Sequence record: PV806339.1
Source: a phage
Length of the DNA: 60,026 bases
Reading direction: 5' to 3' (one strand)
The notes under the pieces are model-generated. The model saw only the letters and a list, made by a program, of their open reading frames with translations. It did no database searches and was not told the origin of the DNA. A program made the position numbers and the translations under genes. Of this stretch, positions 1 through 60,026 are shown piece by piece. The number at the start of each line of letters is the position of its first letter. The first letter of the stretch is position 1.

Positions 1-288
1 ATGGCCGAGCCGATAATCAGAGAATCGAAGGTCGAAAAGCGCTGCTGCGAATACGCGCAGGGGCGCGGGTGGTGGGTGTCAAAATTCACCTCCCCCGGCA
101 AAAAAGCCGTCCCGGATCGCGTGCTGATCCGTGGCGGCATTGTGCTTTTTATCGAATTCAAACGCCCCGGCGAAGAACCAACGGCGCAGCAGTATCACCG
201 CCACAAGGAAATGCGTAAGGCCGGGGCTAACGTGACATGGGTGGACAATTTTGCAGACTTTAAAAACTACATTATCGCCTTTGAGTAG
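1..288 (+). CDS. VRR-NUC domain nuclease (95 aa)
   Basis: ORF starts at window edge; VRR-NUC-like pattern (VPDRVLI...LFIEFKRPGE...Q..W); immediately upstream of and overlapping SNF2 helicase. Confidence 0.6.
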   Translation: MAEPIIRESKVEKRCCEYAQGRGWWVSKFTSPGKKAVPDRVLIRGGIVLFIEFKRPGEEPTAQQYHRHKEMRKAGANVTWVDNFADFKNYIIAFE

Positions 289-334
289 AGCGCTCGCGTA
301 CTGCCTGCGGACGGTTAAACTGAACCGCAGCGAC

Positions 335-1810
335 ATGCACGACTATCAGGACGAAGGCGTCCAGTTCATCAAAGACCATCCGTACTGCGGCATGTTCGTA
401 GACCTCGGCTTGGGTAAGACTGTCATGACCGGGACGGCCATGCTAGACCTGATCGCGGACGGCGAAATCAACAAAGTCCTCGTCGTCGCGCCGAAGCGAG
501 TGGCCCGTACCGGGTGGCCGACGGAATTCGACGAGTGGGGGCATCTGTGCTTCTACAAGATGTCGATTATCGCCGGAAACGCCAAAGAGCGCGCAGCGGC
601 CGCGAGTAAGGACTGTCACTTCTACACGATCAGCGTGGATAACATCGCGTGGCTATGTGAGCACTTCAAGACGAAATGGCCGTTCGACGCCGTGGTGCTG
701 GACGAGTCGAGCATGTTCAAATCCCACACCTCGCAGCGCTTCAAACTGCTGCGCCGGGTGCGGAAGTACATCAAACGGATCGTCGAGTTGACGGCCACGC
801 CTGCGGCCGAAGGGTACATGGGTATCTTCTCGCAAATTTACCTGCTGGACGAAGGCGAGCGCTTTGGCTCCACCATCGGCGGTTATCAGGAAAACTACTT
901 CACGCAGAACCGCTACAACTTCAAATGGAAACTTCGCCCCGGTGCGGAAGACGAGATTATTCGGAAGATTTCTGATATATGTTTAGTCATGAAAGCGGAA
1001 GACTACCTTGACATGCACGAACCGAATTTCGTTCCTGTCCCGGTCGAGTTAGACGGGGAGACGGCCGAGCGGTACCGCATGATGGAGGAAGAGAGCCTCG
1101 TCGAGATTATGCCGGACGATTTCGATGAACATCTGGATGACCCAATCGTGATCGAAGCGGAGCAGGCCGCGTCTTTGCAGTCGAAGCTATTGCAGATGTG
1201 CTCAGGCTTCATCTACGACACGAAAATCGTTGGCATAACGCAAGACGACAAGGTCATTAAGCAGAAGGACACGTACAGGCTGCACGACCTGAAATTCGAT
1301 GCACTGGAAGAACTACTGGAAACCACGCTGGCCGATAAAAACGTGCTGATCGCCTATCACTTCAAGCCGACCCTCGAACGACTGAAAGAGCGGTTTAAAG
1401 ATCTGGTGGTCATGGATGATGACGGTAAGTGCATCAAGAAGTGGAACGCCGGAAAGATTCGACTGCTGGCCGCGCACCCTCAGTCAGCGGGACACGGTTT
1501 AAACCTCCAGCATGGCGGCCACGTCATCGTCTACATCGACAATCCGTGGTCACTCGAACGCTTCCTGCAATTCAATGGCCGATTGCACCGTCAGGGGCAG
1601 AAGTACCCGGTTACGATCTACCAGTTCAAAGCCATGCTGCGAACACCGAACGGGCTTCTGGCCGAGACGGCGGACGACGTAGTCATACAGGCGCTGGTCG
1701 AAAAGGAAGACGTGCAGGACGCGTTCTTCGAACTGCTCGAACGTATCAAAGGGCGCATCAAACGCCGCAAGAAATCGAAAAATAAAGGGGTATGGGATGA
1801 CGAAGAGTAA
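335..1810 (+). CDS. SNF2-family DNA helicase (alternative start at 251)
   Basis: Q-motif region HDYQDEGVQF, P-loop GLGKT, DESS (DExx) box, C-terminal helicase motif GLNLQHGG; ends ...VWDDEE. Confidence 0.75.
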   Translation: MHDYQDEGVQFIKDHPYCGMFVDLGLGKTVMTGTAMLDLIADGEINKVLVVAPKRVARTGWPTEFDEWGHLCFYKMSIIAGNAKERAAAASKDCHFYTISVDNIAWLCEHFKTKWPFDAVVLDESSMFKSHTSQRFKLLRRVRKYIKRIVELTATPAAEGYMGIFSQIYLLDEGERFGSTIGGYQENYFTQNRYNFKWKLRPGAEDEIIRKISDICLVMKAEDYLDMHEPNFVPVPVELDGETAERYRMMEEESLVEIMPDDFDEHLDDPIVIEAEQAASLQSKLLQMCSGFIYDTKIVGITQDDKVIKQKDTYRLHDLKFDALEELLETTLADKNVLIAYHFKPTLERLKERFKDLVVMDDDGKCIKKWNAGKIRLLAAHPQSAGHGLNLQHGGHVIVYIDNPWSLERFLQFNGRLHRQGQKYPVTIYQFKAMLRTPNGLLAETADDVVIQALVEKEDVQDAFFELLERIKGRIKRRKKSKNKGVWDDEE

Positions 1811-2366
1811 TGCGCCACTGGCAACCCGGAATCGCCGCTCTAATGCGCCGGACGCCGATACCGAAGCGATGATCTTTCAGGGCTGCAACATCACGCAACT
1901 GGCGAAGCTGTTTCGCATGGAGCGCCGGGACATCACGCCGAAAATCATGGATGTCCCGCCTGTCGGCGAGCGTGGCGGGTACCCGATCTACGCGGTTCAC
2001 GAAGTGGCCCCGTACCTCGTTAAGCCGCTGTACGATGTCGAGACGTACCTGCGCCGCATGAATTTCAAGGATCTGCCGAAGGAGTTGTCGAAAGAGTTTT
2101 GGGCCGGGCAGCGTGCAAAGCAGGACTTCGACATCAAAGCGGGAAACCTGTGGGAAACCGAGAAGGTGATCGAGCACTTCGGCGAGGCGGTGAAGGTGCT
2201 GCGCATGTCGATGTTGCTCATTCCCGACACGCTGGCGCGTCAGGCCGGACTCAGCGAGCCGCAACGTCAGGTCATCACGTCATCCATTGACGCCATGCTG
2301 AACGACCTGTCGAGCGCGCTGATCGATAAGTTCAACGGCGACGAGGTGGATGACGATGAAGTTTAA
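1797..2366 (+). CDS. putative terminase small subunit (189 aa)
   Basis: Position directly upstream of and overlapping TerL; N-terminal HTH-like segment ITQLAKLF; C-terminus ...DEVDDDEV; call by synteny only. Confidence 0.45.
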   Translation: MTKSNAPLATRNRRSNAPDADTEAMIFQGCNITQLAKLFRMERRDITPKIMDVPPVGERGGYPIYAVHEVAPYLVKPLYDVETYLRRMNFKDLPKELSKEFWAGQRAKQDFDIKAGNLWETEKVIEHFGEAVKVLRMSMLLIPDTLARQAGLSEPQRQVITSSIDAMLNDLSSALIDKFNGDEVDDDEV

Positions 2367-4431
2367 GAGCATCGGGCAGATTATCAGTTCGGTGGCCGAG
2401 CAGTTACGGCCGCCAATGCGCATGACGGTGGCCGACGCGGCCGCCAAGTATCGCTACGTCAACCAACCCGGCGCATACGTCGGGGATTGGCTTAACTCGA
2501 CGACGCCGTACATGGTCGAGCCGATGAACATGATGAACAGCCGGGCGTACGACAAGATGGCCTTTGTCGGCCCGGCGCAGTCCGGTAAAACCGATGCGCT
2601 GATCCTGAATAGCATTGTCTATTCGGTGAAAGTTGACCCGATGGATCTGATGGTCTACTGCCCGACGTCAACGGCCGCGCGCGACTTCTCGATGCGACGT
2701 GTAGACCGTCTTCACCGCCATAGCCCGAAGGTGGGCGAAATGCTGATGAAGAACCGCGACGCCGACAACAAATTCGACAAACACTACGTCACAGGCATCA
2801 TCCTGACGTTGAGTTATCCGTCAGTAACCGAACTGGCCGGGCGTCCCGTTGGCCGCATCATCATCACCGACTACGACCGTATTGACGACGACATCGGTGG
2901 CGACGGTAACGCCTTCGACCTCGCATCAAAACGTACGACGACCTTCGGGTCGTTTGCCATGTGTGCAGCCGAGTCATCACCATCGCGCCCGATTAAAGAC
3001 CCAAGCTGGATTAAGCGCACGCCCCACGAAGCCCCGCCGTGTGACGGGATTGTCGGCCTGTACAACCGAGGCGACCGCCGCCGCTGGAAATGGCCGTGTC
3101 CGCATTGCGACCAGTATTTCGAAGGTACCTTCCAGCTTTTGAAGTGGAACACGAAAGACGCCGATGGCAACCCTCTAACCAACCTCGAAAAGTCGGAGAC
3201 AGTGCGCATGGCCTGTCCACACTGCGGCTGCGAAATAGACCCGGTTGATAAGTATGAAATGAACCTGTGGGGGATGTGGGTGCCGGAAGGCTGTCATGTC
3301 AACGAGTTGGGCCAACTGGCCGGGGTACCGATGCGCTCGTCGTTCGCGTCCTTCTGGCTTCGCGGAACGGCGGCCGCATTCATCACATGGCAGAAACTGG
3401 TTCTGAACTACCTCGATGCGATGGATGACTACGAGCGTACGATGTCCGAAGAGTCCTTGAAGAAATTCTGGAACAACGACATGGGCGAACCGTACGTGCC
3501 GAAGGCGATCGAGACGGTACGCGTTCCGGAAGCGCTGAAAGCCCGCGCCGAGAAGTGGCCGGAACAGACGGTGCCGAAGAATGTGCGGTTCTTGGCGGCC
3601 ACGGTGGACGTGCAGAAGCATAGCTTTGAAGTGTCGGTGCATGGCGTGGCCCCCGGCTACCCATTCGACACCTACCTGATCGACCGCTTCAACATCACGA
3701 AATCGCGCCGACTCGATGACGATGGCGACCCGAAAATCCTGCACCCGGGCGCGTACCTCGAAGATTGGGATCTCATTGAAACCGAAGTGATGAACAAGAC
3801 GTATCCGCTGTCCGATAATTCGGGCCGTTCGCTGCCGATCAAGATGACCGCGTGCGACTCCGGTGGTGAAGCCGGGGTAACGGGCAACGCGTACGAATTC
3901 TTCCGGAAACTGCGGAAGGAAGGGAAAACCGGGCGCTTCTGTCTGGTGAAGGGCGACCCGAAAGCGAACAACCCGCGCACCCGTGTAGCGCTACCGGACT
4001 CCAACCAGAAAGACAAGAAAGCCATCGCACGCGGCGACGTTCCGGTGCTGATGATTAACTCGAACGTGATGAAAGACAGCCTGAACGGCCGACTGGACGT
4101 CGTGGAGCCGGGCAAAGGCATGTACCACATCCCGGACTGGATGGGCGACGCGGTATTCGCCGAACTGTGTACGGAGACGCGTGACGAGAAAGGCTGGCAC
4201 AACCCATCCCACGCCCGAAACGAAACGTGGGACTTGGCATATTATTTATTGGGAATTTGCGTCAGTGGCCGCGTGCTCGGGATTGAGCAGATAGATTGGG
4301 ATAACCCGCCATCATGGGCGGCCGAGTGGGACGATAACAGCATGGTTATTTTACCGCAGAGCGATGAACCTATTGATGCACCGAAAGATACCGAATACAG
4401 TTTCGAGAAACTCGCAATGGCGTTAGCATAG
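2350..4431 (+). CDS. terminase large subunit, lambda GpA-like (693 aa)
   Basis: Walker A VGPAQSGKT; zinc-finger-like CPHCDQYF...CPHCGCEID; size and position match GpA-family terminases. Confidence 0.85.
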   Translation: MTMKFKSIGQIISSVAEQLRPPMRMTVADAAAKYRYVNQPGAYVGDWLNSTTPYMVEPMNMMNSRAYDKMAFVGPAQSGKTDALILNSIVYSVKVDPMDLMVYCPTSTAARDFSMRRVDRLHRHSPKVGEMLMKNRDADNKFDKHYVTGIILTLSYPSVTELAGRPVGRIIITDYDRIDDDIGGDGNAFDLASKRTTTFGSFAMCAAESSPSRPIKDPSWIKRTPHEAPPCDGIVGLYNRGDRRRWKWPCPHCDQYFEGTFQLLKWNTKDADGNPLTNLEKSETVRMACPHCGCEIDPVDKYEMNLWGMWVPEGCHVNELGQLAGVPMRSSFASFWLRGTAAAFITWQKLVLNYLDAMDDYERTMSEESLKKFWNNDMGEPYVPKAIETVRVPEALKARAEKWPEQTVPKNVRFLAATVDVQKHSFEVSVHGVAPGYPFDTYLIDRFNITKSRRLDDDGDPKILHPGAYLEDWDLIETEVMNKTYPLSDNSGRSLPIKMTACDSGGEAGVTGNAYEFFRKLRKEGKTGRFCLVKGDPKANNPRTRVALPDSNQKDKKAIARGDVPVLMINSNVMKDSLNGRLDVVEPGKGMYHIPDWMGDAVFAELCTETRDEKGWHNPSHARNETWDLAYYLLGICVSGRVLGIEQIDWDNPPSWAAEWDDNSMVILPQSDEPIDAPKDTEYSFEKLAMALA

Positions 4432-4441
4432 GAGAACCACC

Positions 4442-4696
4442 ATGACACCCGAAGAATGCCGCGCGCAATATCGCCTCATGCTCAAAGAAGCGATGGATGC
4501 GTACCACCAATTAAACCTCGGCGGCTCGGTGCGCGTCGTGGTGGATCAGAACAGTGAACGCGTGGAATATACCGCAGCGAACCGACAAAGCCTATGGGCC
4601 TACATCGTTCGACTGCAAAACGCGATTAATTCGGACAACCCTTGCGCGGCCTTCATGGGCCTACCAAGTTCACCAGCAGGATTCTTATTCCCATGA
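4442..4696 (+). CDS. head-to-tail joining protein, lambda gpW-like (84 aa)
   Basis: Small ORF between TerL and portal; sequence pattern resembles lambda W; ends ...PAGFLFP. Confidence 0.6.
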   Translation: MTPEECRAQYRLMLKEAMDAYHQLNLGGSVRVVVDQNSERVEYTAANRQSLWAYIVRLQNAINSDNPCAAFMGLPSSPAGFLFP

Positions 4697-6372
4697 CCGA
4701 GAAAAAGAGAAGCACTACACAACGGGCGAAGAAAGCGGCAAAGACCGCCGACGTCGCTACGTTGGACGCCACGCCGCAGAATCCTTCGGCACTCGGTGGC
4801 GGCTTAGAGGGGGCTGAACGGAACACGCGTGAAATGTTCCGCTGGACGCCTGCCATCATTTCACCAGACCAGCAGATCGCCCAAGACGGTACGCTGGCGC
4901 TTTCGCGTGCGCAGGACATCGTACAGAACGATGGCTACGCATTTGGCGCGGTGGCGATTCACCGTGACAGCGTCGTCGGCTCGCAGTACAAACTCAACTC
5001 GAAACCGAATTCGCTGGTGCTCGGCGCGCCGGAAGGTTGGGCGGATGAATTTCAGGAGGTAGTCGAGGCGCGCTTCAACATGGTGGCCGAGTCTCCTGAA
5101 AACTGGTTCGATGCCCGCCGGATGAACACGCTGACCGGGCTTGTCCGTCTGGCCGTTGGCGGCTTCATCATGACCGGGGAAGTTCTGGCGTCATGCGAGT
5201 GGATGAAGCCGAAGGGAACCCGTATGCAGCGCCGTCCGTTCGGCACTGCGATCCAGATGATTTCGCCGTACCGTCTGTCCAACCCGGACAACATCATGGA
5301 CGACAAGTATCTGCGCTCCGGCGTCAAACTGGATGAAATGGGCGCTCCGATCGGCTACTGGCTGCGTAAAGCGTTCCCGGGCGACCCGACTGACCTCGAA
5401 CAATGGCGATGGGAATACCAGCCCGCTCGCTTCGATTGGGGCCGACGTCGGATGATCCACATCATCGAAGCGCTGCTGCCGGGCCAGACTCGCGGTATCA
5501 GTGAAATGGTCGCAGCGTTGAAGCAGATGAAGATGACCCGAAACTTTCAGGAAGTCACGCTGCAAAACGCCATCGTCAACGCGACCTACGCGGCCGCCAT
5601 CGAATCAGAATTGCCGTCTGACGTGGTCTTCAATCAGATGGGGATGGGACAGACGCCGTTCGGCGACATCCTGAAAACCTACATGGGGAGTCTGGCCGAG
5701 TACATCGCCGGATCGAAAAACATCGCAATCGACGGGGCGAAAATCCCGCACCTGTTCCCCGGTACGAAACTGAAAATGCAGCCCGCAGGAACGCCGGGCG
5801 GAGTCGGAACCGATTATGAAGAATCGTTGCTCAGGAACATCGCCGCATCACTCGGCCTTTCGTACGAGCAGTTCAGCCGCGACTATACGAAAACGAACTA
5901 CTCTTCTGCCCGCGCTTCGATGGCTGAAACGTGGAAGTACATGGAAAGCCGTAAAAAGCTGGTAGCCGACCGTTTCGCGTCGATGATTTATACGTTGTGG
6001 TTGGAAGAAGAGGTTAACGCTGGTAATGTTCCACTGCCGCCGGGCTTCACTTGGCGCGACTTCTACGACCCGATGAAACGTGACGCGCTTTGCAACGCAG
6101 AATGGATCGGCGCGAGTCGCGGCCAGATCGACGAGAAGAAAGAAACCGAAGCCGCTATCCTTCGCATCAAGAATGGCCTGTCAACGTACGAAGCAGAAAT
6201 CGCCCGCCTCGGTGGGGACTTCCGCGAAGTATTCAAACAGCGCGCCCGCGAAGAAGGCATCATCAAAGATTTGGGCCTTGATTTCTCCGGCAAGATGGTC
6301 GAAGGGACGGAGGCAAGCGGTTCAACTGGCAGCACTGGCTCGGACAACAACGAAGAGGATACGAAGGAATGA
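4693..6372 (+). CDS. portal protein, lambda gpB-like
   Basis: About 560 aa ORF; ATGA overlap with W stop; lambda synteny W-B-C-D-E. Confidence 0.8.
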   Translation: MTEKKRSTTQRAKKAAKTADVATLDATPQNPSALGGGLEGAERNTREMFRWTPAIISPDQQIAQDGTLALSRAQDIVQNDGYAFGAVAIHRDSVVGSQYKLNSKPNSLVLGAPEGWADEFQEVVEARFNMVAESPENWFDARRMNTLTGLVRLAVGGFIMTGEVLASCEWMKPKGTRMQRRPFGTAIQMISPYRLSNPDNIMDDKYLRSGVKLDEMGAPIGYWLRKAFPGDPTDLEQWRWEYQPARFDWGRRRMIHIIEALLPGQTRGISEMVAALKQMKMTRNFQEVTLQNAIVNATYAAAIESELPSDVVFNQMGMGQTPFGDILKTYMGSLAEYIAGSKNIAIDGAKIPHLFPGTKLKMQPAGTPGGVGTDYEESLLRNIAASLGLSYEQFSRDYTKTNYSSARASMAETWKYMESRKKLVADRFASMIYTLWLEEEVNAGNVPLPPGFTWRDFYDPMKRDALCNAEWIGASRGQIDEKKETEAAILRIKNGLSTYEAEIARLGGDFREVFKQRAREEGIIKDLGLDFSGKMVEGTEASGSTGSTGSDNNEEDTKE

Positions 6373-7685
6373 GCAACCACGTAAGAGCGAGCGTCTCAAT
6401 GGCGCTCAGTCGAATGAACGGCCAGCCGATCGCCATTCGCGAGAATGACCCGACGCTGCTGACCAACATGCAGCAGATGATGTCCTGCGATGACGAAGAT
6501 TTTCAGGAGCGCGCTGAACAGCAGATGCGCGAAAACCTGTGTGCAGCGTACGGCGTTGGCCGACCGTCTGCGGACAAGCCTTTCGCCTTCTCGAACGGCC
6601 TCGCCATCATCCCGATTCACGGCACCCTGATTAACCGCTATGGCGGGTATTACTACGGCTACGTGACGGGCTACAATTTTATCCGCAGTCAGCGTAATGC
6701 AGCGCTGGCCGACCCAGATGTCGAGGCTATCATCTACGACGTTAACTCGAACGGCGGGGAAGCAGCAGGCTGTTTCGAGCTGTCACAGGAAATGTTTGAT
6801 ACACGCGGCGAGAAACCTTCGCTGGCGGTTGTCGATTCAAACTGCTATTCTGCGGCATATGCGTTGGCGAGCGCAGCGGATAAAATCGTTGTAACGCCGT
6901 CCGGCGGTGCCGGAAGCATCGGTGTTATCGCCCTCCACATCGACATGTCGAAGATGTTGGCGGACATCGGTATCACCGTGAATATCATCAAGTCCGGGGA
7001 GCACAAAGCCGACGGCAACCCGTACGAACCAATGAGCGATGAAGTACGAGCAGACTGGCAAGCGAGCGTAGATTCAATGCGTACCGACTTCGTCAATCTT
7101 GTCGCTCAAAACAGGGATTTAGATCCGAAAGTGGTGCGCGACACCGAAGCGATGTGCTATAACGCTGGTGAAGCGATGTCAATCGGTCTAATTGACGCGG
7201 TATCAACGCCTTCGAAGGCTGTTACCGAATTCCTCAACGGGCCGTCCGATAACAGCCCGGATCACTCAGGAGCGAACGCAATGAGCTTTACGCAAGAAGA
7301 AATGGACGCAGCCCGCGCAGAGGCGGCGACCAACGAACGAACCCGCATTGCCGGGATCATGGGCTGTGATGCAGCGGCTAACCGTACCAAACTGGCAAAC
7401 CACATCGCCTTCAACACGAATATGTCCGTTGAAGACGCGACTGCAATGCTGACCAATTCCGCCGAAGAACCGAAAGCCGCTGTTACGACTACCGTCGTTG
7501 ACGCTGCTGCGCCGGGTAAAACCGGAACCGAAGCGAAGGGTGACAGCCCGTTCGATTCAGTGATGGCAAGCGCGGAACATCCTAACGCTGGTGCCGATGC
7601 AGGCAACGAGCAGGAAGGCGCGAAAGAAACGGCTGGCCTGATGGCGGCAATGACCGCTGTCGCTGGCAACAACATGGCTAAGTAA
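6369..7685 (+). CDS. head maturation protease / scaffold, S49 peptidase, lambda gpC-like (438 aa)
   Basis: Strong resemblance to lambda C: GLAIIPIHGTLINR, SNGGEAAG, GSIGVIALH, IIKSGEHKADGNPY; ATGA overlap with portal. Confidence 0.85.
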   Translation: MSNHVRASVSMALSRMNGQPIAIRENDPTLLTNMQQMMSCDDEDFQERAEQQMRENLCAAYGVGRPSADKPFAFSNGLAIIPIHGTLINRYGGYYYGYVTGYNFIRSQRNAALADPDVEAIIYDVNSNGGEAAGCFELSQEMFDTRGEKPSLAVVDSNCYSAAYALASAADKIVVTPSGGAGSIGVIALHIDMSKMLADIGITVNIIKSGEHKADGNPYEPMSDEVRADWQASVDSMRTDFVNLVAQNRDLDPKVVRDTEAMCYNAGEAMSIGLIDAVSTPSKAVTEFLNGPSDNSPDHSGANAMSFTQEEMDAARAEAATNERTRIAGIMGCDAAANRTKLANHIAFNTNMSVEDATAMLTNSAEEPKAAVTTTVVDAAAPGKTGTEAKGDSPFDSVMASAEHPNAGADAGNEQEGAKETAGLMAAMTAVAGNNMAK

Positions 7686-7699
7686 TAGGGGATCTTCGG

Positions 7700-8119
7700 A
7701 TGAATCTTTTGACTATGATGGCCGCCTCCAGCCTGCCTAACTATCTGGCTGGAAACGGCGACCTCGGCTCTTGGGAGCCAACCCAAATCTTCGCAGGTGA
7801 AGCGGATATTGTGACCGAAGGCGGTGCCGCTGGCGCTGACATCGAGATCTATCAGGTTATCGCGAAGAACGCCGCTGGCGCTATGGTGCCACATGACCCG
7901 ACTGCGACCACTGGCACGTCTCCGGACGAAGTACCAGCACCGCAGTCTGTGGCTATCGGTATCGCAGCGCAGCCCGCGAAGTCCGGCCAGAACGTGCCGT
8001 ACTACATCGGTGGTGTATTCAACCACGCTGCCCTCGGTTGGCACGCGTCGCTTGATACGCTGGCAAAACGTCAGGCGGTCTTCGACCGTACTAACATCCA
8101 CATCGGCAATCTGTACTAA
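7700..8119 (+). CDS. head decoration protein, lambda gpD-like (139 aa)
   Basis: Position between protease and major capsid; D-like pattern. Confidence 0.55.
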   Translation: MNLLTMMAASSLPNYLAGNGDLGSWEPTQIFAGEADIVTEGGAAGADIEIYQVIAKNAAGAMVPHDPTATTGTSPDEVPAPQSVAIGIAAQPAKSGQNVPYYIGGVFNHAALGWHASLDTLAKRQAVFDRTNIHIGNLY

Positions 8120-8131
8120 GGAGCAGCGCAA

Positions 8132-9196
8132 ATGGCTGGACTTTACACTACTTACCAACTGCTCGAAGTACAGCGCAAGCTGAAAACGCTGCCTGCGTTC
8201 TTCCTGCAATGGTTCCCGCGCCAGATTAACTTTCAGGAAGACATGATTGCCTTCGATAAAGTTATTCAGGACGTAACCCGCGTCGCTCCGTTCGTTGCAC
8301 CCAACGTACAGGGCCGCGTGATCAAAGAAAGCGGCTACAACACGAAGACTTTTAAACCTGCCTACGTGAAGCCGAAACATGTCATCGACCCTAACATGAT
8401 CATCCCGCGTCAGCCGGGTGAAGCGTTGGGTACTGGCACCCTGTCTATCGCGCAGCGCCGCGACCGTGTCATCGCATATCTGCTGATGAAACACCGCGCC
8501 ATGCACGAAAATACGTGGGAATGGATGGCGGCGCAGGCTGCGCAATACGGTTACGTTGACGTTCAGGGTCAGGACTACCCGCTGGTGCGTGTAGACTTCG
8601 GCCGTGATGCAGCGCTGACCATGACAACCGACTGGACTGCCAGCGGCGTCACCCTGATGGACATGATTGCTGACCTGCGTGACGGTCAACGTCTGGTGTC
8701 CGATAAGTCCATGTCCGGCACCGTGATCCGCGACTACGTCTTCGGCGGCGACGCTTGGGATCAGTTCGTCAAGGTCGGCGGTAAAGAACTGTGGGGCAAA
8801 GACGGCCTGATGGACTCAACCATCCGTGGGTCTGAAACCAACGTTACCCGCCTGTGGGACGACGTGGAAGGCGTTCAGTACATGGGCGAACTGGTAGGGG
8901 CTAACGGTGCTGGCCGTATGCGTATTTGGGTGAACACTCAGAAATACCGCGACCAGAACGACCAAGAACAGTTCCTGATGAAGCAGAAGGCGGTAATGGG
9001 TATTTCCTCGGCGATCGAGGGCGTACGTTGCTTCGGCGCGATTCTGGACAAAGGTGCGGGCTATCAGGCGCTTGATTACTTCCCGAAAATGTGGGATCAG
9101 GAAGACCCGAGTGTGGAATACCTGATGTCTCAGGGCGCACCACTGATGGTTCCGGCCGACCCGAACGCGTCGTTCCTGCTGACCGTGATGTCCTAA
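8132..9196 (+). CDS. major capsid protein, lambda gpE-like (354 aa)
   Basis: YTTYQLL N-terminus, YVKPKH, C-terminal APLMVPADP pattern as in lambda E. Confidence 0.85.
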   Translation: MAGLYTTYQLLEVQRKLKTLPAFFLQWFPRQINFQEDMIAFDKVIQDVTRVAPFVAPNVQGRVIKESGYNTKTFKPAYVKPKHVIDPNMIIPRQPGEALGTGTLSIAQRRDRVIAYLLMKHRAMHENTWEWMAAQAAQYGYVDVQGQDYPLVRVDFGRDAALTMTTDWTASGVTLMDMIADLRDGQRLVSDKSMSGTVIRDYVFGGDAWDQFVKVGGKELWGKDGLMDSTIRGSETNVTRLWDDVEGVQYMGELVGANGAGRMRIWVNTQKYRDQNDQEQFLMKQKAVMGISSAIEGVRCFGAILDKGAGYQALDYFPKMWDQEDPSVEYLMSQGAPLMVPADPNASFLLTVMS

Positions 9197-9218
9197 TAAC
9201 CCGTAATTCAAACCTACG

Positions 9219-9245
9219 ATCCGCCTGTACCGGGCGGGTCGCTTT
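9219..9245 (+). terminator. possible weak intrinsic terminator after major capsid gene
   Basis: Hairpin CCGCC-tgtaccg-GGCGG followed by gtcgcttt; T-tract is poor. Confidence 0.25.
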
Positions 9246-9257
9246 GAGGAAAGAGCC

Positions 9258-9551
9258 ATGCCAAAACGTAAAGTTCTCCAGACCGTCATCGTTTACCGCG
9301 ACGGCGCGCGTATCAAACCGTCCATCGGCGAGATCTTCGATTTCAAACAAGCCGAACTGGACAGCATCAACAAAATCAACCCGGATGCCATCGGCCGCCC
9401 GGTGATGGAAGTTGACGTTGAAAATCAGGCTGCACAGGAAGCCGCAGCGCAGCAGGCGAAAGCTGACGCGTCCAAAAAAGACGAGAAGGCTGACGGTGCT
9501 AAGAAAAACGCCAAAGACGATAAAAAGTCTGGCGCGGAAGATGAAGTCTAA
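9258..9551 (+). CDS. hypothetical protein in lambda FI position (97 aa), Lys/Ala-rich, ends ...AEDEV
   Basis: ORF after capsid gene; low-complexity KKDEKADGAKKNAKDDKK region; acidic DEV C-terminus. Confidence 0.45.
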   Translation: MPKRKVLQTVIVYRDGARIKPSIGEIFDFKQAELDSINKINPDAIGRPVMEVDVENQAAQEAAAQQAKADASKKDEKADGAKKNAKDDKKSGAEDEV

Positions 9552-9553
9552 TC

Positions 9554-9919
9554 ATGGCTTCTAACTTCGCCGCAATTAAAGCGAAGGCTCGCAGGGACGT
9601 ACATGCGTCCCTGTCTGTCGCTGCTCGCTATGAGAATTATGCGCAGGATGTCATCGTAGACGACATTAGCGTCCGCTGGCACAACAAGATCGCCATCATG
9701 GGCGACTTGGAAAACGGTGGTTACGCTAACGTTATCGAGGGCATCGAGCGCATCATTTTTATGCGTGACGAGTTAAATGCAAAAGGGATCATGCTGTCCG
9801 AAGGCGATAGCATCATCATGACGGCCGAGGGGTACGAGAACGCCCGTTTGGTACTCAAAACGCAGGAACCTATCGTCGGGCCAGTGGAAATCGTCTGGCA
9901 GGTGGCGAGGGCCGACTGA
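9554..9919 (+). CDS. putative head-tail connector/head completion protein (FII position)
   Basis: 121 aa ORF; call by lambda-like gene order only. Confidence 0.35.
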   Translation: MASNFAAIKAKARRDVHASLSVAARYENYAQDVIVDDISVRWHNKIAIMGDLENGGYANVIEGIERIIFMRDELNAKGIMLSEGDSIIMTAEGYENARLVLKTQEPIVGPVEIVWQVARAD

Positions 9920-10545
9920 TGCCTGTTAACGTGTTAGCGATCGGCTCCGACGAGTTGAAAGGGTATCTGGAACAGGTACCGGAAATCGCTAACAATTCGA
10001 TCCGCATGGCGATTAATAGCGTGGCTGCTGGCAAGGGCATGACCCTTATCAAGAAGTCGATGACCGACGAGATTGCCTTCCCAACCGGGTATCTCAACGC
10101 AGACCGCCTCAAGCTGACTAAGCGCGCCACCACATCCAACCTCGAAGCTGTCATTGTCGGCCGTAAGCGCGCCACCAGCCTCGCCCGTTTCGTTACAGGC
10201 GGCGCAATGGTGACGAATAGCAAACGGCCCGGCGGTGTACAGGTGCGGGTGAAGAAGGGCAAGACGACGTACCTGAAAAATGCGTTTCTTGTGCGGCTAA
10301 ACAAAGGCGCGAGCCTCACCGAAGACCAGTATAACGTCGGTCTGGCCGTGCGACTTTCTGCCGGGGAATCCCTGTCCAATAAACGCTCGCAGCACAAATC
10401 ATGGCTCGTACCGGGCCGGGTGGCATTGCTGTACGGGCCGTCCGTGGATCAGGTCTTTGCGGAAGTGTCCGGCACCGTCGCGCCGAAGATTGGCGACATG
10501 GTGGCCGCTGAATTCCATCGTAACTTTGCGAGGCTGTCTAAATGA
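9919..10545 (+). CDS. putative tail completion protein (Z position)
   Basis: 208 aa ORF, start overlaps previous stop; synteny only. Confidence 0.3.
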   Translation: MPVNVLAIGSDELKGYLEQVPEIANNSIRMAINSVAAGKGMTLIKKSMTDEIAFPTGYLNADRLKLTKRATTSNLEAVIVGRKRATSLARFVTGGAMVTNSKRPGGVQVRVKKGKTTYLKNAFLVRLNKGASLTEDQYNVGLAVRLSAGESLSNKRSQHKSWLVPGRVALLYGPSVDQVFAEVSGTVAPKIGDMVAAEFHRNFARLSK

Positions 10546-11045
10546 GTCAAAGGCTTGACATTCTTAAAGCATTGACAGCGCACCTTGAACAGATCACCAT
10601 TGAGAACGGATACGCCTACGACCTGAAAGGTAAAGTGTATCGCGGGCGCGACCGATTCGGCGCGGACTTCACGTCCAAACTGCCAATCGTGTCGATCCTC
10701 GAAGCGAAGGCCACGGACTACGGAGCCTTTGCCAACGAGGAACAGACCGTACGAATGGACGATTGGGTGCTGCTGGTGCAGGGGTGGGTCAAAGATGACC
10801 CGAGAAACCCGACCGACCCGGCGTACGAACTGCTGGCCGAGGTGGAAAAGCGACTGGCGATGTTGGTGGCGAAGGACGAGAACGGACAACCGATGTATCC
10901 GGCCCTCTACCGCTTGGGTGGGAAGATTGCTAAACTCACACTCGCGCAGCCCGTTGTCAGGCCACCCGAAGACGGCTTGTCCGATACAGCGTTTTTCTTC
11001 CTACCTGTTAGGGTAGGACTCAAAGTGGACATTAGGAATCCTTAA
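10542..11045 (+). CDS. putative tail terminator protein (U position)
   Basis: 167 aa ORF overlapping previous stop; synteny only. Confidence 0.3.
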   Translation: MSQRLDILKALTAHLEQITIENGYAYDLKGKVYRGRDRFGADFTSKLPIVSILEAKATDYGAFANEEQTVRMDDWVLLVQGWVKDDPRNPTDPAYELLAEVEKRLAMLVAKDENGQPMYPALYRLGGKIAKLTLAQPVVRPPEDGLSDTAFFFLPVRVGLKVDIRNP

Positions 11046-11058
11046 CAGGAGAAACAGA

Positions 11059-12198
11059 ATGAACGATAACTACCAAAACAACTACGTGGTAGGTCGCGGA
11101 ACGGTCTACTTTGACCGATTCCAAGACGGCACTAACCGTAAGACGGGTGAAATGTATTTCGGTAACACGCCGGAATTCACCATCAACACCGATTCCGAAA
11201 CGCTGGATCACTACTCTTCCGATCACGGTATGCGCGTGATGGATGCGTCCGTCCTGCTGGAAGCGTCTCAGGGCGGTACCTTTACCTGTGACAACATCAA
11301 CGCGGATAACCTCGCGCTGTGGTTCCTCGGTGAAGTATCGAACACCACTCAGACGCAGCAGACCGACGCGAAAGAAGTGTTCAACCCGATCATGCGCGGC
11401 CGTTACTATCAACTCGGCACCACTGACGATAACCCGACGGGTGTTCGCAGCGTGACTAACTTCCAGATGGTCAAGGCTGACGCGTCCATCGCAATTTCCG
11501 TTGGTACAGGCGACATCACTTCTATCGTGGGTGCCACTGTCGTTAACCCGGCGGGTAACTACGAAATTGATCTGGAAGCTGGCCGTATCTACATCGAGCC
11601 GGATTCAGCCGACCTCGCGGGCAACGTGCAGATCGCGGTTCAGTACGACGTTGATGCGCAGAAACGTACGCTGGTCATCGGCAAGTCCAACATGGTGTAT
11701 GGCGCGCTGCGCATGATCTCCGATAACCCGGTGGGTCTGAACAAGAACTACTACTTCCCGAAAGTGTCCATCGCGCCGGACGGCGATTATGCACTGAAAG
11801 GCGACGACTGGCAGGTCATGTCCTTCACCTTCAAGGCCATGCAGCTTAACAACATCACGCAGCGCGTCTACATCGACATCGTCGAAGCGGCCGCAGCGGT
11901 TGACCCGACCACGCAACGCACCATCGAGATTTCGCCTGCATCGACCTCGGCCGCATCCGGTGGCGCAGGTGTCGTTTGTACGGTGACTGTCCGTGACGGC
12001 ACTGGCACAGCAGTTCAGGGCGATGCAGTGACGTTTACCACCGTTTCCGGTGCGACCGTTACGCCTAACAGCGCGACGACCGGGTCTACCGGGACGGCGA
12101 CCACCACCGTCAACCGTGCCGCCGCTGGTACCGCGACTGTCACCGCCACGCTGGCGAACGGCAAAGCGGCCACGACTGGCACCATTACCTTCTCGTAA
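11059..12198 (+). CDS. major tail protein with C-terminal bacterial Ig-like domain (379 aa)
   Basis: Position before G/GT and tape measure; Thr/Ala/Gly-rich Ig-like C-terminus (VTVRDGTGTAVQGDAVTF...TATVTATLANG) as in lambda gpV; RBS AGGAG upstream. Confidence 0.6.
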   Translation: MNDNYQNNYVVGRGTVYFDRFQDGTNRKTGEMYFGNTPEFTINTDSETLDHYSSDHGMRVMDASVLLEASQGGTFTCDNINADNLALWFLGEVSNTTQTQQTDAKEVFNPIMRGRYYQLGTTDDNPTGVRSVTNFQMVKADASIAISVGTGDITSIVGATVVNPAGNYEIDLEAGRIYIEPDSADLAGNVQIAVQYDVDAQKRTLVIGKSNMVYGALRMISDNPVGLNKNYYFPKVSIAPDGDYALKGDDWQVMSFTFKAMQLNNITQRVYIDIVEAAAAVDPTTQRTIEISPASTSAASGGAGVVCTVTVRDGTGTAVQGDAVTFTTVSGATVTPNSATTGSTGTATTTVNRAAAGTATVTATLANGKAATTGTITFS

Positions 12199-12214
12199 TA
12201 CATGCCAAACTGAT

Positions 12215-12240
12215 AAAGCGCCTTCGGGCGCTTTTCTTTT
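12215..12240 (+). terminator. Rho-independent terminator after major tail gene
   Basis: Stem AAGCGCC / GGCGCTT with UUCG tetraloop followed by TTTTCTTTT. Confidence 0.7.
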
Positions 12241-12294
12241 ATCTGCAAGTATGTGCTACATTAACGACGGATTAGCGCAAAGGAGATCCGTCAA

Positions 12295-12756
12295 ATGTCA
12301 TTAGCAGATTACGCACCAGAAATCGAAGAAATCACCATCCCGGCCAGACACGGTAAAAAGGCTGGCTCGTTTAACGTCCGTGGGCTTTCCTTCCACGACA
12401 TTTCCAAAATCATCCGCGTCCACTATCACGACCTTGATGGCCTGTTCGACCTGTATCAGAAGACTGCCGGGGAAGACCTGACGGCCATCGCTACGGGGCG
12501 ATTCGCCGTGTCGCTGGTATCGGACGCGCCGGGGCTGGTGGCACATGTCATCGCGCTGGCCGCAGACGAAGAAGCCGAACTGGAAAAGGTACAGACGCTG
12601 CCGCTTCTGGTGCAGTTCGACGCCTTGAAAAAGATTGCTGGTCTGACGTTCTCGGACGTTGAAGAAGTAAAAAAGATGTTCGCTCAGGTAATGGAGCAGA
12701 TCGGCAAGATGAAGGGCGAAGAGGCGGGGTCGAAACCCGGTCAAAGCGCGAAATAG
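12295..12756 (+). CDS. tail assembly chaperone, lambda gpG-like (153 aa)
   Basis: ORF immediately upstream of tape measure; contains slippery heptamer near 3' end. Confidence 0.6.
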   Translation: MSLADYAPEIEEITIPARHGKKAGSFNVRGLSFHDISKIIRVHYHDLDGLFDLYQKTAGEDLTAIATGRFAVSLVSDAPGLVAHVIALAADEEAELEKVQTLPLLVQFDALKKIAGLTFSDVEEVKKMFAQVMEQIGKMKGEEAGSKPGQSAK

Positions 12757-12998
12757 TTCTCGACTTCCACAATAACCTTCGTGCCACGGTGTCCTTCCTC
12801 ATGTCCGAGGGACACCCGGCCGCCCGGCATTACCCGTTAGGATATTTGTGGTCAGAAACGAAAATCGCGAAGCGCCGGGTAAACGCGGGTTATGTCACCC
12901 AAAGTTTACTGATGCAGTCCTGTATCGGCGCTGTACTCAACGGCAAGAAAGGCGGGAAAGAGTATAAAAAACTAATCAAGGAATTATCTGATGGCTAA
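12295..12998 (+). CDS. tail assembly chaperone G-T fusion via programmed -1 frameshift
   Basis: Heptamer A_AAA_AAG at 12669-12675 in zero frame (gtA AAA AAG); -1 frame is open from 12675 to stop at 12998, overlapping tape measure start at 12991. Confidence 0.6.
12669..12675 (+). other. slippery heptamer A_AAA_AAG for -1 ribosomal frameshift
   Basis: Read directly; codons GTA AAA AAG encode V-K-K of ...SDVEEVKKMF... Confidence 0.6.
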
Positions 12999-15900
12999 CA
13001 GTAAAGACGTCGAGCTACGAATCCGGGCGAGGGACTACAGCCAGAAGCCCCTAAAGGCTGTGACCAGTGCCATCGAGCAGATGGCGAAGGCGCAGGACGA
13101 ACAGCGTAAAGCAGCCGAGCGCGGTGAAGTCTCGACGCGTGATCTGGAAGCCGCATACAAAAAGCTGGAAAGTGCCGGGAACCAACTGCTTAAACTCAAC
13201 TCGCTGATCGAGGTGTTCAAACGGCAGAATCAGGCCATGACGGAGGCGACGGCCAAGACCGAAGGACTCCGCCAGAAACAGGCCGATCTCCAGAAGACCT
13301 ACGATTCCACCGAGAAGGTTACGCAGAAACAGGAACGGGCGCTGGCCCGGGTAACACGTCAGGTTGAAGCCGCAACCCGCGCGGAAGCGAATCAGGCCGA
13401 GCGCGTGTCCCGGGCTACCCGCGACCTCGAACGATACGGGATCGAGACGTCGAAAGTTGGGGCGGCCCAAGCGGGTATCGTCACCAGCGTCGCGCAGGTC
13501 AACCGTGTCCTCGAACGTCAGGACGAAATCATTTCAACGTCTGCCGCTGCGGCCGCACAAGCGAAGGTCATTCGTGGATTGCAGCAGCAGGCTGATCAGG
13601 CGATGGCGACGGCGCGCGGGTACCAAACCCTCGGCCGCGTGGTGCAGCAGGCAACCGGGCAACTCGGGCCGCTTGGCACGCAGATCCAGACTATCGTCAG
13701 CCCGGCAGAAGCGGCGCGCCGCACGCTGTCCGGCCTTGAGAATCAGGTACACGGCGTTACTACCGAACTGGCCCGTAACAGTAAGGAAGTGGAAAACGTC
13801 GCTCAGAAAGTCCGAATGCTCAACGAGGCGAATAAAACCGTCTCGGCGCTGGCGCAGCAAATCGACCTGTACCGCCAGCAGGTGTCAACCCTTCGGAACG
13901 CCCGCACTGAATACCAACAAGCGCGACAAGACGTCATCAAGTTAGCACAGCAGATGCGCACCGCGACAACTGATACGGGCGCTTTAGGTATTCAGATGCA
14001 GGCCGCCCAACAACGGCTTTCCGCAGCCGCGACGGCCATGCGAAACACGGCCACGGCCGCCCGGTCTACCCAAGCCGCGTTACGAGCGGCGCAGGTGGAC
14101 ACGCGTAACCTGTCCGATGCGGAAGCCCGGCTGATCTCCACCAGCCAACAATCGGCCGCAGCGCTTAACACGCTGTCCACCGCGACGAACCGGAACAGCC
14201 AAGCGGCGCGCGACGGCTCGAAGGCGTGGTCACTGTTCCGAGACGAGGGCCGTACCACGCTGTCCTTCCTGCAACGTATTCGCGGTGAAGTGCTGGCGCT
14301 GACGACCACTTACATCGGTTTTCAGGGGGCTATCAATCTGGCGGGAGGCGCGATCGACGCGTACAAGAACCGTCAGCAGGCGATGGTCAAAATTGCGAAC
14401 GTGGTGGGTAACAGCCAAGCGGCCATCAACAAAGAGTGGGAATACATGGTCGGTCTGGCGAATACGCTCGGGATCGACATCACCACCCTGTCACAGTCGT
14501 ACACGAAATTCGCCGTATCCGCGAAGGCGGTCGGCCTGTCATTGCAGGACTCAAAGTTCATCTTCGAAAGCGTAGCGAAAGCGGGCCGCGTCTTCCACCT
14601 GTCACAAGATGACATGGAAGGCGTATTCCGCGCGCTGGAACAGATGTTGTCGAAGGGTCAGGTGTATGCGGAAGAACTGCGCGGCCAATTGGGTGAACGT
14701 CTCCCGGCGGCCTTCGCGCTGTTCGCAAAAGGCATGGACATGACCACCGCCGAACTGATGAAGGCGATGGAAAACGGGGAAGTCACTGGCGAGGCGGTTA
14801 TCAACTTCGCCCGCGAGCAGGCCAAAGCGATTGACGCTCAACTCGCCACGGCGCAGAAAGGTGTCGATGCGATGGAAGCGCGCGCCCGCAACGCCATGAA
14901 CGCGTTTCAACTGGCATTGGCCGACGCAGGCTTTATCGAAGCGTACGTGCAGATGCTTAACAAGATCACCGACTTCCTGAACAGCGAGGATGGTCGGGCG
15001 GCCGCCGTTAAACTCGGCGAGGCGTTCGGCACGTTGGCCGACGCTGTGACGTGGTGCATCGAGAACGTGGACACGCTGATCACCGCGTTAAGCGTTCTGG
15101 CCGGGCTGAAAGTGGTGCAGTTCATCGGCGGCATGATTTCGGGCCTTAAAAACCTGCTGCCGCTGTTCAGCACGCTCGGTAAAATCGGCGATGGCATTAT
15201 CACGATGCTAGAAGGTGTCGCGGCCAGAATGATTGCGGCACAAGGGGCCGTAGGGCTTCTCGGCATCGCGTTGAAAGGGCTGACCCGGTTAATCCCGATT
15301 GTCGGATGGGCGCTGCTGGCGTACGACATCGGTGCCATCATGTACGACCAGTCGCAGACCTTCCGCGAGGCGGTCAACGCGATCATCCGGGACTTCAAGA
15401 ACCTCGGGAATCAACTGGCAGCCGTCGTCGAGTCCATCCCGGCGCTGCTGTACGATCTGGCGGTATCGGTGCTGCGCCCTATTACCACGATGTTCGCCGA
15501 CACCACGCAGGCGATTATTAAGTGGATCGCGGATGTCCTGAAACTGATCCCGGGCGTTGGTCAAGGGCTGTCCGAGTGGGCCATGTCCATTGGCGACGAC
15601 CTGACGAAAGAGCAGCGTGGCTTCCTCGAATCGACTGGCCGCATTTGGGACAACGTCAATAAACAGTGGGTGAAACTGAACGACGAAATGGTCGCGAAGA
15701 ACGCCGATGCGACTGACAAGATTCGCGGGCAGGTCAACCAACTGGCCGCCGACATGGCCGCTATCACGAAGGGCGAAGGCTTCCAGTTCACCCAAGACCC
15801 GGGAACAGGCGTCACGAAGCGCAGCCGCGAGATCGCGGGCCTGACGAAAGAGTTAGGCAAGATGGAAGAGGCGGCCAAGAAGGCGGACGTTGCGTCGCGT

Positions 15901-17286
15901 AAAGCGGAACAGCGGAAAAGCCTGTCCGGACGCCTTGCCATTATCGACGAGGAATTCGCGCCGCAGTACGCCCGCGCTAAGTCGATCGGCGGCTCGGAGG
16001 GTGATGCCCTTACCAAACGTCTCGACGCCGTTGTGGCCGCGCGCAAGAAGGCAGAAACGACCCTCTTCAACTCGCAGCAACGTACGACGGGTGGTATCAA
16101 GAAACAGGAAAACGCATTACAGGCGCTGATCAACAAGTACAACGAGTTGAATGCCGCCGTCGGCGTGAAGGAAGTTAAGATTGACCCGAATGCCACGTTT
16201 GACGACCGTCTGGCCGCTAAACTGGCCGCTGTCAATACGCAGTACGATCAGCTGATCGCCAAGTCGAAGAAACTCGGGACTGGCGGGCAGAATCTGGCCG
16301 GGCAGTTCGAAGACCTTCGCAAACGCAATCTGGAATACGCGACCACGCAGGCCAAACTCGAAGAACTGAAACGCATTGAGGATCAGTTAAACTCGCAGCA
16401 GGAGACGAAGAAAAACCTGCTGGACGAAATCAATGCCAAACGGCAGGCCGGGGTTATCTCCGAAAATGAAGCCGTCGCGCAGACGGTAGCCTTGTATCAG
16501 AACATGAATACGGGCATCGCGTCGTCAGCCGAGCAGCTTGACGCCTTCGCGCAGAAGATTAAAGACACGATGTCGCCGGAAGAATTCAGCCGCATCATGG
16601 CGCAGATTGCATCCGTCAAAGCCGGGCTGGTGGACGTCACAGGCACCTTCACGACGATGGACACGACTGTCGTTCAGGGCGTGCTGGACGGAATGAGCAC
16701 GGCGCTGTCATCCATCGTTGACGAAATGGCGTTGGTCGTGGCCGGGTCGCAAAGCATTGGCGATGCGTTCTCAAACCTCGGCGTGGCCGTGGCACGGTTC
16801 TTCGCGGACTTCTTGCAGAAGATCGCAATGGCAATCTTGCAGCAGATGGCGCTCAACGCACTGGCCTCTATGGGGGGTGGCATCGGTTCGGCGGCCGTTG
16901 CATTAGGCGGCACCGTGGCGAAACACAATGGCGGCACCGTCGGCAGTAAGACAACTGGCGGCACGCAGATGAAGGGCGGCATCAGCCCGGCCATGTTCGC
17001 GAATGCCCCGCGCTTCCACGACGGCGGTCTGCCGGGCTTGCGTTCTGACGAGGTTCCGACCATTCTGCAAAAAGGCGAACAGGTGCTGTCGAAGGATGAC
17101 CCGAACAACGTGCTTAACCAATCACGCGGAGGCGGCCAGACGGCGCAGTCGCCACAAGGTCTTCGCTTCGTGCTGGTGGATGATAGGTCGAAAGTGCCGG
17201 AAGCCATGAACACGCCGGAAGGAGAAAAGGCGGTGATGCAGATTCTTCAACGCAACGTACCGACGTTGAAAAACTTAGTGGGATAA
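12991..17286 (+). CDS. tail tape measure protein (1431 aa)
   Basis: Very long ORF after G/GT; coiled-coil-rich N-terminus, Ala/Gly-rich hydrophobic middle region. Confidence 0.85.
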   Translation: MANSKDVELRIRARDYSQKPLKAVTSAIEQMAKAQDEQRKAAERGEVSTRDLEAAYKKLESAGNQLLKLNSLIEVFKRQNQAMTEATAKTEGLRQKQADLQKTYDSTEKVTQKQERALARVTRQVEAATRAEANQAERVSRATRDLERYGIETSKVGAAQAGIVTSVAQVNRVLERQDEIISTSAAAAAQAKVIRGLQQQADQAMATARGYQTLGRVVQQATGQLGPLGTQIQTIVSPAEAARRTLSGLENQVHGVTTELARNSKEVENVAQKVRMLNEANKTVSALAQQIDLYRQQVSTLRNARTEYQQARQDVIKLAQQMRTATTDTGALGIQMQAAQQRLSAAATAMRNTATAARSTQAALRAAQVDTRNLSDAEARLISTSQQSAAALNTLSTATNRNSQAARDGSKAWSLFRDEGRTTLSFLQRIRGEVLALTTTYIGFQGAINLAGGAIDAYKNRQQAMVKIANVVGNSQAAINKEWEYMVGLANTLGIDITTLSQSYTKFAVSAKAVGLSLQDSKFIFESVAKAGRVFHLSQDDMEGVFRALEQMLSKGQVYAEELRGQLGERLPAAFALFAKGMDMTTAELMKAMENGEVTGEAVINFAREQAKAIDAQLATAQKGVDAMEARARNAMNAFQLALADAGFIEAYVQMLNKITDFLNSEDGRAAAVKLGEAFGTLADAVTWCIENVDTLITALSVLAGLKVVQFIGGMISGLKNLLPLFSTLGKIGDGIITMLEGVAARMIAAQGAVGLLGIALKGLTRLIPIVGWALLAYDIGAIMYDQSQTFREAVNAIIRDFKNLGNQLAAVVESIPALLYDLAVSVLRPITTMFADTTQAIIKWIADVLKLIPGVGQGLSEWAMSIGDDLTKEQRGFLESTGRIWDNVNKQWVKLNDEMVAKNADATDKIRGQVNQLAADMAAITKGEGFQFTQDPGTGVTKRSREIAGLTKELGKMEEAAKKADVASRKAEQRKSLSGRLAIIDEEFAPQYARAKSIGGSEGDALTKRLDAVVAARKKAETTLFNSQQRTTGGIKKQENALQALINKYNELNAAVGVKEVKIDPNATFDDRLAAKLAAVNTQYDQLIAKSKKLGTGGQNLAGQFEDLRKRNLEYATTQAKLEELKRIEDQLNSQQETKKNLLDEINAKRQAGVISENEAVAQTVALYQNMNTGIASSAEQLDAFAQKIKDTMSPEEFSRIMAQIASVKAGLVDVTGTFTTMDTTVVQGVLDGMSTALSSIVDEMALVVAGSQSIGDAFSNLGVAVARFFADFLQKIAMAILQQMALNALASMGGGIGSAAVALGGTVAKHNGGTVGSKTTGGTQMKGGISPAMFANAPRFHDGGLPGLRSDEVPTILQKGEQVLSKDDPNNVLNQSRGGGQTAQSPQGLRFVLVDDRSKVPEAMNTPEGEKAVMQILQRNVPTLKNLVG

Positions 17287-17291
17287 TAACA

Positions 17292-18980
17292 ATGGCTTTG
17301 AGCGGACTGCGCCCCGCGCGCGAACAGTTTAACCAAGCAATCTACGACGCCCTTAACGGGGCGTACCAGCTTTACGTTCAGGACGTCTTCGGTCAGGCTG
17401 CGGCCAACCAGACGTACTACATGGCGAAGTGGATGAAGTTGAAGGCCGGGTCTTATACGGCGGTCATGTATGTCGATGACTCCGGCACCCTGTCTATCGA
17501 TCATGCCGTCGTCGCGACTGCGGCCATCGGCACCAATCCGAACAGCGGGGAGTTTACGATCTCCGCCGACGGCGTGTACCGCTTTGACTGCATCTACTCC
17601 AACGTCCCGGCCGACACCCCGGCGTACATGGCATTCCAGCTAATCCTTGACGGCCAGACCGTCGAGGTTAGCCGGGCCAACGACTTTATCGCGGACATCG
17701 TGCCGATCCCGGATAAGGCATTGGGGCCGAAGCCGCCATACTCCGACGACGTCCGCCTGACGTACCCGGTGTTCCTGCCGCTGCCGAACTGGAAAGACGG
17801 CGTCACCGAGCGCATCGAGTGGCAAACTGACGTCATGATTTCCGAGTCCGGCGCAGAACAGCGACGCCCGATCCGCCTGCACCCTCGCCGCTCATTCGAA
17901 GCGACGTTCCTGCGTTGGGAAGAAAAGCGTACGCTGCTCGATACGACCATCGCGGGCGTCGGCCAGTCTCCGTTACTCCTGCCTTTGTGGCACGACATGA
18001 CAGCCACGGAAAACGATGCGCCAGCCGGGTCGGTGGACATCTTCGGCCAGTTCCGGGTGAAAGACTTCAACGTGGGTGACGTGGTCATGTTCAACCGTGG
18101 CACGACGTGGGACTATGAGACGAACATCATCGCCGGGCTGGACATTGACGCCGGGCATATGACGCTGACGTTTGGCCTCCAGTCGGACACGCCGCGAGGC
18201 ACGCGCCTGTATCCGGTTCGCGTTGCGCAGATCCGGGAGGCGATGAACGGCCAGCAGATGACCGATAGCGTGTCACAGACCCAAGTCCGGTTCTTCTGCA
18301 CCGAGAACTATGACCTGACGCCATCGTGGTCAGACTTCCCTGTCTACACCCGTACCGGGCTGCACATCTTCGTCCTGCCGGAAGATTGGGGATCGTCCAA
18401 TGAAATCACGTCTGACCGCCTGACCTACAATTTCGATAACCAGTCCGGCCCGGTGGTCATTGTTGACCCGGGCGGCCAGAACTACGGCACCGTGAAGAAG
18501 TCGTACACCATTAACGGCCGCACAGCGGATCGGCAGTTCCGGCAGATCCTGTTCGCGCTCCGTGGCCGCACCAAGACTTTCCACCTGCCGCTCGATACGA
18601 ATGACTTCATTCTGTCCCGCGACATCAACCCGGCCGACGGCGCGCTCGTAGTCCGGCGCTGCGGTTATACTCAGTACATCGGCGGGACGCAGGAAACGAA
18701 ACGTGACATCATGGTCGAACTGTACGACGGCACCAGAATCCCGACCACCATCATTTCGAGTCGTATCGTTGGGGATGAAGAGTGGCTATTCCTGTCACAG
18801 TCCATCCCGGCGACGTCCAGAAACGACGTCCGGCGCATCGGATATATCCCCGTAGCGCGATTAGATGTTGACGGAATCGAAATAAAACGGTTGACTGACT
18901 CGGCGGGCGTAAGTCAAGTTTCTCTGACCTTCAAGTTTTTCGACGATCGGAGGATTGCAACGCCCTTACCATTATCATAA
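17292..18980 (+). CDS. minor (distal) tail protein (562 aa)
   Basis: First ORF after tape measure; synteny. Confidence 0.5.
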   Translation: MALSGLRPAREQFNQAIYDALNGAYQLYVQDVFGQAAANQTYYMAKWMKLKAGSYTAVMYVDDSGTLSIDHAVVATAAIGTNPNSGEFTISADGVYRFDCIYSNVPADTPAYMAFQLILDGQTVEVSRANDFIADIVPIPDKALGPKPPYSDDVRLTYPVFLPLPNWKDGVTERIEWQTDVMISESGAEQRRPIRLHPRRSFEATFLRWEEKRTLLDTTIAGVGQSPLLLPLWHDMTATENDAPAGSVDIFGQFRVKDFNVGDVVMFNRGTTWDYETNIIAGLDIDAGHMTLTFGLQSDTPRGTRLYPVRVAQIREAMNGQQMTDSVSQTQVRFFCTENYDLTPSWSDFPVYTRTGLHIFVLPEDWGSSNEITSDRLTYNFDNQSGPVVIVDPGGQNYGTVKKSYTINGRTADRQFRQILFALRGRTKTFHLPLDTNDFILSRDINPADGALVVRRCGYTQYIGGTQETKRDIMVELYDGTRIPTTIISSRIVGDEEWLFLSQSIPATSRNDVRRIGYIPVARLDVDGIEIKRLTDSAGVSQVSLTFKFFDDRRIATPLPLS

Positions 18981-18989
18981 GAGGGCATT

Positions 18990-19808
18990 ATGTCTTACAA
19001 CATTATCGAGACGTCCAACGACAACGGCAGGCCCGTATTTATGTACGAGTTTCGCCTGCTGGATAAATACTGGCGTTATACCTCCGCAGACGCTAAAGTA
19101 AGTGCGCTGGGGAGCATTTGGGAACCGATGGGAGTGTCCGACGACGGGATTAAACAAACGGGCGAGGCTAAGACGGATGCGCTAAATCTGACGCTGCCAA
19201 ACTCGAATCCCGTCGTCGGCCTCTTCATCGGGACTCCCCCCGGCTCCCCCGTAACCCTGACTATCCGACGGATGCACCTTGACGATAACGACCCGGTGGT
19301 CTGTTATGTCGGCACCGTCGATAGCATCAATCAGGGCGAAAACCCTACCGTAGCAACTGTCACCTGTTCAACCCTGTCGGCCACGATGGACAGAAATGGT
19401 CTGCGCCTGTCGTGGAGCCGTGGTTGTCCGCACGCGCTGTATGACGGCCAATGCCGCGTTAACAAAGAAGCCTTCCGCGTGGATGCCACGATCCTTACCG
19501 TTGGCGCGGGTACCGTTACGGCTGCTGCATACGCCACACGGCCAGATGGGTATTTCGCAGGCGGCTTCATCGAGTGGATAGATCCGGTGTACGGCGTGGA
19601 ACGTCGCGGCATCGAAACCCATACCGGGAATACCATTACCATCTTTGGTACCGTAGACGGCTTGGCCGGGGGCTACATCCTCAAGACTTACCCGGGATGC
19701 CCGCGCACCAGTACGGCCTGTGATACCATCTTCAACAATCTGGCGAACTTCGGCGGTATCCCGTCGCTGCCAGACCGTTCCCCGTTCGACGGCAACCCAA
19801 TCTTTTAA
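18990..19808 (+). CDS. minor tail protein (272 aa), possibly DUF2163/BR0599-like
   Basis: Position; Cys-containing motif GCPHALYDGQC...GCPRTSTACD. Confidence 0.4.
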   Translation: MSYNIIETSNDNGRPVFMYEFRLLDKYWRYTSADAKVSALGSIWEPMGVSDDGIKQTGEAKTDALNLTLPNSNPVVGLFIGTPPGSPVTLTIRRMHLDDNDPVVCYVGTVDSINQGENPTVATVTCSTLSATMDRNGLRLSWSRGCPHALYDGQCRVNKEAFRVDATILTVGAGTVTAAAYATRPDGYFAGGFIEWIDPVYGVERRGIETHTGNTITIFGTVDGLAGGYILKTYPGCPRTSTACDTIFNNLANFGGIPSLPDRSPFDGNPIF

Positions 19809-19819
19809 GGAGAATCGCT

Positions 19820-20050
19820 ATGTGGTGGGCGTTAGCTATGCTGGTGGCCTCGGTGCTGATCAACGCGGCCCTCGCGCCGAAGCCTGCATCGGCAAAACCA
19901 GCAACAATTCAGGACTTCGACATCCCGCAGGTGAAGGAAGGCACGCCGCAGTCCGTGGTATTCGGCGAGGTGTGGACAGCCGACTGGCAGGTATTGGGCT
20001 TCGGCAACTTCCGAACCAAAGCAGTTAAAGCGAAACAGGCGAAAAAATAA
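19820..20050 (+). CDS. small hydrophobic protein (76 aa)
   Basis: N-terminal hydrophobic helix WWALAMLVASVLINAALAP; RBS AAGGAG. Confidence 0.4.
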   Translation: MWWALAMLVASVLINAALAPKPASAKPATIQDFDIPQVKEGTPQSVVFGEVWTADWQVLGFGNFRTKAVKAKQAKK

Positions 20051-20289
20051 TGAGCAGACACGACGAGCCGCAGGATCAGCCGCGCATCTTTATGCGCCAT
20101 GCCCGGAAACTCGGGTATTGCAAAAACGGGTCGGAGCGCTTGGCCGAGCGCTTCGGAATCACCTTCGAACAATTCCTACGGGAAGGCTACCCGGTAGCGG
20201 AAGCCATGAAGTCCGCAAACCCGCTGCTGCGTAAAGCCGCAGCCGTGGCCCAACAAGAATGGGACGAGGCGCACGCACATGGGAAGTAA
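20050..20289 (+). CDS. hypothetical protein (79 aa)
   Basis: ORF overlapping neighbours in tail module. Confidence 0.35.
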   Translation: MSRHDEPQDQPRIFMRHARKLGYCKNGSERLAERFGITFEQFLREGYPVAEAMKSANPLLRKAAAVAQQEWDEAHAHGK

Positions 20290-23200
20290 AGCCAAGAAGA
20301 TTACGGTTGGGTACAAATACTACATGGGCCTGTTTATGGGCCTTTTCCGTGGCCCGGTGAATGAGATTGTCGAGATCCGCGTGGGCGACCGTACCGCGTG
20401 GACAGGCTCAATCACTGGCAACACAACCATCCAGATTAACCGCGAAGACTTGTTCGGCGGCACGAAGGCGGAAGGCGGCATTGATGGCCCGCTAGAACTG
20501 TACATGGGCGCGCCGACGCAGACCGTCAGCCAGAAGTTAAAGAACATGCTCGGTGGCCGCCAGCCGGAATTCCGTGGTGTCGTTACCGCGTATTTCGACG
20601 GCCTGATCTGCGCCATGAACCCATACCCGAAGCAGTGGAAATTCAAGGCCCGCCGCTCTACGGCCGGGTGGACTGGCGGCGTCTGGTATCCGGAAAAATG
20701 TCTGGTCAAGATGCAGGGGTACGACGGTCAGGGCAATCAGCACGAAATCCATGCCATGAACCCTGCGCACATCCTGTATGAGTGCCAGTCGAACTTCGAA
20801 TGGGGCCGTGGCCTGTCACGCTCGCTTATCGACGATACGACGTTCCGCCTTGTGGCCGACACCCTGTTTAACGAGAACTTCGGCCTTTGCATCCGATGGA
20901 ACCGTCAGGACACGCTCGAATCGTTCATGCAGCTTATCCTCGACCACATTGGCGGTGCGATGTACGTCAGCAAAGTGACGGGCAAACTGTCCCTGCGGTT
21001 GATCCGGAAGGACTACGACTTCGACACGCTGCCGATCTTCGACACGGATTCCGGGCTGCTGTCCATTCAGGAAGCGACCAACGCGTCTCCGGCCAATCTG
21101 GTTAACGAAGTGGTCGTGACCTACCACAACCCGATCATGGACGAAGACCAGCAGGTGCGTAGCCACAACCTCGCGCAGATCCAGAATCAGGGCTGTCTGA
21201 ACAGCAACACGATTGAATACCTCGGCATCCCTACCGGGAAACTGGCGATGCAGGTGGCACAGCGTGACTTGCGCGCCGCGTCTACCAACGTCCGCCGTTT
21301 CACCGTGATCTGTGACCGCCGGGCATGGAACGTGCAGCCGGGCGACGTGCTGAAAGTGCGTGACCCGAAACAGCGCGGCCTGACCGAAGTTGTTATCCGC
21401 GTCGGTACCGTTGAAGATGGCACGCTGCCGGACGGCAAGATCAAGATTGTCGCGCTGCAAGACCAGTTCGCCTTCCAGTTAAACACGTTCAACCAAGTCG
21501 AGCCACCATCCGGATACGAGCCTGACCTGACTCCCGCGATTGCCCGCCGTATCGTGTACGAAATGCCGTACGTGGATCTGGTGCAGCAGCTACCGGACGG
21601 CGAACTGAACGCCGTTGGCCCGAACGATGCGTTCATCAACTCGCAGGCCGAGAAGCCGACTGACATGTCCGCCGCGTATGACATGGGTATCATGGCCGAA
21701 GGTGAATCGGGCTTCGACATCCGTGGCAACGGTGACTTCGGCGCGTTCGGATCACTGGCCGCCGACATCGACTACCTGTCAACGCAAATCGTTCTGTCCG
21801 AAATGACCGACATGTGGGACGACGTGCAGCCCGGATTTGTGGCGCGCATCGCCAAGCCTGTTCTTGACGGCCAACGCACGCAGATGGAAATCGCGGAAGA
21901 GTTTGTCCGCATCGACGCCATCAATGGCAACGTGATTACCGTGGCGCGCGGCGTACTTGACACCATCCCATTCCGCCACCAGAAAAGCGAAATGCTTTGG
22001 GTGACGACGTACGACGGCGGTACCGACTGGCAGAAATACGCGGGCAACGAGTCCATCGACATCAAGATTCTGCCGTGGACATTGGGCGGTGGCCGCTTCC
22101 CGATTGAAGATGCGCCGATTGATCATCTGGACATGGACTTCCGCCAGATCCGCCCATACCCGCCGGGCAACGTGCAGCACTATCTCGCTTCGACGTCAAC
22201 GCTGCAACGCTGGTATGTCCCGTCCGCGCTTACCTACACGGCCAACGCCGGGGAAACGCCTGACACGTACACCCTGACTTGGGCGCACCGCGACCGTATC
22301 CTGCAAGCGGATAAGCCTGTGCCGCACACCGACGGCGACATCGGGCCAGAACCGGGTACCACGTACACCATCCGCGTCTACAATCAGGAAGGCACGTTAG
22401 TTCGCACCGAATCCGGCATCAACGGCACGTCGTGGAATTGGCCGTACGCAACCGCAGCGGCTGACATGAATGTCGAAGCCAGTCTGTTCGACCCGGTGCT
22501 CGCGACGCTCCGCCTGACGTCTGTCCGCAGTGGCCGCGAAAGTTGGGAATACTACGAAATGAAGGTCAGCGTTTATAAAAAGCCGCCGCAGTTCGTGTAT
22601 GACGCCAGCCTGATGCAGTTCGCCGCGCAGCCGTACAACGCCGCCAGTGATCCTAACCCGCCAACGCCACCGATGGACGGCCCGTATGTTTCGTCCCTGA
22701 TGCAGTTCGCCGCGCAGCCGGATGGTAGCGGTGATTTCGGCGAAGCAGATAGCATGAGTGGCCCGAACGTGGCGCTGCTGCCGCACCAAGTTACGCAGAC
22801 GTCGTCCATCATTACGCCGCTCGATACGCTGCTGTACGAAACACCGTACATCCAGTTATCCCGCGACGGCCGTGACCTGAACACGTCGAAAGTCAGCGCG
22901 TACGTGGCGCGTTCGTCCGACCGTACCGTCGATTCGTATACCCTGTTCACCAAGCATGAAGCCGATGCGGATTACGCTTCCGCCGGGACTCAGCCGTGGA
23001 CACCGTGGGGCATGACAACCGTCGGCCTCGGCTTCTTCACGGACGAAGTGACGATTGACCCGACGTCGGATAAAGACGGCGTTCCTATCGCGGGCGCGCA
23101 GGTGGGCGATCTTCTGCTTATCGATCAGGAATTGATGTCCATCACCGCCATCAACGGCCGCACGTACAAGATTGGGCGTGGCGTGGCTGACACCATTCCG

Positions 23201-24169
23201 GCGCAGCACTACAGCCGCCGTCCGGTCTGGCTGATCTCCGTGGGCTTCGGCTACTCCGACATGGCATTCGGCGATAACGAAAAGGCGATGGTCATCGTCC
23301 GCCCGGATACCTACGGCACCGACATCCCGCTGAACAAGCTGTACCCGCTCCAGTTGCAGATGCAGTACCGCCCGAAACGTCCATACCCGCCGGGCCTGAT
23401 GATGATTGGCGGCCAACCGTTCTTCAACACCGCGAGCGGACTGGCAGACGATTTCAACCCGTACAACAACCTGAAAGCGAAAGACGTGGCCTGCACGTAC
23501 GCCCACCGCAACCGCGTAACTCAGGCAAACACGGCGCGCGACCATTTCGCCGTCGGTATCAACCCGGAACCGGGCGTGAAGTACCGCGTGCGTATCGGCT
23601 ATGCGTACTGGTCGCAGTCCGGCAGTGGATTCTCGCTGCTGTCTCAGTTCGACACGGAAGACGCGGGCTTCATCATGCGCGCGGCCGACCTTGAACGTTG
23701 GGGCCGTCAGGCGGGCTATGCGCAAGACGCTGGCGGATACTCCACGTTAAACGTGACCGTCAACGCGATTCGTGATGGAATGCTGAACTGGCAGGGATAC
23801 ACGATGACCGTGCGCGTGCCGTCCTTCCCGCTTCCTCCGGGTCAGAAACCGGGCGGTGGCGATGGGCCGTGGAACCCGCCGGGCGGAGGCAATACAGGCG
23901 GTACCACGCCACCTACGGAGCCGCCGGATCGTCCAGACCCGAGCGAGCCGGGTACAACCGACCCATCCGAGCCGACCAAGCCGGACGAACCGGAAGATCC
24001 GCAACCGCCTGTAGACCCGGAAGACCCGGATACTGATCCGCCGACTCCGCCAGACCCGCCGATCGACCCGACCAACGTGCCGGGCTGGTCATTGAGTTGG
24101 GATCACGGTTGGGCGATGACGCTGCCAGATTTCCGATACGTTCCACCAGCAGAAGAGGAACCTGAATAA
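20279..24169 (+). CDS. host specificity / central tail fibre protein (1296 aa)
   Basis: Largest tail-tip ORF; Pro/acidic low-complexity C-terminus; internal repeat SLMQFAAQP x2. Confidence 0.6.
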   Translation: MGSKAKKITVGYKYYMGLFMGLFRGPVNEIVEIRVGDRTAWTGSITGNTTIQINREDLFGGTKAEGGIDGPLELYMGAPTQTVSQKLKNMLGGRQPEFRGVVTAYFDGLICAMNPYPKQWKFKARRSTAGWTGGVWYPEKCLVKMQGYDGQGNQHEIHAMNPAHILYECQSNFEWGRGLSRSLIDDTTFRLVADTLFNENFGLCIRWNRQDTLESFMQLILDHIGGAMYVSKVTGKLSLRLIRKDYDFDTLPIFDTDSGLLSIQEATNASPANLVNEVVVTYHNPIMDEDQQVRSHNLAQIQNQGCLNSNTIEYLGIPTGKLAMQVAQRDLRAASTNVRRFTVICDRRAWNVQPGDVLKVRDPKQRGLTEVVIRVGTVEDGTLPDGKIKIVALQDQFAFQLNTFNQVEPPSGYEPDLTPAIARRIVYEMPYVDLVQQLPDGELNAVGPNDAFINSQAEKPTDMSAAYDMGIMAEGESGFDIRGNGDFGAFGSLAADIDYLSTQIVLSEMTDMWDDVQPGFVARIAKPVLDGQRTQMEIAEEFVRIDAINGNVITVARGVLDTIPFRHQKSEMLWVTTYDGGTDWQKYAGNESIDIKILPWTLGGGRFPIEDAPIDHLDMDFRQIRPYPPGNVQHYLASTSTLQRWYVPSALTYTANAGETPDTYTLTWAHRDRILQADKPVPHTDGDIGPEPGTTYTIRVYNQEGTLVRTESGINGTSWNWPYATAAADMNVEASLFDPVLATLRLTSVRSGRESWEYYEMKVSVYKKPPQFVYDASLMQFAAQPYNAASDPNPPTPPMDGPYVSSLMQFAAQPDGSGDFGEADSMSGPNVALLPHQVTQTSSIITPLDTLLYETPYIQLSRDGRDLNTSKVSAYVARSSDRTVDSYTLFTKHEADADYASAGTQPWTPWGMTTVGLGFFTDEVTIDPTSDKDGVPIAGAQVGDLLLIDQELMSITAINGRTYKIGRGVADTIPAQHYSRRPVWLISVGFGYSDMAFGDNEKAMVIVRPDTYGTDIPLNKLYPLQLQMQYRPKRPYPPGLMMIGGQPFFNTASGLADDFNPYNNLKAKDVACTYAHRNRVTQANTARDHFAVGINPEPGVKYRVRIGYAYWSQSGSGFSLLSQFDTEDAGFIMRAADLERWGRQAGYAQDAGGYSTLNVTVNAIRDGMLNWQGYTMTVRVPSFPLPPGQKPGGGDGPWNPPGGGNTGGTTPPTEPPDRPDPSEPGTTDPSEPTKPDEPEDPQPPVDPEDPDTDPPTPPDPPIDPTNVPGWSLSWDHGWAMTLPDFRYVPPAEEEPE

Positions 24170-24909
24170 TGCCGAAAAAGACAGCCCCGAATCAGGGGCT
24201 ACCCTACGGGTGGATTCGCGGGGAAGACTATTGGGGTGGCCCGATGTCCGACTCGCAAATCTTCCTCGACACCACGCTATTCCTGACACTGGAATCGCTG
24301 ACCTTCTCCGCTCCGCCGCCTAACGCGGTGGACGGGGCCACCTACGTCGTCGCGGCCAACCCGACGGGGGCGTGGGCCGGGCATGAAGGCGATGTGGCCG
24401 TGTACGTGGAAAAGGTCTGGACGTTTTACACGCCTCGCTACGGGTGGCGCGCTCGCGTTCGTTCGTACGAGAAGTTCTTGTGGTTCAATGGCACGACGTG
24501 GATTGACGAGGCGACCGGGGAAGACCCGGTCAACCCTGACCCTGACCCAAGCGTTAAGCCGAAATGGTACGACATCGGGGTGACGGTGTCGGACAGCATG
24601 TACGCGAATGAGCCTGTCGTGCATCTGCCGATCCTTGACCCGATGTACCTGCCCGCCAACATGGTAGGATCTCAGTTTGACATGGCCGACGGTGCAAGCC
24701 CGGCCTATTATCAATTCCGCGTGCAGCGCAACGGCCAGAACGTCGCAACGATGACCGTGGAAATCGGAAACTTCAACGCGTCGTTTACCACTACCGGGGG
24801 CAACCCGATTTCCTTCGCGGCCGGGGATCGCATGACGGTTCGCGCGCAGCAGGAAGCCGTCGCCGGGATGAAAAACTTTGGCTTCGTAATTCGCATGGGA
24901 CTGGTCTAA
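24169..24909 (+). CDS. hypothetical tail-associated protein (246 aa)
   Basis: ATGA overlap with host specificity gene. Confidence 0.4.
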   Translation: MPKKTAPNQGLPYGWIRGEDYWGGPMSDSQIFLDTTLFLTLESLTFSAPPPNAVDGATYVVAANPTGAWAGHEGDVAVYVEKVWTFYTPRYGWRARVRSYEKFLWFNGTTWIDEATGEDPVNPDPDPSVKPKWYDIGVTVSDSMYANEPVVHLPILDPMYLPANMVGSQFDMADGASPAYYQFRVQRNGQNVATMTVEIGNFNASFTTTGGNPISFAAGDRMTVRAQQEAVAGMKNFGFVIRMGLV

Positions 24910-24918
24910 GGGGATCAC

Positions 24919-25926
24919 ATGGCAAGTTATTTTGATGGATATGAGCAGTTCCGGTCTACGGACAAGTCTAACCCGGGAACCTTTATGCGGCTCGCCGGGT
25001 ACACGGTTCGCGGTGCAATCTCCGCAGGTCTTGGTCGCCTCCAGACGAGCATCGGCCTGTACACACTGAACAGCGCCTACGAGCGCGATTGGACGTGGGG
25101 CGGTGACACCCTTACCATCGGCTTCGCGTGCAAGCAGCAGGCGCGTGGCGCGCTATTTGGGCTAAAGGTCGGTGACGCCACTGGCCGCGATGTTCCGCAT
25201 GTCGTTGTCTACACTGACCCGGTGTCGGCGCTCGTCACCATCCAGACCGGGCCAGACCAGTCGGAAGTCGGGTATGTCACGCCGATCCCGACACGCTGGT
25301 ATTACTATGAAGTCGTGATGAACCGCGCCACGAAGGTTATCGAGGTGTTTGTCAACGGGAAATCGGACGTAGCCTATACACTGCCGGACGTCCTTGCGGC
25401 GTCGGCCGTCGTGCGCATGGTCTTCAACCCGTTCGACATGCTGCCATCGTTCCCGGCCGACGCGGAGTACACGGAAGACACGAAGGTATTCGACGACATG
25501 TACGCGCAGGACGGCGGCCGCTTAGGGGCCATCCAGATCAGCGGACGTCTGCCGGACGGCGACCGCGATACCGAATGGGGCGTGGCCGGGCCTAACCCAA
25601 CGGCCGCACATAACCAGATGGTCGGCCGACTGCCGCCAGACATGGCAAACAAGTACATCTACACTGGCACGAATGACCGTCACGACTCGTTTATCTCGAC
25701 GAACAAACTGCCGGATAACGGGGCCATTCTGGCGCAGGGTCTGATCGCCTTAGTCCGGAAGGCCACGGCCGACCCGGTGTCGATTATCGCGAACATTGAC
25801 AGCCACACTGTTACCCTGTCGAATATCGGCCGTAATTGGGAATATCGTTACGCGCAATTCACCACAAGCGGTTATGATCAGGCCGCCATTGAAGCCGCCG
25901 AATTCGGTGTGCGTTCAGTTCTATAA
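24919..25926 (+). CDS. fibre-like protein, paralog 1 (335 aa)
   Basis: Shares MxxFxDG[YF][DE] N-terminus, WYY[YF]E[VI], I.ISGRLP..D.D.EW and FG[VI] C-terminus with next two ORFs. Confidence 0.5.
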   Translation: MASYFDGYEQFRSTDKSNPGTFMRLAGYTVRGAISAGLGRLQTSIGLYTLNSAYERDWTWGGDTLTIGFACKQQARGALFGLKVGDATGRDVPHVVVYTDPVSALVTIQTGPDQSEVGYVTPIPTRWYYYEVVMNRATKVIEVFVNGKSDVAYTLPDVLAASAVVRMVFNPFDMLPSFPADAEYTEDTKVFDDMYAQDGGRLGAIQISGRLPDGDRDTEWGVAGPNPTAAHNQMVGRLPPDMANKYIYTGTNDRHDSFISTNKLPDNGAILAQGLIALVRKATADPVSIIANIDSHTVTLSNIGRNWEYRYAQFTTSGYDQAAIEAAEFGVRSVL

Positions 25927-25936
25927 AGGGGTTACT

Positions 25937-26899
25937 ATGCTGAAATTTATGGACGGTTTTGACCAGCTACGCGGCTGGTCTGACGTTACGGATGGGCTGA
26001 CCAAATGCGGGTACACCGTGTCTGGCACGCCCACGTTAGAAGAAGGACGCGTGGCTACGCAGATGGCGGTATCACTGCCGGACACGGCCAGCCTGAAACG
26101 CGTGTTCACCTCCGGGGCCACGAAAGTCGTGTTTGGCTTTGCCTTCCGGGCCATCGGTCTGCGCCACACCCTGATCACCATCAAAGATGTCGTGACGATT
26201 ACGTGGAGCGAGACGGACGGGAAGATCACGGCCGCTGGCGGTACCGGAACGGCGGTGCTGCTGCTGGACTTGTGGTACTACATCGAAGTGGTTCTGGACA
26301 AGACCACCAGCACGATCGAGGTGTACGTGAACAACGGGCTGGACATCACCGCGCCATCGCCGTCGAGCGCTAACCCGGTCACTAACTATGAAGTCACATG
26401 GGCGGGCGTTGCCACGGCGCAGTACCTTCTCGACGACCTCCAGTTCATCGACAATCAGCCGGGCAAGTATACCGGGCGCATCGGGCCTATCCAGATCACC
26501 AGTCGCTTGCCGATGGTGGACGTGGACAAAGAATGGTCGCCGTCATCCGGCAACGACCACTACCCGCTCGTCTACAATCAGCCGCCCGTCGAGGGGTCGT
26601 ACATCCAGTCGAACACGTCCGGCGCGACCGACACGTTTCTATCAAACACCGTCATCCCTGATACGCAAAACATTCTGGCCGTCGGCATGACCGTGCTGAA
26701 TAAAAAGTCAGACGTGGACAACCGTCAGTTAGGCATGGTCATCGGCCAAAAAGGCGACACGCAAAAAGAAGTTATCGACGCGGCGCTATCCACGACTGAA
26801 AAGTATAGTTATGCTGTGTTCGAGACGAACGCGGCCGGGCAAGACTGGAATGACGAACGACTCAGCGAAGCGCCGTTCGGCGTCATCGTAAGACCATAA
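25937..26899 (+). CDS. fibre-like protein, paralog 2 (320 aa; start refined from ORF 25796)
   Basis: ATG at 25937 with RBS AAAGGGG after previous stop; paralog of 24919 and 26913 ORFs. Confidence 0.5.
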   Translation: MLKFMDGFDQLRGWSDVTDGLTKCGYTVSGTPTLEEGRVATQMAVSLPDTASLKRVFTSGATKVVFGFAFRAIGLRHTLITIKDVVTITWSETDGKITAAGGTGTAVLLLDLWYYIEVVLDKTTSTIEVYVNNGLDITAPSPSSANPVTNYEVTWAGVATAQYLLDDLQFIDNQPGKYTGRIGPIQITSRLPMVDVDKEWSPSSGNDHYPLVYNQPPVEGSYIQSNTSGATDTFLSNTVIPDTQNILAVGMTVLNKKSDVDNRQLGMVIGQKGDTQKEVIDAALSTTEKYSYAVFETNAAGQDWNDERLSEAPFGVIVRP

Positions 26900-26912
26900 G
26901 GAGCATACCGAA

Positions 26913-27932
26913 ATGTTTAAATTCTGTGACGGGTACGACCACTATGCCGAAATCGGCGTGAAGGGTACGGCCCTACAAGGTTATCTGGAAGCCGCCGGGT
27001 ACGTGGTGCGTAATGCCAGCGATACGACGTTTTCCGTTGTCGAGGGCCGCCGGACAGGTGCGCGTGCGCTGAAATTCACCGTGGCCGCCAGTTCATCGGT
27101 CAACGCCTCGCTGTCATGGGGATTCACCACGACGGCCTCGTCAGTCGTCTTCGGATTTGCCATGAAAGCCGGGCTGTCCCGTATGCGTATCGCGCGTATC
27201 GAGAACATCGTGGATATCGAGTGGGACACCACGACCGGGAAAATCCGCGTAGGCGAGCAGTTAGGCGTCAACCCGCTGATCCTGAACGCATGGTACTACT
27301 TCGAAATCGAGATCGATAAGACGGCCAACACCGTCAAGGTCTACGCGAATAACGAATTGCAGTTAACCGTTACGCCATCGAGTGCGCCGACCACCACGTA
27401 CACAATCGTTTGGGGCCAGACGGGTACCGCACCTAATGCGGGCGAACAGACACTGGATGACTTCTACGTGATCGACGGTTCCGGTAGCCGCAACAACGCG
27501 CGCCTGACTCCGGTCGAAGTGACCAGCCGTATGCCGACGGCCGACGTTTCTACGCAGTGGGACGTTGTGAACGCCTCGTCCTCCACGCCGCACTATCAGA
27601 TCGTGTCACAGCTTTCCCCGGGCGGCGAGTCGAAGCCATACCTGCAATCGAACACCGCAGGGGCCACGGATATGTACCGTTCGAACGTGACGCTGCCGAA
27701 CAATAACCAGATCTTCGCCGTATCTGTTATCGCGTACGCCCGTAAAGGCGACCTTGATGATCGTAAACTCGGTCTGGTGGTCAACACGGAAGGCGGTACG
27801 CCGACTGAAATTCAGGTGCCGCTTACCGAGTCGTATAAGTATTATCAGGCATCGTTCGAGCAAGCGCCGGGCGGAAGTGACTGGAACCAGAACAACGTCG
27901 AATCTTTGCAATTCGGCATCATCACGCGATAA
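26913..27932 (+). CDS. fibre-like protein, paralog 3 (339 aa)
   Basis: Paralogous motifs MFKFCDGYDHY, WYYFEIEIDKT, VEVTSRMPTADVSTQW, FGIITR. Confidence 0.5.
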   Translation: MFKFCDGYDHYAEIGVKGTALQGYLEAAGYVVRNASDTTFSVVEGRRTGARALKFTVAASSSVNASLSWGFTTTASSVVFGFAMKAGLSRMRIARIENIVDIEWDTTTGKIRVGEQLGVNPLILNAWYYFEIEIDKTANTVKVYANNELQLTVTPSSAPTTTYTIVWGQTGTAPNAGEQTLDDFYVIDGSGSRNNARLTPVEVTSRMPTADVSTQWDVVNASSSTPHYQIVSQLSPGGESKPYLQSNTAGATDMYRSNVTLPNNNQIFAVSVIAYARKGDLDDRKLGLVVNTEGGTPTEIQVPLTESYKYYQASFEQAPGGSDWNQNNVESLQFGIITR

Positions 27933-27946
27933 GGGAGGGACACACT

Positions 27947-29176
27947 ATGCCTGTAGTATGGCACTGCGGTTTTAATGGTTTTATCAACAATACGTCGGGG
28001 CAGGGTCAGTCGAACCTGTTTATCAACACAAACGATACCGGGACGGTGAGCCATGCCCTCTCCGCCGACAATTTAATTAATAACGTTTTTGGTCGTGGCG
28101 GAAACGGCTACCAAAACGGCGGCTTTCTCCCTTTGATCACTTACTACGGACGTAAATGGTCGTCGTCCGGGTCGTACGGGTCGTCTTATGTTTTTGGTCG
28201 TGTTAAGCCGTCTTTCTTTGATAACTCCGTGCCATGTCTAAGCACCGAACAATACCAACCTGCTAACACTTCCGACTGGTGGGGAGGGTGGCAGTTCCGT
28301 ATCGATTTGTGCTGGCCCTCGGCGGAACGCCTGACGACGTCGTGGCGCATGGGCTTCCGTATTGGCCGCGCAACACACCCCACATACAATATTGGTTATC
28401 AAGTCTATATCTGCCCGGCGGGTATTAACGAAGCAAACGGCCAAGACTTGTATCGTATCTCGATCTCTGCGGGTCAGGACGAGAAGTATATGGAGGTGGA
28501 ATGGTTGGCGGACAGCAAGACCCTTAACATCTATCTGAACGACGAACTTGTCTCGACCCGCACCAACTATACTGCCAACGATATGTCGTACGGCCTTATT
28601 TTGATGTGCGAACATTTCGTTGGCACTAACACTAGCTCCACACCGTTCTTCGGTTTTGAACTGCGGGACATGTATGTCCAGAAAATCGTTTCAGATGCAG
28701 ATCAACGCCTCGGGTCTTCGACGAAAGTATATGCGTTCAATCCCGTTAATGACGATGTTGTACAGTTCTCTCGGCCAGACGCATATTCGTCAAACGCCGC
28801 CGTCGCGGTAACGCCGATCGCTCCCGGGGGTATCACCCCGACGCCGTCGCAATCTCCCGCAATTCTCGGGGCGGACGTGGTCGGACAGCAAGACCTGTAT
28901 AACATTGACATTTCCAAAGTCAGCACACGTCTGGCGTCGATTGAAGCGGTCAACGTCCGGACGATGGCCCGAAATCCGTTGCTTGGAAATAGACAATCTG
29001 CCGCGATCGCTAAATCCGGGGCGACCCAAACCCAAAGCGAGAACACATCGACGCTCGAACAAGGCGGCCTGTGGCGTTTCAACACGTTGCAGATGGTGTC
29101 TGACCCGGCGGACGGCGCACGTTGGAACCTTACAAAACTGGCCGGGCTTAAAGTCGGTACCAAATTCGTCGCGTAA
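27947..29176 (+). CDS. fibre-like protein, divergent paralog 4 (409 aa)
   Basis: Gly/Asn-rich N-terminus; weaker shared motifs; position in the tandem array. Confidence 0.4.
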   Translation: MPVVWHCGFNGFINNTSGQGQSNLFINTNDTGTVSHALSADNLINNVFGRGGNGYQNGGFLPLITYYGRKWSSSGSYGSSYVFGRVKPSFFDNSVPCLSTEQYQPANTSDWWGGWQFRIDLCWPSAERLTTSWRMGFRIGRATHPTYNIGYQVYICPAGINEANGQDLYRISISAGQDEKYMEVEWLADSKTLNIYLNDELVSTRTNYTANDMSYGLILMCEHFVGTNTSSTPFFGFELRDMYVQKIVSDADQRLGSSTKVYAFNPVNDDVVQFSRPDAYSSNAAVAVTPIAPGGITPTPSQSPAILGADVVGQQDLYNIDISKVSTRLASIEAVNVRTMARNPLLGNRQSAAIAKSGATQTQSENTSTLEQGGLWRFNTLQMVSDPADGARWNLTKLAGLKVGTKFVA

Positions 29177-29185
29177 GGGGGCCAT

Positions 29186-31381
29186 GTGGCTGATGAAGAC
29201 GTAGGTATCAGCGCGGCCAAGTTGGTCGGCGAAGCCTTGCAGTGGAATGGCGAGAAGCCCAAACTCACATACCTGTCCCGGTGTGTAGGGGAAGCGTTAG
29301 CCATTTCCGCATTGAACATGGACGCGGCGAAAAACTTCGGGGAGGTTTTGCAGTGGGACGGTAAATTGCCGTCCATCTTCCGCGCCTCCAGACTGGTCGG
29401 CGAAGTGCTGGCGATTCAAAAGATGGAGATCCGCGCATCGTCAATGATTTGCGAAGCGCTGGTCAAAGAGCCGCAATTTATGGCGGCCGAAATGATCTGC
29501 GAGGCTATCGGTCAGGCGGCCACGGAACGGCCACCGCTTTACGCAGATGCGGTGTATGAGTATGTCACGCAGCACGACGTCGTACCGCCTTTGTCGGAAG
29601 TCATTTCTCCGGAAAGTCTGTACACGTTGTGGAATTACGCCATTGTCCAGCGGCCGATCGATGACCCGATTTCCTACAACATCGTGAAGCAGGCGGTGAC
29701 GCTGTCCGTTCTGGCGTCGCCTATCGTGACCATTTCGTACGACAAGGTGAAGACCGCGTGGTCGTATGCTGTGGTGTCCGCGACGCTCGGTGACTTCCCG
29801 CTGCCGGATGAAATGTGGTCGAAGATCAGCACGAAGCAGGTCTGGAATCTGGTATTGCAGTCGATCGACATCCCGTACGTCCCGACGTCTGGTGTGTTCG
29901 TTCGTCATGAATCGACGCTGGTGGTTCAGGCCCATCCGCTGCCGATGTACACGACGCCTGCGTCCGTGAAGTCGAACGCGGTTCTGGCCGCGCAGAAGCG
30001 CCCGGTTGAACGACTCCCGCGCTCAATGACTCGCGTGGCGCAGGGATTATCGCAGGCCGTTACCGCGCTGCCGATCCCGATGCCACGGTCTGACGTGTTC
30101 GCCGCGCAGATGCTGTCACAGGCTGTAATCCCGGCCGACTTCGTTGACCCGACTGTCGGCGTCGAGCACGCGGCCGCAGTGACGTCGTACGCCGTTTGCG
30201 AGTATCAGGTGTCGCTTCCTATCAGTTACACGCGCGCGAAGTCCCTGACGCCGCTGGTGCTGCAATTTAGCGATAACCAACGAGTCATTCCGCTGTCCAC
30301 GATGCGCACCAAACATGTTTCGTCTCAGTTCTTGGTCAAGTCTGACTTGCTCCCGGTGCTGTCCACGATGCGCACCGAACATGTTTCGTCTCAGTTCTTG
30401 GTCAAGTCTGACTTGCTCCCGGTGCTGTCTCGGACGCGCGTTAAACAGGTACGCGGCTATGCAGTGCGGGCGGAAGAGTACACGCCTCCGATTAACCTGC
30501 TGGTGTGGTCGCGCGCTGACGCTGTTCGCATGTCGGTGGTGCAGCAGGCAACGGACTACCCTGACCCGGGAATCCCTACAACGTCGGCCATCGTCAGCGC
30601 GGCCACGGCGTACCACGTCATGAAAGCGCTGGACTACGAAGATCCGAACGACATGTGGGAGGCGAGCAAGGTTCAGATCGTGCCGCAGTTCTTAGAGAAG
30701 GTGGTGAAAGCCCAACCGCTGCGGCTCCCGATCTCGTACGCTCCGCTGGCGCAATTTGTTGAACTGGTGACGCGGTACCAGTACATGCCGCCTCCGGGCG
30801 AAGTCGCCGAGTCCGGTATCCATGTTCGTCAGGTGATGCAGCCAGTGGCGTTCCGCGCGACGTACCCTGACCCGACTGTCCCGGTATCCCACCTGACGGT
30901 CAATCAGGTGCTGGAGCACATCGCGATCCCGGCCGACTATCCGGACGTCCACCTGCCGACGTCGGACGCGATTGTAAATCAGGTATTGGAACACGTTGCG
31001 CAGATTGACGATTTCCCTGATCCCGGTACCATGTTCCGGCCGCTTATTGTCAGCCAGATCATTCAGCAGGCGGCACAGGATGCGTCTTACCCGGATTGGA
31101 GCACACTGCATAAACCGCTTGCGGTTCAGCAGGTAATTCAGCATGTATCAATGACGGCGGAATACCCTGACAAGGACGTCCCGCAATCATTTGCAAAAGT
31201 GTCTCAAGTTTTGCAGCACTATGCCGATAAAGCTAATTACCCAGACAAAGATGCTCCCCAATCCACGCTACGAGTCCGTCAGGTACTTGAGCAGGTAATG
31301 ATGCGCGACAAGTCGATGTACGAAATGCCGCAGCCACCACGGAAACATCGGGTGCAAATCACTTGCCGCTTTGTGTACTGA
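29186..31381 (+). CDS. repeat-rich fibre-like protein (731 aa; GTG start)
   Basis: RBS AAGGGGG; periodic ~24-aa repeats (YPDxxxPxSxxxVxQVLxHV...) and a 22-aa exact tandem duplication. Confidence 0.55.
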   Translation: MADEDVGISAAKLVGEALQWNGEKPKLTYLSRCVGEALAISALNMDAAKNFGEVLQWDGKLPSIFRASRLVGEVLAIQKMEIRASSMICEALVKEPQFMAAEMICEAIGQAATERPPLYADAVYEYVTQHDVVPPLSEVISPESLYTLWNYAIVQRPIDDPISYNIVKQAVTLSVLASPIVTISYDKVKTAWSYAVVSATLGDFPLPDEMWSKISTKQVWNLVLQSIDIPYVPTSGVFVRHESTLVVQAHPLPMYTTPASVKSNAVLAAQKRPVERLPRSMTRVAQGLSQAVTALPIPMPRSDVFAAQMLSQAVIPADFVDPTVGVEHAAAVTSYAVCEYQVSLPISYTRAKSLTPLVLQFSDNQRVIPLSTMRTKHVSSQFLVKSDLLPVLSTMRTEHVSSQFLVKSDLLPVLSRTRVKQVRGYAVRAEEYTPPINLLVWSRADAVRMSVVQQATDYPDPGIPTTSAIVSAATAYHVMKALDYEDPNDMWEASKVQIVPQFLEKVVKAQPLRLPISYAPLAQFVELVTRYQYMPPPGEVAESGIHVRQVMQPVAFRATYPDPTVPVSHLTVNQVLEHIAIPADYPDVHLPTSDAIVNQVLEHVAQIDDFPDPGTMFRPLIVSQIIQQAAQDASYPDWSTLHKPLAVQQVIQHVSMTAEYPDKDVPQSFAKVSQVLQHYADKANYPDKDAPQSTLRVRQVLEQVMMRDKSMYEMPQPPRKHRVQITCRFVY
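30293..30424 (+). repeat. 66-bp tandem direct repeat, 2 copies, 65/66 identical, inside fibre-like CDS
   Basis: Copy 1 30293-30358, copy 2 30359-30424; single a/g difference at 30311 vs 30377. Confidence 0.9.
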
Positions 31382-31402
31382 CAATTGACGGGTTAATATT
31401 CT

Positions 31403-31428
31403 TAGCGGGCTTGTCCCGCTAATTTTTT
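31403..31428 (+). terminator. Rho-independent terminator after fibre genes
   Basis: Stem TAGCGGG / CCCGCTA followed by ATTTTTT. Confidence 0.6.
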
Positions 31429-31443
31429 GTGAGGAAGCACCCA

Positions 31444-31782
31444 ATGAGCGAAATGGAACGGGAACGGCCGGGGGATAACTCCGGCGGCATCAAGTTAGAC
31501 TTGTCTGTCAATCTCCCCACGATTCTGACGATGGCTTCGATGCTGGTGGCGGCGGTACTGTACGTCAACAACCGCTTCGCCGACCTATCAAACCAGAACA
31601 CGCAGACGGACACCCGGCTTACCAACGTCGAGAAACGTCAGGACTCCACTGACGCGGCGTTCACGGTTCTCCGGGCCGAAACCGTCTCGCAAAACTCCGC
31701 CCTTCGTTCAGACCTTCGCGCCGACATGCGCGACCTGAAACAAAGCGTGGATACCCTATCTTCCCAAATGATGAGGAAATAA
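31444..31782 (+). CDS. putative holin (single TM, about 112 aa)
   Basis: RBS GAGGAAG; one TM LPTILTMASMLVAAVLYV; first gene of lysis cassette. Confidence 0.4.
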   Translation: MSEMERERPGDNSGGIKLDLSVNLPTILTMASMLVAAVLYVNNRFADLSNQNTQTDTRLTNVEKRQDSTDAAFTVLRAETVSQNSALRSDLRADMRDLKQSVDTLSSQMMRK

Positions 31783-31785
31783 CCG

Positions 31786-32499
31786 ATGGCTAAACAGAAG
31801 CCGCGCGGGATTCGCAATAACAACCCGGGCAACATCGAGTGGGGGTCGCCGTGGCAAGGGCTGATCCCGCGCAGTGAAGCGACGGACAGCCGCTTCGCAC
31901 AGTTCAAAGACCCGGCATCCGGCATCCGCGCCATTGCCGTCACTCTGACCACCTACTACGACAAGCGCAAAGCGAATGACGGTAGCAAAATCGACTCGGT
32001 GCGAGAAGTTATCGAGCGGTGGGCACCCGCCGTTGAGAACAACGTATCGGCCTACGCTAAACAGGTTGCCGCCGTTCTGGCCGTTGACCCGAATAGCGAA
32101 ACGCTGAACCTCCACGACTACGACACCATGCGCGGTCTGGTGGAAGGCATCATCCGCCACGAAAACGGGAACCCGGAAGCGTTCGGCCTGACGTCGTACA
32201 GCAACGCGAATACGTGGTACTCGGACGAAGTGATCGAGGAAGGTCTGCGCCGGGCGGGCATCGTTAAGGCGGCCAAGCCTGTTAACCGTACCACCGTGGC
32301 CGCGACAAGCGTGGCAGGACTCGGCGCGGCGCAACTGGTTGACATGGTACAGCCCGTCAAGGCTGCGATGGACAGCGCCCACGGTGATATTTCTTCCGGT
32401 GATTGGGTACGCATCGCATTCGGCGCGGCCACAATCGCGATTGGCCTGTACATGGGATGGGTCGCGTACCGGAAGCATCGGGCCGGGGCCGCTGCATGA
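31786..32499 (+). CDS. putative endolysin with C-terminal transmembrane helix (237 aa)
   Basis: Position between holin-like and spanin genes; N-terminal RGIRNNNPGNIEWG motif; C-terminal TM WVRIAFGAATIAIGLYMGWVAY; enzyme family not verified. Confidence 0.4.
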   Translation: MAKQKPRGIRNNNPGNIEWGSPWQGLIPRSEATDSRFAQFKDPASGIRAIAVTLTTYYDKRKANDGSKIDSVREVIERWAPAVENNVSAYAKQVAAVLAVDPNSETLNLHDYDTMRGLVEGIIRHENGNPEAFGLTSYSNANTWYSDEVIEEGLRRAGIVKAAKPVNRTTVAATSVAGLGAAQLVDMVQPVKAAMDSAHGDISSGDWVRIAFGAATIAIGLYMGWVAYRKHRAGAAA

Positions 32500-32750
32500 C
32501 GGGGCTACTCGCCCGGATTAAGACGGGCGTCCTTGCGGCGCTCGTTTTCGTTGTGGCCCTCTTCGGCGTCTGGCGGGCAGGACGCACGAAGGGCAAACAG
32601 GATCAGATTAATAACCAGAACAATGACACGTTGCGGGAACAGGCAAACGCGGATAAAAATGTGGCCGAGGTGCATAATGAAATCAATAAACTCCCTGATG
32701 GTGGCGCTAACGATCTGCTTCGCCGTAAGTGGATGCGTCGAAAGGATTAA
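32496..32750 (+). CDS. i-spanin (Rz-like), N-terminal TM (84 aa)
   Basis: ATGA overlap with previous gene; TM GVLAALVFVVALFGVW followed by charged/coiled region. Confidence 0.5.
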   Translation: MTGLLARIKTGVLAALVFVVALFGVWRAGRTKGKQDQINNQNNDTLREQANADKNVAEVHNEINKLPDGGANDLLRRKWMRRKD

Positions 32751-32880
32751 CCCTGCGCCGTCTTTCTGTTCTGTCGCGCGCGCCATCTACATCGGTGAGG
32801 AAGACGTGCTGACAGATGAAACCGCACGGCAGATCGCCACCCACGATGAAATCGGCGAACGGCTATGCGGCTGGAAATAG
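32677..32880 (+). CDS. o-spanin (Rz1-like) outer-membrane lipoprotein, overlapping i-spanin in +1 frame
   Basis: Signal peptide with lipobox MKSINSLMVALTICFAVSG-C; starts inside i-spanin gene and extends beyond it. Confidence 0.55.
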   Translation: MKSINSLMVALTICFAVSGCVERINPAPSFCSVARAIYIGEEDVLTDETARQIATHDEIGERLCGWK

Positions 32881-33342
32881 TTAAATGGTCGGGTGGGTGA
32901 TAACCACCGTACGTTCACCCTCGATTGTCTGGTGGTACCGCAGTGAGGACACCAGATGATCGAGGTTATTGAAGACCGGGATATTCAGCCGCTTCGCCTC
33001 TTCCACCTCCGCGCGGGTACCTGAACTGCGCATCGCGTCTTCACCAATCAGCAGAACCGCGTCACAGCGGCGCATCAATTCCATCGTGCATTCCAGCCAA
33101 TATTCATCCGGTATCTCGCCCTCGGTCTTGTACTCGAAGTTGGCCGTGTTCAGGTGCGGCGTGACCGGGAACATCTTGTGGACGTAGAGTTGATCGACAA
33201 CCGACACGGCCGTCTCTTCGGCTTTCAGGATGTTGACCTTCGTCGGAACGGTGCAGCCAGAACCGATGATGTACGGGCGGTACGGCCCGGCCAGATAGAT
33301 CATGACGGGCTTGGCCGCCGGGTTACACATATTCACGTTCAT
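32881..33342 (-). CDS. nucleoside 2-deoxyribosyltransferase-like protein (153 aa)
   Basis: IYLAGPY N-terminal motif and CDAVLLIGEDAMRSSGTRAEVEEAKRLNIPVF C-terminal region typical of NDT/DUF4406-like fold. Confidence 0.45.
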   Translation of the reverse strand: MNVNMCNPAAKPVMIYLAGPYRPYIIGSGCTVPTKVNILKAEETAVSVVDQLYVHKMFPVTPHLNTANFEYKTEGEIPDEYWLECTMELMRRCDAVLLIGEDAMRSSGTRAEVEEAKRLNIPVFNNLDHLVSSLRYHQTIEGERTVVITHPTI

Positions 33343-33623
33343 ATTAAGCCTCGGTTATATTCGTCCACGTATTTTTCATTTTCAGGAGATCGGTCTACCT
33401 GATTAATCTCGCTGAACTCGCAGGAAATAATATCCCCGCTAGGCAGGCGCACCCGCCAAAAAATATCCTCTTCACGCGGCCCGGTGCGTTCCCATTCGAG
33501 CACGGTTCCGTAGTATTTATGCCCGTTGAATCGGTCAGTGAAATGCACGGAGTCGCCTTTAATCGGCCAGCCCGGTTTTATCTTGGCACGGTATTTCCGT
33601 TTTATAGCCTCAACGTCGATCAT
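33339..33623 (-). CDS. hypothetical protein (94 aa)
   Basis: ORF overlapping neighbours in - strand operon. Confidence 0.45.
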   Translation of the reverse strand: MIDVEAIKRKYRAKIKPGWPIKGDSVHFTDRFNGHKYYGTVLEWERTGPREEDIFWRVRLPSGDIISCEFSEINQVDRSPENEKYVDEYNRGLI

Positions 33624-34519
33624 ACTTCATCGTCCTCGAAGTCTTCGTCAAAAAGGTCAGACTGGAACGGCTCACATGATGATGTGCAGCCATCGCCGTC
33701 GTCCGGGTTAGTGCGGGTCAGGTACAGCAGGCGCTGGCGGTCTTCCAGTCCGGCGTCGGCCATAAGCTGATCCGTGTTTCGTTTGCCACGGAACCATGTG
33801 TGGCCGTCTTCCGCTTTAACGTGGCCGTACTGGATTTCCATGTCGCGGTTCCACGTAAACCATTCAGGGTGTTCGTGGGCTATCAGGTACAGCTTTGCAT
33901 TGCTCTTTTTAAAGCAGGTCAGGCAGTTCCCGTAATGCGGCGGGATGTTCAGTTTGAACGGCATGGCATCCCAATAATCGTTCACGTCCTGCTTATCGAA
34001 ACTCCCCCAATGGCAAAGGGGGTACACCAGATTGAATTTCTTGGCCGACGCTTTGTTCGGGTCAGCCCGCTCCGGCTCGTCCGACCGCATTCCGATGGCC
34101 GTCTTGGCACTCCACCCCCGGCGCGCAAGACCATTGCTGCGCATCCAGTGGCGAATCGTCTGCGTTTTCAGATAGTCGCTGCACTTCTGGCGCGATATGT
34201 TCGGGATGCCCTCGACGCTGATCAGGCTTTCAAACGGTTCGCCCTTCCGTGCGGCCGTCTCGAAACTGACGACCCGGTGGCGCATCCCGACACCGTGTTC
34301 CGGACTGGCGTAGCCCTCCAGCCACACCAGATTCAGGCCGAAGTGTTTATCCACCTTGTCGGCGAATATCAGTGTTTCTTCGTGCTCCCGGCCAGTATTG
34401 GCGAACACGAAACGCAGGTCATATTTGTGGCCGTAATTCTCGATCAGGTATGCACAAAGAAAGCCGGACGACTGGCCGCCGGAAAAGCTGACGACAAGCG
34501 GCTCTTTGTTAGTTGGCAT
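33620..34519 (-). CDS. PAPS-reductase-like PP-loop protein (about 299 aa from Met at 34519; ORF extends to 34603)
   Basis: PP-loop VVSFSGGQSS; C-terminal Cys cluster CLTCF...GDGCTSSC; ATG at 34519 after upstream stop; ends ...FEDDEV. Confidence 0.55.
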   Translation of the reverse strand: MPTNKEPLVVSFSGGQSSGFLCAYLIENYGHKYDLRFVFANTGREHEETLIFADKVDKHFGLNLVWLEGYASPEHGVGMRHRVVSFETAARKGEPFESLISVEGIPNISRQKCSDYLKTQTIRHWMRSNGLARRGWSAKTAIGMRSDEPERADPNKASAKKFNLVYPLCHWGSFDKQDVNDYWDAMPFKLNIPPHYGNCLTCFKKSNAKLYLIAHEHPEWFTWNRDMEIQYGHVKAEDGHTWFRGKRNTDQLMADAGLEDRQRLLYLTRTNPDDGDGCTSSCEPFQSDLFDEDFEDDEV

Positions 34520-35222
34520 CGGTTGAATCCTCGCATAATGGTATGAAGTCCTTCGGGCCGTCGCCTGAACCGGGGAAGCGCCGGAAGACCATTTCGTCTT
34601 CAATGGTCAGTTTATCCTTGCTGTTCCCGCGACGATAGAAGTCGGCCATGCCGCTGCCGTACGTGCGGTCAATCCCGGCACCATACGGATCTTGCGGGCA
34701 AAGTTCCAGCGCCAGCACTTCTCGCCAGTCCGGCCGATCGATGCGGCTGACGATGCGATGGTTATTCGACACCCGGCAGTACCCCGAGGCTATCAGCGTT
34801 TCCACCAGCCGGGCCTGTTCCTTGCCACGCATCGTTTTCGCGCGCTTGACGTCCTCTTTCCTTGCCCGGGCGAAATACTCCCGCGAGAAGCGGCTACCGA
34901 CGTTCTCCGCGAAGATGCGCAGGTCTTTGATGACCATGCCCCATTTCCGTCGGCTACCTTCTTCCACGTATCGAATGGCCCCGGCGTAGCGCAGCAGCAT
35001 TGCATCGGTCAGGCGGGCATTCTTCGGGTCTTTGGCCTTCCACCAGCCGTACACTTCCACCATGCGGGCCATCGCCTTGTCGCTGTACCATAGCTCGGCG
35101 TGGCTGGTGGGCGAGTATTCCGGGTAACACTTCGCTCCGCCGTCAAACGCCCGGTAGCAGTACCAGATCCCGCCGCTGTACTGGAAGTGCGGTATCTTGT
35201 GTCGCTCTTTCATCGTAGCCAT
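34509..35222 (-). CDS. hypothetical protein (237 aa)
   Basis: ORF directly upstream of PAPS-reductase-like gene. Confidence 0.5.
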   Translation of the reverse strand: MATMKERHKIPHFQYSGGIWYCYRAFDGGAKCYPEYSPTSHAELWYSDKAMARMVEVYGWWKAKDPKNARLTDAMLLRYAGAIRYVEEGSRRKWGMVIKDLRIFAENVGSRFSREYFARARKEDVKRAKTMRGKEQARLVETLIASGYCRVSNNHRIVSRIDRPDWREVLALELCPQDPYGAGIDRTYGSGMADFYRRGNSKDKLTIEDEMVFRRFPGSGDGPKDFIPLCEDSTDAN

Positions 35223-35223
35223 G

Positions 35224-35676
35224 TCAGCCCTCGGCCAGTTCAGGATTAATGGTAAACCGCAGCCCGTACTTAAAATCGTTTACGGACAGCAGATGGATGA
35301 TGTCGTCCGAGTTTTCTATCTTGATGCCCTTCGCGGCCAGCGCTTCCCTCGGCGGAAGCCACGGATCGATAGTCAACTGGCGGTATACCGGGGCCATGTG
35401 TATCGGCGAGCCTTCGCGCACGATGAATGGCAGCGGGTACGGACGGCCAGACCGGGCGTGGATACGACGTGGCACGGGCGAACGGGTAATACCGTAGAAC
35501 GATGCCATAACGTCGGTCAGCCCTTTGCCGTACATCGAGCGTATGACTTCTTCGTCGCCGCGCAGGAGCCGCTTAACGATATGCCGGACAAACGGGTACA
35601 GATCCCACTTCGCGCGTTGGCGGATGACCGAAGCCTGTCGGCGGGCCTCCTGCTGGAATAATGATCCGCGTTTCAT
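35224..35676 (-). CDS. hypothetical protein (150 aa)
   Basis: ORF in - strand operon. Confidence 0.5.
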   Translation of the reverse strand: MKRGSLFQQEARRQASVIRQRAKWDLYPFVRHIVKRLLRGDEEVIRSMYGKGLTDVMASFYGITRSPVPRRIHARSGRPYPLPFIVREGSPIHMAPVYRQLTIDPWLPPREALAAKGIKIENSDDIIHLLSVNDFKYGLRFTINPELAEG

Positions 35677-36020
35677 TTTTTATATTTATCCTCTTCGTTG
35701 AAATTACGGACAGGCACGCCGTCCCAAATGCGTACGATGCCCGGGTGCGCCTCGCGCCACGATCCGAGCAGGTGGTCAGCCCACTCCTTCAAGTCTTCGC
35801 TGTATGCGGCCAGAAGTCGGTCTTCAATGGACTGGCGTTCCGCTGCGGACATCGGCCCGACCTGATGGATGATGTCAAACCAGATCTCGTCGTGGACACC
35901 GTTGACGGCCACCAGATAGCCTTTTGCTTCCAGATCTGCGATGACGGCGTGGGTGCGGTCGGCTTTCATGCGCATGTAATTCATGCGGCGGCCCTCCCCC
36001 ATAAGATTTGTAGGGTGCAT
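35673..36020 (-). CDS. hypothetical protein (115 aa)
   Basis: ORF in - strand operon. Confidence 0.45.
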   Translation of the reverse strand: MHPTNLMGEGRRMNYMRMKADRTHAVIADLEAKGYLVAVNGVHDEIWFDIIHQVGPMSAAERQSIEDRLLAAYSEDLKEWADHLLGSWREAHPGIVRIWDGVPVRNFNEEDKYKK

Positions 36021-36262
36021 GGCGGCTCGTCCGGGTCGGAATAGATTTCGAACCCGGCGTCCTTGATCCAGCCGATAAGCATGGCGCGGGATTTATCGGA
36101 CAGCGGGTGGTCGTTGTGTAACAGCGCGACCGTAGTGGTGGTCAGCCCGGCCGATGCGGCCCGGCGGATAAGACGCTCTACCTCGCCACGTACTTCAATC
36201 GCTTCGGCGGTGTGGTGATCGGTAGCAGCTTTATACATTTCATCGGCAGTGATAGTCAGCAT
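35981..36262 (-). CDS. hypothetical protein (93 aa)
   Basis: ATG at 36262 preceded by GGGGG RBS, leader hairpin and promoter. Confidence 0.5.
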   Translation of the reverse strand: MLTITADEMYKAATDHHTAEAIEVRGEVERLIRRAASAGLTTTTVALLHNDHPLSDKSRAMLIGWIKDAGFEIYSDPDEPPCTLQILWGRAAA

Positions 36263-36306
36263 GTTGCCCCCTAAAGTAAAAATCCCCGTTGTTGCCTTCG
36301 GGGATA

Positions 36307-36335
36307 ATATAGGTTATACACGCGACGTATGTCAA
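36307..36335 (-). promoter_or_regulatory. sigma70-like promoter with conserved extended spacer (- strand)
   Basis: On - strand: TTGACA (36335-36330), 17-nt spacer TACGTCGCGTGTATAAC, -10 CTATAT/TATATT. Confidence 0.55.
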
Positions 36336-36342
36336 ACAGTTT

Positions 36343-36855
36343 CTAAGACTTTCTTTTCCGGGCGTGCTCCAGTCGATCACCGTGGCCCTTCTCGACCATG
36401 AAATCGCGGGTCTGTTTGTGCAGGTTGGCGATCGTCTCCTTCGTTTTCCGCCAGCGCGCCACTAACCCTTCGCGCACTTCCCGTTCGCGGAACAGGACGG
36501 CCAAGTCCGTCGCGGTGATGTCGTACCCTTCGCACGCGGCCAAAACTCCGGCCTTGAATTCGTAGAACAGGCTTTGGATCTCCCGGAATTCGGCCTCGGT
36601 TACGATCTCGATATTGACCGTTTTCCCTTCACCGATGTCGTCCTCGGTAAACAGGCACCCGGCTTCGCCAATGGCGCGGCCATCGTCCTTCCGGTAGCGC
36701 GTATTCCCTACGATGATCTGCGTCGGCGTGGTGCGCTCTACGCGTCGTTTCACGGCGAAGGTTACTTCCGGGCTGTACCCGATACGAATGCTGTTACGCT
36801 CCAGTGTCATGTCGCCAGTTTCGAGGTGTCCGAATCTCAATTTTTTATCGGCCAT
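36343..36855 (-). CDS. hypothetical protein (170 aa)
   Basis: ORF. Confidence 0.5.
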   Translation of the reverse strand: MADKKLRFGHLETGDMTLERNSIRIGYSPEVTFAVKRRVERTTPTQIIVGNTRYRKDDGRAIGEAGCLFTEDDIGEGKTVNIEIVTEAEFREIQSLFYEFKAGVLAACEGYDITATDLAVLFREREVREGLVARWRKTKETIANLHKQTRDFMVEKGHGDRLEHARKRKS

Positions 36856-37091
36856 TCTGCGTATTCTCCCTTCGGTAATTCGTCAGTCACGTCGCGCTCG
36901 GCCCATTTCAGGAACGCTTCGCGGGTGCAACTTGGATAGTGTCGGCCAAAGCCTACGACCGGGCCGTCATACTGGATGTGCGTGGCACCGATGTACAGGA
37001 TGGTGCGGTCGTTCACCAGTCCGCTGCGGTTCTGCGGCCGTTTACCGCGATAGGTGCGGCCGACTTTAAGTTTTAACGCTTCATCGGCCAT
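36837..37091 (-). CDS. hypothetical protein (84 aa)
   Basis: ORF. Confidence 0.4.
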   Translation of the reverse strand: MADEALKLKVGRTYRGKRPQNRSGLVNDRTILYIGATHIQYDGPVVGFGRHYPSCTREAFLKWAERDVTDELPKGEYAEWPIKN

Positions 37092-37326
37092 CGGTGTCCA
37101 CCTCGACTTCGAACGTGCGCGGAACGGTCATGGTCAGCACGTCATTCTCGGTGAACGGTGACAGCGGTTCGTCGCCCGGCTGGAAGCGCAGCGTCACGCT
37201 GCCGACGTTGTGATACGTGATATAGCGAAGGCGGAACTGCTCGCCGAAGATGGTCGCGAGTACGCCCGGCTTAACGTCTCCTGCGGGAATTTTCATGGTC
37301 ATAGTCTCCAGTCTAACGGCTCCCAT
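37081..37326 (-). CDS. hypothetical protein (81 aa)
   Basis: ORF. Confidence 0.4.
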   Translation of the reverse strand: MGAVRLETMTMKIPAGDVKPGVLATIFGEQFRLRYITYHNVGSVTLRFQPGDEPLSPFTENDVLTMTVPRTFEVEVDTDGR

Positions 37327-37493
37327 TGGCCGTCTCGTTTGATGTAGCAGCCGCTTAACGGGCTGTATTTGGTTGGTAGTTCGGTCTGGACGCTGACGTC
37401 GTTACACCCGATCGCCGCGCCCACACGGCCAATAACAAACAGCACACCGCAGATAATCAATACAAACAGCGTTAGCGCAGCGATCTTCTTCAT
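37299..37493 (-). CDS. small membrane/secreted protein (64 aa)
   Basis: N-terminal hydrophobic segment KKIAALTLFVLIICGVLFVIG. Confidence 0.4.
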   Translation of the reverse strand: MKKIAALTLFVLIICGVLFVIGRVGAAIGCNDVSVQTELPTKYSPLSGCYIKRDGQWEPLDWRL

Positions 37494-37503
37494 GGTGGCC
37501 CCT

Positions 37504-38322
37504 TTATTCCTTCGGTGGATTTGATTGGTGGCGATTTAGCCAGATGACAATCCCGGCAGTATAATTGATCACGCCGAGCAACTCCCTAACCCTTTGGTCA
37601 TGCGTTGGCAGGTTGACGCCTTCTACGACCTTCTTGCACACCTGATAGACCAAGCCGAGCGGGCTACCGATCAGGTCGGAAATAGCGTTCATCGGCTGCT
37701 GGTGGAAAGGCAGGTCGTTTGCGTGGCGTTCCCGCCCTTTACCATACGCGGCTTGCGTCAGCGCATCATGCAGCACTTTGACTAATTCGGAATAATCGTT
37801 GCTGTCTTTGACGTCCCGGAATTCGTATTTCCATGACCGGGGGGCCGAAGGTGCCACGGCTTCCGGCGCGACGAGGGCTTCGTTAAGCGGCCAGCCCTGC
37901 GCGAAGGAGAACATGATGTAATTCATTGCGTCGATGTACTGATTCTCTTCGAGACAACGACGAATGGCGTCGGAACATTGCTTCGGCCAGTCCGGCTGCA
38001 TCCATCCCAATTCCAGTCCCGGGTTTTTGCGCTCGAACTGCACCAGACGGTCAAGCATGTAGCCGAAAGTCTTCTCGGCCTGTTCAACCGTTGGCGCGCT
38101 CAGTTTAGGGCGGCGCAGCACGATGACCGTCTCGGCGTCGGCGGCTTTCGGGATGGCGATCTGATTGTCCATCATGGAATTGATAAGTTCGAGAACGTGG
38201 TCGGTCGCGTCGTCGTCCGTTTCAAAGTCGTCCATGTCGAGGTTCAGTGCGTTCATCACTGAATTGCGGAAACGCTGCGCGGATGGCTTGCCAGCGTGCT
38301 TTTGTTTTGATGCGTCTACCAT
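37504..38322 (-). CDS. hypothetical protein (272 aa)
   Basis: ATG at 38322 preceded by leader hairpin and promoter. Confidence 0.5.
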   Translation of the reverse strand: MVDASKQKHAGKPSAQRFRNSVMNALNLDMDDFETDDDATDHVLELINSMMDNQIAIPKAADAETVIVLRRPKLSAPTVEQAEKTFGYMLDRLVQFERKNPGLELGWMQPDWPKQCSDAIRRCLEENQYIDAMNYIMFSFAQGWPLNEALVAPEAVAPSAPRSWKYEFRDVKDSNDYSELVKVLHDALTQAAYGKGRERHANDLPFHQQPMNAISDLIGSPLGLVYQVCKKVVEGVNLPTHDQRVRELLGVINYTAGIVIWLNRHQSNPPKE

Positions 38323-38361
38323 AATAAAAAACTCCCGTTGGTGGATTAACCTTCGGGAGTA

Positions 38362-38390
38362 ATATTAATTACACATGTCGCGTGTGTCAA
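38362..38390 (-). promoter_or_regulatory. sigma70-like promoter with conserved extended spacer (- strand)
   Basis: On - strand: TTGACA (38390-38385), spacer CACGCGACATGTGTAAT (17), -10 TAATAT (38367-38362). Confidence 0.55.
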
Positions 38391-38399
38391 ACGCTTTCT

Positions 38400-39086
38400 T
38401 TAAATCTCGTCCCACATCTTGATCCAGCGGTTCCGGATCTTGGCCGATACGTTAGCCAGTGGCGCGCCGATTTCCAGTAGCGTTTCACGGTCGATATACT
38501 CGTTGGGGTGAATGCGGTCACTCTCCGGGTCGAAGATGTGGATGGCCGCGCCGAACCCGGCTGACGTGATTTCGCTGCTGCCTTCCTTCGGCCGGAACCA
38601 GACTGGCGGTTCAAACCCGATGCGCCCTTTGATGAAGATGGTACGCGTGGCGATAGCGTCCGGCCACCAGCTTTCTGATGTCGCGGACTTGGTCAGCCAG
38701 ATGGTTCCCGCACCTTTGGCCCGTTCTTCGTCGGCCTTGCGCATGATGTGCGTCATCCCGGTCAGGTGATCTTTCCCGGCGCGCTTCTGGCTGTAAGGGG
38801 GGTTAGCGTAGGCCCAAACGCGGGTCTTCTGGTCGAACCCGTCGCTGGCGTGGATCTCGGCCAGACGTTTTGACCAGTCCTGCTTTAACGCATTGTCTTC
38901 GGCGGTGAAGAAGCGCTGACATTTGGCGTTCTGGCCGTCGGTGAACAGGTCAAGCACGATTGGCCCGTACAGCTTGTTAATCGCTTGAAACAGCCATTCC
39001 GGCGTACGCCATTGGTCGCCGATCATCTTTGGTTCGTGTTCGTCCATGTTTTTCATGGCGTTGAGTGCATCAACATACTGGCTCAT
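38400..39086 (-). CDS. phage-type N6-adenine DNA methyltransferase (228 aa)
   Basis: WRTPEWLF motif and catalytic NPPY (ANPPYS) characteristic of N6A methyltransferases. Confidence 0.7.
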   Translation of the reverse strand: MSQYVDALNAMKNMDEHEPKMIGDQWRTPEWLFQAINKLYGPIVLDLFTDGQNAKCQRFFTAEDNALKQDWSKRLAEIHASDGFDQKTRVWAYANPPYSQKRAGKDHLTGMTHIMRKADEERAKGAGTIWLTKSATSESWWPDAIATRTIFIKGRIGFEPPVWFRPKEGSSEITSAGFGAAIHIFDPESDRIHPNEYIDRETLLEIGAPLANVSAKIRNRWIKMWDEI

Positions 39087-40186
39087 TAAAACGTGTCTCC
39101 GTTAAGCAGGTCTTCGGCCTCGCGGTAGAAGGCTTCGTATTTGTCCTCCGACATCATTGTCAGCGAATGGACGCCTGCATATTTGCGGGTCAGATCGCTG
39201 AACGTGGACGCGCTCGCGAGGGAGTGGAGGCGGTTGATCATGTCTTTGACCATTTGCTGCGTGACCGTCTTCGGTGGCGGTGACAGCAGCAGGTTATCGC
39301 ACATCGCATGGATGAACGACGTTACTTGTGGCGGAAGCCCGACTACCAGATCTGCATCAATGCGATAGTGCGGGATTTCGAGGTATTCCGCCGCCTGTAA
39401 CGGGTATGTGTGGAAGGCGGACAGGACAACCATGCGAGCGGCCGTAAGGTCGATGGCCGCCAGTTCTTCCCATGCCGCGCGAACCGAGGCGGACTGTCGG
39501 GTGTACCGTACGTTATTCTGTAGTGACTTGATCGTGGCGCGCAGCTTAGTGATTTCCCGGTCGTGCTCGGTGTTATCGTCGGCGTGACGGCGGTGGGCCT
39601 CGGATAACTGGATTTGCAGACTGGTGACAGCGCTTTCAGCAGTATCGAGACGGCGGCCTTTGTCGTCCAGCGCTTCGCGTAGTGCAGCCAGTTCGCCCGG
39701 CGTGATGTTGGCGAGGCGCAGCGGTTCGAAGTCTTTCAGCGTCAGCGGGCCATCGCTGGTCATCTGTCCGGTCAGGCGCTGTATGTCCTGCATGGCGAGG
39801 CTTCCGGCCAGTTCGAGGCTGGTGGTGCCTGCAATCTTCGCGTATTTAGCGCGGGCGCGTACCGTTTCGAGGATGGTGCTCAGGATCTGCTGGCACTGCT
39901 CGCGCTCCCACTCGGTCACTTCGGCGGCCGTTGGCGTAACTGCGGACGGACGTTTAACCCGCGTCCAGTGAATGCGGATCTCCCGGGGCATCGCGTCACC
40001 GTCCACCTCGACTTCATCGACTGACTGGATGTTCCCTTCCGGAACGCCGCAGTTATCGAGAAGGTATTTATGCGCCACGCACAGGATATGATTCGGGGAT
40101 ATGCCGCCTTCCTGCTCGATAGCCATGACGAGGATGTCTTTCAGGCTTTTGTCGTCGGTGATGTAAGTGACTTTTGGTTCGCTCAT
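39086..40186 (-). CDS. hypothetical protein (366 aa), coiled-coil-rich
   Basis: ORF; ATGA overlap with upstream gene. Confidence 0.5.
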   Translation of the reverse strand: MSEPKVTYITDDKSLKDILVMAIEQEGGISPNHILCVAHKYLLDNCGVPEGNIQSVDEVEVDGDAMPREIRIHWTRVKRPSAVTPTAAEVTEWEREQCQQILSTILETVRARAKYAKIAGTTSLELAGSLAMQDIQRLTGQMTSDGPLTLKDFEPLRLANITPGELAALREALDDKGRRLDTAESAVTSLQIQLSEAHRRHADDNTEHDREITKLRATIKSLQNNVRYTRQSASVRAAWEELAAIDLTAARMVVLSAFHTYPLQAAEYLEIPHYRIDADLVVGLPPQVTSFIHAMCDNLLLSPPPKTVTQQMVKDMINRLHSLASASTFSDLTRKYAGVHSLTMMSEDKYEAFYREAEDLLNGDTF

Positions 40187-40788
40187 TTGGATACCTTTAA
40201 GATGTTAGAGAATTCAACGATGTTGACGATTTTGTGCTGGCGGCCGCTGTTCGATCTGGCGAGGCTGGCCGACTCCATCACGCGAGGATTCATTTCAACG
40301 CGCGGCGTGCGCCCGGTACCGTATTGATCCATGCTGCTCATGCGGTCAACGCTGATGCTGTACATCTGGCTGGCCGTCATCCAGTTACCCATCGTATTGA
40401 TGAAAAATTCCATCGCCTGCAATGCGTCGAGCGCATAGACCAACGTGGACGCGTTGTCCGTGTACAGCACGTACGCGCCGACGGACGGCACAACCTTATC
40501 GACGCCGCTCATGTACTGCTCGATCCATTCTGGCGGCACTGGCGGCACGGCCAGACGTTCCCCGGTAGCCGGGCTGCCGTACGGATAGGCGAAAGCCGGG
40601 CTGGACGACACGCGACGTCCGGTAGGCGTGGTCGTCGCCATTGCTTTCGGCGCGTCGGACTCCGGCGCGGTGCATGGGGGTGGGTCGATGTCATTCGCAT
40701 CCCATGTCTTCTGGCAGTCCCGGCAATAGAATTGGTCACTATGCTGCACGACTGATAAGTGGCTTCCGCCAGTGGCTTCGATTCTCAT
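40183..40788 (-). CDS. hypothetical protein (ORF to 40851; likely Met at 40788)
   Basis: ATGA overlap at 40785-40788; N-terminal CRDC Cys pair. Confidence 0.45.
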   Translation of the reverse strand: MRIEATGGSHLSVVQHSDQFYCRDCQKTWDANDIDPPPCTAPESDAPKAMATTTPTGRRVSSSPAFAYPYGSPATGERLAVPPVPPEWIEQYMSGVDKVVPSVGAYVLYTDNASTLVYALDALQAMEFFINTMGNWMTASQMYSISVDRMSSMDQYGTGRTPRVEMNPRVMESASLARSNSGRQHKIVNIVEFSNILKVSK

Positions 40789-41531
40789 ATCTCGACTTCC
40801 CCTTCGGTTAAAATGCGAAACGCGCCGCCGCCGACTTTCCAGCCCTGCCATACGTCGGCCAGAAGCGCCGCCCGGTACTTCCGGTGAAACACGTTATAAA
40901 TCATGTCCCAATTCTCACTCGGCAGGTCAGACGCGATACCGCCGCCCTCCCACGCCCAATCACGCGGCGACTGCGTCAGCCATTTCAGCGGAGGACGGGG
41001 GTAGGTGTACGGATTCGCCAGACCGCAGGCCACCAGCCCGCGTTTAATCCATGCACGTTGCCACCATAAATCGTGAACCGTCTTCCCGGCGATGAATTCT
41101 TCGTCCAGCATCGCGCACAGGATCGTCATGGCGGCCTTTTCTGCGTTCATGGGTACGCCAATGTCGTCCCAATCTTCCAGCGCCGCCCTGACGCCGTCAG
41201 CGCTGCCGTCGTCGTTGCTGGTGGATGAACGGTCATGCAGGATGACGTCGAACACCATGAACGGGAACACGACCTGTTCGCCGTTCCGCGTGTATTTCGG
41301 GTTAGGCTCGCTGAACATGGCCGAGTACAGGCGGCGGATGTGGTCTTCGAGATCCGGGACGAAGCCAGTCAGGTTTTCGGTGGTGTCGGCGTTAACGACT
41401 TCAAGGTCGGTTCCGTTGGTGCGGACAAGGCAGCGCGGCCCGTACGGCAGGGGGAACACGTACAGCACTTCTTTCCCGATCAACGCTTGGTTGAAAGGTA
41501 CGAATTTCATTACGTGGGTCTTCATCGGCAT
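40785..41531 (-). CDS. hypothetical protein (248 aa)
   Basis: ATG at 41531 with AAGGAG RBS and upstream promoter. Confidence 0.5.
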   Translation of the reverse strand: MPMKTHVMKFVPFNQALIGKEVLYVFPLPYGPRCLVRTNGTDLEVVNADTTENLTGFVPDLEDHIRRLYSAMFSEPNPKYTRNGEQVVFPFMVFDVILHDRSSTSNDDGSADGVRAALEDWDDIGVPMNAEKAAMTILCAMLDEEFIAGKTVHDLWWQRAWIKRGLVACGLANPYTYPRPPLKWLTQSPRDWAWEGGGIASDLPSENWDMIYNVFHRKYRAALLADVWQGWKVGGGAFRILTEGEVEI

Positions 41532-41553
41532 GACTCCTTTGTTATGGTACGGG

Positions 41554-41582
41554 AATATTAGTCGTACACGCGACGTACGTCA
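41554..41582 (-). promoter_or_regulatory. sigma70-like promoter with conserved extended spacer (- strand)
   Basis: On - strand: TTGACG (41582-41577), spacer TACGTCGCGTGTACGAC (17), -10 TAATAT (41559-41554). Confidence 0.55.
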
Positions 41583-41720
41583 ATAACTTTATTCGGGGCA
41601 AAAGAAAGCCCGCGTAAAGGGATTGCGGGCTTTTGGAAGGTGGCATCCGAAGATTACCACTGGCTTAAAGCGGACAACGCAGGAGCCGATAAGGAAGCAC
41701 TATGCCGAGTCCGCAGTTAA

Positions 41721-41996
41721 TCATATGTCGGGGTTACTGTAAATAAGATTCCAGTATTTGTACTCCTTCAAGTCCAGTTCGATGACGCATGGGTCATCCA
41801 GCGCGCTCAGGCAGGTGCCGTAGTCCTCGACAAAGACGCAGGAGGATTCCGGGTGATGCAGCAGGCGTACCCGGCGGTAGTTCAGGTGCCATTCCGGACT
41901 GAACACATGATCCTCCGGCTGGCGTATCAGCATGATCTGGCCTGTCGTTTTGACCTGCCAGTATTGGTCTACTTGGGGCGTGGCATAGGCTCCCAT
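41721..41996 (-). CDS. hypothetical protein (about 92 aa from Met at 41996; ORF extends to 42128)
   Basis: AAGGAG RBS before ATG at 41996, just downstream of previous stop. Confidence 0.4.
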   Translation of the reverse strand: MGAYATPQVDQYWQVKTTGQIMLIRQPEDHVFSPEWHLNYRRVRLLHHPESSCVFVEDYGTCLSALDDPCVIELDLKEYKYWNLIYSNPDI

Positions 41997-42000
41997 TTCG

Positions 42001-42234
42001 TTACTCCTTTTTATCCGCTTTGTCCCGGTAAACGCGGGTACCCATCTTCCCGTAGATCTGGTCTTGCAACGTGAACCGGATGGACAGGCGGATGTTAAGC
42101 CGATAGCCCATTCGACGCAGATAGCCAAGATCCTGCGGCTTCACGCCTTCGATAAAGAACGAATCGCCGTCCTTCATCCCGAGCAGAAGTTTTTCGTGAG
42201 TTTCACGCACGCTTTTGTCGGTAGTCGCGGCCAT
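42001..42234 (-). CDS. hypothetical protein (77 aa)
   Basis: ORF. Confidence 0.4.
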   Translation of the reverse strand: MAATTDKSVRETHEKLLLGMKDGDSFFIEGVKPQDLGYLRRMGYRLNIRLSIRFTLQDQIYGKMGTRVYRDKADKKE

Positions 42235-42236
42235 TG

Positions 42237-43313
42237 TTAAACCTCGTCGTCGTCTTCTTCGTCGTTCAGCGTTCCGGTGTACTCGACTACCTGCCCGGCC
42301 TCGTCCAGCACGCTGATCACCGCACGCAGGGACTTATCGAGTTGGAACAGGTTAGCCATCATGGTCAGGAACTGGCCGCCGTCGGTGCCGTAGCGTTCGA
42401 GCGTGGCGTCGTAGTTCGCATCAACGTCGGCCTCGCCGATGTGGATACCGGACAGGATGGCTTTGTCGGACAGGCGGAAGTACACGGTGTCGATGCCCGG
42501 GCATTGCGTATCGACTTCGAGATCCAGCGCGCGGACAGTCCAGTGACGTGACAGCAGGTCAACCACCGACTCGTCTTTGAAGATGTCCGTGTCCTTCATC
42601 TTGACGTCGTCGCCATCGTCGTGTTTCAGGTGGATAAACGCATCGCCCTTGATGCCGTCCTGCTGGCCGAGAACCGCGCGCTGCATTAACTGGCGCAGCT
42701 CATACTCGCTCGGCAGGAGGTGTTCGACGGGCCATGTGCCGAGCGCGGTACGGATCAGCGCGCTGCACTCTTCTGCCGTCTTCGCGCTCGACGTGAACAC
42801 GTACACGAACGGGGCGGACAGGATGACGTTGACGCGGGAAGGGCGGATAGGCGCGTGTTTCAGCATTTCCGCTTCCACGTCGTCCTTCATCTGCGCCCAA
42901 TCCTTGCGGTTCGGCTCCCAACCCTCGATCTCTTTCTCCCGCAACGCGGCCATGCGCTTCACGACTTCATTTCGTACGCTGACGCCGGGCAACACACGTT
43001 CGCGCTTCTCGATCTGGAAGACGATGGCGTTTGTTCCGGGGATGGCGAGGGCGAATTTACTTTCAACCTCTTCGCCGTACGCTGCAAAGCCCATTGTCTT
43101 GTAAGACGCCTCCGGCGGATCTGACACTTCATGCTTTTCGAGTGCATCGCTAAACGCTCCTTTCGCGAAAGCCGTTACGGCCTCTTCGTCAACGTTCGGC
43201 AGGTTCAGGATCAGGCGGTGCAGCGGCTTGACCTTCTCGTTACCGTCGTTGGCCGCGTCATACAGCGCGCCGAGGTGCAAGATAATGGCTTTCTCATAAC
43301 CCTTGATTTTCAT
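42237..43313 (-). CDS. recombination-associated RdgC-like protein (358 aa), ends ...EEDDDEV
   Basis: Length and several colinear segments resemble RdgC (e.g. ALGTWPVEHLLPSEYEL); identification tentative. Confidence 0.4.
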   Translation of the reverse strand: MKIKGYEKAIILHLGALYDAANDGNEKVKPLHRLILNLPNVDEEAVTAFAKGAFSDALEKHEVSDPPEASYKTMGFAAYGEEVESKFALAIPGTNAIVFQIEKRERVLPGVSVRNEVVKRMAALREKEIEGWEPNRKDWAQMKDDVEAEMLKHAPIRPSRVNVILSAPFVYVFTSSAKTAEECSALIRTALGTWPVEHLLPSEYELRQLMQRAVLGQQDGIKGDAFIHLKHDDGDDVKMKDTDIFKDESVVDLLSRHWTVRALDLEVDTQCPGIDTVYFRLSDKAILSGIHIGEADVDANYDATLERYGTDGGQFLTMMANLFQLDKSLRAVISVLDEAGQVVEYTGTLNDEEDDDEV

Positions 43314-43656
43314 GCTCTATGGCTCCTACGTTAATTAAATTGGCTGGTGCTCCGTGGTACATCGACTGCGCAGCATGGAACATCGCGGCGCGTAGTGCTT
43401 CTTTGGCCGCCCGAAGGCCCGCCATTGATTCAGCGTACTGGTCGCTGACCGTGTTATACGCCGCCTCGTCGTTGTCCAGTGTGGCGAGGTCAAGCATTTT
43501 GGTACTGTGGGCCTGCACTTCGTCTTCCATGTCCTTGAAAAACGTCTCAAGGGCAGACAGTTTGCAGGTGATTTGGTCTAACCGGACTTTGCGCAGTTCT
43601 TGGAACTGCACGCGAACGAATTCAATGCCTTCCACCAGCCACCTCCACGACGACAT
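43294..43656 (-). CDS. hypothetical protein (120 aa)
   Basis: ORF. Confidence 0.45.
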   Translation of the reverse strand: MSSWRWLVEGIEFVRVQFQELRKVRLDQITCKLSALETFFKDMEDEVQAHSTKMLDLATLDNDEAAYNTVSDQYAESMAGLRAAKEALRAAMFHAAQSMYHGAPANLINVGAIEHENQGL

Positions 43657-43957
43657 TCTGCACTTCCGGGCATGGCATATTCGTCATGGCCCAATCCAGA
43701 AACTTCACGATGTACATGCGCATGGCCGTGCATTCATCCGCGCCGCGAGCCTCGCCGTGCTTCGCGATGGCCGGGTCGCCAGACTGATAGAAGGTCACGC
43801 GGTGATTCGTGGCCGCCGACACCTTGATCCCGGTGTGCGTGGCATGGATGGTCACGCTGTAGATCCGCTCGATAGCGCGGAACGCCGGGACGACGTCGAT
43901 GCGGCCTTTCGGGTGCATGGCGTTGTTCACCATCAACGCGGTATTAGTCGGCTGCAT
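43622..43957 (-). CDS. hypothetical protein (111 aa)
   Basis: ORF. Confidence 0.4.
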   Translation of the reverse strand: MQPTNTALMVNNAMHPKGRIDVVPAFRAIERIYSVTIHATHTGIKVSAATNHRVTFYQSGDPAIAKHGEARGADECTAMRMYIVKFLDWAMTNMPCPEVQNVVVEVAGGRH

Positions 43958-44384
43958 TCAGAGGTTCCTCTTTCAGACGGTAGGTGATGGTGTCCGGGCG
44001 AGTCGCGTCGATTTCCAGTTCAGGCATCTGCCCGGTGATCAGGCGGGACGGCGTAAGGACTGCGGTGCGCAGGCCATTCTCGAACATGATGTTGGCCGCC
44101 GTGACCAGCGAAATACTTTCGATGTGGTCTTGGGTCTGGTCGAGGCGGCGCTGTAACAGTTCGACCTTCTCCGCGTTCGTGTCCGGAATGTCGAAGGCAG
44201 ACCGCAAGCCATCGATCAACGCAATAGCGTCCGCGCGGGTCAGGGGGGTAACGATCTCGGTGTCGCCGTTGTCCTTCTCGATGTAGATCTCGCCGTCCTT
44301 CTGGCCGGGCTTCTTGTAGATAAAGGCCGTGCGGGTGATGTCGCGTACCGGACTCAGTTCAATAGGGTGGTGCGTGGTTTTCAT
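43944..44384 (-). CDS. hypothetical protein (146 aa)
   Basis: ORF. Confidence 0.45.
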   Translation of the reverse strand: MKTTHHPIELSPVRDITRTAFIYKKPGQKDGEIYIEKDNGDTEIVTPLTRADAIALIDGLRSAFDIPDTNAEKVELLQRRLDQTQDHIESISLVTAANIMFENGLRTAVLTPSRLITGQMPELEIDATRPDTITYRLKEEPLNAAD

Positions 44385-44455
44385 CGGTGTGCGTCCTATA
44401 GGGTGTCAGGTCAAAAGGGTGGTACGCCATTTTTCAGGCGTGCCGTCCTACGTTT

Positions 44456-44827
44456 TTAAACTTCGTCGTCGTCCGAAACGTCGGTGTCAGTACAGGTCAC
44501 AACGGCCTGAATGAACATGCGGCCAGACGGGTAAGTCACCAGCGCGGATTCCATGCTGAACCGTTGGCCGTGGTGTTTCATGGCGTTCCGGATGGAAGAA
44601 TTAAGGCTGGCCCGCATCTTCGCTTTGAGGGCATTGGCCTCGTCCTGTACCTGCGAAAGCGTACGGTCAAGCGGGAGTTCTTGGGACAGGGTGTACACGC
44701 CACCGACTTCCAGCGCAATGAGGTTCCCCACGACGCTGTACACGCGCACGCGTGACGGCAGTTCAACATCCGGCTCGGTCGTCATCATTGCGCCAGTCAG
44801 TTCGGCCGGGCTTAGTTCTTTGCTCAT
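44456..44827 (-). CDS. hypothetical protein (123 aa), ends ...VSDDDEV
   Basis: First gene of - strand early operon; GGAG RBS; promoter upstream. Confidence 0.5.
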   Translation of the reverse strand: MSKELSPAELTGAMMTTEPDVELPSRVRVYSVVGNLIALEVGGVYTLSQELPLDRTLSQVQDEANALKAKMRASLNSSIRNAMKHHGQRFSMESALVTYPSGRMFIQAVVTCTDTDVSDDDEV

Positions 44828-44869
44828 TGGGATGGCTCCAGTTGGTTCGTTAAATGTTACGTTCGGAGA

Positions 44870-44898
44870 ACAATAGTTCTACACGCGACGTATGTCAA
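44870..44898 (-). promoter_or_regulatory. sigma70-like promoter with conserved extended spacer (- strand)
   Basis: On - strand: TTGACA (44898-44893), spacer TACGTCGCGTGTAGAAC (17), -10 TATTGT (44875-44870). Confidence 0.55.
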
Positions 44899-44951
44899 TT
44901 CATTTCATCCAGTAATTATGATGACCGGGTGACACTCCAGTTTAGTTTCAG

Positions 44952-45187
44952 CCGGATGACTTTTTGAAGTAAGGCGGGTGGCCGGGCCGCCGGGCTTCAA
45001 CCGGGTAACTTTTTCAAGTAAGCGCGGAACGTCGCAACGACAACCGGACAGGTTTTTCAAGTAAGCCCGTCAGCCGGGTGAAATTGCCCCGACGCTGGTG
45101 GACAAAACCGTCAGCCGGGTAGGTTTTTGAAGTAAGAACTGGCCGCGTCGTTCAAAATTTTTCAACCGGGTAACTTTTTCAAGTAAG
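44952..45187. repeat. array of five 22-bp direct repeats CCGG(G/A)T(A/G)(A/G)(C/G)TTTTT(C/G)AAGTAAG
   Basis: Copies at 44952-44973, 45001-45022, 45044-45065, 45115-45136, 45166-45187; copies 2 and 5 identical. Confidence 0.85.
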
Positions 45188-45493
45188 CCCGTCGGGAATT
45201 TTTATAGAGAAAGTCAGGCCCGGCGCGGCCTGCCGTTGTGGGCGGTTGTCGTTTTTGGCGGGATTTCGTACAAATCGTTATAAATCAACGGCTTAACCTA
45301 TGCGCCGATCGGCCTGTTTTGGCCCGGTTGGCGTCGGTTTTTCGTATAGAGTTCAAGTGTTTAGGACGTGGCGCGGTGTGCCGTTTGGCGGTGTGCCGGG
45401 GCGGGGGCCGTGGGGCGCGGCGGTGCAATGCGGCCCGGCGTGGCGATCGGTGGCGCTTTTATGTGCGGTTAATCAAATAATATGAAAAAAGAT

Positions 45494-45522
45494 TTGACGC
45501 ACGCCGCGTATATCATTTACAT
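45494..45522 (+). promoter_or_regulatory. sigma70-like promoter with conserved extended spacer (+ strand)
   Basis: TTGACG (45494-45499), spacer CACGCCGCGTATATCAT (17), -10 TTACAT/TACATT; followed by CCCTTCGGGGG hairpin. Confidence 0.5.
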
Positions 45523-45587
45523 TTAAATTCCCTTCGGGGGACGGGGCAAAAAGTCCCGGCGATAAACTAACTTTATGAGGTGTCACG

Positions 45588-45848
45588 ATGGAAAAGGTAT
45601 ACAACGCGATCAAGGGTCAGACGTTGCAACATTGGTTATCAATCGTTATTAAGCGCGACGAAAGCGGCACGGCAACGGTTGAACTGCATAGCACGATCCA
45701 CGTTAACCGGGTGAGCACGCTTTCTTTTTCATGGGGGAAGGAATTCACCGACGCCGATATTTTAAATGACAATGATTTATTACGCGTTATTTATCAGAAG
45801 TACGGCCGCGAAATTTTCACCGCCGAATATACCCGCGATTTCAAATAA
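45588..45848 (+). CDS. hypothetical early protein (86 aa)
   Basis: ORF downstream of promoter. Confidence 0.5.
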   Translation: MEKVYNAIKGQTLQHWLSIVIKRDESGTATVELHSTIHVNRVSTLSFSWGKEFTDADILNDNDLLRVIYQKYGREIFTAEYTRDFK

Positions 45849-45861
45849 GAGGATCAACACA

Positions 45862-46401
45862 ATGCAAACTATCATTACCAAATATTCTAACGGTTCAATT
45901 ATGGCTAAATGCTGGAATGGTTGGACGCGTTCACAGTATGACGCTGAATTAAATAGCGAACAAAATCACCGCGCGGCCGCTGAAAAGTTGATCGCTAAAC
46001 TCAATGCGAATAAATCAGTTAGTTGGGGGATTGTTGCTAGTGCGCCATCCGTGCCGGGCGTGCGTGGTACGGATAATGGCTGGACGTTTATGATCGGTTA
46101 TATTCCAGAAGTCGCGCCGCTGGATATGTCGATCACTGTTAAATTCTGCCCGGCAACAAATAAAGGCCCGGCGTATATGCGCGTTTATTCGTGGTTAGTG
46201 CCGCGCGGGATCAAGGTTAACTATTCGCCACGCGTCGCCGACGGGTCAGACATTCAAGCCAATGCACGATACGCGGCCGGGATCATGTTAGAGCGAATTA
46301 ATGAAATATGCCGCGAGGGGGGCGATCTTTTAGGCTGGAAAATTGCGGACTATGTGCAATTGTACGACGGCGATCGCCTGTTCACACTGAAAGCTAATTA
46401 A
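45862..46401 (+). CDS. hypothetical early protein (about 180 aa; start refined from ORF 45766)
   Basis: RBS AAGAGG before ATG at 45862. Confidence 0.5.
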   Translation: MQTIITKYSNGSIMAKCWNGWTRSQYDAELNSEQNHRAAAEKLIAKLNANKSVSWGIVASAPSVPGVRGTDNGWTFMIGYIPEVAPLDMSITVKFCPATNKGPAYMRVYSWLVPRGIKVNYSPRVADGSDIQANARYAAGIMLERINEICREGGDLLGWKIADYVQLYDGDRLFTLKAN

Positions 46402-46415
46402 TCCGGGGGCGCGTC

Positions 46416-46616
46416 ATGTTAATGGCTATTATCTTGATCGGTTATTCAATTATTGCGGCTGTTATATATCGTGACGCGCGGGCGGTGTGGCGTCGCTGTA
46501 AGGTTGAGCGCCGTTATTCTTTCGGGCGTAAAACTTTTTATTTACGCGAGCGTAAAACAGGCCGTTTGATCGGCTGTTCAAATAATTTTTTCACTCTTCT
46601 GTTACAAGGGGCTTAA
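46416..46616 (+). CDS. small membrane protein (66 aa)
   Basis: N-terminal TM LMAIILIGYSIIAAVIY. Confidence 0.4.
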   Translation: MLMAIILIGYSIIAAVIYRDARAVWRRCKVERRYSFGRKTFYLRERKTGRLIGCSNNFFTLLLQGA

Positions 46617-46618
46617 TC

Positions 46619-47101
46619 ATGAATCTTAATTCTATCAATAAAGATCAACGTTTATACGTCATGAAAGCGGGCGCGGGCTTTACCTGCTACGGGTTCGACG
46701 TGCTGAACAATAAAGCGCGCCGGGCGTTGGAATGGTTAAAGCGTCACGGCCGCGCGGCTGAAATGCTGTTAGGGGCAAAGGGGATCGACGTCATCGCGCT
46801 GGATATTCCCGCCCGCGTTGGTACTAAAAAACATTTTGCCGCGTGCAATAAGGTATTCGACGCCGCGCGGATCTATTCCATCGCGAGCGGCAATAAATGC
46901 GATGCGGAATATACACCGCAATTAATCGGCCTTGAGGGTCGCCGCGTGGAAGTGGTGGACGCATACGGGGAAACGCGCCGCTTTACCGTGGGGCGGTCAT
47001 CCGGCTGGATGCCTTGCCACCTTGAGATCGCCCGCCGCGATTCCAACGGCGGCCCGGCGGTGACGGGCGCGCCTTTTAAATCCGTATCCGTAATTAACTA
47101 A
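46619..47101 (+). CDS. hypothetical early protein (160 aa)
   Basis: ORF. Confidence 0.5.
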   Translation: MNLNSINKDQRLYVMKAGAGFTCYGFDVLNNKARRALEWLKRHGRAAEMLLGAKGIDVIALDIPARVGTKKHFAACNKVFDAARIYSIASGNKCDAEYTPQLIGLEGRRVEVVDAYGETRRFTVGRSSGWMPCHLEIARRDSNGGPAVTGAPFKSVSVIN

Positions 47102-47112
47102 CCGGGGGATCT

Positions 47113-47316
47113 ATGGGTCATATGTATGGCGTTATCTTGTCAAATGGTACGCATTGCGACACGTCAACCACGGAAAAGGGCGCGAAAAATTACGCCACGC
47201 GCCACGGTTACAAGGAAGTAAGCCGCCGCCTGAATTGCGGCTATGACGTCGAAATCGTAGCACATCGCGCCGGGTCGAAATGGATCGACGGGCCTGCTAA
47301 CCACTCAACCAAATAA
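47113..47316 (+). CDS. hypothetical early protein (67 aa)
   Basis: RBS GGGGGAT. Confidence 0.4.
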   Translation: MGHMYGVILSNGTHCDTSTTEKGAKNYATRHGYKEVSRRLNCGYDVEIVAHRAGSKWIDGPANHSTK

Positions 47317-47326
47317 GGGGATCACC

Positions 47327-47875
47327 ATGAAACTAAATATCACCGCGCCGGGCCTGTTCTTTAATCGTAGCGGCGACCGCGTCACCGTGGATCAAATCGT
47401 TTTAGAGAATAGCGCCGGGGCCGTCGTGTCATTCCCTGTTAAGGGCCGGATCTGGAAAATGTACCGGGGCGCTTATCGTCCGCGTGAGTTCAAGATCTGG
47501 ACGGCGGCGGGCAAGTTTTACGCGGGCGAACAATCCCGATCGCCGTGGGATATTGTCGGCGAGGTTGTCGCGGACGATGTGCGCCCGGTGTACTGGCAAG
47601 ATCTGACCGATGTCCAGAAAGCGCAAGCCGCCGCCAAATATCACAACGGGGAAGGCACGCCGGAAGATTATTTCACCTATACGCCGGATCAATTCATCCT
47701 GATTAATGGTGACGTTTACGATCTGGACGCCGACGCGGCCGTTTATGAGGTGGAAGGGTTAAAAGGTCATGTGCGCATACTGGAAAGCTCAAAGGCGGAC
47801 GGGGCCGCGTTGGCGGTGCAATGTGTGGACGGCTGGCAAGTAATAAGCGTTTACCGCGTACAGGTGGCATCATGA
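47327..47875 (+). CDS. hypothetical early protein (182 aa)
   Basis: RBS AAGGGGAT. Confidence 0.5.
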   Translation: MKLNITAPGLFFNRSGDRVTVDQIVLENSAGAVVSFPVKGRIWKMYRGAYRPREFKIWTAAGKFYAGEQSRSPWDIVGEVVADDVRPVYWQDLTDVQKAQAAAKYHNGEGTPEDYFTYTPDQFILINGDVYDLDADAAVYEVEGLKGHVRILESSKADGAALAVQCVDGWQVISVYRVQVAS

Positions 47876-48093
47876 ATAAAACCGGATTTTCGGGGAACGC
47901 CGCAAGGGCCGCGATCAAGTTTACCGCGTGCGGCGCGATCGTGGCGTTTATCGGGGCGGCGGTTATTTTCGGCGACAACGTCGGGCCATATAAAGTGTTT
48001 TTGTATACCGTCGCCGGGGGCGTATGTGTGCGCCTGATTTGGCCGACTCAAGACGAGGGCGACGCGCTTTTAAAACGGGATGACGGCCCGTAA
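47872..48093 (+). CDS. small membrane protein (about 73 aa; start refined from ORF 47821)
   Basis: ATGA overlap; hydrophobic segments AIKFTACGAIVAFIGAAVIFG and VFLYTVAGGVCV. Confidence 0.4.
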   Translation: MNKTGFSGNAARAAIKFTACGAIVAFIGAAVIFGDNVGPYKVFLYTVAGGVCVRLIWPTQDEGDALLKRDDGP

Positions 48094-48127
48094 TGGTGAC
48101 GCGGCCGACGATTAAAGAGAAAAGTTA

Positions 48128-48157
48128 TTGACGCACGCCGCGTATATCATCTATTAT
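48128..48157 (+). promoter_or_regulatory. sigma70-like promoter with conserved extended spacer (+ strand)
   Basis: TTGACG (48128-48133), spacer CACGCCGCGTATATCAT (17), -10 CTATTA/TATTAT; followed by CCCTTCGGGGG hairpin. Confidence 0.55.
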
Positions 48158-48218
48158 TAAATTCCCTTCGGGGGCCGGGGGCAATGGGGCCGACGGTTAT
48201 CAAAACAGGTACATAAAA

Positions 48219-49388
48219 ATGACTCACGATCAAATCGTTGCAATGGTTAACAAATACAGCATTAAAGCCGATCGCGCCGTTTCTTATAACTTTGATAAAT
48301 ATGGTTCGACGCAAGTCGAGATCCGCGAGATTGACGGCGGCTGTTTAGTGTGGCGCGCGTGGTCTTATGAAAGCAATTTTGAAAACGTGTTAGAAAGCGC
48401 GCTCGATCATTCCGGTGTACTGAAAACCGCCGACGAAATCGCAGAACAGGAAGCCGCCGCACGCGCTCAAAAGCTCCGCAATGACGCGATTTTCTTTGAG
48501 GTTCACGGCTTCGAAGATGATTTCATTCTTAACCTGTCCGACTTTACCCGCGCTGAAATCGAAGCGGAGATCATCGCGATGAATGCAGAATTAAACGCGG
48601 CAAGCGCCGACGCCGACGCGGCAACGTTTGACGCCGCCGATCATGTTTTACGCTCAACCAATCCGGCCGGGGAATATGTGTATTTAAAGCGCGGTTTCTG
48701 GATGTTAGATCTTGAGGACGCGGAGATCCTGAACGCGCGCCCGGATATACACTGGACAAGCCTTTACGATACCCCGATCGAATATGTGACCGTTGAGCAG
48801 GCCCGCAAGGATGACCCGGAAAGCGATTTCATCAAGCAAATGAAAGCGGGCTATGTGACCGCCCCGGCCGACTATGTCGATCGCGCGTGCGCCGCCGTTG
48901 AGCGTGGCAACGTTAACGCATCGGGGATCGTGCTGCATACCTTGCGCGACAAAATCGACGGCGAATTTTACGAAATCTCGACCCGTATTAGCCCGGCCGA
49001 ATATCAGGTTTATCGTGTGCGCGTTGTCGTGTCGTGCTGCATTGATGGCGCGTTTCATAACGTCATTGAACTGGATCGCGACGTCAACACGGTTGAACAC
49101 GTCCGCGACGTGGTGCGCGTCGGCTGCATGAAACAATACATCAAGCAAGCCCGCGCGACGTTTGCCGCGACCGGGGCCGCAACGCTGAACAATGACAAGA
49201 CGGCGACCCGTATCAAGATTAAAACCGTTGCGGGCATGACGTTGATCGCTAAAACCGAAGACGTGATTTTTTCAGAAAGCGGCCTGTTTTGCTCCGCGTG
49301 GTTAATGCGCCTTGATTTACTGGAAAACAAGACATACGCGCAAGCCGTCCTAACGTCGCAAATCAAATCAATCGAATTTATCAAATAA
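48219..49388 (+). CDS. hypothetical early protein (389 aa)
   Basis: ORF downstream of promoter. Confidence 0.55.
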   Translation: MTHDQIVAMVNKYSIKADRAVSYNFDKYGSTQVEIREIDGGCLVWRAWSYESNFENVLESALDHSGVLKTADEIAEQEAAARAQKLRNDAIFFEVHGFEDDFILNLSDFTRAEIEAEIIAMNAELNAASADADAATFDAADHVLRSTNPAGEYVYLKRGFWMLDLEDAEILNARPDIHWTSLYDTPIEYVTVEQARKDDPESDFIKQMKAGYVTAPADYVDRACAAVERGNVNASGIVLHTLRDKIDGEFYEISTRISPAEYQVYRVRVVVSCCIDGAFHNVIELDRDVNTVEHVRDVVRVGCMKQYIKQARATFAATGAATLNNDKTATRIKIKTVAGMTLIAKTEDVIFSESGLFCSAWLMRLDLLENKTYAQAVLTSQIKSIEFIK

Positions 49389-49398
49389 GGGGATCGCG

Positions 49399-49623
49399 AT
49401 GTTTTACACCGTGCTTTTAAACGCCGACTTCGAAGGGGCGACAAACGTCAAAATCTTTTACGTGGAAGGGGAAACGGTAGAAGACGCCGTGACCGCCGCG
49501 ATCGATGACATCAACGCGACCGAAGCGGAGATCGGCGGGGATGACTTCGAACCGTTAGCGCGTGACCAGTTCACGATCATTGCAGTTTTTCCGGGCTATC
49601 AGCCTAACGTGTGGGAGGGTTAA
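49399..49623 (+). CDS. hypothetical early protein (74 aa)
   Basis: RBS AAGGGGAT. Confidence 0.4.
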   Translation: MFYTVLLNADFEGATNVKIFYVEGETVEDAVTAAIDDINATEAEIGGDDFEPLARDQFTIIAVFPGYQPNVWEG

Positions 49624-49626
49624 CCG

Positions 49627-49896
49627 ATGGAAATTAACGGCGTACAGGTCAAAAGCGTTGAGCGGTTCAGCAATTACGCGGAATGGTTAGCGCGTCAAAT
49701 GGTGGCGGGCGTGCCGTTGGCGTCGCACGCTTGCCCGCATTGCGGATCGGCGTTGCACGTCATCGCAAACGGTGACAAGGGCGATCAATGGGATTCTACT
49801 TGCGCTTGTCCGGTGTGCGCGGGCTTCTTTCATCGCTCAATCATTCACGGCGAAAAGCCGGAAATAACGATCGTTAAACTGGATCGAGGTTGGTAA
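49627..49896 (+). CDS. putative zinc-ribbon protein (89 aa)
   Basis: Cys motifs CPHCGS...CACPVC. Confidence 0.45.
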   Translation: MEINGVQVKSVERFSNYAEWLARQMVAGVPLASHACPHCGSALHVIANGDKGDQWDSTCACPVCAGFFHRSIIHGEKPEITIVKLDRGW

Positions 49897-50048
49897 TTAT
49901 GGCGGGCTTATGGTTTTTAGTGGTGACGATGTGCGGCGCGGTTGGCGCTGATAATATGGCGGCCGATTGTCACGATTATGTTATTGACGCGGGGATCTCT
50001 TATGACGATTGCCGCGCGGCCGTGGCGAGGCGGTAGAAGGGGGCAACG

Positions 50049-50300
50049 ATGAATAAAGGCCAATACCGCGCCGCGCGTCGCCTGATACGTGATAACGGGA
50101 TCTATGCGTTGCGATGGCTGGACGATGACACCGCGCCGATTATGGACGTGTTAGCAAGCCAGCCGGATGACCAGTTAGAGACAAGGGCGGCGATCGTGGC
50201 GTACAGCGCCCGCGCCGGGCTTGCGTGCAATGTGCGTAAAACGGCGTCACTTGACCTTTTAGCGCGGTACCATGACCGCAAGGCGGCCGCGAATGGATAA
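50049..50300 (+). CDS. hypothetical early protein (83 aa)
   Basis: ORF. Confidence 0.4.
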   Translation: MNKGQYRAARRLIRDNGIYALRWLDDDTAPIMDVLASQPDDQLETRAAIVAYSARAGLACNVRKTASLDLLARYHDRKAAANG

Positions 50301-50544
50301 GGCGCAACGCTTAACGGCCGCACGTATGGCGGCGGATCGGTATGCCGGGATCGCAAGGGCAAAAGGTTTTAAGCGTCATATTGATGGCGTGACGTTTACC
50401 CGGGCCGATGCGGATCTAACGTGGGATGACCGGGCGCGCGCTTTCCGTGTGACGCTGTACAAAATGGACGGGGCCGCGCGTCTTGCCGTTGCCACTGTAC
50501 GCGCTAACGCGATGCTTAACGTGCTGTTAAAAGCGTTTATCTAA
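50293..50544 (+). CDS. hypothetical early protein (about 83 aa; start refined from ORF 50272)
   Basis: ATG at 50293 overlapping previous stop. Confidence 0.4.
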   Translation: MDKAQRLTAARMAADRYAGIARAKGFKRHIDGVTFTRADADLTWDDRARAFRVTLYKMDGAARLAVATVRANAMLNVLLKAFI

Positions 50545-50613
50545 AACCGAATTTTCGGGGAACGCCGCACGATCCCTTTTAACCTGTTTTGACATATTCC
50601 CCATGTATCAAAG

Positions 50614-50637
50614 GCCGCCTATCCGGGCGGCTTTTTT
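50614..50637 (+). terminator. Rho-independent terminator ending the + strand early cluster
   Basis: Stem GCCGCC / GGCGGC with loop tatccg followed by TTTTTT. Confidence 0.7.
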
Positions 50638-50648
50638 ATTGCCTTTCT

Positions 50649-50846
50649 GATATACGCGGCGTGCGTTGGTGTGCCGTGTATCGGGCCTATGGTGCGCCGC
50701 TGTAGTTGATATACGCGGCGTGCGTATGGCGGCCCGTCCTGCTTTCTTCCTTCCTGATATACACGACGTGCATCAATGCGGCCTTATGTGCGCGCTATGC
50801 CGTATGGCGGCCCGCTATGGTGCTGCATGATATACGCGGCGTGCGT
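50649..50846. repeat. four copies of the promoter-core motif in reverse orientation (GATATACGCGGCGTGCGT)
   Basis: Copies at 50649-50666, 50708-50725, 50755-50775 (variant), 50829-50846; reverse complement of the spacer core of the 45494 and 48128 promoters; no matching -10 on the - strand. Confidence 0.8.
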
Positions 50847-51307
50847 TGGTGTGCGGCTGTATATGGCTATCTATTCCCCTTTCTATGGTATCCCCTGCTA
50901 TATGGTGTGACGGGGCGTTATTGTATGCCCTTATTTCGGCCGCTATGGGGGCTAGGCGGGGCGATCGTGGTGTAAGGTATGCCTACCTATTACGATCTAT
51001 CTTGCGAGGCGTGGCGGGCGGCTGAGAAAGAATTACGGTCACGATTTCAAAAAGGTACTTACCCGCCAGTCGGTCGGCCCGGGGGTGCGCAGAGCCGCTT
51101 TCTCGGAAAATGGGCCGGATCTGCCATAGCCCCGCTTTGCGAAATCAATAACTTAGCCGAAAAACCGAATTTCTCCCGTAGGGAGTCTCCAAATCGCGGT
51201 GGTGACGGGGGTGCGGGCGGAACGGCGCTTTAGCCCCGCAATCGGTTGATTGTATTACTGTTTTACCCGGTGGGCGGGTGCTGACCAAGTCCACGGCAGC
51301 AGTATCA

Positions 51308-51590
51308 GGTTACAAGTTACAGACGGGTTACAAGTTTTTCGCTTTGTAACCTCTAACTATCTCACTGTTTTTACTGCGTTTTTCTCCTATAAAGTTACAA
51401 GTTACAAATAAAGTATAGTAATAGTCCAGAAATAGAGAAAACGAGGTAAAAATGTGAATTTTATATAGGGGGGAATTTTACCCGGGCGCTAAACCACTTC
51501 GGTTTGTAACCTGAATACCCGGATCGCTGAGAGCCGCGCCACCACTGGCCCGAACATGGTTACAAACGGCGAAAATGGTATGTAACCTTT
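51308..51590. repeat. iteron array of GTTACAA / TTGTAAC heptamers (at least 8 copies, both orientations)
   Basis: GGTTACAAG at 51308 and 51325, TTGTAACC at 51344 and 51504, tandem GTTACAAGTTACAA at 51394-51407, GGTTACAAAC at 51558, TGTAACC at 51580; AT-rich surroundings. Confidence 0.8.
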
Positions 51591-51608
51591 TGCCCGTTTT
51601 GGCCGTTT

Positions 51609-51662
51609 TCTTGCGTTTCAATAACAAATTTGTTATACGTCTTGCCCCGAATCCTGCTATAA
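51609..51662 (+). promoter_or_regulatory. candidate promoter/operator region upstream of XRE regulator
   Basis: Palindrome ACAAATTTGT, TATAAT hexamer, repeated TTTGTTATA. Confidence 0.35.
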
Positions 51663-51696
51663 TTTATTTGTTATAAACAGCAAAAATAGGTCAAAA

Positions 51697-51984
51697 ATGC
51701 AGCACGATGAATGCCGTGAAACGTTGATGGATTTCAAACGACAATTACAGACACATTTGAAGGCGATTTTACGTCGTCAGGGGGTCACACAGAGCGCGCT
51801 TGCGACGATGATCGGCGTACACCAGTCAAGATTAAGTTTCATGCTTAACAGTGACGCAGACAGAGTTTCGATCGATAAACTCATTGAAGCGATAGTGAAA
51901 CTGGACGGCGTGTTTATGGTGAAAATCGGAGATCAAACAGACATAAATCGAGTGCGGTACAAGGAGTGCGAAGACAACGTTTGA
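51697..51984 (+). CDS. XRE-family helix-turn-helix transcriptional regulator (95 aa)
   Basis: HTH GVTQSALATMIGVHQSRLSFML typical of Cro/CI-type regulators. Confidence 0.65.
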   Translation: MQHDECRETLMDFKRQLQTHLKAILRRQGVTQSALATMIGVHQSRLSFMLNSDADRVSIDKLIEAIVKLDGVFMVKIGDQTDINRVRYKECEDNV

Positions 51985-51995
51985 CAGACAAAAAT

Positions 51996-52020
51996 AAGGC
52001 CGGATTTCCCGGCCTTTTTA
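51996..52020. terminator. bidirectional Rho-independent terminator between convergent genes
   Basis: Stem AAGGCCGG / CCGGCCTT with loop atttc; A-run upstream and T-run downstream. Confidence 0.7.
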
Positions 52021-52024
52021 TCGA

Positions 52025-54610
52025 CTAAACTTCGTCTTCATCGTCAAACGGGTCTGGCTTTTTGCCGACCAGTTTTTCGACTTCTGCGTCATGCCGTTTT
52101 AACGTAGTCTGCACCCACGACGAGTTAAGTTTCCCCGCGTCGTCGAATGCCCCTTTGACCCGCTTCCTGACATAAACGCGGCCAGATTCGCCGCCAAATT
52201 TGACCACGCCGCCCGGCTTGAAGCCCAATTCCATAAGCATGTTTTTCAGGCGGTTCGTCTTCGGCATTTCCACGTCTGTCATTTCGAGGAATGCGTTTTT
52301 CAGGGACGGCACGAAGATGACGTCGCGGTGTACGCCCGGCGTCGTTCCGTCACGAAGCATTTGTGCGATTGCGCCTTCCACGCCATCGTCAGACGCGTCG
52401 GCCATGACCGCGAATGCTTCGGTGTCCTGCGGTGCGTGTCCTTTGGCATCGAAATCCTTTCCGATCTCCCAATCGAGGAACCACTTTTTGATAGCAGGTG
52501 CGTGGTTTTCGATTGCCCGGTACACGTTTTTGAAGAAGCGCGCGCGTTCAGTCTTCGACCCGTAAACCCGCTCCATGTCCAGATGATTTTCTGCCTGCGT
52601 GGACACCACCAGATAACGACGCTGGTTTTCATCGAGTGGCAATGCGTTGAAGTGGTTGGTGAACATCATTTTGCTGCTGGTGTTCACGACTTCCTTCGGC
52701 TTGCGGCCCTTTGGCTCAATCTGGAAGCGATCGTTTGTGATGAATTCCTTCTGGCGTTCCACCGCGCTGTACCGATCGCCTTTGTCGTAGATCTCTTCCA
52801 CGATTTTCAGGATGTGGCCCTCGGCCCAATCGCTGAAACGGCCATTCATCACGGTGTTTGACACATAGCCCACGTTCGACGCGCCGAGCATCCGCGACAT
52901 GATGATGCCGAGCGTCGTTTTACCAGAACCATGCGCACCACGGATCAGAAGCGAGTAGTTGATGCGTTTCGTTGGGTGCTGAATAACCCACGCCATCCAG
53001 TCCAGAACATAGCGGCGTTCCTTCTCGTTCGGGAAAAGCACGATGAAGAAGTCTTTGATGATCTCCAGCGCCTTTTTGTCGTACGGAGAAAGGTCAGTCG
53101 CGGCCTCCGGAATGGATTCAGGGTCAAAAGAGTTCAGCCACGTACGCCCACGGTCGTCAATAAAGAATTCCGGCCCGATCACCCCCTCTTTCGGCTTCCA
53201 CACAGATTCCGGCATGTCACCGTGCATCGCCGGGTAGTACATCGCGTCCCAAACGATAGGAACCGGGCGGACTACCGACGCATAGTGGACAGGCTTGAAG
53301 GCTTCTTCCTCAAACACGCATTTTTTCGCAAAAGCGACGTCGAAAGCGCCTTTTGTGATGTAATCGCCCGTGGTTTTTTCGATAAAACTGTCATTTGCCT
53401 TCGAGAAAACGAAGTTTTTCAGCCACTGCGGAGTCTCTTTTGACCCGTAATCGAAGCCCAAAAGCTCCCTTTTGTCACCAGCAGTGAGGCGGAAGTTGTT
53501 GATCCTGCGGTATGCTTCGGCCGCAATCTGGACGATGGCCTTGCGGGTAAGCCCGAAAATCTGCGCTTTTTTGAATGATTCGGCCCACGCATTCCAGTCA
53601 TTCGCCTCGGTACACTCGGCGAAAGCCTCGCGGTACTCGATGGCGCGTTCTTCCTGCTCGGCTTTCTCGATGTCCTGCACTTCTTTGATGATGGTGCCGA
53701 GCGTGATCAGTCGAGTCGAGTTGTGCGCGAAGCCCTTATCCCACTTGTATTCGAAATCACCTTCGTCGAAGTTGTGTGCCTGCATGGCCCATTCGCGGGC
53801 AATGGCCTTCGCCTCGTCCTGATCGCGGCAGGAAATTTGCAGCGCGGCCAGTACGGTGATGTAGTTCTCGTAATCTTCCGGGTTCGGGTATTTCAGGACG
53901 ATGTCGCGCAGTTCATCGTACGTGCCGTCCCACTTTTTGACGTCAGACAGCGCGGCCCAATCGTCATCGTCTGCCGAACCGATAGACTCATAACCGTTCA
54001 TTGGCCGTTTGACCATTGTCCAGCCCAAGTCCTTCGCGTATCGGTCGAATTCGGCGGCGATCTCGCGAGCGGTATCGAGGCTGATCTCTTCGAGGTCAAG
54101 GTCGGCGGCGTTGTTCAGCGGATTCTCGCCATCAATCCAGTAATAGTCGCGCTTGGTGTCCGGGTGGATACCGTACGCAACGAACTGCTGGCCGTCGGCG
54201 AGGATTTCAACTGCATGGCGCTGGCCGAAGTCGTCTTCCCACACGCCGGATTTCACTTTGGCGAACGGGTTTTCGGTTCGGTACAGGTAGAGTTTCTTCG
54301 GCTCCCGGCCGATACGACATGGCGCTGCACCGACGTTCTCGGCGATCCAGTCTGCCATGTGCGCCACGGCGTCTTCATCGTAAACGTCGATGTCAACCGC
54401 CGGGGTGTATTTGGTCAGAATCCCGATGCCGTTATTCGTATAGCGTTTCGCCCAACGCTGGATCTGCTCCTTATCATTGATTGTTCGTTCCCAATCTTCA
54501 CCGATAGGGCGTTTGCCCGCACCCTTCTTATCGGCGTCCGGGGCGTAGATAGGTACGATGGTGTACCCATTCCCCCAAAGCGTTTCGCCGTACTCTTGCC
54601 AGTAGTTCAT
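52025..54610 (-). CDS. bifunctional DNA primase-polymerase / SF3 (D5/P4-type) helicase (861 aa), ends ...DDEDEV
   Basis: N-terminal prim-pol-like region (GIGILTKYTPAVDIDVYD); C-terminal Walker A LIRGAHGSGKTTLG. Confidence 0.7.
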   Translation of the reverse strand: MNYWQEYGETLWGNGYTIVPIYAPDADKKGAGKRPIGEDWERTINDKEQIQRWAKRYTNNGIGILTKYTPAVDIDVYDEDAVAHMADWIAENVGAAPCRIGREPKKLYLYRTENPFAKVKSGVWEDDFGQRHAVEILADGQQFVAYGIHPDTKRDYYWIDGENPLNNAADLDLEEISLDTAREIAAEFDRYAKDLGWTMVKRPMNGYESIGSADDDDWAALSDVKKWDGTYDELRDIVLKYPNPEDYENYITVLAALQISCRDQDEAKAIAREWAMQAHNFDEGDFEYKWDKGFAHNSTRLITLGTIIKEVQDIEKAEQEERAIEYREAFAECTEANDWNAWAESFKKAQIFGLTRKAIVQIAAEAYRRINNFRLTAGDKRELLGFDYGSKETPQWLKNFVFSKANDSFIEKTTGDYITKGAFDVAFAKKCVFEEEAFKPVHYASVVRPVPIVWDAMYYPAMHGDMPESVWKPKEGVIGPEFFIDDRGRTWLNSFDPESIPEAATDLSPYDKKALEIIKDFFIVLFPNEKERRYVLDWMAWVIQHPTKRINYSLLIRGAHGSGKTTLGIIMSRMLGASNVGYVSNTVMNGRFSDWAEGHILKIVEEIYDKGDRYSAVERQKEFITNDRFQIEPKGRKPKEVVNTSSKMMFTNHFNALPLDENQRRYLVVSTQAENHLDMERVYGSKTERARFFKNVYRAIENHAPAIKKWFLDWEIGKDFDAKGHAPQDTEAFAVMADASDDGVEGAIAQMLRDGTTPGVHRDVIFVPSLKNAFLEMTDVEMPKTNRLKNMLMELGFKPGGVVKFGGESGRVYVRKRVKGAFDDAGKLNSSWVQTTLKRHDAEVEKLVGKKPDPFDDEDEV

Positions 54611-54888
54611 TCAAGGATTTCCCCTGTTTCGCTGTCCGTTTTGATCCATGAAGGGTTAGTCAGCCAATGCGGACGGATGCCGCAGTGAGGGACAGCTTTG
54701 CAAACTTTTTCGGCCACGCTGCTCGTTACGTTGTTCTGCACGGCCCATAACAATGTCGGGTAACTGATCTTCGCTGCCTTCGCCAGTTCGGCCATTCTGG
54801 CGTTCGGGTCTACCTCCAAAGCCGCTTGCATCATGAGAAATTTGACCCGCATCCGGTCGTCGTTTAAAGCCCAATCTGGAAATCGCAT
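54607..54888 (-). CDS. small HTH-like protein (93 aa), upstream of primase
   Basis: HTH-like MAELAKAAKISYPTLLWAVQ; ATGA overlap with primase start. Confidence 0.45.
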   Translation of the reverse strand: MRFPDWALNDDRMRVKFLMMQAALEVDPNARMAELAKAAKISYPTLLWAVQNNVTSSVAEKVCKAVPHCGIRPHWLTNPSWIKTDSETGEILE

Positions 54889-54930
54889 AGTGATGCCCTC
54901 GCGTAATGTGCGCGTGTTATAGATTTGCGG

Positions 54931-54959
54931 ATATTATATCCGGGCTTGACATCTGTCAA
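54931..54959 (-). promoter_or_regulatory. sigma70-like promoter for primase operon (- strand)
   Basis: On - strand: TTGACA, 17-nt spacer GATGTCAAGCCCGGATA, -10 TAATAT; -35 lies within palindrome TTGACATCTGTCAA. Confidence 0.5.
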
Positions 54960-55048
54960 GTTGGCCAGTTATTCGGGTACCAAAGGCGCTTTATGTCCGG
55001 AAAACAAAGGGCTTGCGGTACCCGAATAAAAAATTTCTAAAAAAGTGT

Positions 55049-55078
55049 TTGACAGTGATTCGGCGTTTGGGCCATACT
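55049..55078 (+). promoter_or_regulatory. sigma70-like promoter for + strand replication genes
   Basis: TTGACA (55049-55054), 18-nt spacer, -10 CATACT (55073-55078). Confidence 0.5.
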
Positions 55079-55130
55079 TCATCCCGTCAACACGACACGA
55101 CCTTTTAAACACTTAACGGAGTAGAAAATT

Positions 55131-55547
55131 ATGTCTGGTATCTTCGAACAACTGCTGGCTGAACAACAAAAAACCAACACCCTGCTGGAAGGCGTTCTGG
55201 CAGCACTGAAAGGCGGCGCGGTGAACACTTCCGCTGACGCTGGTAGCGAAACTACTGAAAAAACCACCACCACCAAAGGCGGTGCTAAGGGCGGCGCGAA
55301 AGGCGGTGCAGGTAAAACCGAAACTAAAGCGGTCAAGCCTAAACACACCAAAGACGAAGTAGTCGCGGCTGTCGTTGCGGTTAAAGACGCGTTCGGCGCG
55401 CCGGAAGCCAAGAAAATCACCGCACACTTCGGCCTCGCCAAAGTCGCGGAAGCGAAGGAAGAACACTTCGACGAAATCGTCGAAATGTGTGAAGCCAAAC
55501 TGGCTGAAAAAGATGAAGGCGGTAACGGCGAAGAAGACGACGTTTAA
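55131..55547 (+). CDS. hypothetical Lys/Ala/Gly-rich protein (138 aa), ends ...GEEDDV
   Basis: RBS GGAG; KGGAKGGAKGGAGK repeat; flanked by promoter and terminator. Confidence 0.55.
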   Translation: MSGIFEQLLAEQQKTNTLLEGVLAALKGGAVNTSADAGSETTEKTTTTKGGAKGGAKGGAGKTETKAVKPKHTKDEVVAAVVAVKDAFGAPEAKKITAHFGLAKVAEAKEEHFDEIVEMCEAKLAEKDEGGNGEEDDV

Positions 55548-55562
55548 TCTTTCGCCCCGCAT

Positions 55563-55587
55563 CGGCTCCCTTCGGGGGGCCGTTTTT
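55563..55587 (+). terminator. Rho-independent terminator with UUCG tetraloop
   Basis: Stem CGGCTCCC / GGGGGCCG, loop TTCG, then TTTTT. Confidence 0.65.
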
Positions 55588-55608
55588 CACACCAACGGAG
55601 AGGCAATT

Positions 55609-55938
55609 GTGACCAGCATTACTTTCACCAACGTAGCAACATCCGGCGGCGCAGTTCTCGCGCGCACTTGGGCGGAGTTTCGTTTTCAAATCGGTGATCG
55701 CGATGTGCTGTTCAGAGTTACTTCACCTGTTTCGAAACACGAAGCGCCGCTGCTCGTAACCCATGCTGCATCGGGCTATCGAGTGTGCGACGTCTGGTGG
55801 GACGACGTGGCGAAGACTCGCTTTAACGCAGGCCGCAATAATTACAGCGGGGCAGGCGCTAGGGCATTGGTAGCGACGATTGAGCGAGTCGGCGAACACC
55901 GATTCCTCAATGCGATAAAGGCGTATCCGAATGAGTAG
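55609..55938 (+). CDS. hypothetical protein (109 aa; GTG start within ORF 55375..55938)
   Basis: RBS ACGGAGAGG before GTG at 55609. Confidence 0.4.
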   Translation: MTSITFTNVATSGGAVLARTWAEFRFQIGDRDVLFRVTSPVSKHEAPLLVTHAASGYRVCDVWWDDVAKTRFNAGRNNYSGAGARALVATIERVGEHRFLNAIKAYPNE

Positions 55939-57268
55939 TAAGTCACTGTTAGTCCGCATCATGCGGGAATTCGGCGGTGGCGGCCACTCAATCTTCGCGC
56001 CTTCTGCGTCAGCGCGTTGGATCGCATGTTCTGGAAGCCTGATAGCCGGGCTTTTCGAGCATGACGAAACCATCTACGAGGCGGCGGAAGGCACGGTGGC
56101 CCACGGAATCGCCGAACAATGGCTGCGAACGGATGTCCGGCCAACCCATTTAATCGGTACGGTCGAGACGATCACGGAAGGCGGTGTCAGCCATGACATC
56201 CCCATTACTCGGTCAATGCTCGACTCGGTTCAGGAGTACGTTGACTGGTGCCGATTTGAAGAGGGTGAAATGTTCACGGAAATCCGGGTCTGGTTTACCG
56301 ACCTGATGCCGCGAGCGAACCCGGATGAACCTGACGAAGACCCGATCGAGTTTGTCGCTCAGGGCGGAACGGCGGATAATATCATCATCCGCGACCGAAC
56401 CTTGATCGTGACCGACCTGAAATACGGGACTGGCGTTCAGGTTTTCGCGGAAGGGAACCCGCAGGCGCTACTTTACGCGTACGGTGCGTACCGCGCTTTC
56501 TCGGATGAATACGAGTTTGACCGTATTGTCATCCGGATCGCGCAGCCGAGGCTCGACCATTTCGATACGTGGGAAATCACGATTGACGAATTGTTAGAGT
56601 TCGCGGAGTATGCCCGGGAGCGAATTGCAGCGGCATGGAGCCTTACCGCGCCGCGCCGCGCATCCCTGAAAGGGTGTCGCTTTTGCCGGGCAGCACATAA
56701 CTGCGCAGCGATAGCGTACATGATGGAATGCGCAGTGGGCGGGGACGTGGAATTCCTTGAAGCTGAATTCGGGGAGGAAGAAATGTCAGTATTGCGTGAT
56801 GCGCTGGCGCAGGAATATAAGTTCCGGCGTGCGCAGTTCGGAAACCTGACAACCGAGCAGATGGCGAAGATCCTGCCATACCGCAAGGTGGTCGAAAACT
56901 GGTTCTCGCGCCTTGACTTCGAACTGGAACGCCGCGCAATGAACGGCGAGAAGGTACCGGGTCAAAAGCTGGTGGAGTCGCGGACAAACCGTAAATTCGC
57001 CAACGAGAAAGATGCGATCGCGCTGTTCCGGTTCCTCGATATTGACGAGGACAAGTACATCGAACGCAAACTGCGTACCCCGGCGCAGATGGAAGAAGTG
57101 CTTAGGGATGAATTGGGCGTGTCCCGGGCTGGCGCGCCGAACATCATCGCGGGGATCGTCTACAAGCCGGAAGGCAAGCCGACACTGGCACCGCTGACCG
57201 ATAAGCGGCCACCACTGGACGGCAAGTATTCCGGGGCGTGGGACGACGAAGATGATGACGAAGTGTAA
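55931..57268 (+). CDS. PD-(D/E)xK exonuclease, Cas4/RecB-like with Cys cluster (DUF2800-like, 445 aa), ends ...DDEDDDEV
   Basis: Nuclease motif region IVTDLKYG; N-terminal Cys (WIACSG) plus C-terminal CRFCRAAHNC; position before SSB and DNA polymerase. Confidence 0.55.
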   Translation: MSSKSLLVRIMREFGGGGHSIFAPSASARWIACSGSLIAGLFEHDETIYEAAEGTVAHGIAEQWLRTDVRPTHLIGTVETITEGGVSHDIPITRSMLDSVQEYVDWCRFEEGEMFTEIRVWFTDLMPRANPDEPDEDPIEFVAQGGTADNIIIRDRTLIVTDLKYGTGVQVFAEGNPQALLYAYGAYRAFSDEYEFDRIVIRIAQPRLDHFDTWEITIDELLEFAEYARERIAAAWSLTAPRRASLKGCRFCRAAHNCAAIAYMMECAVGGDVEFLEAEFGEEEMSVLRDALAQEYKFRRAQFGNLTTEQMAKILPYRKVVENWFSRLDFELERRAMNGEKVPGQKLVESRTNRKFANEKDAIALFRFLDIDEDKYIERKLRTPAQMEEVLRDELGVSRAGAPNIIAGIVYKPEGKPTLAPLTDKRPPLDGKYSGAWDDEDDDEV

Positions 57269-57322
57269 ACCCGTAAAACCGTAGAAAGTAAACCCGTAAA
57301 ACAGTAAACCGAGGATATTAAG

Positions 57323-57919
57323 ATGGCCGAGAAATTAGTCCCTGCGAAAAAAGTCAAGAATGGCGTGCTGTACAAATCTGGTCACATCAAGATTTCTAAC
57401 GTACGTGCTTCTTACCCGCACCTCGATAAGCCGTACGGCGGTGAAGACGGCGGCGAGCCGAAATACTCGCTGACGCTTTTGATGCCGAAAGACAGCCACG
57501 GCGAGATCGAGAAAATCATCCGTGAGCAGATCGAAGTCACCAAGAAGAACCACAAGACAGGCGCGCTGAAAGTCGCCCCGTCCATGTTGTTCATCAAAGA
57601 CGGTGATACCGATTTTCCGGATAAACCGGAATGCGAAGGGATGTGGGTTATCTCCGCACGCGAAAGCAAACGCCCGGATGTGTATAACATCGAGCGCGAA
57701 GAGTTGACTACCTCTTCCGAAATTCTGGAAGAGATCTACGGTGGTTGTTGGGTGTCGGTTGTCATCCGTCCGTGGTCGCAGGAAAACAAATTCGGCAAAC
57801 GCGTTAACGCCAACCTGATTTCCGTTCTGAAACGCAAAGACGACGAGCCGTTCGGTGAAGGTCGTGTGGACACGTCCGACGCGTGGGATGAAGACGAAGA
57901 TTGGGAAGACGAAGTGTAA
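57323..57919 (+). CDS. single-stranded DNA-binding protein, T7 gp2.5-like (DUF2815-like, 198 aa), ends ...EDWEDEV
   Basis: ASYPHLDKPY and F.KDGD motifs colinear with T7 gp2.5; acidic C-terminal tail. Confidence 0.65.
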   Translation: MAEKLVPAKKVKNGVLYKSGHIKISNVRASYPHLDKPYGGEDGGEPKYSLTLLMPKDSHGEIEKIIREQIEVTKKNHKTGALKVAPSMLFIKDGDTDFPDKPECEGMWVISARESKRPDVYNIEREELTTSSEILEEIYGGCWVSVVIRPWSQENKFGKRVNANLISVLKRKDDEPFGEGRVDTSDAWDEDEDWEDEV

Positions 57920-57985
57920 TGTACGCCCTCGGGCGGTAATACAAGGCCCGCCGCGTGCGGGCTTTTTTCATACAGGAGCGTTAAC

Positions 57986-60025
57986 GTGACCGATTGCATT
58001 AATCTGGACTATGAATCCCGAAGCCGGGTGAACCTTAAAACGAACGGATTCGACCGATATTCGAACGACGAATCGACTAAAATTCTGATGGGCGCATGGT
58101 CTATCAATGGCGGAGCGGTGCAGCACATCGACCTTCACCGAGGGAAGAAGTTGCCCGGCGAACTGCGTGAAGCGCTGGAAGACCCGGCCGTCGAGAAGTG
58201 GGCCTTTAACGCGCAGTTCGAACGCGTAATGACCCGCCGGGTGCTCGGCATCAAGACGCCGTATAAATCGTGGCGCTGTACGATGGCGCTGGCGTACATG
58301 CTCGGCTTTGCTGGCGACCTTCTGGCCGTCGGCACGCAGATCGGCTTGCCGGAAGAGAAACTGAAAGACCCGGAAGGCAAGCGCCTGATCGACCTGTTCA
58401 GCAAGCCGCAGCGTGTCACGAAGAAAAACCCGTTTGAGTGGCGCAATGAAGCGACCGACCCGGAAGACTGGTGGCACTTCTGCAAATATAACGTGCGGGA
58501 CGTTGAAACCGAACTGGCGATTAAAGCCCGCCTGATGCGGTACCCGGTTCTGGATGCCGAATGGGACATGTACGCGCTGGATCAGTTCATCAACGATACA
58601 GGCGTGATGATTGACCGCGAATTCGCGTACTCGGCGCTGGCGCTCGCAGAGGCGCGCAAACCGCAGATTATCGAAGAAATGGCCGACATCACTGGCCTGA
58701 ACAACCCCAATTCCCCGGCTCAGTTAACACCGTGGCTCAAAGAGCGCGGCTATCCGTTCAGCGACCTTCGCAGTGACACCGTCAACAAGGTCATTCGCGA
58801 AGCCGATGAAAACGGCGTTGACCCGGATGCGATCCGCGTGCTGCGGATGCGCCTGAATAGCGCGAAAAACTCCCTGTCAAAATATCAGACCATGATTGAC
58901 GCGGCTGGCGAAGATGGCCGATTCCGCTTCTCGCTGCAATTCGCCGGGGCAAGCCGCACGAACCGTTGGGCTGGCCGCCGTATTCAGACTCAAAACCTGC
59001 CGAGAACGCCGAAGCTGATCGAGGACGTGACCGACCTGTCCATCGTTAACAAGATGATCCACCAGCGCGACCTTGATGCGTTGACGCTGTATGTGGGCGA
59101 GCCGATGGACGCGCTGGTGGGCTGCATTCGCTCCGCCTTCATCCCGACGCCGGGCCACAAGTTCATCGTTGCCGACCTGTCGTCCATCGAATCCGTGGTC
59201 ATCGGGTGGCTGACAAACTGCAAATGGTTCATGGACACGCTGGCGGCCAAGCACGACCTTTACCGTTCATTCGCGGCTCACTGGCTGCACCTGCCGTACG
59301 AAGAAACGAAGCCACACCGCCCGAAAGCCAAACCTGCTACCCTCGGCGCGGGCTATCGCCTCGGCGGCGGCCACATGGACGAGAATGGCAAGAAGACCGG
59401 ACTGTGGGGCTACGCCGAAAACATGGGCGTACACATGACGCAGAAAGAGGCAGAAGAGTCGGTACAGGCGTTCCGCGACCTTTGCCCGGAAATTGTGCGC
59501 GCATGGTATGACCTCGAAAACGCGGTATTCAAGGTTATCCGTACCCGTCAGGCCGTCGTATGGGGCTGTCTGATCATCGAATACACAAAACCTTTCCTGA
59601 CCATCCGTCTGCCGTCTGGCCGCAAAATGTATTACTTCCGTCCGCGTCTGGTCGAGCGCCAGATGACCGTTCAGAAAGGGCCGAAGAAGGGTGAGAAGTA
59701 CACAAAGACCAACTTCCAGTACGAAGGCAAGGTGGAAGGCAGCGGCACCAAGTGGGGCAAGATTTACAGCCACGGCGGTAAGCTGGTGGAAAACATCGTT
59801 CAGGCGCTGGCGCGCGACGTGCTCGCCGAAGGTCTGAAAAAGGCGCACCGCATGGGCTTCCGGATCGTCATGCACATCCACGATGAAATCGTAACCGAAG
59901 TGCCGGAAGACAGCCCGCTGACCGTGGACGACCTTATTTCCTGCATGGCGGCCGAACTACCGTGGGCCGAAGGGCTACCGCTTGGCGCTGCCGGGTGGGA
60001 AGGCTATTTCTACCGTAAGGATTAA
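57986..60025 (+). CDS. family A DNA polymerase with N-terminal 3'-5' exonuclease domain (679 aa)
   Basis: Exo I LDYESRS; motif A ADLSSIES; motif B region KAKPATLGAGYRLG; motif C HIHDEIV. Confidence 0.75.
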   Translation: MTDCINLDYESRSRVNLKTNGFDRYSNDESTKILMGAWSINGGAVQHIDLHRGKKLPGELREALEDPAVEKWAFNAQFERVMTRRVLGIKTPYKSWRCTMALAYMLGFAGDLLAVGTQIGLPEEKLKDPEGKRLIDLFSKPQRVTKKNPFEWRNEATDPEDWWHFCKYNVRDVETELAIKARLMRYPVLDAEWDMYALDQFINDTGVMIDREFAYSALALAEARKPQIIEEMADITGLNNPNSPAQLTPWLKERGYPFSDLRSDTVNKVIREADENGVDPDAIRVLRMRLNSAKNSLSKYQTMIDAAGEDGRFRFSLQFAGASRTNRWAGRRIQTQNLPRTPKLIEDVTDLSIVNKMIHQRDLDALTLYVGEPMDALVGCIRSAFIPTPGHKFIVADLSSIESVVIGWLTNCKWFMDTLAAKHDLYRSFAAHWLHLPYEETKPHRPKAKPATLGAGYRLGGGHMDENGKKTGLWGYAENMGVHMTQKEAEESVQAFRDLCPEIVRAWYDLENAVFKVIRTRQAVVWGCLIIEYTKPFLTIRLPSGRKMYYFRPRLVERQMTVQKGPKKGEKYTKTNFQYEGKVEGSGTKWGKIYSHGGKLVENIVQALARDVLAEGLKKAHRMGFRIVMHIHDEIVTEVPEDSPLTVDDLISCMAAELPWAEGLPLGAAGWEGYFYRKD

Positions 60026-60026
60026 C

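What the first reader, a model, noticed from the sequence alone, without database searches (positions are those of the whole stretch)
1797..57919. Shared acidic C-terminal tail (D/E run ending in D/E-V-COOH) on at least nine unrelated proteins
Read directly from the translations. Terminase small subunit candidate (1797-2366) ends DEVDDDEV; FI-position protein (9258-9551) AEDEV; PAPS-reductase-like (33620-34519) FEDDEV; RdgC-like (42237-43313) EEDDDEV; 123-aa protein (44456-44827) SDDDEV; primase-helicase (52025-54610) DDEDEV; 138-aa protein (55131-55547) GEEDDV; Cas4-like nuclease (55931-57268) AWDDEDDDEV; gp2.5-like SSB (57323-57919) DEDEDWEDEV. The SNF2 helicase ends VWDDEE. The tails use different codons (gac gat gaa gtt / gac gac gag gtt / gaa gac gaa gtg ...), so this is protein-level convergence, not a repeated DNA element. 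Established background: T7 gp2.5 and gp4 carry acidic C-terminal tails ending in Phe that dock on the DNA polymerase, and E. coli SSB uses DDDIPF as a hub. Inference: this phage uses a Val-terminated acidic tail as a common docking tag, recruiting replication, recombination, a putative DNA-modifying enzyme and even packaging proteins to one hub (SSB OB-fold or DNA polymerase). The breadth beyond replication proteins is the unusual part.
Basis: partly seen in the sequence, partly recalled or inferred. Interest (0 to 1): 0.9.

Follow-up and report, generated by a model that had tools for sequence, protein, structure and literature searches.

The report
Shared co-evolving C-terminal tag on phage proteins
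About ten unrelated DNA-handling proteins of this Chi-like phage end in the same short acidic tail tipped by one valine. In related phages the tip switches on all these proteins together (to I, L, M or GL), which points to a common docking site that has not been identified.

Summary
The window is a complete Chivirus genome (Casjensviridae). Nine of 77 proteins end in [DE]3-V-COOH, against 0.012 expected, and 9 of the 14 [DE]3V strings in the proteome sit at the exact C-terminus. Codons differ, and five tails have no adjacent downstream gene, so the signal lies in the protein.

The main new result is that the tag is family-wide and its tip is lineage-specific. It is V in the Chi, Redjac and Zhongling viruses and I in several metagenomic lineages. 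It is L in Pseudomonas, Aeromonas and Achromobacter phages, M/I in the Kokobel group and xGL in BcepNazgul. Within a genome, 3-12 non-homologous proteins share the tip, and there were at least four independent concerted switches. The recurrent carriers are SSB, gp03-like, TerS, gp17/DUF7443, RdgC, primase and exonuclease. SNF2, Dam, ParB-like and others carry it in some genomes.

The tip follows phage lineage, not host. Xylella phage Salvo, T7 and three other control phages lack the multi-protein tag.

The best reading is a docking motif that copies the phage's own SSB tail and is read by one co-evolving phage receptor. The receptor is unidentified. The SSB groove is favoured. The polymerase is disfavoured, because tags persist where family A polymerase is replaced by family B.

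I found no prior description. I class it as a new variant of the T7-type acidic-tail principle.

The parts
2346..2363 (+). Tail VDDDEV of the small terminase subunit (gene 1797-2366)
   Evidence: The translation is shown. The protein matches PHROG 141 'terminase small subunit' (E 7e-59) and Pfam DUF1441. Of 103 full-length homologues, 88 carry a strict tag.
9531..9548 (+). Tail GAEDEV of gp17, a DUF7443 protein in the lambda FI position just after the major head gene (gene 9258-9551)
   Evidence: The protein has a conserved 57-aa N-terminal domain, a hypervariable K/A-rich linker and an invariant tip. Of 28 homologues, 27 end D[DE]EV and one ends EDEI.
33623..33640 (-). Tail FEDDEV of the PAPS-reductase-like protein (gene 33620-34519)
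   Evidence: The protein matches Pfam PAPS_reduct and PHROG 424.
38403..38420 (-).
   Evidence: Pfam Dam matches at E 1e-30. Orthologues end TWDEV in XAP3, NEDEEL in BUCT552 and SFDDL in DoubleBarrel.
42240..42257 (-). Tail EDDDEV of the RdgC-like protein (gene 42237-43313)
   Evidence: Of the 150 best RdgC-family cluster representatives, 111 end in [DE][DEG][LIVMF].
44459..44476 (-). Tail SDDDEV of the 123-aa DUF7609 protein (gene 44456-44827)
   Evidence: The orthologues found in DoubleBarrel and BUCT552 lack the tag, so this carrier is lineage-specific.
52028..52045 (-). Tail DDEDEV of the primase-helicase (gene 52025-54610; Prim-Pol, PriCT_2 and DUF5906 domains)
   Evidence: No gene lies downstream on that strand, and a terminator-like hairpin follows the stop codon.
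55527..55544 (+). Tail GEEDDV of gp03 (gene 55131-55547), a 138-aa protein of unknown function that opens the exonuclease-SSB-polymerase operon
   Evidence: The protein in this position carries the lineage's tip in most tag-bearing genomes examined (12 of the 15 tag-bearing genomes); BcepNazgul's positional counterpart was not checked, and Stilesk and L020 carry an aliphatic tip that differs from their other tags.
57248..57265 (+). Tail EDDDEV of the DUF2800 / PD-(D/E)XK (Cas4-like) exonuclease (gene 55961-57268; the ORF opens at 55931)
57899..57916 (+). Tail DWEDEV of the gp2.5-like SSB (gene 57323-57919)
   Evidence: All 120 homologues end in an aliphatic residue. The protein matches the crystallised Enc34 ORF6 almost along its whole length (5ODJ, E 1e-117).
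1790..1807 (+). Near-miss tail VWDDEE of the SNF2 helicase (gene 281-1810), which is acidic but has no aliphatic tip
   Evidence: Orthologues carry a full tag in L021 (DDDEI), BUCT552 (EEEL), phiAxp-2 (LEEM) and BcepNazgul (AAGL).
57323..57898 (+). OB-fold core of the SSB, the favoured but unproven receptor for the tags
   Evidence: In Enc34 ORF6 crystals the C-terminal tail lies in the concave DNA-binding sheet of the neighbouring molecule (PMC5686142). The AlphaFold2 core is confident (pLDDT 87-98) but the tail is not docked.
57986..60025 (+). Family A DNA polymerase, untagged (ends ...GYFYRKD), the alternative receptor by analogy with T7
   Evidence: The C-terminus is conserved across the tag-bearing relatives with a family A polymerase, and also in tag-free eiAU, but differs in Salvo. 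The enzyme is replaced by a family B polymerase in phiAxp-2, which keeps its tags.

Best explanation
The tails are a short linear docking motif. Each is an acidic run ending in a single aliphatic residue with a free carboxylate. The motif sits at the end of a disordered extension on about ten otherwise unrelated proteins that act on DNA: SSB, primase-helicase, Cas4-like exonuclease, RdgC-like protein, Dam methyltransferase, PAPS-reductase-like enzyme, small terminase, the FI-position protein gp17, gp03 and gp60.

In each genome the motif copies the tip of that phage's own gp2.5-type SSB tail. I therefore read it as SSB-tail mimicry: whatever site reads the SSB tail also reads these proteins.

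My preferred candidate, at roughly 0.3, is the basic ssDNA-binding groove of the SSB itself. On this model free SSB would hold or concentrate the tagged proteins and release them where it meets ssDNA, or the tags would help evict SSB locally. This would link replication, recombination, DNA modification and packaging at one site.

Shown: the motif, its statistics, its conservation and its concerted switching. Inferred: that it docks, that a single receptor reads it, and which protein that receptor is.
For: 1. Enrichment. Nine of 77 proteins carry the tail against 0.012 expected. In five other Casjensviridae genomes, 5-11 called genes end in [DE][DE][LIMVF] against about 0.2-0.3 expected. In BcepNazgul, 11 annotated proteins end in GL.

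2. Concerted, lineage-specific tips on non-homologous proteins.
- V in Chi (9 proteins), XAP3 (7) and Stilesk (4).
- I in L017 (5 of 5), L021 (6 of 6), L022 (4), and L018 and L023 (3 each).
- L in SS2019XI (9), BUCT552 (10) and L020 (4).
- L/M in phiAxp-2 (12), and M/I in Kokobel1 and L019.
The within-genome identity of the tip is 0.82 against 0.43 after shuffling, reached in 0 of 100,000 shuffles.

3. Independent switches. Trees of TerL, SSB and primase place L021 (I) as sister to BUCT552 (L), apart from the other I lineages, so there were at least four independent switches.

4. Selection acts on the protein. Synonymous codons vary in every lineage.

5. Typical motif architecture. gp17 has a conserved domain, an indel-rich linker and an invariant four-residue tip.

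6. Parallel gradients. SSB and TerS homologues show the same V, then I, then L order with falling identity to Chi, and they share tips on the same contigs.

7. Mimicry of the SSB tip. The last three residues of other tags match the same genome's SSB tip at 0.78, against 0.32 for SSB tips of other genomes.

8. The tip follows phage lineage, not host. V-type Stilesk and M/I-type Kokobel1 both infect Providencia, and V-type phages are recorded on Salmonella, Providencia and Xanthomonas.

9. Evidence for the SSB groove. The SSB is the only carrier in every genome, including Salvo and L024, which lack the other tags. In Enc34 ORF6 crystals the tail lies in the neighbour's DNA-binding sheet, and removing the tail changes DNA discrimination. 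The same paper cites work showing that the T7 gp2.5 tail competes with ssDNA for one surface (PMC5686142).

10. Controls. T7 (only gp2.5 and gp4, both F-tipped), eiAU, PJ16, BR228a and Salvo lack a multi-protein tag.
Against: No binding was tested here. AlphaFold2 on the SSB with 61 sequences left the tail at pLDDT 56-65, so it was not docked in the groove.

The ssDNA-contact residues of the groove are invariant or nearly so across V-, I- and L-type SSBs. The SSB core columns that track the tip do not coincide with them and are confounded by phylogeny.

A covariation scan over ten proteins singled out none: each had 2.5-5.6% of columns separating I-type from L-type genomes.

An SSB whose groove holds ssDNA cannot also hold a tag, so simple recruitment to SSB-coated DNA does not follow from this model. 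There is also no obvious reason for TerS and gp17 to dock on SSB.

The Kokobel/Proteus clade mixes L, I, M and V tips, and its primases and exonucleases lack the tip. L024 has Y-tipped primase, exonuclease and SNF2 next to an L-tipped SSB. More than one reader is therefore possible.
Confidence: 0.55

Rival explanations
1. T7-like polymerase hub. The tags dock on basic patches of the phage DNA polymerase, as the F-tipped tails of T7 gp2.5 and gp4 dock on gp5. The other carriers would then travel with the replisome.
For: T7 gives the precedent. The gp2.5 tail anchors on the front basic patch of gp5, a DTDF peptide that mimics the gp4 tail is seen bound to gp5 in PDB entry 6P7E, and the terminal Phe is essential (PMC12339929). 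T7 gp2.5 ends DEDGDF and gp4 ends NDTDF. In the window, the SSB and the primase-helicase both carry the tag while the polymerase is untagged and has a conserved C-terminus.
Against: phiAxp-2 carries a family B polymerase with no detectable similarity to the Chi family A enzyme, yet it keeps about 12 tags. Salvo keeps the family A polymerase (41% identical) but has no tags outside its SSB. Docking of TerS, gp17, Dam and ParB-like proteins on a polymerase has no precedent. The tip is aliphatic in all 120 SSB homologues and never Phe.
Confidence: 0.12
2. No hub. Each tail acts in cis as a DNA mimic that folds back on its own protein's DNA-binding surface. This would limit non-specific DNA binding and keep the protein soluble, as described for several SSBs.
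For: Every carrier of known function binds or modifies DNA. Removing the Enc34 SSB tail allows dsDNA binding (PMC5686142). The same paper cites increased DNA affinity after tail removal in T7 gp2.5 and T4 gp32.
Against: Cis action on unrelated DNA-binding surfaces does not predict that the last residue should be identical on 5-12 proteins of one genome, nor that it should switch together in at least four lineages. BcepNazgul tips such as PAAGL, SASGL and CGL are barely acidic. In gp17 only the last four residues are invariant, after a variable linker that is itself basic. Cis and trans roles can coexist, as they do in T7.
Confidence: 0.15
3. A phage receptor other than SSB or polymerase reads the tag. 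Candidates include the lambda gpA-type large terminase, the primase-helicase hexamer, and a small conserved protein of unknown function.
For: The TerS C-terminal tail is the element that binds TerL in P22, and acidic TerS tails exist elsewhere, for example in PaP3 (PMC7672466). TerS and the FI-position protein carry the tag in nearly all tag-bearing genomes. TerL is present and untagged in all of them.
Against: TerL is equally conserved in tag-free Salvo. There is no precedent for the SSB, primase, exonuclease, RdgC and Dam proteins all docking on a terminase. The covariation scan did not single out TerL or any other protein. No PDZ, TPR or clamp-like domain was found in 30 uncharacterised non-structural proteins.
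Confidence: 0.15
4. A host factor reads the tag, for example a protease or adaptor, a chaperone, an SSB-tail-binding pocket or the beta clamp. The tips would then differ because the hosts differ.
For: L-type phages infect Pseudomonas, Aeromonas, Achromobacter and Burkholderia, whereas V-type phages mostly infect Enterobacterales. C-terminal residues are known determinants for bacterial proteases and for clamp binding; this last point rests on my own knowledge and was not tested.
Against: V-type Stilesk and M/I-type Kokobel1 both infect Providencia. V-type XAP3 is recorded on Xanthomonas citri, though I did not verify that host assignment. Sister phages BUCT552 and L021 differ in tip. The tag does not resemble the SSB-Ct motif DDDIPF or the clamp motif QL[SD]LF. 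The polymerase, the enzyme most in need of a clamp, is untagged.
Confidence: 0.08
5. By-product of a nucleotide-level signal (a Shine-Dalgarno-like GAGG for a coupled downstream gene, a repeated DNA element or gene conversion), or an artefact of gene calling.
For: Four tails abut or overlap the next start codon. One of them, in the RdgC gene, reads GAC GAG GTT TAA CA ATG, which contains GAGGT.
Against: Five tails have no same-strand start within 55 nt, and the primase has no downstream gene at all. Synonymous positions vary freely in all lineages, and L-type tips (CTN or TTG) are not Shine-Dalgarno-like. Only real genes carry the motif among 481 six-frame ORFs. The stop codons agree with the RefSeq annotation.
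Confidence: 0.01

Closest known systems
Bacteriophage T7 acidic C-terminal tails of gp2.5 (SSB) and gp4 (helicase-primase), which dock on gp5 DNA polymerase
   Same: The SSB has the same fold: Enc34 ORF6 is described as structurally homologous to T7 gp2.5 (PMC5686142). In both systems a disordered acidic tail ends in one hydrophobic residue with a free carboxylate. Both the SSB and the primase-helicase carry it. In T7 the tail also occupies the SSB's own DNA-binding surface.
   Different: The tip is aliphatic (V, I, L or M) in 120 of 120 SSB homologues and never Phe. The primase-helicase is a Prim-Pol/DUF5906 enzyme with no similarity to gp4 detected. The tag sits on about 10 proteins, not 2, including packaging and DNA-modification proteins. 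The tip is lineage-specific and switches in concert. The tags persist when the family A polymerase is replaced by a family B enzyme.
Bacterial SSB C-terminal tip (SSB-Ct, DDDIPF) interactome
   Same: Both use an acidic, intrinsically disordered tail with a hydrophobic C-terminal residue as the docking element that organises genome-maintenance proteins.
   Different: The topology is inverted. In bacteria one tail on SSB is read by many partner pockets. Here many proteins carry the tail, which implies one or a few readers. The sequence also differs, with no Pro-Phe.
Hub-and-motif systems built on sliding clamps (bacterial beta-clamp binding motifs, eukaryotic PIP boxes on PCNA, and C-terminal clamp-binding tails of several T4 proteins). 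This comparison is recalled from my own knowledge.
   Same: Many functionally different DNA enzymes share one short terminal motif that gives access to a single hub. The clients include polymerase partners, nucleases and methyltransferases.
   Different: No clamp gene or clamp-like domain was recognised in this phage (RefSeq annotation; Pfam). The motif is acidic rather than hydrophobic with a Gln, the polymerase lacks it, and packaging proteins are among the clients.
C-terminal tails of small terminase subunits (P22 gp3 binding to TerL; the acidic tail of PaP3 TerS)
   Same: In each case a flexible C-terminal tail on TerS serves as the contact element. The PaP3 tail is acidic and disordered (PMC7672466).
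   Different: Here the TerS tip is identical to the tip of the replication and recombination proteins of the same genome and co-varies with them. No such link has been described for P22 or PaP3.

Membership tests
T7-type acidic-tail docking system (gp2.5/gp4 tails to gp5) | [quoted passage not shown] | tested here: met
   The window SSB matches Enc34 ORF6 (PDB 5ODJ) at E 1e-117 over residues 1-196. That protein is reported as a structural homologue of T7 gp2.5 with a disordered acidic tail (PMC5686142). In the AlphaFold2 model the tail has pLDDT 56-65.
T7-type acidic-tail docking system (gp2.5/gp4 tails to gp5) | The replicative primase-helicase carries an equivalent tail | tested here: met
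   The primase-helicase ends PFDDEDEV. Its orthologues carry the lineage tip in XAP3, L017, L021, L022, SS2019XI, BUCT552, phiAxp-2 and BcepNazgul, but not in Stilesk, L018, L019, L023, Kokobel1 or DoubleBarrel.
T7-type acidic-tail docking system (gp2.5/gp4 tails to gp5) | The C-terminal residue is an aromatic Phe | tested here: not met
   Among 120 SSB homologues the terminal residue is L in 72, I in 35, V in 9 and M in 4, and F in none. T7 gp2.5 and gp4 end in DF.
T7-type acidic-tail docking system (gp2.5/gp4 tails to gp5) | The receptor is a basic patch on the family A DNA polymerase | tested here: inconclusive
   No binding test was possible. Indirect evidence points the other way: tags are retained in phiAxp-2, which has a family B polymerase, and are absent in Salvo, which has the family A polymerase.
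Bacterial SSB-Ct hub | The conserved tip is D-D-D-I-P-F, carried on the SSB only and read by many partner proteins | tested here: not met
   The tip is [DE]3V with no Pro-Phe, and it is present on 10 proteins of the window.
Sliding-clamp binding motif clients | A clamp is encoded or recruited, and clients carry a hydrophobic QL[SD]LF-like motif | tested here: not met
   No clamp appears in the annotation or among the Pfam hits. The tails are acidic and lack the motif. Recruitment of the host clamp was not testable.
PDZ or TPR 'carboxylate-clamp' ligands (class III PDZ x-[DE]-x-V; EEVD-type) | A PDZ, TPR or similar C-terminal-peptide-binding domain is present in the system | tested here: not met
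   Pfam scans of 43 window proteins, including 30 uncharacterised non-structural ones, found no such domain at E up to 0.01. A divergent or novel reader cannot be excluded.
Short linear motif (SLiM) in a disordered C-terminal extension | A short invariant core lies next to a variable, disordered flank, recurs on unrelated proteins and is conserved among orthologues | tested here: met
   The gp17 alignment shows an invariant tip after an indel-rich linker. The motif recurs on 10 unrelated proteins. It is conserved in the SSB, TerS, gp17 and RdgC families.

The most novel reading that the evidence does not exclude
Casjensviridae phages use a private, co-evolving C-terminal address code of the form acid run plus V, I, L, M or GL. 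Up to a dozen replication, recombination, DNA-modification and packaging proteins would carry it. The code would gather them on a single phage-built platform, for example an SSB-based assembly or condensate, to form a combined replication-packaging factory. Divergence of the code between lineages would keep the interactome of one phage insulated from that of related co-infecting phages.
Probability: 0.3. Interest if true: 0.9.

Novelty: new variant of a known kind. Interest (0 to 1): 0.8.

Why it matters
This would be a compact, sequence-readable interaction network in a well-known phage family. It would extend the T7 two-protein acidic-tail principle to about ten proteins, and it would link DNA packaging and DNA modification physically to replication.

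The concerted V/I/L/M/GL switches supply ready-made specificity controls for experiments: the phage's own tip against a foreign one. They may also explain incompatibility between related phages.

The tag offers a simple way to flag new members of the replication-packaging machinery among proteins of unknown function, such as gp03, gp17/DUF7443 and gp60/DUF7609. Its short peptide could serve as a handle for pull-downs, as a localisation tag or as an inhibitor.

Tried and rejected
1. Shine-Dalgarno or DNA-repeat origin. I rejected this because five of the nine tails have no adjacent downstream gene and the codons vary.

2. Gene-call artefact. I rejected this because the stops agree with RefSeq and no spurious ORF carries the motif.

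3. AlphaFold2 of the SSB with a 61-sequence alignment, to see whether the tail docks in cis. The tail had pLDDT 56-65, so the result is inconclusive.

4. AlphaFold2 of gp17 with 27 sequences. Mean pLDDT was 53, which is unusable, so I ran no fold search.

5. Mutual information between SSB core columns and the tip residue. The result is dominated by phylogeny (74 of 87 nearest neighbours share the tip), and the top columns are not the reported DNA-contact residues.

6. A scan of ten proteins for columns that separate I-type from L-type genomes. All gave 2.5-5.6%, so no candidate emerged.

7. A phyletic profile for a gene present only in tag-bearing genomes. None was found apart from carriers themselves, namely gp17 and RdgC.

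8. Enrichment of carriers in the early block against the late block of the window. It was not significant (2 of 30 against 8 of 47, P = 0.30), so I make no such claim.

9. A search for multi-protein tagging outside Casjensviridae through distant RdgC-bearing phages (PJ16, a Nonanavirus, and BR228a, a Hollowayvirus). None was found.

10. Pfam identification of accessory carriers in phiAxp-2, SS2019XI and BcepNazgul. Almost all remained unknown.

11. Virion proteomics of the PIN1 and PIN2 phages, to learn whether gp17 is a virion protein. The gene numbering in the paper is ambiguous, so I did not use it.

12. Eight literature searches and one targeted term check of the phage chi genome paper. 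I found no description of the shared tag.

Full report
**What the window is.** The 60,026-bp window is a complete, circularly permuted genome of a Chi-like siphophage (genus Chivirus, family Casjensviridae). It is 99.8% identical over the tested 5.9 kb to Salmonella phage KFS-SE1. The two ends of the window join to complete the VRR-NUC endonuclease gene. I transferred the 73-gene RefSeq annotation of KFS-SE1 onto the window by tblastn. Seventy-two genes mapped, and with five extra ORFs the working set is 77 proteins.

**Checking the observation.**
- Nine of the 77 proteins end in [DE]3V. Composition predicts 0.012, and shuffling only the last 20 residues of each protein predicts 0.063. The Poisson probabilities are about 1e-23 and 4e-17.
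- Nine of the 14 occurrences of [DE]3V anywhere in the proteome are at the very C-terminus.
- None of the roughly 400 spurious ORFs of at least 40 aa carries the motif.
- A tenth carrier had been missed. The protein that RefSeq calls a second PAPS reductase is a Dam-type methyltransferase by Pfam, and it ends MWDEI.
- The SNF2 helicase ends VWDDEE, which is acidic but lacks the aliphatic tip.
- The DNA polymerase, TerL and all virion and lysis proteins are untagged.

**Protein level or DNA level.** The last three codons differ among the nine genes at their synonymous positions. Five tails have no same-strand start within 55 nt, and the primase gene is followed only by a terminator-like hairpin. 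A ribosome-binding-site by-product or a repeated DNA element therefore does not explain the pattern. The same free variation at synonymous sites is seen in every other lineage examined.

**Who carries the tag.** Pfam and PHROGs identify the following carriers:
- the small terminase (DUF1441, PHROG 141);
- a Prim-Pol/DUF5906 primase-helicase;
- a DUF2800 / PD-(D/E)XK exonuclease;
- the DUF2815 SSB;
- an RdgC-like protein;
- a PAPS-reductase-like protein;
- a Dam methyltransferase;
- three proteins of unknown function: gp03, gp17 (DUF7443, in the lambda FI position) and gp60 (DUF7609).

The SSB matches Enc34 ORF6, whose crystal structure is known, almost along its full length (5ODJ, E 1e-117).

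**The tag is family-wide and its tip is lineage-specific.** I fetched whole genomes of progressively more distant Casjensviridae and listed all C-termini without relying on gene calls.

| Genome | Tips observed |
|---|---|
| Proteus phage DoubleBarrel | five tags ending L, L, L, I, M |
| Pseudomonas phage SS2019XI | nine ending [DE][DE]L (DDL six times) |
| Aeromonas phage BUCT552 | ten ending EEL or EDL |
| Achromobacter phage phiAxp-2 | twelve ending DEL, GEL, EEL, EEM, DEM or EDM |
| Burkholderia phage BcepNazgul | eleven annotated proteins ending GL, four of them DPAAGL |
| Xylella phage Salvo | none apart from an acidic SSB tail |

Expected counts are about 0.2-0.3 per genome.

By orthology, some carriers recur across genera: SSB, the gp03-position protein, TerS, gp17, RdgC, primase and exonuclease. 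SNF2 helicase, Dam, a gp55-like protein, a ParB-like protein, a RusA-like resolvase and a DnaQ-like exonuclease carry the tag in some genomes.

Metagenomic contigs recovered through SSB homologues added further lineages:
- L017, the closest outgroup of the V clade, has I on all five carriers in the fetched region.
- L021 has D[DE]I on six of six.
- L022 has four I tips, and L018 and L023 have three each.
- L019 has M, M and I.
- L020 has four L.

Xanthomonas phage XAP3 has seven V-type tags.

**Statistics and phylogeny of the concerted change.** The within-genome identity of the tip residue is 0.82, against 0.43 for shuffled labels, and no shuffle in 100,000 reached the observed value.

Neighbour-joining trees of TerL, SSB and primase agree on three points. 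L-type lineages are basal. The V clade plus L017 form one branch. L021 (I-type) is sister to BUCT552 (L-type), apart from the other I-type lineages. Counting the M-rich Kokobel clade and the GL state of BcepNazgul against its neighbour L020, there were at least four independent events in which several non-homologous proteins changed their last residue together.

Large homologue sets tell the same story.
- All 120 SSB homologues end in an aliphatic residue (L 72, I 35, V 9, M 4). V is confined to relatives at least 67% identical.
- TerS homologues are V at 72% identity or above, then I, then L.
- SSB and TerS from what appear to be the same contigs share their tips.
- Of 28 gp17 homologues, 27 end D[DE]EV and one ends EDEI, despite a hypervariable linker.
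- Of the 150 best RdgC-family cluster representatives, 111 carry the tag.
- In each genome the other tags resemble that genome's own SSB tip: the last three residues match at 0.78, against 0.32 across genomes.

**Host or phage.** Two Providencia phages differ in tip. Stilesk is V-type and Kokobel1 is M/I-type. V-type phages are recorded on Salmonella, Providencia and Xanthomonas. The tip therefore tracks phage lineage, which argues for a phage-encoded reader.

**Controls.** T7 shows only its two known F-tipped tails, DEDGDF on gp2.5 and NDTDF on gp4. eiAU shares the polymerase, DUF2800 and DUF2815 module but belongs to another family, and it has no multi-protein tag. The same is true of PJ16 and BR228a.

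**What reads the tag.** I could not establish this.

The T7 analogy points to the polymerase (PMC12339929). However, phiAxp-2 and L024 carry a polymerase with no detectable similarity to the Chi family A enzyme. It belongs to PHROG 1252 and its best PDB matches are family B polymerases. phiAxp-2 nevertheless keeps about 12 tags, and Salvo keeps the family A enzyme without tags. This weakens the polymerase as the sole reader.

The SSB is the only universal carrier, and it keeps its tail even in the tag-poor genomes. In crystals of Enc34 ORF6 the tail lies in the DNA-binding sheet of the neighbouring molecule, and the authors note the same contact in T7 gp2.5 and two other DUF2815 structures. 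Removing the tail alters DNA discrimination (PMC5686142).

Several results speak against it, or at least fail to support it:
- AlphaFold2 did not dock the tail.
- The DNA-contact residues are invariant across tip types.
- Covariation scans were uninformative.
- A groove filled with ssDNA cannot also bind a tag.

TerL is a further candidate, because TerS tails bind TerL in P22 (PMC7672466). No PDZ, TPR or clamp-like domain was found in the phage.

**Comparison with known systems and novelty.** The principle of an acidic disordered tail ending in a hydrophobic residue and used for docking is established for T7 gp2.5 and gp4 and for bacterial SSB. The system here fails the T7 membership test on the aromatic tip, and probably on the receptor. 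Its topology is the reverse of the bacterial SSB hub: many tails and few readers.

Four features are new. The tag spreads to about ten proteins, including packaging and DNA-modifying proteins. The tip is aliphatic. The tip forms a lineage-specific code. That code switches in concert. Eight literature searches and a term check of the phage chi genome paper found no description of this. I rate it a new variant of a known kind, with high interest.

**Verdict.** The common-docking-tag interpretation is strongly supported by comparative evidence, but no binding has been tested. The identity of the hub remains open: the SSB groove is favoured at about 0.3, the polymerase is disfavoured, and other phage proteins remain possible.

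Noticed in passing
window 59982-60026 joined to 1-288: The window is a circular permutation of a complete genome. Joining its two ends completes the 110-aa VRR-NUC endonuclease gene, which overlaps the end of the polymerase gene.
   Followed up: yes
window 38400-39086 (-): RefSeq names this protein 'phosphoadenosine phosphosulfate reductase', but Pfam identifies a Dam N6-adenine methyltransferase (E 1e-30). It carries a variant tag, MWDEI.
   Followed up: yes
window 57248-57265, 57899-57916, 1790-1807, 38403-38420; also L018, L019, L022, L023, L028: An aromatic-acidic element, W-D-D, lies upstream of the tip in the SSB, exonuclease, SNF2 and Dam proteins. In several I/M-type lineages the exonuclease ends at ...WDD or ...WDDE with no aliphatic tip. 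This may be a second, older shared element.
   Followed up: partly
L011 6507-8600 (phiAxp-2); L024 6621-8663: The replicative polymerase has undergone non-orthologous replacement within Casjensviridae. A family B-like enzyme (PHROG 1252, with PDB matches to family B polymerases) occupies the position of the family A polymerase between the SSB and the VRR-NUC gene.
   Followed up: partly
L024 489-3044 (-), 4615-5952, 8926-10554: In this family B polymerase contig the primase, exonuclease and SNF2 helicase end in SDY, EEY and ESY. The SSB ends DDL and TerS has no tag. This may be a separate aromatic-tipped variant.
   Followed up: no
L005/L006 (BcepNazgul): 8803-9096, 9682-10395, 19343-19825, 46204-46872: Four BcepNazgul proteins end in the identical hexapeptide DPAAGL: Nazgul19, the RusA-like resolvase, Nazgul35 and TerS. 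Eleven annotated proteins in total end in GL, and the tips are barely acidic.
   Followed up: partly
RdgC family, proteins P0149-P0298: Of the 150 best cluster representatives of the RdgC-like family, 111 end in [DE][DEG][LIVMF], mostly D[DE]DEL (L 91, V 7, I 7, F 6). The tag on this family therefore reaches well beyond the cultured Casjensviridae. Two RdgC-bearing phages of other groups showed no multi-protein tag.
   Followed up: partly
window 33339-33623 (-): A 94-aa ORF lies between the nucleoside 2-deoxyribosyltransferase gene and the PAPS-reductase-like gene and has no counterpart in KFS-SE1. Its ATG overlaps the stop codon of the tagged upstream gene (GTA TGA). It has no Pfam family.
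   Followed up: no
window about 51985-52024 and 55548-55585: GC-rich hairpins followed by runs of T, resembling intrinsic terminators, lie directly after the primase stop codon (aaaaaggccgggaaatccggccttattttt) and the gp03 stop codon (ccccgcatcggctcccttcggggggccgttttt).
   Followed up: no
window 55131-55547 and 9258-9551: gp03 and gp17 both combine a small conserved domain with a K/G/A/T-rich low-complexity linker and the acidic tip. This gives a polyampholyte layout: a basic linker followed by an acidic end. The AlphaFold2 model of gp17 had a mean pLDDT of only 53.
   Followed up: partly
window 44900-45600 and 50550-51700: These stretches lack confidently mapped genes. KFS-SE1 gp61 has no counterpart in the window, and only short, low-GC3 ORFs are present. 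They may be regulatory or origin regions.
   Followed up: no

What the first reader, a model, noticed from the sequence alone, without database searches (positions are those of the whole stretch)
24919..29176. Tandem array of four paralogous fibre-like proteins downstream of the host-specificity protein
Three consecutive ORFs (24919, 25937, 26913) share clear paralogous motifs (N-terminal MxxFxDGYD, WYYxE[VI], I.I/VTSRLP..D.D.EW, C-terminal FG[VI]); a fourth (27947) is more divergent. The shared motifs suggest a jelly-roll/lectin-like fold. Gene duplication and divergence at the tail tip suggests multiple receptor-binding or glycan-binding modules, potentially broadening or switching host range.
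Basis: partly seen in the sequence, partly recalled or inferred. Interest (0 to 1): 0.55.

Follow-up and report, generated by a model that had tools for sequence, protein, structure and literature searches.

The report
Four lectin-fold tail paralogs of Chi phage
Four neighbouring genes of a Salmonella Chi-like phage are ancient copies of one uncharacterised, lectin-shaped virion protein; relatives of these proteins are each needed for infection, so they look like fixed parts of the tail's attachment machinery rather than spare host-range modules.

Summary
The window is a Chi-like Salmonella siphophage (Chivirus). The four ORFs are Chi gp32-35 (YSD1_31-34), all annotated as hypothetical.

**Observation: confirmed.**
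- A (24919), B (25937) and C (26913) are clear paralogs (BLASTP E 1e-20 to 5e-66), all in PHROG 2448.
- D (27947) is a remote member, linked by BLAST, profile matches, intermediate sequences and the predicted folds of D-position proteins in other phages.

**What they are.**
- The triplication is old: A, B and C have one-to-one orthologs in fixed order across about 50 Casjensviridae loci.
- They are under strong purifying selection.
- Only D is hypervariable and mosaic.

**Evidence from relatives.**
- Homologs are in purified virions of phage AchV4.
- In the flagellotropic phage JS26 the A, B, C and D-position orthologs are virion proteins and each is Tn-seq essential.
- Non-flagellotropic Yonseivirus lacks the whole module.

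**Reading.** These are non-redundant structural subunits of the distal tail adsorption apparatus, with D the likely specificity subunit. Host-range broadening through A-C is not supported. The family is large (more than 7,000 clusters), with no Pfam model, no solved structure and no known position on the virion.

The parts
24919..25926 (+). Paralog A (335 aa; Chi gp32 / YSD1_31): the least conserved of the three clear members. Predicted LamG-like N-domain plus beta-sandwich C-domain by homology to C.
   Evidence: ORF. Shine-Dalgarno sequence and ATG start. PHROG 2448 at E 9e-123. BLASTP to B E 1e-27 and to C E 8e-21. 1:1 orthologs in Redjac, Saba, SNUABM08 and JS26 at 62/34/33/35% identity.
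25937..26899 (+). Paralog B (320 aa; Chi gp33 / YSD1_32). In one metagenomic clade the B-position protein carries a BNR-type beta-propeller inserted in the N-domain.
   Evidence: ORF with ATG at 25937. PHROG 2448 at E 2e-135. Weak Laminin_G_3 match, E 0.05, below threshold. Orthologs at 77/44/40/46% identity. Propeller-insertion variants P0182, P0185 and P0195.
26913..27932 (+). Paralog C (339 aa; Chi gp34 / YSD1_33): the most conserved member and the one modelled. Residues 1-~190 form a ConA-like/LamG jelly roll; residues ~205-339 form a second beta-sandwich.
27947..29176 (+). Divergent paralog D (409 aa; Chi gp35 / YSD1_34): hypervariable and mosaic, and a candidate specificity subunit. Homology to the family covers about residues 180-400.
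   Evidence: BLASTP to C E 2e-5. PHROG 10924, plus PHROG 2448 at 8.6e-7. hhalign E 2.6e-4. Only 78.5% identical to Chi, 36% to Redjac and no match to Saba. Nucleotide identity to Chi drops to 60-83% exactly over 27919-29115. dS 1.7 against 0.2-0.4 in the neighbouring genes. Its own AF2 model is poor, pLDDT 54.6.
20279..24169 (+). Context: J-like tail-tip protein (1296 aa; Chi gp30 / YSD1_29, 'BH2P') with a Pro-rich C-terminal extension.
   Evidence: Pfam Phage-tail_3. Full-length match to PDB 8vjh_A (1-1296 of 1296, 2967 bits). Reported as the tail fibre protein by immunogold labelling in YSD1 (PMC12264135).
24169..24909 (+). Context: DUF2793 protein (246 aa; Chi gp31), annotated 'tail fiber protein', lying between J and the array.
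   Evidence: Pfam DUF2793 E 2e-22. PHROG 7049. Weak match to the 9-copy chain 8gtc_S.
29186..31381 (+). Context: gp36-like protein (731 aa) with a 25-residue periodicity. It always follows the array and is the last gene of the tail operon.
   Evidence: ORF. PHROG 7226. Periodicity and [YF]PD motif spacing. E-like proteins follow the array in Redjac, Saba, SNUABM08, AchV4 and JS26.
31402..31422 (+). Intrinsic-terminator-like hairpin (8-bp stem plus T-run) 21 nt after the gp36-like stop. It marks the end of the tail/adsorption operon.
   Evidence: Consensus scan only; across the 17000-33000 scan the total counts of promoter- and terminator-like sites are not above the shuffle expectation.

Best explanation
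A, B, C and D are virion-borne, non-redundant structural subunits of the distal tail adsorption apparatus of Chi-like phages. That apparatus is the module encoded after the tail-tip hub: J-like gp30, DUF2793 gp31, gp32-35 and the repeat protein gp36.

Each subunit is a compact two-domain beta protein: a LamG/ConA-like jelly roll followed by a second beta-sandwich.

**Shown**
- Paralogy of the four genes.
- The predicted fold.
- Ancient one-to-one orthology in fixed gene order.
- Strong purifying selection on A-C.
- Hypervariability and mosaicism of D.
- Co-transcription context with the tail-tip genes.

**Shown for homologs only**
- Presence in virions (AchV4, JS26).
- Individual essentiality (JS26).

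**Inferred**
- The three conserved paralogs occupy distinct, fixed positions in one hetero-oligomeric assembly that attaches to the conserved tail tip.
- D, and the following gp36, provide strain-specific contacts.
- The LamG domains act as binding modules for glycan or protein rather than as enzymes.

Their position on the particle (tip periphery or the single long fibre) and their ligand are unknown.
For: - **Paralogy.** BLASTP E 1e-20 to 5e-66, and all three in one PHROG.
- **Ancient, ordered array.** A, B and C each have their own ortholog in Redjac, Saba, SNUABM08 and JS26. Across about 50 loci there are three clear members followed by a D-type gene.
- **Constraint.** dN/dS is 0.02-0.12. 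C (85/61/52% identity) is more conserved than the hub (78/53%) or J (68/41/40%).
- **Virion presence of homologs.** AchV4 gp25 gave 22 peptides at 75% coverage and gp26 gave 14 peptides (PMC7996906; homology shown).
- **JS26.** All 28 genes of the structural operon are Tn-seq essential. Only gp46, 48, 57, 58, 62, 63 and 68 were not detected in virions (preprint 10.64898/2025.12.19.695335). gp54/53/52 are the A/B/C orthologs and gp51 is D-like.
- **Module behaves as an adsorption cassette.** It is absent, together with the long J extension and the gp36-like gene, from Yonseivirus KPN N98, which carries an 869-aa ORF of unknown type in that position. PMC12264135 calls the corresponding protein of the related Yonseivirus phages PIN1/PIN2 a tail-spike or tail-fibre protein.
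- **D as the variable subunit.** It is 78.5% identical to Chi while flanking genes are 94-99%. The nucleotide-identity trough falls exactly on D.
- **Surface exposure.** A BNR propeller is inserted into the N-domain of B-position proteins in one clade.
- **Operon structure.** Gaps between genes are 9-14 nt, each with a Shine-Dalgarno sequence, and a terminator follows gp36.
Against: - No direct data exist for this phage or for Chi. None of gp31-36 has a match among solved structures. The Chi tail-tip protein found here is gp30 (8vjh).
- YSD1 immunogold labelling attributes the fibre to YSD1_29. That leaves the place of five further essential virion proteins unexplained.
- My mapping of JS26 gp numbers follows GenBank feature order, because the preprint's table is not held. 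It was cross-checked in three ways only: gp46 is a small spanin-like gene at the operon end, gp57/58 are the two small ORFs, and there are 28 genes.
- Tn-seq essentiality inside a long operon can include polar effects, although the authors argue for read-through.
- AchV4 gp27, the D-position protein, was not detected by mass spectrometry.
- The ConA-like fold is shared by lectins and by glycanases or lyases, so a binding role is inferred, not shown.
- The hetero-oligomer idea is untested.
Confidence: 0.6

Rival explanations
1. One reading: the four paralogs are alternative or additive receptor-binding or glycan-binding modules, and their duplication and divergence broaden or switch host range.
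For: - Lectin-like fold.
- Virion association of homologs.
- Position in the adsorption cassette.
- D is hypervariable and mosaic, as expected of a receptor-binding protein.
- Propeller insertions occur in some B-position proteins.
Against: - A-C are old, 1:1 orthologous and in fixed order across genera.
- They are under strong purifying selection.
- C is among the most conserved tail proteins.
- A, B and C are identical in Chi and YSD1, although their host ranges are reported to differ (PMC10399903).
- Each ortholog is individually essential in JS26, so they are not redundant alternatives.
Confidence: 0.15
2. They are virion-associated polysaccharide-degrading enzymes (GH16-, PL7- or PL14-like ConA-fold glycanases or lyases) that clear LPS or capsule at the cell surface.
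For: - One remote homolog carries a precomputed Pfam PF14099 hit, which I recall as a polysaccharide-lyase family.
- E131 is invariant on the central strand.
Against: - The strand motif is EIEID in C but EVVMN in A and EVVLD in B. No GH16-type ExDx(x)E triad is conserved.
- The sequence signature is that of LamG.
- No Pfam enzyme family is matched.
Confidence: 0.08
3. A, B, C and D are the building blocks of the long single tail fibre itself: a heteromeric chain or filament of globular LamG-fold subunits, with gp36, that wraps the flagellum.
For: - Five essential virion proteins (JS26 gp49-54) have no assigned place.
- None of gp31-36 has a match among solved structures, and the distal part of the Chi tail is described as too flexible to analyse (PMC12264135).
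- The module co-occurs with flagellotropic genera and is missing in Yonseivirus.
- Fixed gene order and 1:1 orthology fit ordered serial assembly.
Against: - YSD1 immunogold labelling assigns the fibre to YSD1_29.
- The proteins are globular, which seems hard to reconcile with the long curly fibre of about 220 nm (PMC4342425) unless many copies polymerise.
- No oligomer prediction could be run.
Confidence: 0.15
4. They are assembly factors or chaperones for the tail tip or fibre and are not part of the finished particle.
For: - RefSeq annotates neighbouring small genes as tail assembly chaperones.
- They are essential and lie in the tail operon.
- AchV4 gp27 was not detected.
Against: - AchV4 gp25 and gp26 have high peptide coverage in purified virions.
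- JS26 orthologs were detected in virions.
- Four proteins of 320-409 aa is atypical for chaperones.
Confidence: 0.03

Closest known systems
PHROG 2448 / Chi gp32-34, YSD1_31-33, JS26 gp52-54, AchV4 gp25-26 (uncharacterised Casjensviridae virion proteins)
   Same: Direct orthologs or family members with the same length, same gene order and same predicted two-domain fold, with BFVD TMq 0.8-0.86. The AchV4 and JS26 members are experimentally virion-associated, and the JS26 members are essential.
   Different: Nothing is known about their function, position or ligand. In the papers I could search, no paralogy, fold or array conservation had been described.
LamG / ConA-like lectin and CBM domains (sialidase lectin domains, legume lectins, ERGIC-53, BoNT/NTNHA HCN; Pfam Laminin_G_3)
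   Different: Sequence identity is only 8-17% in the fold-search alignments. The Pfam gathering score is not reached. No ligand-binding residues could be assigned. There is an extra C-terminal beta-sandwich whose fold was not matched.
Accessory carbohydrate-binding modules on siphophage tail tips (own knowledge: 'evolved' Dit galectin insertions, BppA of lactococcal phages, LamG-rich tail fibre proteins)
   Same: These are lectin-fold modules carried at the distal tail in addition to the main tip protein. They are encoded just after the Dit/hub/J genes. LamG-rich large proteins also neighbour a remote family member.
   Different: Here the modules are free-standing proteins in a conserved array of three to five paralogs that are individually essential. 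They are not domains inserted into Dit, Tal or fibres. No solved phage structure contains a homolog.
RcGTA / phiJL001-type tail tip (DUF2460 Dit, BR0599 hub, Phage-tail_3 'megatron', DUF2793 fibre)
   Same: The upstream genes of the window are of this type, and the hub is shared with 691 phage records.
   Different: The LamG paralog family is found in only 182 records and is not coextensive with that tip type. It is an add-on module.

Membership tests
PHROG 2448 (uncharacterised phage protein family) | Full-length match to the family profile | tested here: met
   A, B and C match positions 1-334 of 335 at E 9e-123, 2e-135 and 2e-137. D matches only positions 120-332 at E 8.6e-7; its best family is PHROG 10924.
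ConA-like lectin/glucanase superfamily (LamG-like jelly roll) | Two-sheet antiparallel beta jelly-roll fold | tested here: met
Pfam Laminin_G_3 (PF13385) | Score above the Pfam gathering threshold | tested here: not met
   Only B matches, at 14.2 bits against a cut-off of 27.6 (E 0.05). A, C and D give no hit.
ConA-like lectins / CBMs | Carbohydrate (and often Ca2+) binding | not testable with these tools
   Invariant acidic and amide residues exist (D6, E131, N146, D183, D188).
GH16-type glycoside hydrolases (ConA fold enzymes) | Catalytic E-x-D-x(x)-E motif on one strand (own knowledge of the family) | tested here: not met
   The motif is EIEID in C, EVVLD in B and EVVMN in A. Only the first Glu is invariant.
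Phage tail fibre / receptor-binding proteins | Component of the virion tail | tested here: inconclusive
   Homologs AchV4 gp25/26 and JS26 gp50-54 are virion proteins. There are no data for this phage or for Chi, and the tail location is inferred from gene context only.
Phage tail fibre / receptor-binding proteins | Elongated fibrous (usually trimeric) shaft | tested here: not met
   The AF2 model of C is two compact beta domains with no coiled coil or beta-helix. Oligomeric state could not be predicted.
Phage tail fibre / receptor-binding proteins | Rapidly diverging, horizontally exchanged receptor-binding part | tested here: not met
   Not met for A-C: dN/dS is 0.02-0.12, and they are identical in Chi and YSD1. 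Met for D: 78.5% identity to Chi, a mosaic trough at 27919-29115, and dS 1.7.
Phage tail fibre / receptor-binding proteins | Binding to a host receptor | not testable with these tools
   Requires adsorption or binding assays.

The most novel reading that the evidence does not exclude
The three conserved paralogs, with D and gp36, assemble in fixed order into a hetero-oligomeric, asymmetric structure built from globular LamG-fold subunits. This structure would be, or would carry, the single flagellum-wrapping fibre of Chi-like phages. That would be a tail-fibre architecture unlike the homotrimeric fibrous proteins of model phages. It would also explain why five further essential virion proteins have no place in current Chi/YSD1 structures.
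Probability: 0.15. Interest if true: 0.75.

Novelty: new member of a known kind. Interest (0 to 1): 0.42.

Why it matters
Chi is the classic flagellum-dependent phage. Which proteins form its fibre, bind the flagellin and determine host range is still unsettled (PMC10399903; PMC12264135).

- **Candidate parts.** gp32-35 belong to one large, unnamed family (more than 7,000 clusters at 50% identity) with a lectin-type fold. Their relatives are essential virion proteins. This gives a concrete list of parts for the unresolved distal tail.
- **Conserved versus variable.** A, B and C form the conserved core, while D (and, in passing, gp36) is variable. That tells experimenters which genes to swap for host-range engineering and which to label for localisation.
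- **Annotation.** The work supports a family-level name ('LamG-like virion protein') in place of 'hypothetical protein' and of spurious names such as 'histone-lysine N-methyltransferase'.

Tried and rejected
- **Sequence searches against solved structures.** A, B, D, gp36 and the A/B/C profile found no homolog. The only matches were a marginal one to the NTNHA LamG domain and gp30 = 8vjh.
- **Family libraries.** Pfam and NCBIfam gave no family.
- **Fold of the C-terminal domain.** It could not be assigned.
- **Literature.** Searches for BH2P and CHI_32-36 returned nothing relevant. The key papers (Dunstan 2019, Sonani 2024, Choi 2013) are not held. The JS26 supplementary table is not held.
- **Distant genomic contexts.** Remote family members lie in dark metagenomic phage contigs that gave little information. 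One neighbourhood is rich in Laminin_G_3/DUF2341 proteins.
- **Two-copy fusions rejected.** The ~625-aa family members looked like fusions of two copies. They are single copies with a propeller insertion.
- **GH16-like enzyme rejected.** The catalytic motif is not conserved.
- **Internal regulation rejected.** Promoter- and terminator-like sites across the 17000-33000 scan are at the chance level.

Full report
**Identity of the window.** The 12 kb around the finding is 96-98% identical to Salmonella phages ST-118, ST-101, iEPS5 and other members of Chivirus, family Casjensviridae. The four ORFs correspond to Chi gp32-35 and YSD1_31-34. They are 'hypothetical protein' in every curated record. 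Phage 35 gives them obviously spurious names.

The upstream genes are:
- a DUF2460-like distal tail protein;
- a BR0599 hub;
- two small ORFs;
- a 1296-aa Phage-tail_3 / J-like protein, which matches PDB chain 8vjh_A over its full length (1-1296 of 1296, 2967 bits);
- a 246-aa DUF2793 protein.

Downstream lies a 731-aa repeat protein, then a terminator-like hairpin at 31402-31422, then the lysis genes.

**The observation.**
- *Coordinates.* They are correct. B starts at the ATG at 25937, not at the longer TTG ORF listed mechanically.
- *A, B and C.* They are unambiguous paralogs. BLASTP gives A-B 28% (E 1e-27), A-C 25% (E 8e-21) and B-C 37% (E 5e-66). All three match PHROG 2448 end to end.
- *D, direct evidence.* D is a remote member. 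It matches C at 23% over 227 aa (E 2e-5) and PHROG 2448 at 8.6e-7. The profile-profile E-value is 2.6e-4, at only 42% probability.
- *D, bridging evidence.* D-position proteins of other Casjensviridae hit both the D profile and the A/B/C profile. Remote family members hit both C and D by BLASTP. D-position proteins of JS26, Stilesk, Saba and Enc34 match the predicted C structure.

**Structure.**
- *Model of C.* With a 53-sequence alignment, AlphaFold2 gives C a confident model (pLDDT 94.8, pTM 0.92). It has two all-beta domains, residues 1-~190 and ~205-339.
- *N-domain.* It is a ConA-like/LamG jelly roll.
  - Foldseek against PDB matches the BT_1020 sialidase entry, BoNT/NTNH HCN domains, legume lectins and ERGIC-53, with E about 1e-6 and probability 1.0.
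- *Sequence level.* The only link to solved structures is the LamG strand signature shared with NTNHA (E 0.0076). Pfam Laminin_G_3 is below threshold.
- *No enzyme motif.* A GH16-type catalytic motif is not conserved among the paralogs.
- *Shape and limits.* The protein is globular, so 'fibre-like' is not apt. The C-terminal domain's fold was not assigned. D's own model is poor.

**Evolution.**
- *Orthology.* Each of A, B and C has its own positional ortholog in Redjacvirus, Cenphatecvirus, Gwanakrovirus and Dunedinvirus. Each is closer to that ortholog than to the other paralogs in its own genome.
- *Array census.* In about 50 isolate and IMG/VR loci the order is always A-B-C, followed by one or two D-type genes and a gp36-like gene.
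- *Conservation.* Identity of the window to Chi/Redjac/Saba is as follows.

  | Protein | Chi | Redjac | Saba |
  |---|---|---|---|
  | A | 96% | 62% | 34% |
  | B | 94% | 77% | 44% |
  | C | 99% | 85% | 61% |
  | D | 78.5% | 36% | none |
  | J | 96% | 68% | 41% |
  | Hub | 99.6% | 78% | 53% |

- *Selection.* dN/dS against Chi is 0.06, 0.12 and 0.02 for A, B and C.
- *D is mosaic.* D has dS 1.7 against 0.2-0.4 in its neighbours. Nucleotide identity to Chi falls to 60-83% exactly over 27919-29115, the signature of allele exchange.
- *Chi versus YSD1.* A, B, C and gp31 are identical between the two. D differs at 3 residues, J at 6 and gp36 at 27.
- *Family size.* A profile search finds 7,293 cluster representatives at E <= 1e-3. 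Most are stand-alone proteins of 310-360 aa. They occur in Casjensviridae, jumbo phages (Lu11, phiRSL1 C-terminus, Brevundimonas, RsoM2USA), VpV262 and a Roseovarius phage.
- *Propeller insertion.* In one clade a BNR/YCF48-like beta-propeller is inserted into an N-domain loop of the B-position protein.

**Experimental evidence from relatives.**
- *AchV4 (Casjensviridae).* gp25 is 38% identical to B and gp26 is 29% identical to C. Both were found by LC-MS/MS in CsCl-purified virions, with 22 peptides at 75% coverage and 14 peptides at 35.5% coverage (PMC7996906).
- *JS26 (Casjensviridae).* PMC12264135 lists JS26 as flagellotropic. A Tn-seq preprint reports that all 28 genes of the structural operon gp73-gp46 are essential. 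It also reports that only gp46, 48, 57, 58, 62, 63 and 68 were not detected in virions (10.64898/2025.12.19.695335).
- *Gene mapping in JS26.* Mapping the GenBank record makes gp54, gp53 and gp52 the A, B and C orthologs. gp51 is D-like, gp50 shares the fold, and gp49 is gp36-like. On that mapping they are virion proteins and individually essential. The mapping is mine and was cross-checked three ways, because the preprint's table is not held.
- *Yonseivirus KPN N98 (Casjensviridae, Klebsiella pneumoniae host).* It has a short J, a DUF2793 gene and an 869-aa ORF of unknown type in the cassette position. It has no family member and no gp36-like gene. PMC12264135 describes K. pneumoniae as immotile and calls the corresponding protein of the related phages PIN1/PIN2 a tail-spike or tail-fibre protein. 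The module therefore behaves as an exchangeable adsorption cassette that goes with the long-J genera, which include the known flagellotropic phages.

**Interpretation.**
- *Best reading.* gp32-35 are non-redundant structural subunits of the distal tail adsorption apparatus. A, B and C form a conserved core, each in its own position. D is the variable, exchangeable subunit. The LamG domains act as binding modules.
'Fibre-like' and 'host-range broadening by duplication' are not, at least for A-C.
- *Unknowns.* Where the proteins sit is unknown. None of gp31-36 has a match among solved structures. YSD1 immunogold labelling assigns the fibre to YSD1_29. The Chi literature states that the fibre's composition is not experimentally established (PMC10399903).
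- *Most novel reading still open.* These globular paralogs, with gp36, may build or carry the single long fibre.

**Novelty and score.**
- The genes are already in databases as hypotheticals.
- The fold class and the general role (lectin-fold accessory proteins at a siphophage tail tip) are familiar.
- New here are the recognition of the paralog family and its size, the ancient fixed array, the contrast between conserved A-C and mosaic D, and the link to virion and essentiality data in relatives.
- I rate it a new member of a known kind, of moderate interest (0.42).

Noticed in passing
window 29186-31381 (+): The gp36-like protein (731 aa) has a 25-residue periodicity, with repeated '...V.QV[LI].H.A....[YF]PD...P' units that are clearest in residues 430-731. 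It always follows the paralog array. It is the most divergent tail protein between Chi and YSD1 (27 differences, against 0 in A-C), which makes it a candidate for the fibre or for flagellin specificity.
   Followed up: partly
window 30292-30429: There is a 66-bp tandem duplication (2.1 copies, 98% match) inside the gp36-like gene. It adds 22 aa (731 aa here, 709 aa in Chi). The same gene is annotated as two ORFs in ST-101, and phages 35 and 37 are reported to carry truncating deletions in the tail region (PMC12264135).
   Followed up: partly
window 27919-29115: A sharp mosaic patch coincides with gene D. Nucleotide identity to Chi is 60-83% here and 89-97% on both sides, and dS is 1.7. This indicates allele exchange of this one gene among Chi-like phages.
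   Followed up: yes
window 31402-31422 (+): A strong intrinsic-terminator-like hairpin (8-bp stem with 5 GC pairs, then TTTTTT) lies 21 nt after the gp36-like stop codon. It separates the tail operon from the lysis genes.
   Followed up: no
window 20279-24169 (+), C-terminal ~120 residues: The J-like protein ends in a long Pro/Asp/Glu/Thr-rich low-complexity stretch (PPGGGNTGGTTPPTEPPDRPDPSEP...). The Yonseivirus J (761 aa) lacks the whole C-terminal half.
   Followed up: partly
GenBank records hit (e.g. GU169904.1 Staphylococcus phage SA1; OR844949 Enterococcus phage Efm 3-10; OR849445 Listeria phage LM 4-14-1; PV593182 Staphylococcus phage SVV09-A): Records named for Gram-positive hosts carry Chi-like or Proteus-phage-like sequences at 86-100% identity. 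These are probably contaminating or mis-assigned contigs.
   Followed up: no
L011 / NC_048632.1 (Salmonella phage 35), genes homologous to window 24919-29176: The paralogs are annotated there with spurious eukaryotic names ('histone-lysine N-methyltransferase', 'short transient receptor potential channel 6', 'VEGF receptor 1'). Some of these names have spread to Proteus phage records.
   Followed up: no
L031, L034, L036-L040, L042, L043, L045, L046, L052 (IMG/VR contigs of 61-68 kb); proteins P0182, P0185, P0195: In one uncultured Casjensviridae-like clade the B-position paralog is 620-680 aa because a BNR/YCF48-like beta-propeller is inserted after about residue 60 of the LamG domain. Its D-position protein is about 710-740 aa.
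   Followed up: partly
L059 (Klebsiella phage KPN N98, Yonseivirus) 15288-22113: This Casjensviridae genus, whose host K. pneumoniae is described as immotile (PMC12264135), lacks the paralog array and the gp36-like gene. It carries an 869-aa ORF (possibly the tail-spike that PMC12264135 describes for the related PIN phages) plus a 364-aa ORF in their place.
   Followed up: yes
L008 (Achromobacter phage AchV4) 641-2563: AchV4 has two further ~320-aa 'virion structural proteins' (gp16, gp17) between the tape measure and Dit genes. They show no BLASTP similarity to the family, and their nature is unknown.
   Followed up: partly

What the first reader, a model, noticed from the sequence alone, without database searches (positions are those of the whole stretch)
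29186..31381. Highly repetitive fibre-like protein with a recent 66-bp tandem duplication
The 731-aa protein is built from degenerate ~24-aa periodic repeats (YPDxxxPxSxxxVxQVLxHV, also xxVGEALxW near the N-terminus). At 30293-30424 two 66-bp copies are 65/66 identical, encoding VLSTMRT(K/E)HVSSQFLVKSDLLP twice. Near-identity implies a very recent duplication and a slippage-prone site that could vary fibre length between isolates.
Basis: seen in the sequence. Interest (0 to 1): 0.6.

Follow-up and report, generated by a model that had tools for sequence, protein, structure and literature searches.

The report
Repeat-built virion protein gaining repeat units
A tail-module protein of a Chi-like flagellum-dependent Salmonella phage is made of about 24 short repeats. 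It has just gained one extra repeat by a 66-bp tandem duplication, something that has happened repeatedly in related phages, but it is not the protein experimentally shown to be the tail fibre.

Summary
ORF 29186-31381 encodes a 731-aa protein, and 30293-30358 and 30359-30424 are 65/66 identical in-frame copies.

The window is a Chivirus (Chi-like, flagellum-dependent siphophage). The gene is the homologue of YSD1_35, Chi gene 36 and JS26 gp49. It is not the homologue of YSD1_29, the protein labelled as the tail fibre, whose homologue lies at 20279-24169.

The protein has about 24 Ser-anchored repeats. Their period is 22-23 aa in the middle and 25 aa at the C-terminus. There are also 37-aa N-terminal repeats and a near-invariant C-terminal cap.

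Most relatives have one copy of the duplicated unit (709 aa). At least five separate repeat-unit duplications exist in the group:
- three breakpoints at the window's unit;
- duplication of the neighbouring 66-bp unit (Siskin, BPS2, BPS4, sal2);
- a 111-bp N-terminal unit (KKP 3829).

Deeper relatives differ by indels close to whole units (about 22, 41-44 and 36-40 aa, plus some shorter N-terminal gaps). So this is a hotspot of unequal recombination or slippage.

The JS26 homologue is a low-copy virion protein (88% peptide coverage) and is essential. No solved Chi or YSD1 structure contains the family, and AlphaFold2 monomers fail. Placement in the flexible fibre is therefore plausible but unproven. 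Interest is moderate.

The parts
29186..31381 (+). Gene for the 731-aa repeat protein (GTG start, TGA stop). It is the homologue of YSD1_35, Chi gene 36, iEPS5_038 and JS26 gp49, and belongs to PHROG 7226.
   Evidence: About 100 Chi-like phage records hold it at 90-98.5% nucleotide identity.
29176..29181 (+). Ribosome-binding site AGGGGG, 4 nt before the GTG start. It overlaps the stop codon of the preceding gene.
   Evidence: Sequence. Siskin annotates a ribosome-binding site and the same start.
29219..29515 (+). N-terminal repeat region (about aa 12-110) with a 37-aa period (VGEALxxx...GEVLQW). It is the most variable part of the family.
   Evidence: Autocorrelation lag 37, z=9.5. KKP 3829 carries an exact 111-bp duplication of one unit here. 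Relatives have 36-40-aa indels here, plus some shorter gaps.
29588..31303 (+). Array of about 24 Ser-anchored repeats (aa ~135-706; core P-x-S-x3-V-x-Q). The period is 22-23 aa in the middle and 25 aa at the C-terminal end.
   Evidence: Conserved Ser positions in the 90-sequence family alignment: 141, 163, 184, 212, 235, 257, 280, 302, 415, 465, 517, 568, 593, 618, 643, 668, 693. Supported by autocorrelation and hhalign of one repeat against the whole protein.
30185..30250 (+). Upstream 66-bp segment bounded by TGACG microhomologies (30180-30184 and 30246-30250). It lies about two-thirds of a repeat out of register with the window's unit. It is single here but tandemly duplicated in Siskin, BPS2, BPS4, sal2 and a serovar Bonariensis contig.
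   Evidence: Alignment; junction search; protein sequences.
30293..30358 (+). Copy 1 of the duplicated 66-bp unit, encoding LSTMRTKHVSSQFLVKSDLLPV. It is identical to the single unit of YSD1.
30359..30424 (+). Copy 2 of the unit, encoding LSTMRTEHVSSQFLVKSDLLPV. It has one difference from copy 1, G at 30377 versus A at 30311. The junction is GCTGTC|CACGATG.
30425..30490 (+). Next, paralogous repeat unit (LSRTRVKQVRGYAVRAEEYTPP). Its first ~16 nt (CTGTCTCGGACGCGC) are homologous to the start of the duplicated unit and hold the alternative crossover points seen in relatives.
   Evidence: 27/66 identity to the unit, concentrated at the 5' end. Junction variants VLST|MRT, VLSR|MRT and VLSRTR|TKH occur in relatives.
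30854..31303 (+). Six clean 25-aa repeats (aa 557-706; xxYPDxxxPxSxxxVxQVLxHVA).
   Evidence: hmmsearch with a repeat profile, 44-47 bits each.
31304..31378 (+). Near-invariant C-terminal cap (RDKSMYEMPQPPRKHRVQITCRFVY).
   Evidence: Invariant columns D708, Y712, P715, P717, P718, R719, R722, I725, C727, R728, V730, Y731 in 24 sequences down to 35% identity. It is still recognisable in the 90-sequence consensus.
31402..31432 (+). Intrinsic-terminator-like hairpin plus T-run. It closes the late structural operon before the lysis genes.
   Evidence: Siskin annotates a terminator at the same place.
20279..24169 (+). Context: homologue of YSD1_29 / Chi BH2P (1296 aa, J-like hub plus flexible C-terminus). 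This is the protein shown experimentally to label the fibre.
   Evidence: PDB 8VJH chain A, full-length match. PMC12264135.
24169..29176 (+). Context: a DUF2793 'tail fiber protein' (24169-24909) and four PHROG 2448 paralogues (24919-25926, 25937-26899, 26913-27932, 27947-29176). They lie between the hub gene and the repeat gene.
   Evidence: None has a solved structure. The JS26 counterparts gp50-gp55 are all found in virions.

Best explanation
The gene encodes a low-copy structural protein of the tail-tip/fibre module of a Chi-like, flagellum-dependent siphophage. It belongs to the YSD1_35 / JS26 gp49 family. The protein is modular. It has a few 37-aa N-terminal repeats, about 24 Ser-anchored repeats of 22-25 aa, and a near-invariant 25-aa C-terminal cap.

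Neighbouring repeat units keep short stretches of DNA homology exactly one unit (66 bp) apart. These allow replication slippage or unequal recombination between adjacent units, which adds or removes exactly one repeat in frame. The window carries such an event: unit 30293-30358 is duplicated at 30359-30424. The crossover lies in the shared GCTGTC, and one substitution has occurred since.

The event is tolerated because it adds one more module to a repetitive structure. Similar events have occurred repeatedly in the group.

Shown here:
- the duplication;
- its polymorphism;
- the multiple independent breakpoints;
- indels of about one or two repeat units across the family (with some shorter N-terminal gaps);
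- virion presence and essentiality of a distant homologue.

Inferred:
- the protein sits in the flexible, unresolved fibre or tip appendage, probably as an oligomer;
- one extra unit changes its length by only a few nanometres;
- the polymorphism is near-neutral.
For: Identity and context:
- megablast and tblastn place the window in Chivirus. The gene maps to YSD1_35, iEPS5_038, Chi gene 36 and Siskin_036.
- It is the last gene of the tail module, after the J-like hub, a DUF2793 protein and four PHROG 2448 paralogues. A terminator and the lysis genes follow.

Repeats.

Polymorphism:
- Most records span 2130 bp.
- The same unit is duplicated with other breakpoints in iEPS5, Utah, TS13, ER3 and ABTNLsp1.
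- A window-type junction on a different allele occurs in P0002, P0138 and P0141.
- An upstream 66-bp segment is duplicated in Siskin, BPS2, BPS4, sal2 and P0158.
- KKP 3829 has a 111-bp N-terminal unit duplication.
- In each of the four genomes compared at the DNA level, the two copies share that genome's own allele. ABTNLsp1 is an exception, with L in copy 1 and R in copy 2.
- Family indels are about 22, 41-44 and 36-40 aa, with some shorter N-terminal gaps. The distant homologues P0044-P0048 (contigs of 18-62 kb) lack the unit altogether.
- The microhomologies GCTGTC and TGACG lie exactly 66 bp apart.

Structural role:
- JS26 gp49 (same position in the genome, 27.7% identity) gave 68 unique peptides, 1241 spectra and 87.9% coverage in purified virions. 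That is 1.8 spectra per residue. The trimeric J-like hub gp56 gives 2.2, the tube 37 and the capsid 76 (PMC8754663 Tables S5/S6).
- All virion proteins, and the whole block gp46-gp84, are Tn-seq essential (preprint 10.64898/2025.12.19.695335).
- The family profile matches no PDB chain, while Chi's hub and distal tail protein are in 8VJH. The protein is therefore not in the resolved capsid, neck, tube or tip.
Against: - No experiment places this protein in the fibre. Immunogold labelling and neutralisation in YSD1 point to YSD1_29.
- Virion presence and essentiality come from a 28%-identical homologue, not from this phage.
- AlphaFold2 gave no usable fold (pLDDT 31 with 24 sequences, 39 with 90). 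The secondary structure of the repeats flipped from helix to strand between runs.
- Phages 35, 37, ST-101 and ST-118 have a 1-bp deletion that splits the gene. If real, this argues against essentiality in Salmonella phages. It may instead be a sequencing error.
- A single old duplication followed by gene conversion between copies and with the next unit could mimic some of the 'independent' events at the window's unit.
- The window's own duplication cannot be checked against reads.
Confidence: 0.65

Rival explanations
1. The protein is a virion component but not part of the long fibre. It could be a flexible tip accessory such as short side filaments. It could also be an assembly scaffold or chaperone for the hub's C-terminal fibre that stays bound in the particle.
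For: - Only YSD1_29 has been labelled on the fibre.
- The protein is unresolved in the Chi tip map, as a flexible accessory would be.
- It is the last gene of the tail module, a position often held by fibre assembly proteins.
- AlphaFold2 finds no autonomous fold.
Against: - Coverage of 88% and a spectral count per residue close to that of the hub in JS26 virions argue for a stoichiometric component rather than a trace chaperone.
- At 700 aa and about 24 repeats it is large for a chaperone.
- A 220-nm fibre is hard to build from the ~530 residues of the hub beyond its J-like part. This last point is my estimate.
Confidence: 0.22
2. The copy-number changes are adaptive. The site would be a contingency-like locus that tunes fibre length or avidity to different flagella or hosts, not a near-neutral polymorphism.
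For: - Duplications recur within the same ~200 bp and in the N-terminal repeats.
- Two-copy alleles occur in phages isolated on different hosts, for example Utah on E. coli.
Against: - Only 1- and 2-copy states were seen. No allele of three or more copies appeared among about 100 records and the 43 listed members of three protein clusters.
- The unit is long (66 bp) and always in frame, unlike phase-variable simple repeats.
- One unit is about 3% of the protein.
- No host correlation was tested.
Confidence: 0.1
3. The window's duplication is an assembly or sequencing artefact.
For: Tandem repeats of 132 bp can be mis-assembled from short reads. This exact allele is found nowhere else.
Against: - The two copies differ by a substitution, the reading frame is preserved, and the unit boundary coincides with a protein repeat.
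- Independent assemblies of related phages and Salmonella-isolate contigs carry the same kind of duplication at the same unit.
Confidence: 0.04
4. The database labels found on some homologues are right, and the protein is a capsid protein, a site-specific recombinase or an endolysin.
For: Annotations read 'putative capsid protein | site-specific recombinase' in phages 35 and 37, 'putative endolysin 2' in SB5, and 'Putative capsid protein' for JS26 gp49.
Against: - There is no Pfam hit of any kind, and the PHROG family has unknown function.
- No match to any solved chain, including those from the YSD1 and Chi capsid structures.
- Abundance in JS26 is about 40-fold below the capsid protein per residue.
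- The gene sits in the tail module.
Confidence: 0.01

Closest known systems
YSD1_35 / Chi gene 36 / iEPS5_038 / Siskin_036 / JS26 gp49 (PHROG 7226, 'unknown function')
   Same: Full-length homologues: 87-98% amino-acid identity within Chivirus and 28% in JS26. They hold the same position as the last gene of the tail module and share the repeat architecture and C-terminal cap. JS26 gp49 is a virion protein and is essential.
   Different: The window's allele has one extra 22-aa repeat, with a K-to-E change, that is found in no other sequence. None of these homologues has an assigned function or structure.
YSD1_29 / Chi BH2P (CHI_31), the experimentally labelled Chi-type tail fibre protein
   Same: Same phage group and same tail module. 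Both have parts too flexible to resolve by cryo-EM.
   Different: It is a different gene and an unrelated sequence (1296 aa, J-like hub with Phage-tail_3 domain). The window has its own copy at 20279-24169. The gene in this finding is not this protein.
Multi-protein serial fibres and segmented fibrous phage proteins. Examples are the T4 long tail fibre (gp34-37) and T4 fibritin with its C-terminal foldon. These are recalled from general knowledge and were not tested here.
   Same: Several consecutive genes downstream of the hub all encode virion proteins (JS26 gp49-gp56). The architecture is repetitive and ends in a small, highly conserved C-terminal element that could act as a registration or trimerisation motif.
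   Different: There is no sequence or fold similarity. Oligomeric state and location are unknown. The conserved end is C-terminal and the variable end N-terminal, the reverse of most receptor-binding fibres.
Length polymorphism by whole-repeat gain or loss in phage tail proteins, such as tape-measure and collagen-like fibre repeats (general knowledge).
   Same: In-frame duplication or deletion of complete repeat units between short direct repeats, tolerated because the protein is modular.
   Different: The repeat type here (22-25 aa, P-x-S...V-x-Q) is in no Pfam family. No phenotypic effect of the length change has been measured.

Membership tests
YSD1_35 / JS26 gp49 family (PHROG 7226) | Full-length sequence homology | tested here: met
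   phrog_7226 at 1295 bits. YSD1_35 lies under the match. The profile search finds 89 representatives, nearly all 600-750 aa.
YSD1_35 / JS26 gp49 family (PHROG 7226) | Position as the last gene of the tail module, after the J-like hub, a DUF2793 protein and the PHROG 2448 paralogues, and before the lysis cassette | tested here: met
   The gene order matches that of YSD1, iEPS5 and JS26.
YSD1_35 / JS26 gp49 family (PHROG 7226) | Conserved C-terminal cap ...MYxMPxPPRKHRVQIxCRFVY | tested here: met
   Invariant columns 708-731 in alignment A1.
Chi-type tail fibre protein (YSD1_29 / BH2P) | Homology to YSD1_29, the protein labelled on the fibre by immunogold and targeted by neutralising antibodies | tested here: not met
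   The gene maps to YSD1_35. The YSD1_29 homologue is a separate gene at 20279-24169 (PMC12264135).
Virion structural protein | Detected in purified particles | tested here: inconclusive
   Met for the homologue JS26 gp49 (68 peptides, 87.9% coverage). No proteomics data were found for this phage or for Chi or YSD1 (Dunstan 2019 and Sonani 2024 are not held).
Trimeric phage fibre (beta-helix, beta-spiral or coiled-coil shaft) | Recognisable fibre fold or known fibre repeat family | tested here: not met
   No Pfam family and no PDB sequence match. AlphaFold2 pLDDT was 31 and 39. Foldseek gave no hit with E<0.3; the top non-significant hits are beta-solenoids.
Trimeric phage fibre (beta-helix, beta-spiral or coiled-coil shaft) | Homo-oligomeric, elongated assembly | not testable with these tools
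No multimer prediction is available.
Simple-sequence contingency locus (phase variation) | Many copies of a short unit whose gain or loss shifts the frame or promoter spacing | tested here: not met
   The unit is 66 bp (a multiple of 3). Only 1 or 2 copies were seen, always in frame.

The most novel reading that the evidence does not exclude
The repeat protein, and not (only) the hub's C-terminus, is the thread that lies in the grooves of the flagellar filament. Each 22-25-aa Ser-anchored repeat would be one periodic contact with the flagellin lattice. Gain and loss of repeats would then tune the register and avidity of the 'nut-and-bolt' grip. The variable N-terminal repeats would form the distal end, and the invariant C-terminal cap would anchor it to the particle.
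Probability: 0.1. Interest if true: 0.75.

Novelty: new member of a known kind. Interest (0 to 1): 0.4.

Why it matters
Chi-like phages are the model for flagellum-dependent infection, yet the composition of their single 220-nm fibre is unsettled.

- Only YSD1_29 has been labelled on the fibre. Esteves et al. note that the assignment has not been shown for Chi itself.
- Seven consecutive tail-module genes encode virion proteins in JS26. Of their homologues in Chi, only the hub appears in a solved structure.
- This gene is the largest of the unassigned ones. It is essential in JS26, repetitive, and naturally polymorphic in repeat number.

Natural 709-, 731- and 746-aa alleles therefore give a ready-made length series. 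They could be used to test whether the protein is part of the fibre and whether its length matters for adsorption.

The repeat-unit hotspot is also a practical warning. Short-read assemblies and annotations of this gene can be wrong; it is split, or labelled capsid, recombinase or endolysin, in several records.

Tried and rejected
- **AlphaFold2, two jobs.** With 24 sequences the pLDDT was 31. With 90 sequences it was 39, and only residues ~40-110 reached 50-72, as a beta-meander. Secondary structure of the repeats disagreed between runs, so no fold claim is made.
- **Foldseek.** The better model against the PDB gave nothing significant.
- **Sequence searches.** Pfam and a PDB search with the family profile gave no hits.
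- **First junction census.** A 60-bp query at E<=1e-13 returned nothing, so I repeated it with 100-bp junction queries.
- **IMG/VR.** It gave only four loci, all single-copy.
- **Papers not held.** The key papers Dunstan 2019, Sonani 2024 and Choi 2013 are not in the library. Whether YSD1_35 or Chi gene 36 was seen by mass spectrometry or in maps could not be read directly.
- **Host-range test.** I compared the distribution of the distal tail protein with that of the repeat protein. The two co-occur one-to-one in the enterobacterial Chi-like group. This gave no test of a link to flagella, because the non-flagellotropic relatives did not appear.
- **Rejected readings.**
  - The YSD1_29 fibre protein.
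  - A capsid protein, recombinase or endolysin.
  - A phase-variable simple repeat.
  - A chance repeat.
Full report
**1. Observation**

The ORF listing gives a 731-aa ORF at 29186-31381 on the + strand, starting with GTG. It is preceded by AGGGGG and followed by a hairpin plus T-run at 31402-31432.

Tandem Repeats Finder reports one strong array in the gene: 30292-30429, period 66, 2.1 copies, 98% match, no indels. Copy 1 (30293-30358) and copy 2 (30359-30424) differ at a single base, 30311 A versus 30377 G. They encode LSTMRT(K/E)HVSSQFLVKSDLLPV twice. Random 66-mers from the same gene share 16.9 +/- 3.9 positions, so 65/66 cannot be chance.

The protein is periodic, but with three periods rather than one of ~24 aa:
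- 25 aa in the C-terminal third (z=12 against shuffles, with harmonics);
- 22 aa in the middle (z=4.7 after one duplicate copy is removed);
- 37 aa in the first 116 residues (z=9.5).

Six clean 25-aa repeats occupy residues 557-706.

In a 90-sequence family alignment the best conserved positions are serines spaced 21-28 residues apart, at 141, 163, 184, 212, 235, 257, 280, 302... 568, 593, 618, 643, 668 and 693. This defines about 24 repeats with a P-x-S...V-x-Q core from residue ~135 to 706. A near-invariant 25-residue C-terminal cap follows. The duplicated 66 bp is exactly one of these units.

**2. What the window and the gene are**

The gene matches about 100 phage records at 90-98.5% nucleotide identity. 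Nearly all are Salmonella Chi-like siphophages (Chivirus, Casjensviridae). In YSD1 the match lies in YSD1_35, in iEPS5 in iEPS5_038, in Chi in gene 36 and in Siskin in gene 036. All are annotated 'hypothetical'.

The protein shown by immunogold labelling and antibody neutralisation to be the YSD1 fibre is YSD1_29. It is identical to Chi BH2P, a J-like hub with a flexible C-terminus (PMC12264135). Its homologue in the window is a different gene, at 20279-24169.

The gene order in the window is:
- hub (1296 aa);
- DUF2793 'tail fiber protein' (246 aa);
- four PHROG 2448 paralogues (335, 320, 339 and 409 aa);
- the repeat protein;
- terminator;
- lysis genes.

It is conserved as far as Serratia phage JS26.

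The family has no Pfam domain, and its PHROG has unknown function. A profile search of 1.84 billion representatives finds only 89 members, nearly all 600-750 aa. tblastn finds it in 160 phage records from Salmonella, Proteus, Providencia, Escherichia, Serratia, Hafnia, Cronobacter and Erwinia phages. In those groups it tracks the full-length distal tail protein one-to-one.

**3. Copy number in relatives**

Most relatives span 2130 bp (709 aa), which is one copy.

Aligning the region and classifying more sequences shows several distinct in-frame duplications.

(a) *The window's unit, with three different junctions.*
- VLST|MRT is found in the window, and also in P0002, P0138 and P0141.
- VLSR|MRT is found in iEPS5, Utah, TS13, P0001, P0140 and P0144.
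- VLSRTR|TKH is found in ABTNLsp1.
- ER3 also carries a junction-spanning duplication of this unit, but its junction type was not examined.

These junctions are what unequal crossovers would produce at different points in the ~16 nt of homology. That homology is shared by the unit (CTGTCCACGATGCGC) and the next, paralogous unit (CTGTCTCGGACGCGC).

(b) *An upstream 66-bp segment.* Window 30185-30250, bounded by TGACG microhomologies and about two-thirds of a repeat out of register with the window's unit, is duplicated in Siskin, BPS2, BPS4, sal2 and P0158.

(c) *An N-terminal unit.* KKP 3829 has an exact 111-bp (37-aa) duplication of one N-terminal repeat.

In each of the four genomes compared at the DNA level, the two copies carry that genome's own allele. 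The window has CAT/GCTCCC, identical to YSD1's single unit. The iEPS5 group and P0002 have CAC/GCGCCC. ABTNLsp1 is an exception, with L in copy 1 and R in copy 2. The window's event is therefore most simply independent of the others. The alternative is one old duplication with repeated gene conversion, which would equally mean an active site.

No phage record carries the window's junction at 95% identity or more. The exact protein is absent from a 15-billion-protein collection.

In the phage collection 12 records hold a repeat-unit duplication. They represent 10 phages among roughly 95-100 records with the gene. No three-copy allele was seen.

Over longer distances the family differs mostly by indels close to whole units:
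- 22 aa missing at residues 246-267 in P0041 and P0042;
- 41-44 aa missing at residues 371-414 in P0044-P0048, which therefore have no copy of the window's unit;
- 36-40-aa gains or losses in the N-terminal region, together with some shorter gaps (11-23 aa).

**4. Is it a structural protein, and where?**

JS26 encodes a homologue with 27.7% identity over 79% of the query and the same neighbours. Counting CDSs makes it gp49. This numbering agrees with the published descriptions of gp32, gp33, gp57 and gp58, and with the coordinates in Table S5.

In purified JS26 virions gp49 gave 68 unique peptides, 1241 spectra and 87.9% coverage (PMC8754663 Table S6). Spectra per residue compare as follows:

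| Protein | Spectra per residue |
|---|---|
| gp49 (repeat protein homologue) | 1.8 |
| gp56 (J-like hub) | 2.2 |
| gp60 (distal tail protein) | 2.7 |
| gp64 (tail tube) | 37 |
| gp69 (major capsid) | 76 |

This is a crude measure, but it points to a few copies per particle.

A Tn-seq preprint reports that every virion protein, and the whole block gp46-gp84, is essential in JS26 (10.64898/2025.12.19.695335).

The Chi tip structure 8VJH contains the hub and the distal tail protein. No PDB chain matches the repeat-protein family, the DUF2793 protein or the two PHROG 2448 paralogues tested (339 and 409 aa).

By elimination, this protein and its neighbours lie in the part of the particle that is too flexible to resolve, namely the fibre or other tip appendages. 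The fibre is 220 nm long. The hub has about 530 residues beyond its J-like part. My own estimate is that this is too few for such a length, which makes a composite fibre plausible. That is inference, not a result.

**5. Structure**

AlphaFold2 failed twice, with pLDDT 31 and 39. Only residues ~40-110 reached 50-72, as a beta-meander. The repeats were modelled as helices in one run and strands in the other. Foldseek found nothing significant; the top non-significant hits are beta-solenoids.

Failure of a monomer prediction with 90 diverse sequences is compatible with an obligate oligomer or a partner-dependent fold. It does not prove either.

**6. Mechanism and verdict**

The best-supported account has four parts.
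- The protein is modular, low-copy and structural, and belongs to the tip/fibre module.
- Its adjacent repeat units retain short homologies one unit apart.
- Slippage or unequal recombination between them adds or deletes whole units.
- The window caught one such event soon after it happened.

One unit is 3% of the protein. I estimate this at a few nanometres at most in any fibrous arrangement, so the polymorphism is probably near-neutral.

Its prediction of copy-number variation is borne out. Its label 'fibre' is plausible but unproven, and must not be confused with the established fibre protein YSD1_29.

The duplication mechanism is ordinary. The interest lies in an uncharacterised, essential, repeat-built virion protein of the model flagellotropic phage group, and in natural length variants that make its role testable.

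Noticed in passing
window 24919-29176: Four consecutive genes (335, 320, 339 and 409 aa) all belong to PHROG 2448, so they are paralogues. JS26 has five, and all are detected in virions (gp50-gp54). None has a Pfam domain. The two tested (339 and 409 aa) have no solved structure.
   Followed up: partly
phage records OR844949, OR848973, OR850062 and similar: Short contigs named as Enterococcus, Listeria or Staphylococcus phages carry 69-98% identical fragments of this Salmonella Chi-like gene.
   Followed up: no
L006 (phage 35), phage 37, ST-101, ST-118; corresponds to about window 30340-30350 for phage 35: These records span 2129 bp. The alignment shows the missing base in phage 35 as GACTT-CTCCC. 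The deletion splits the gene, and the halves are annotated 'putative capsid protein', 'site-specific recombinase' or two hypotheticals. It is either a sequencing error or evidence that the gene can be broken.
   Followed up: partly
window 31786-32499: The 237-aa endolysin-like protein matches PHROG profiles that are parts of very large virion proteins (tape measure, tail injection transglycosylase). Its JS26 counterpart gp47 was detected weakly in virions (3 peptides).
   Followed up: no
window 31429-31782: PHROGs calls this 117-aa protein an 'Rz-like spanin', Siskin's annotators call it a class III holin, and iEPS5 calls it lysis protein B. The JS26 counterpart gp48 is essential but absent from virions. 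The annotations conflict.
   Followed up: no
window 17292-18980: The distal tail protein is 100% identical to that of phage SPN19, whereas the repeat gene is closest (98.5%) to BPS2 and BPS4. This suggests mosaicism within the tail module among Chi-like phages.
   Followed up: no
NCBI Salmonella enterica assemblies (L013, L014; many cluster members): Dozens of Salmonella isolate assemblies contain a ~59-kb contig that is a complete Chi-like phage genome. This suggests that carriage or contamination of cultures by these lytic phages is common.
   Followed up: no
window 29186-31381, minus strand: Several long antisense ORFs (150-224 aa) overlap the gene. They look like by-products of the GC-rich, repetitive coding strand and have no support.
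   Followed up: no
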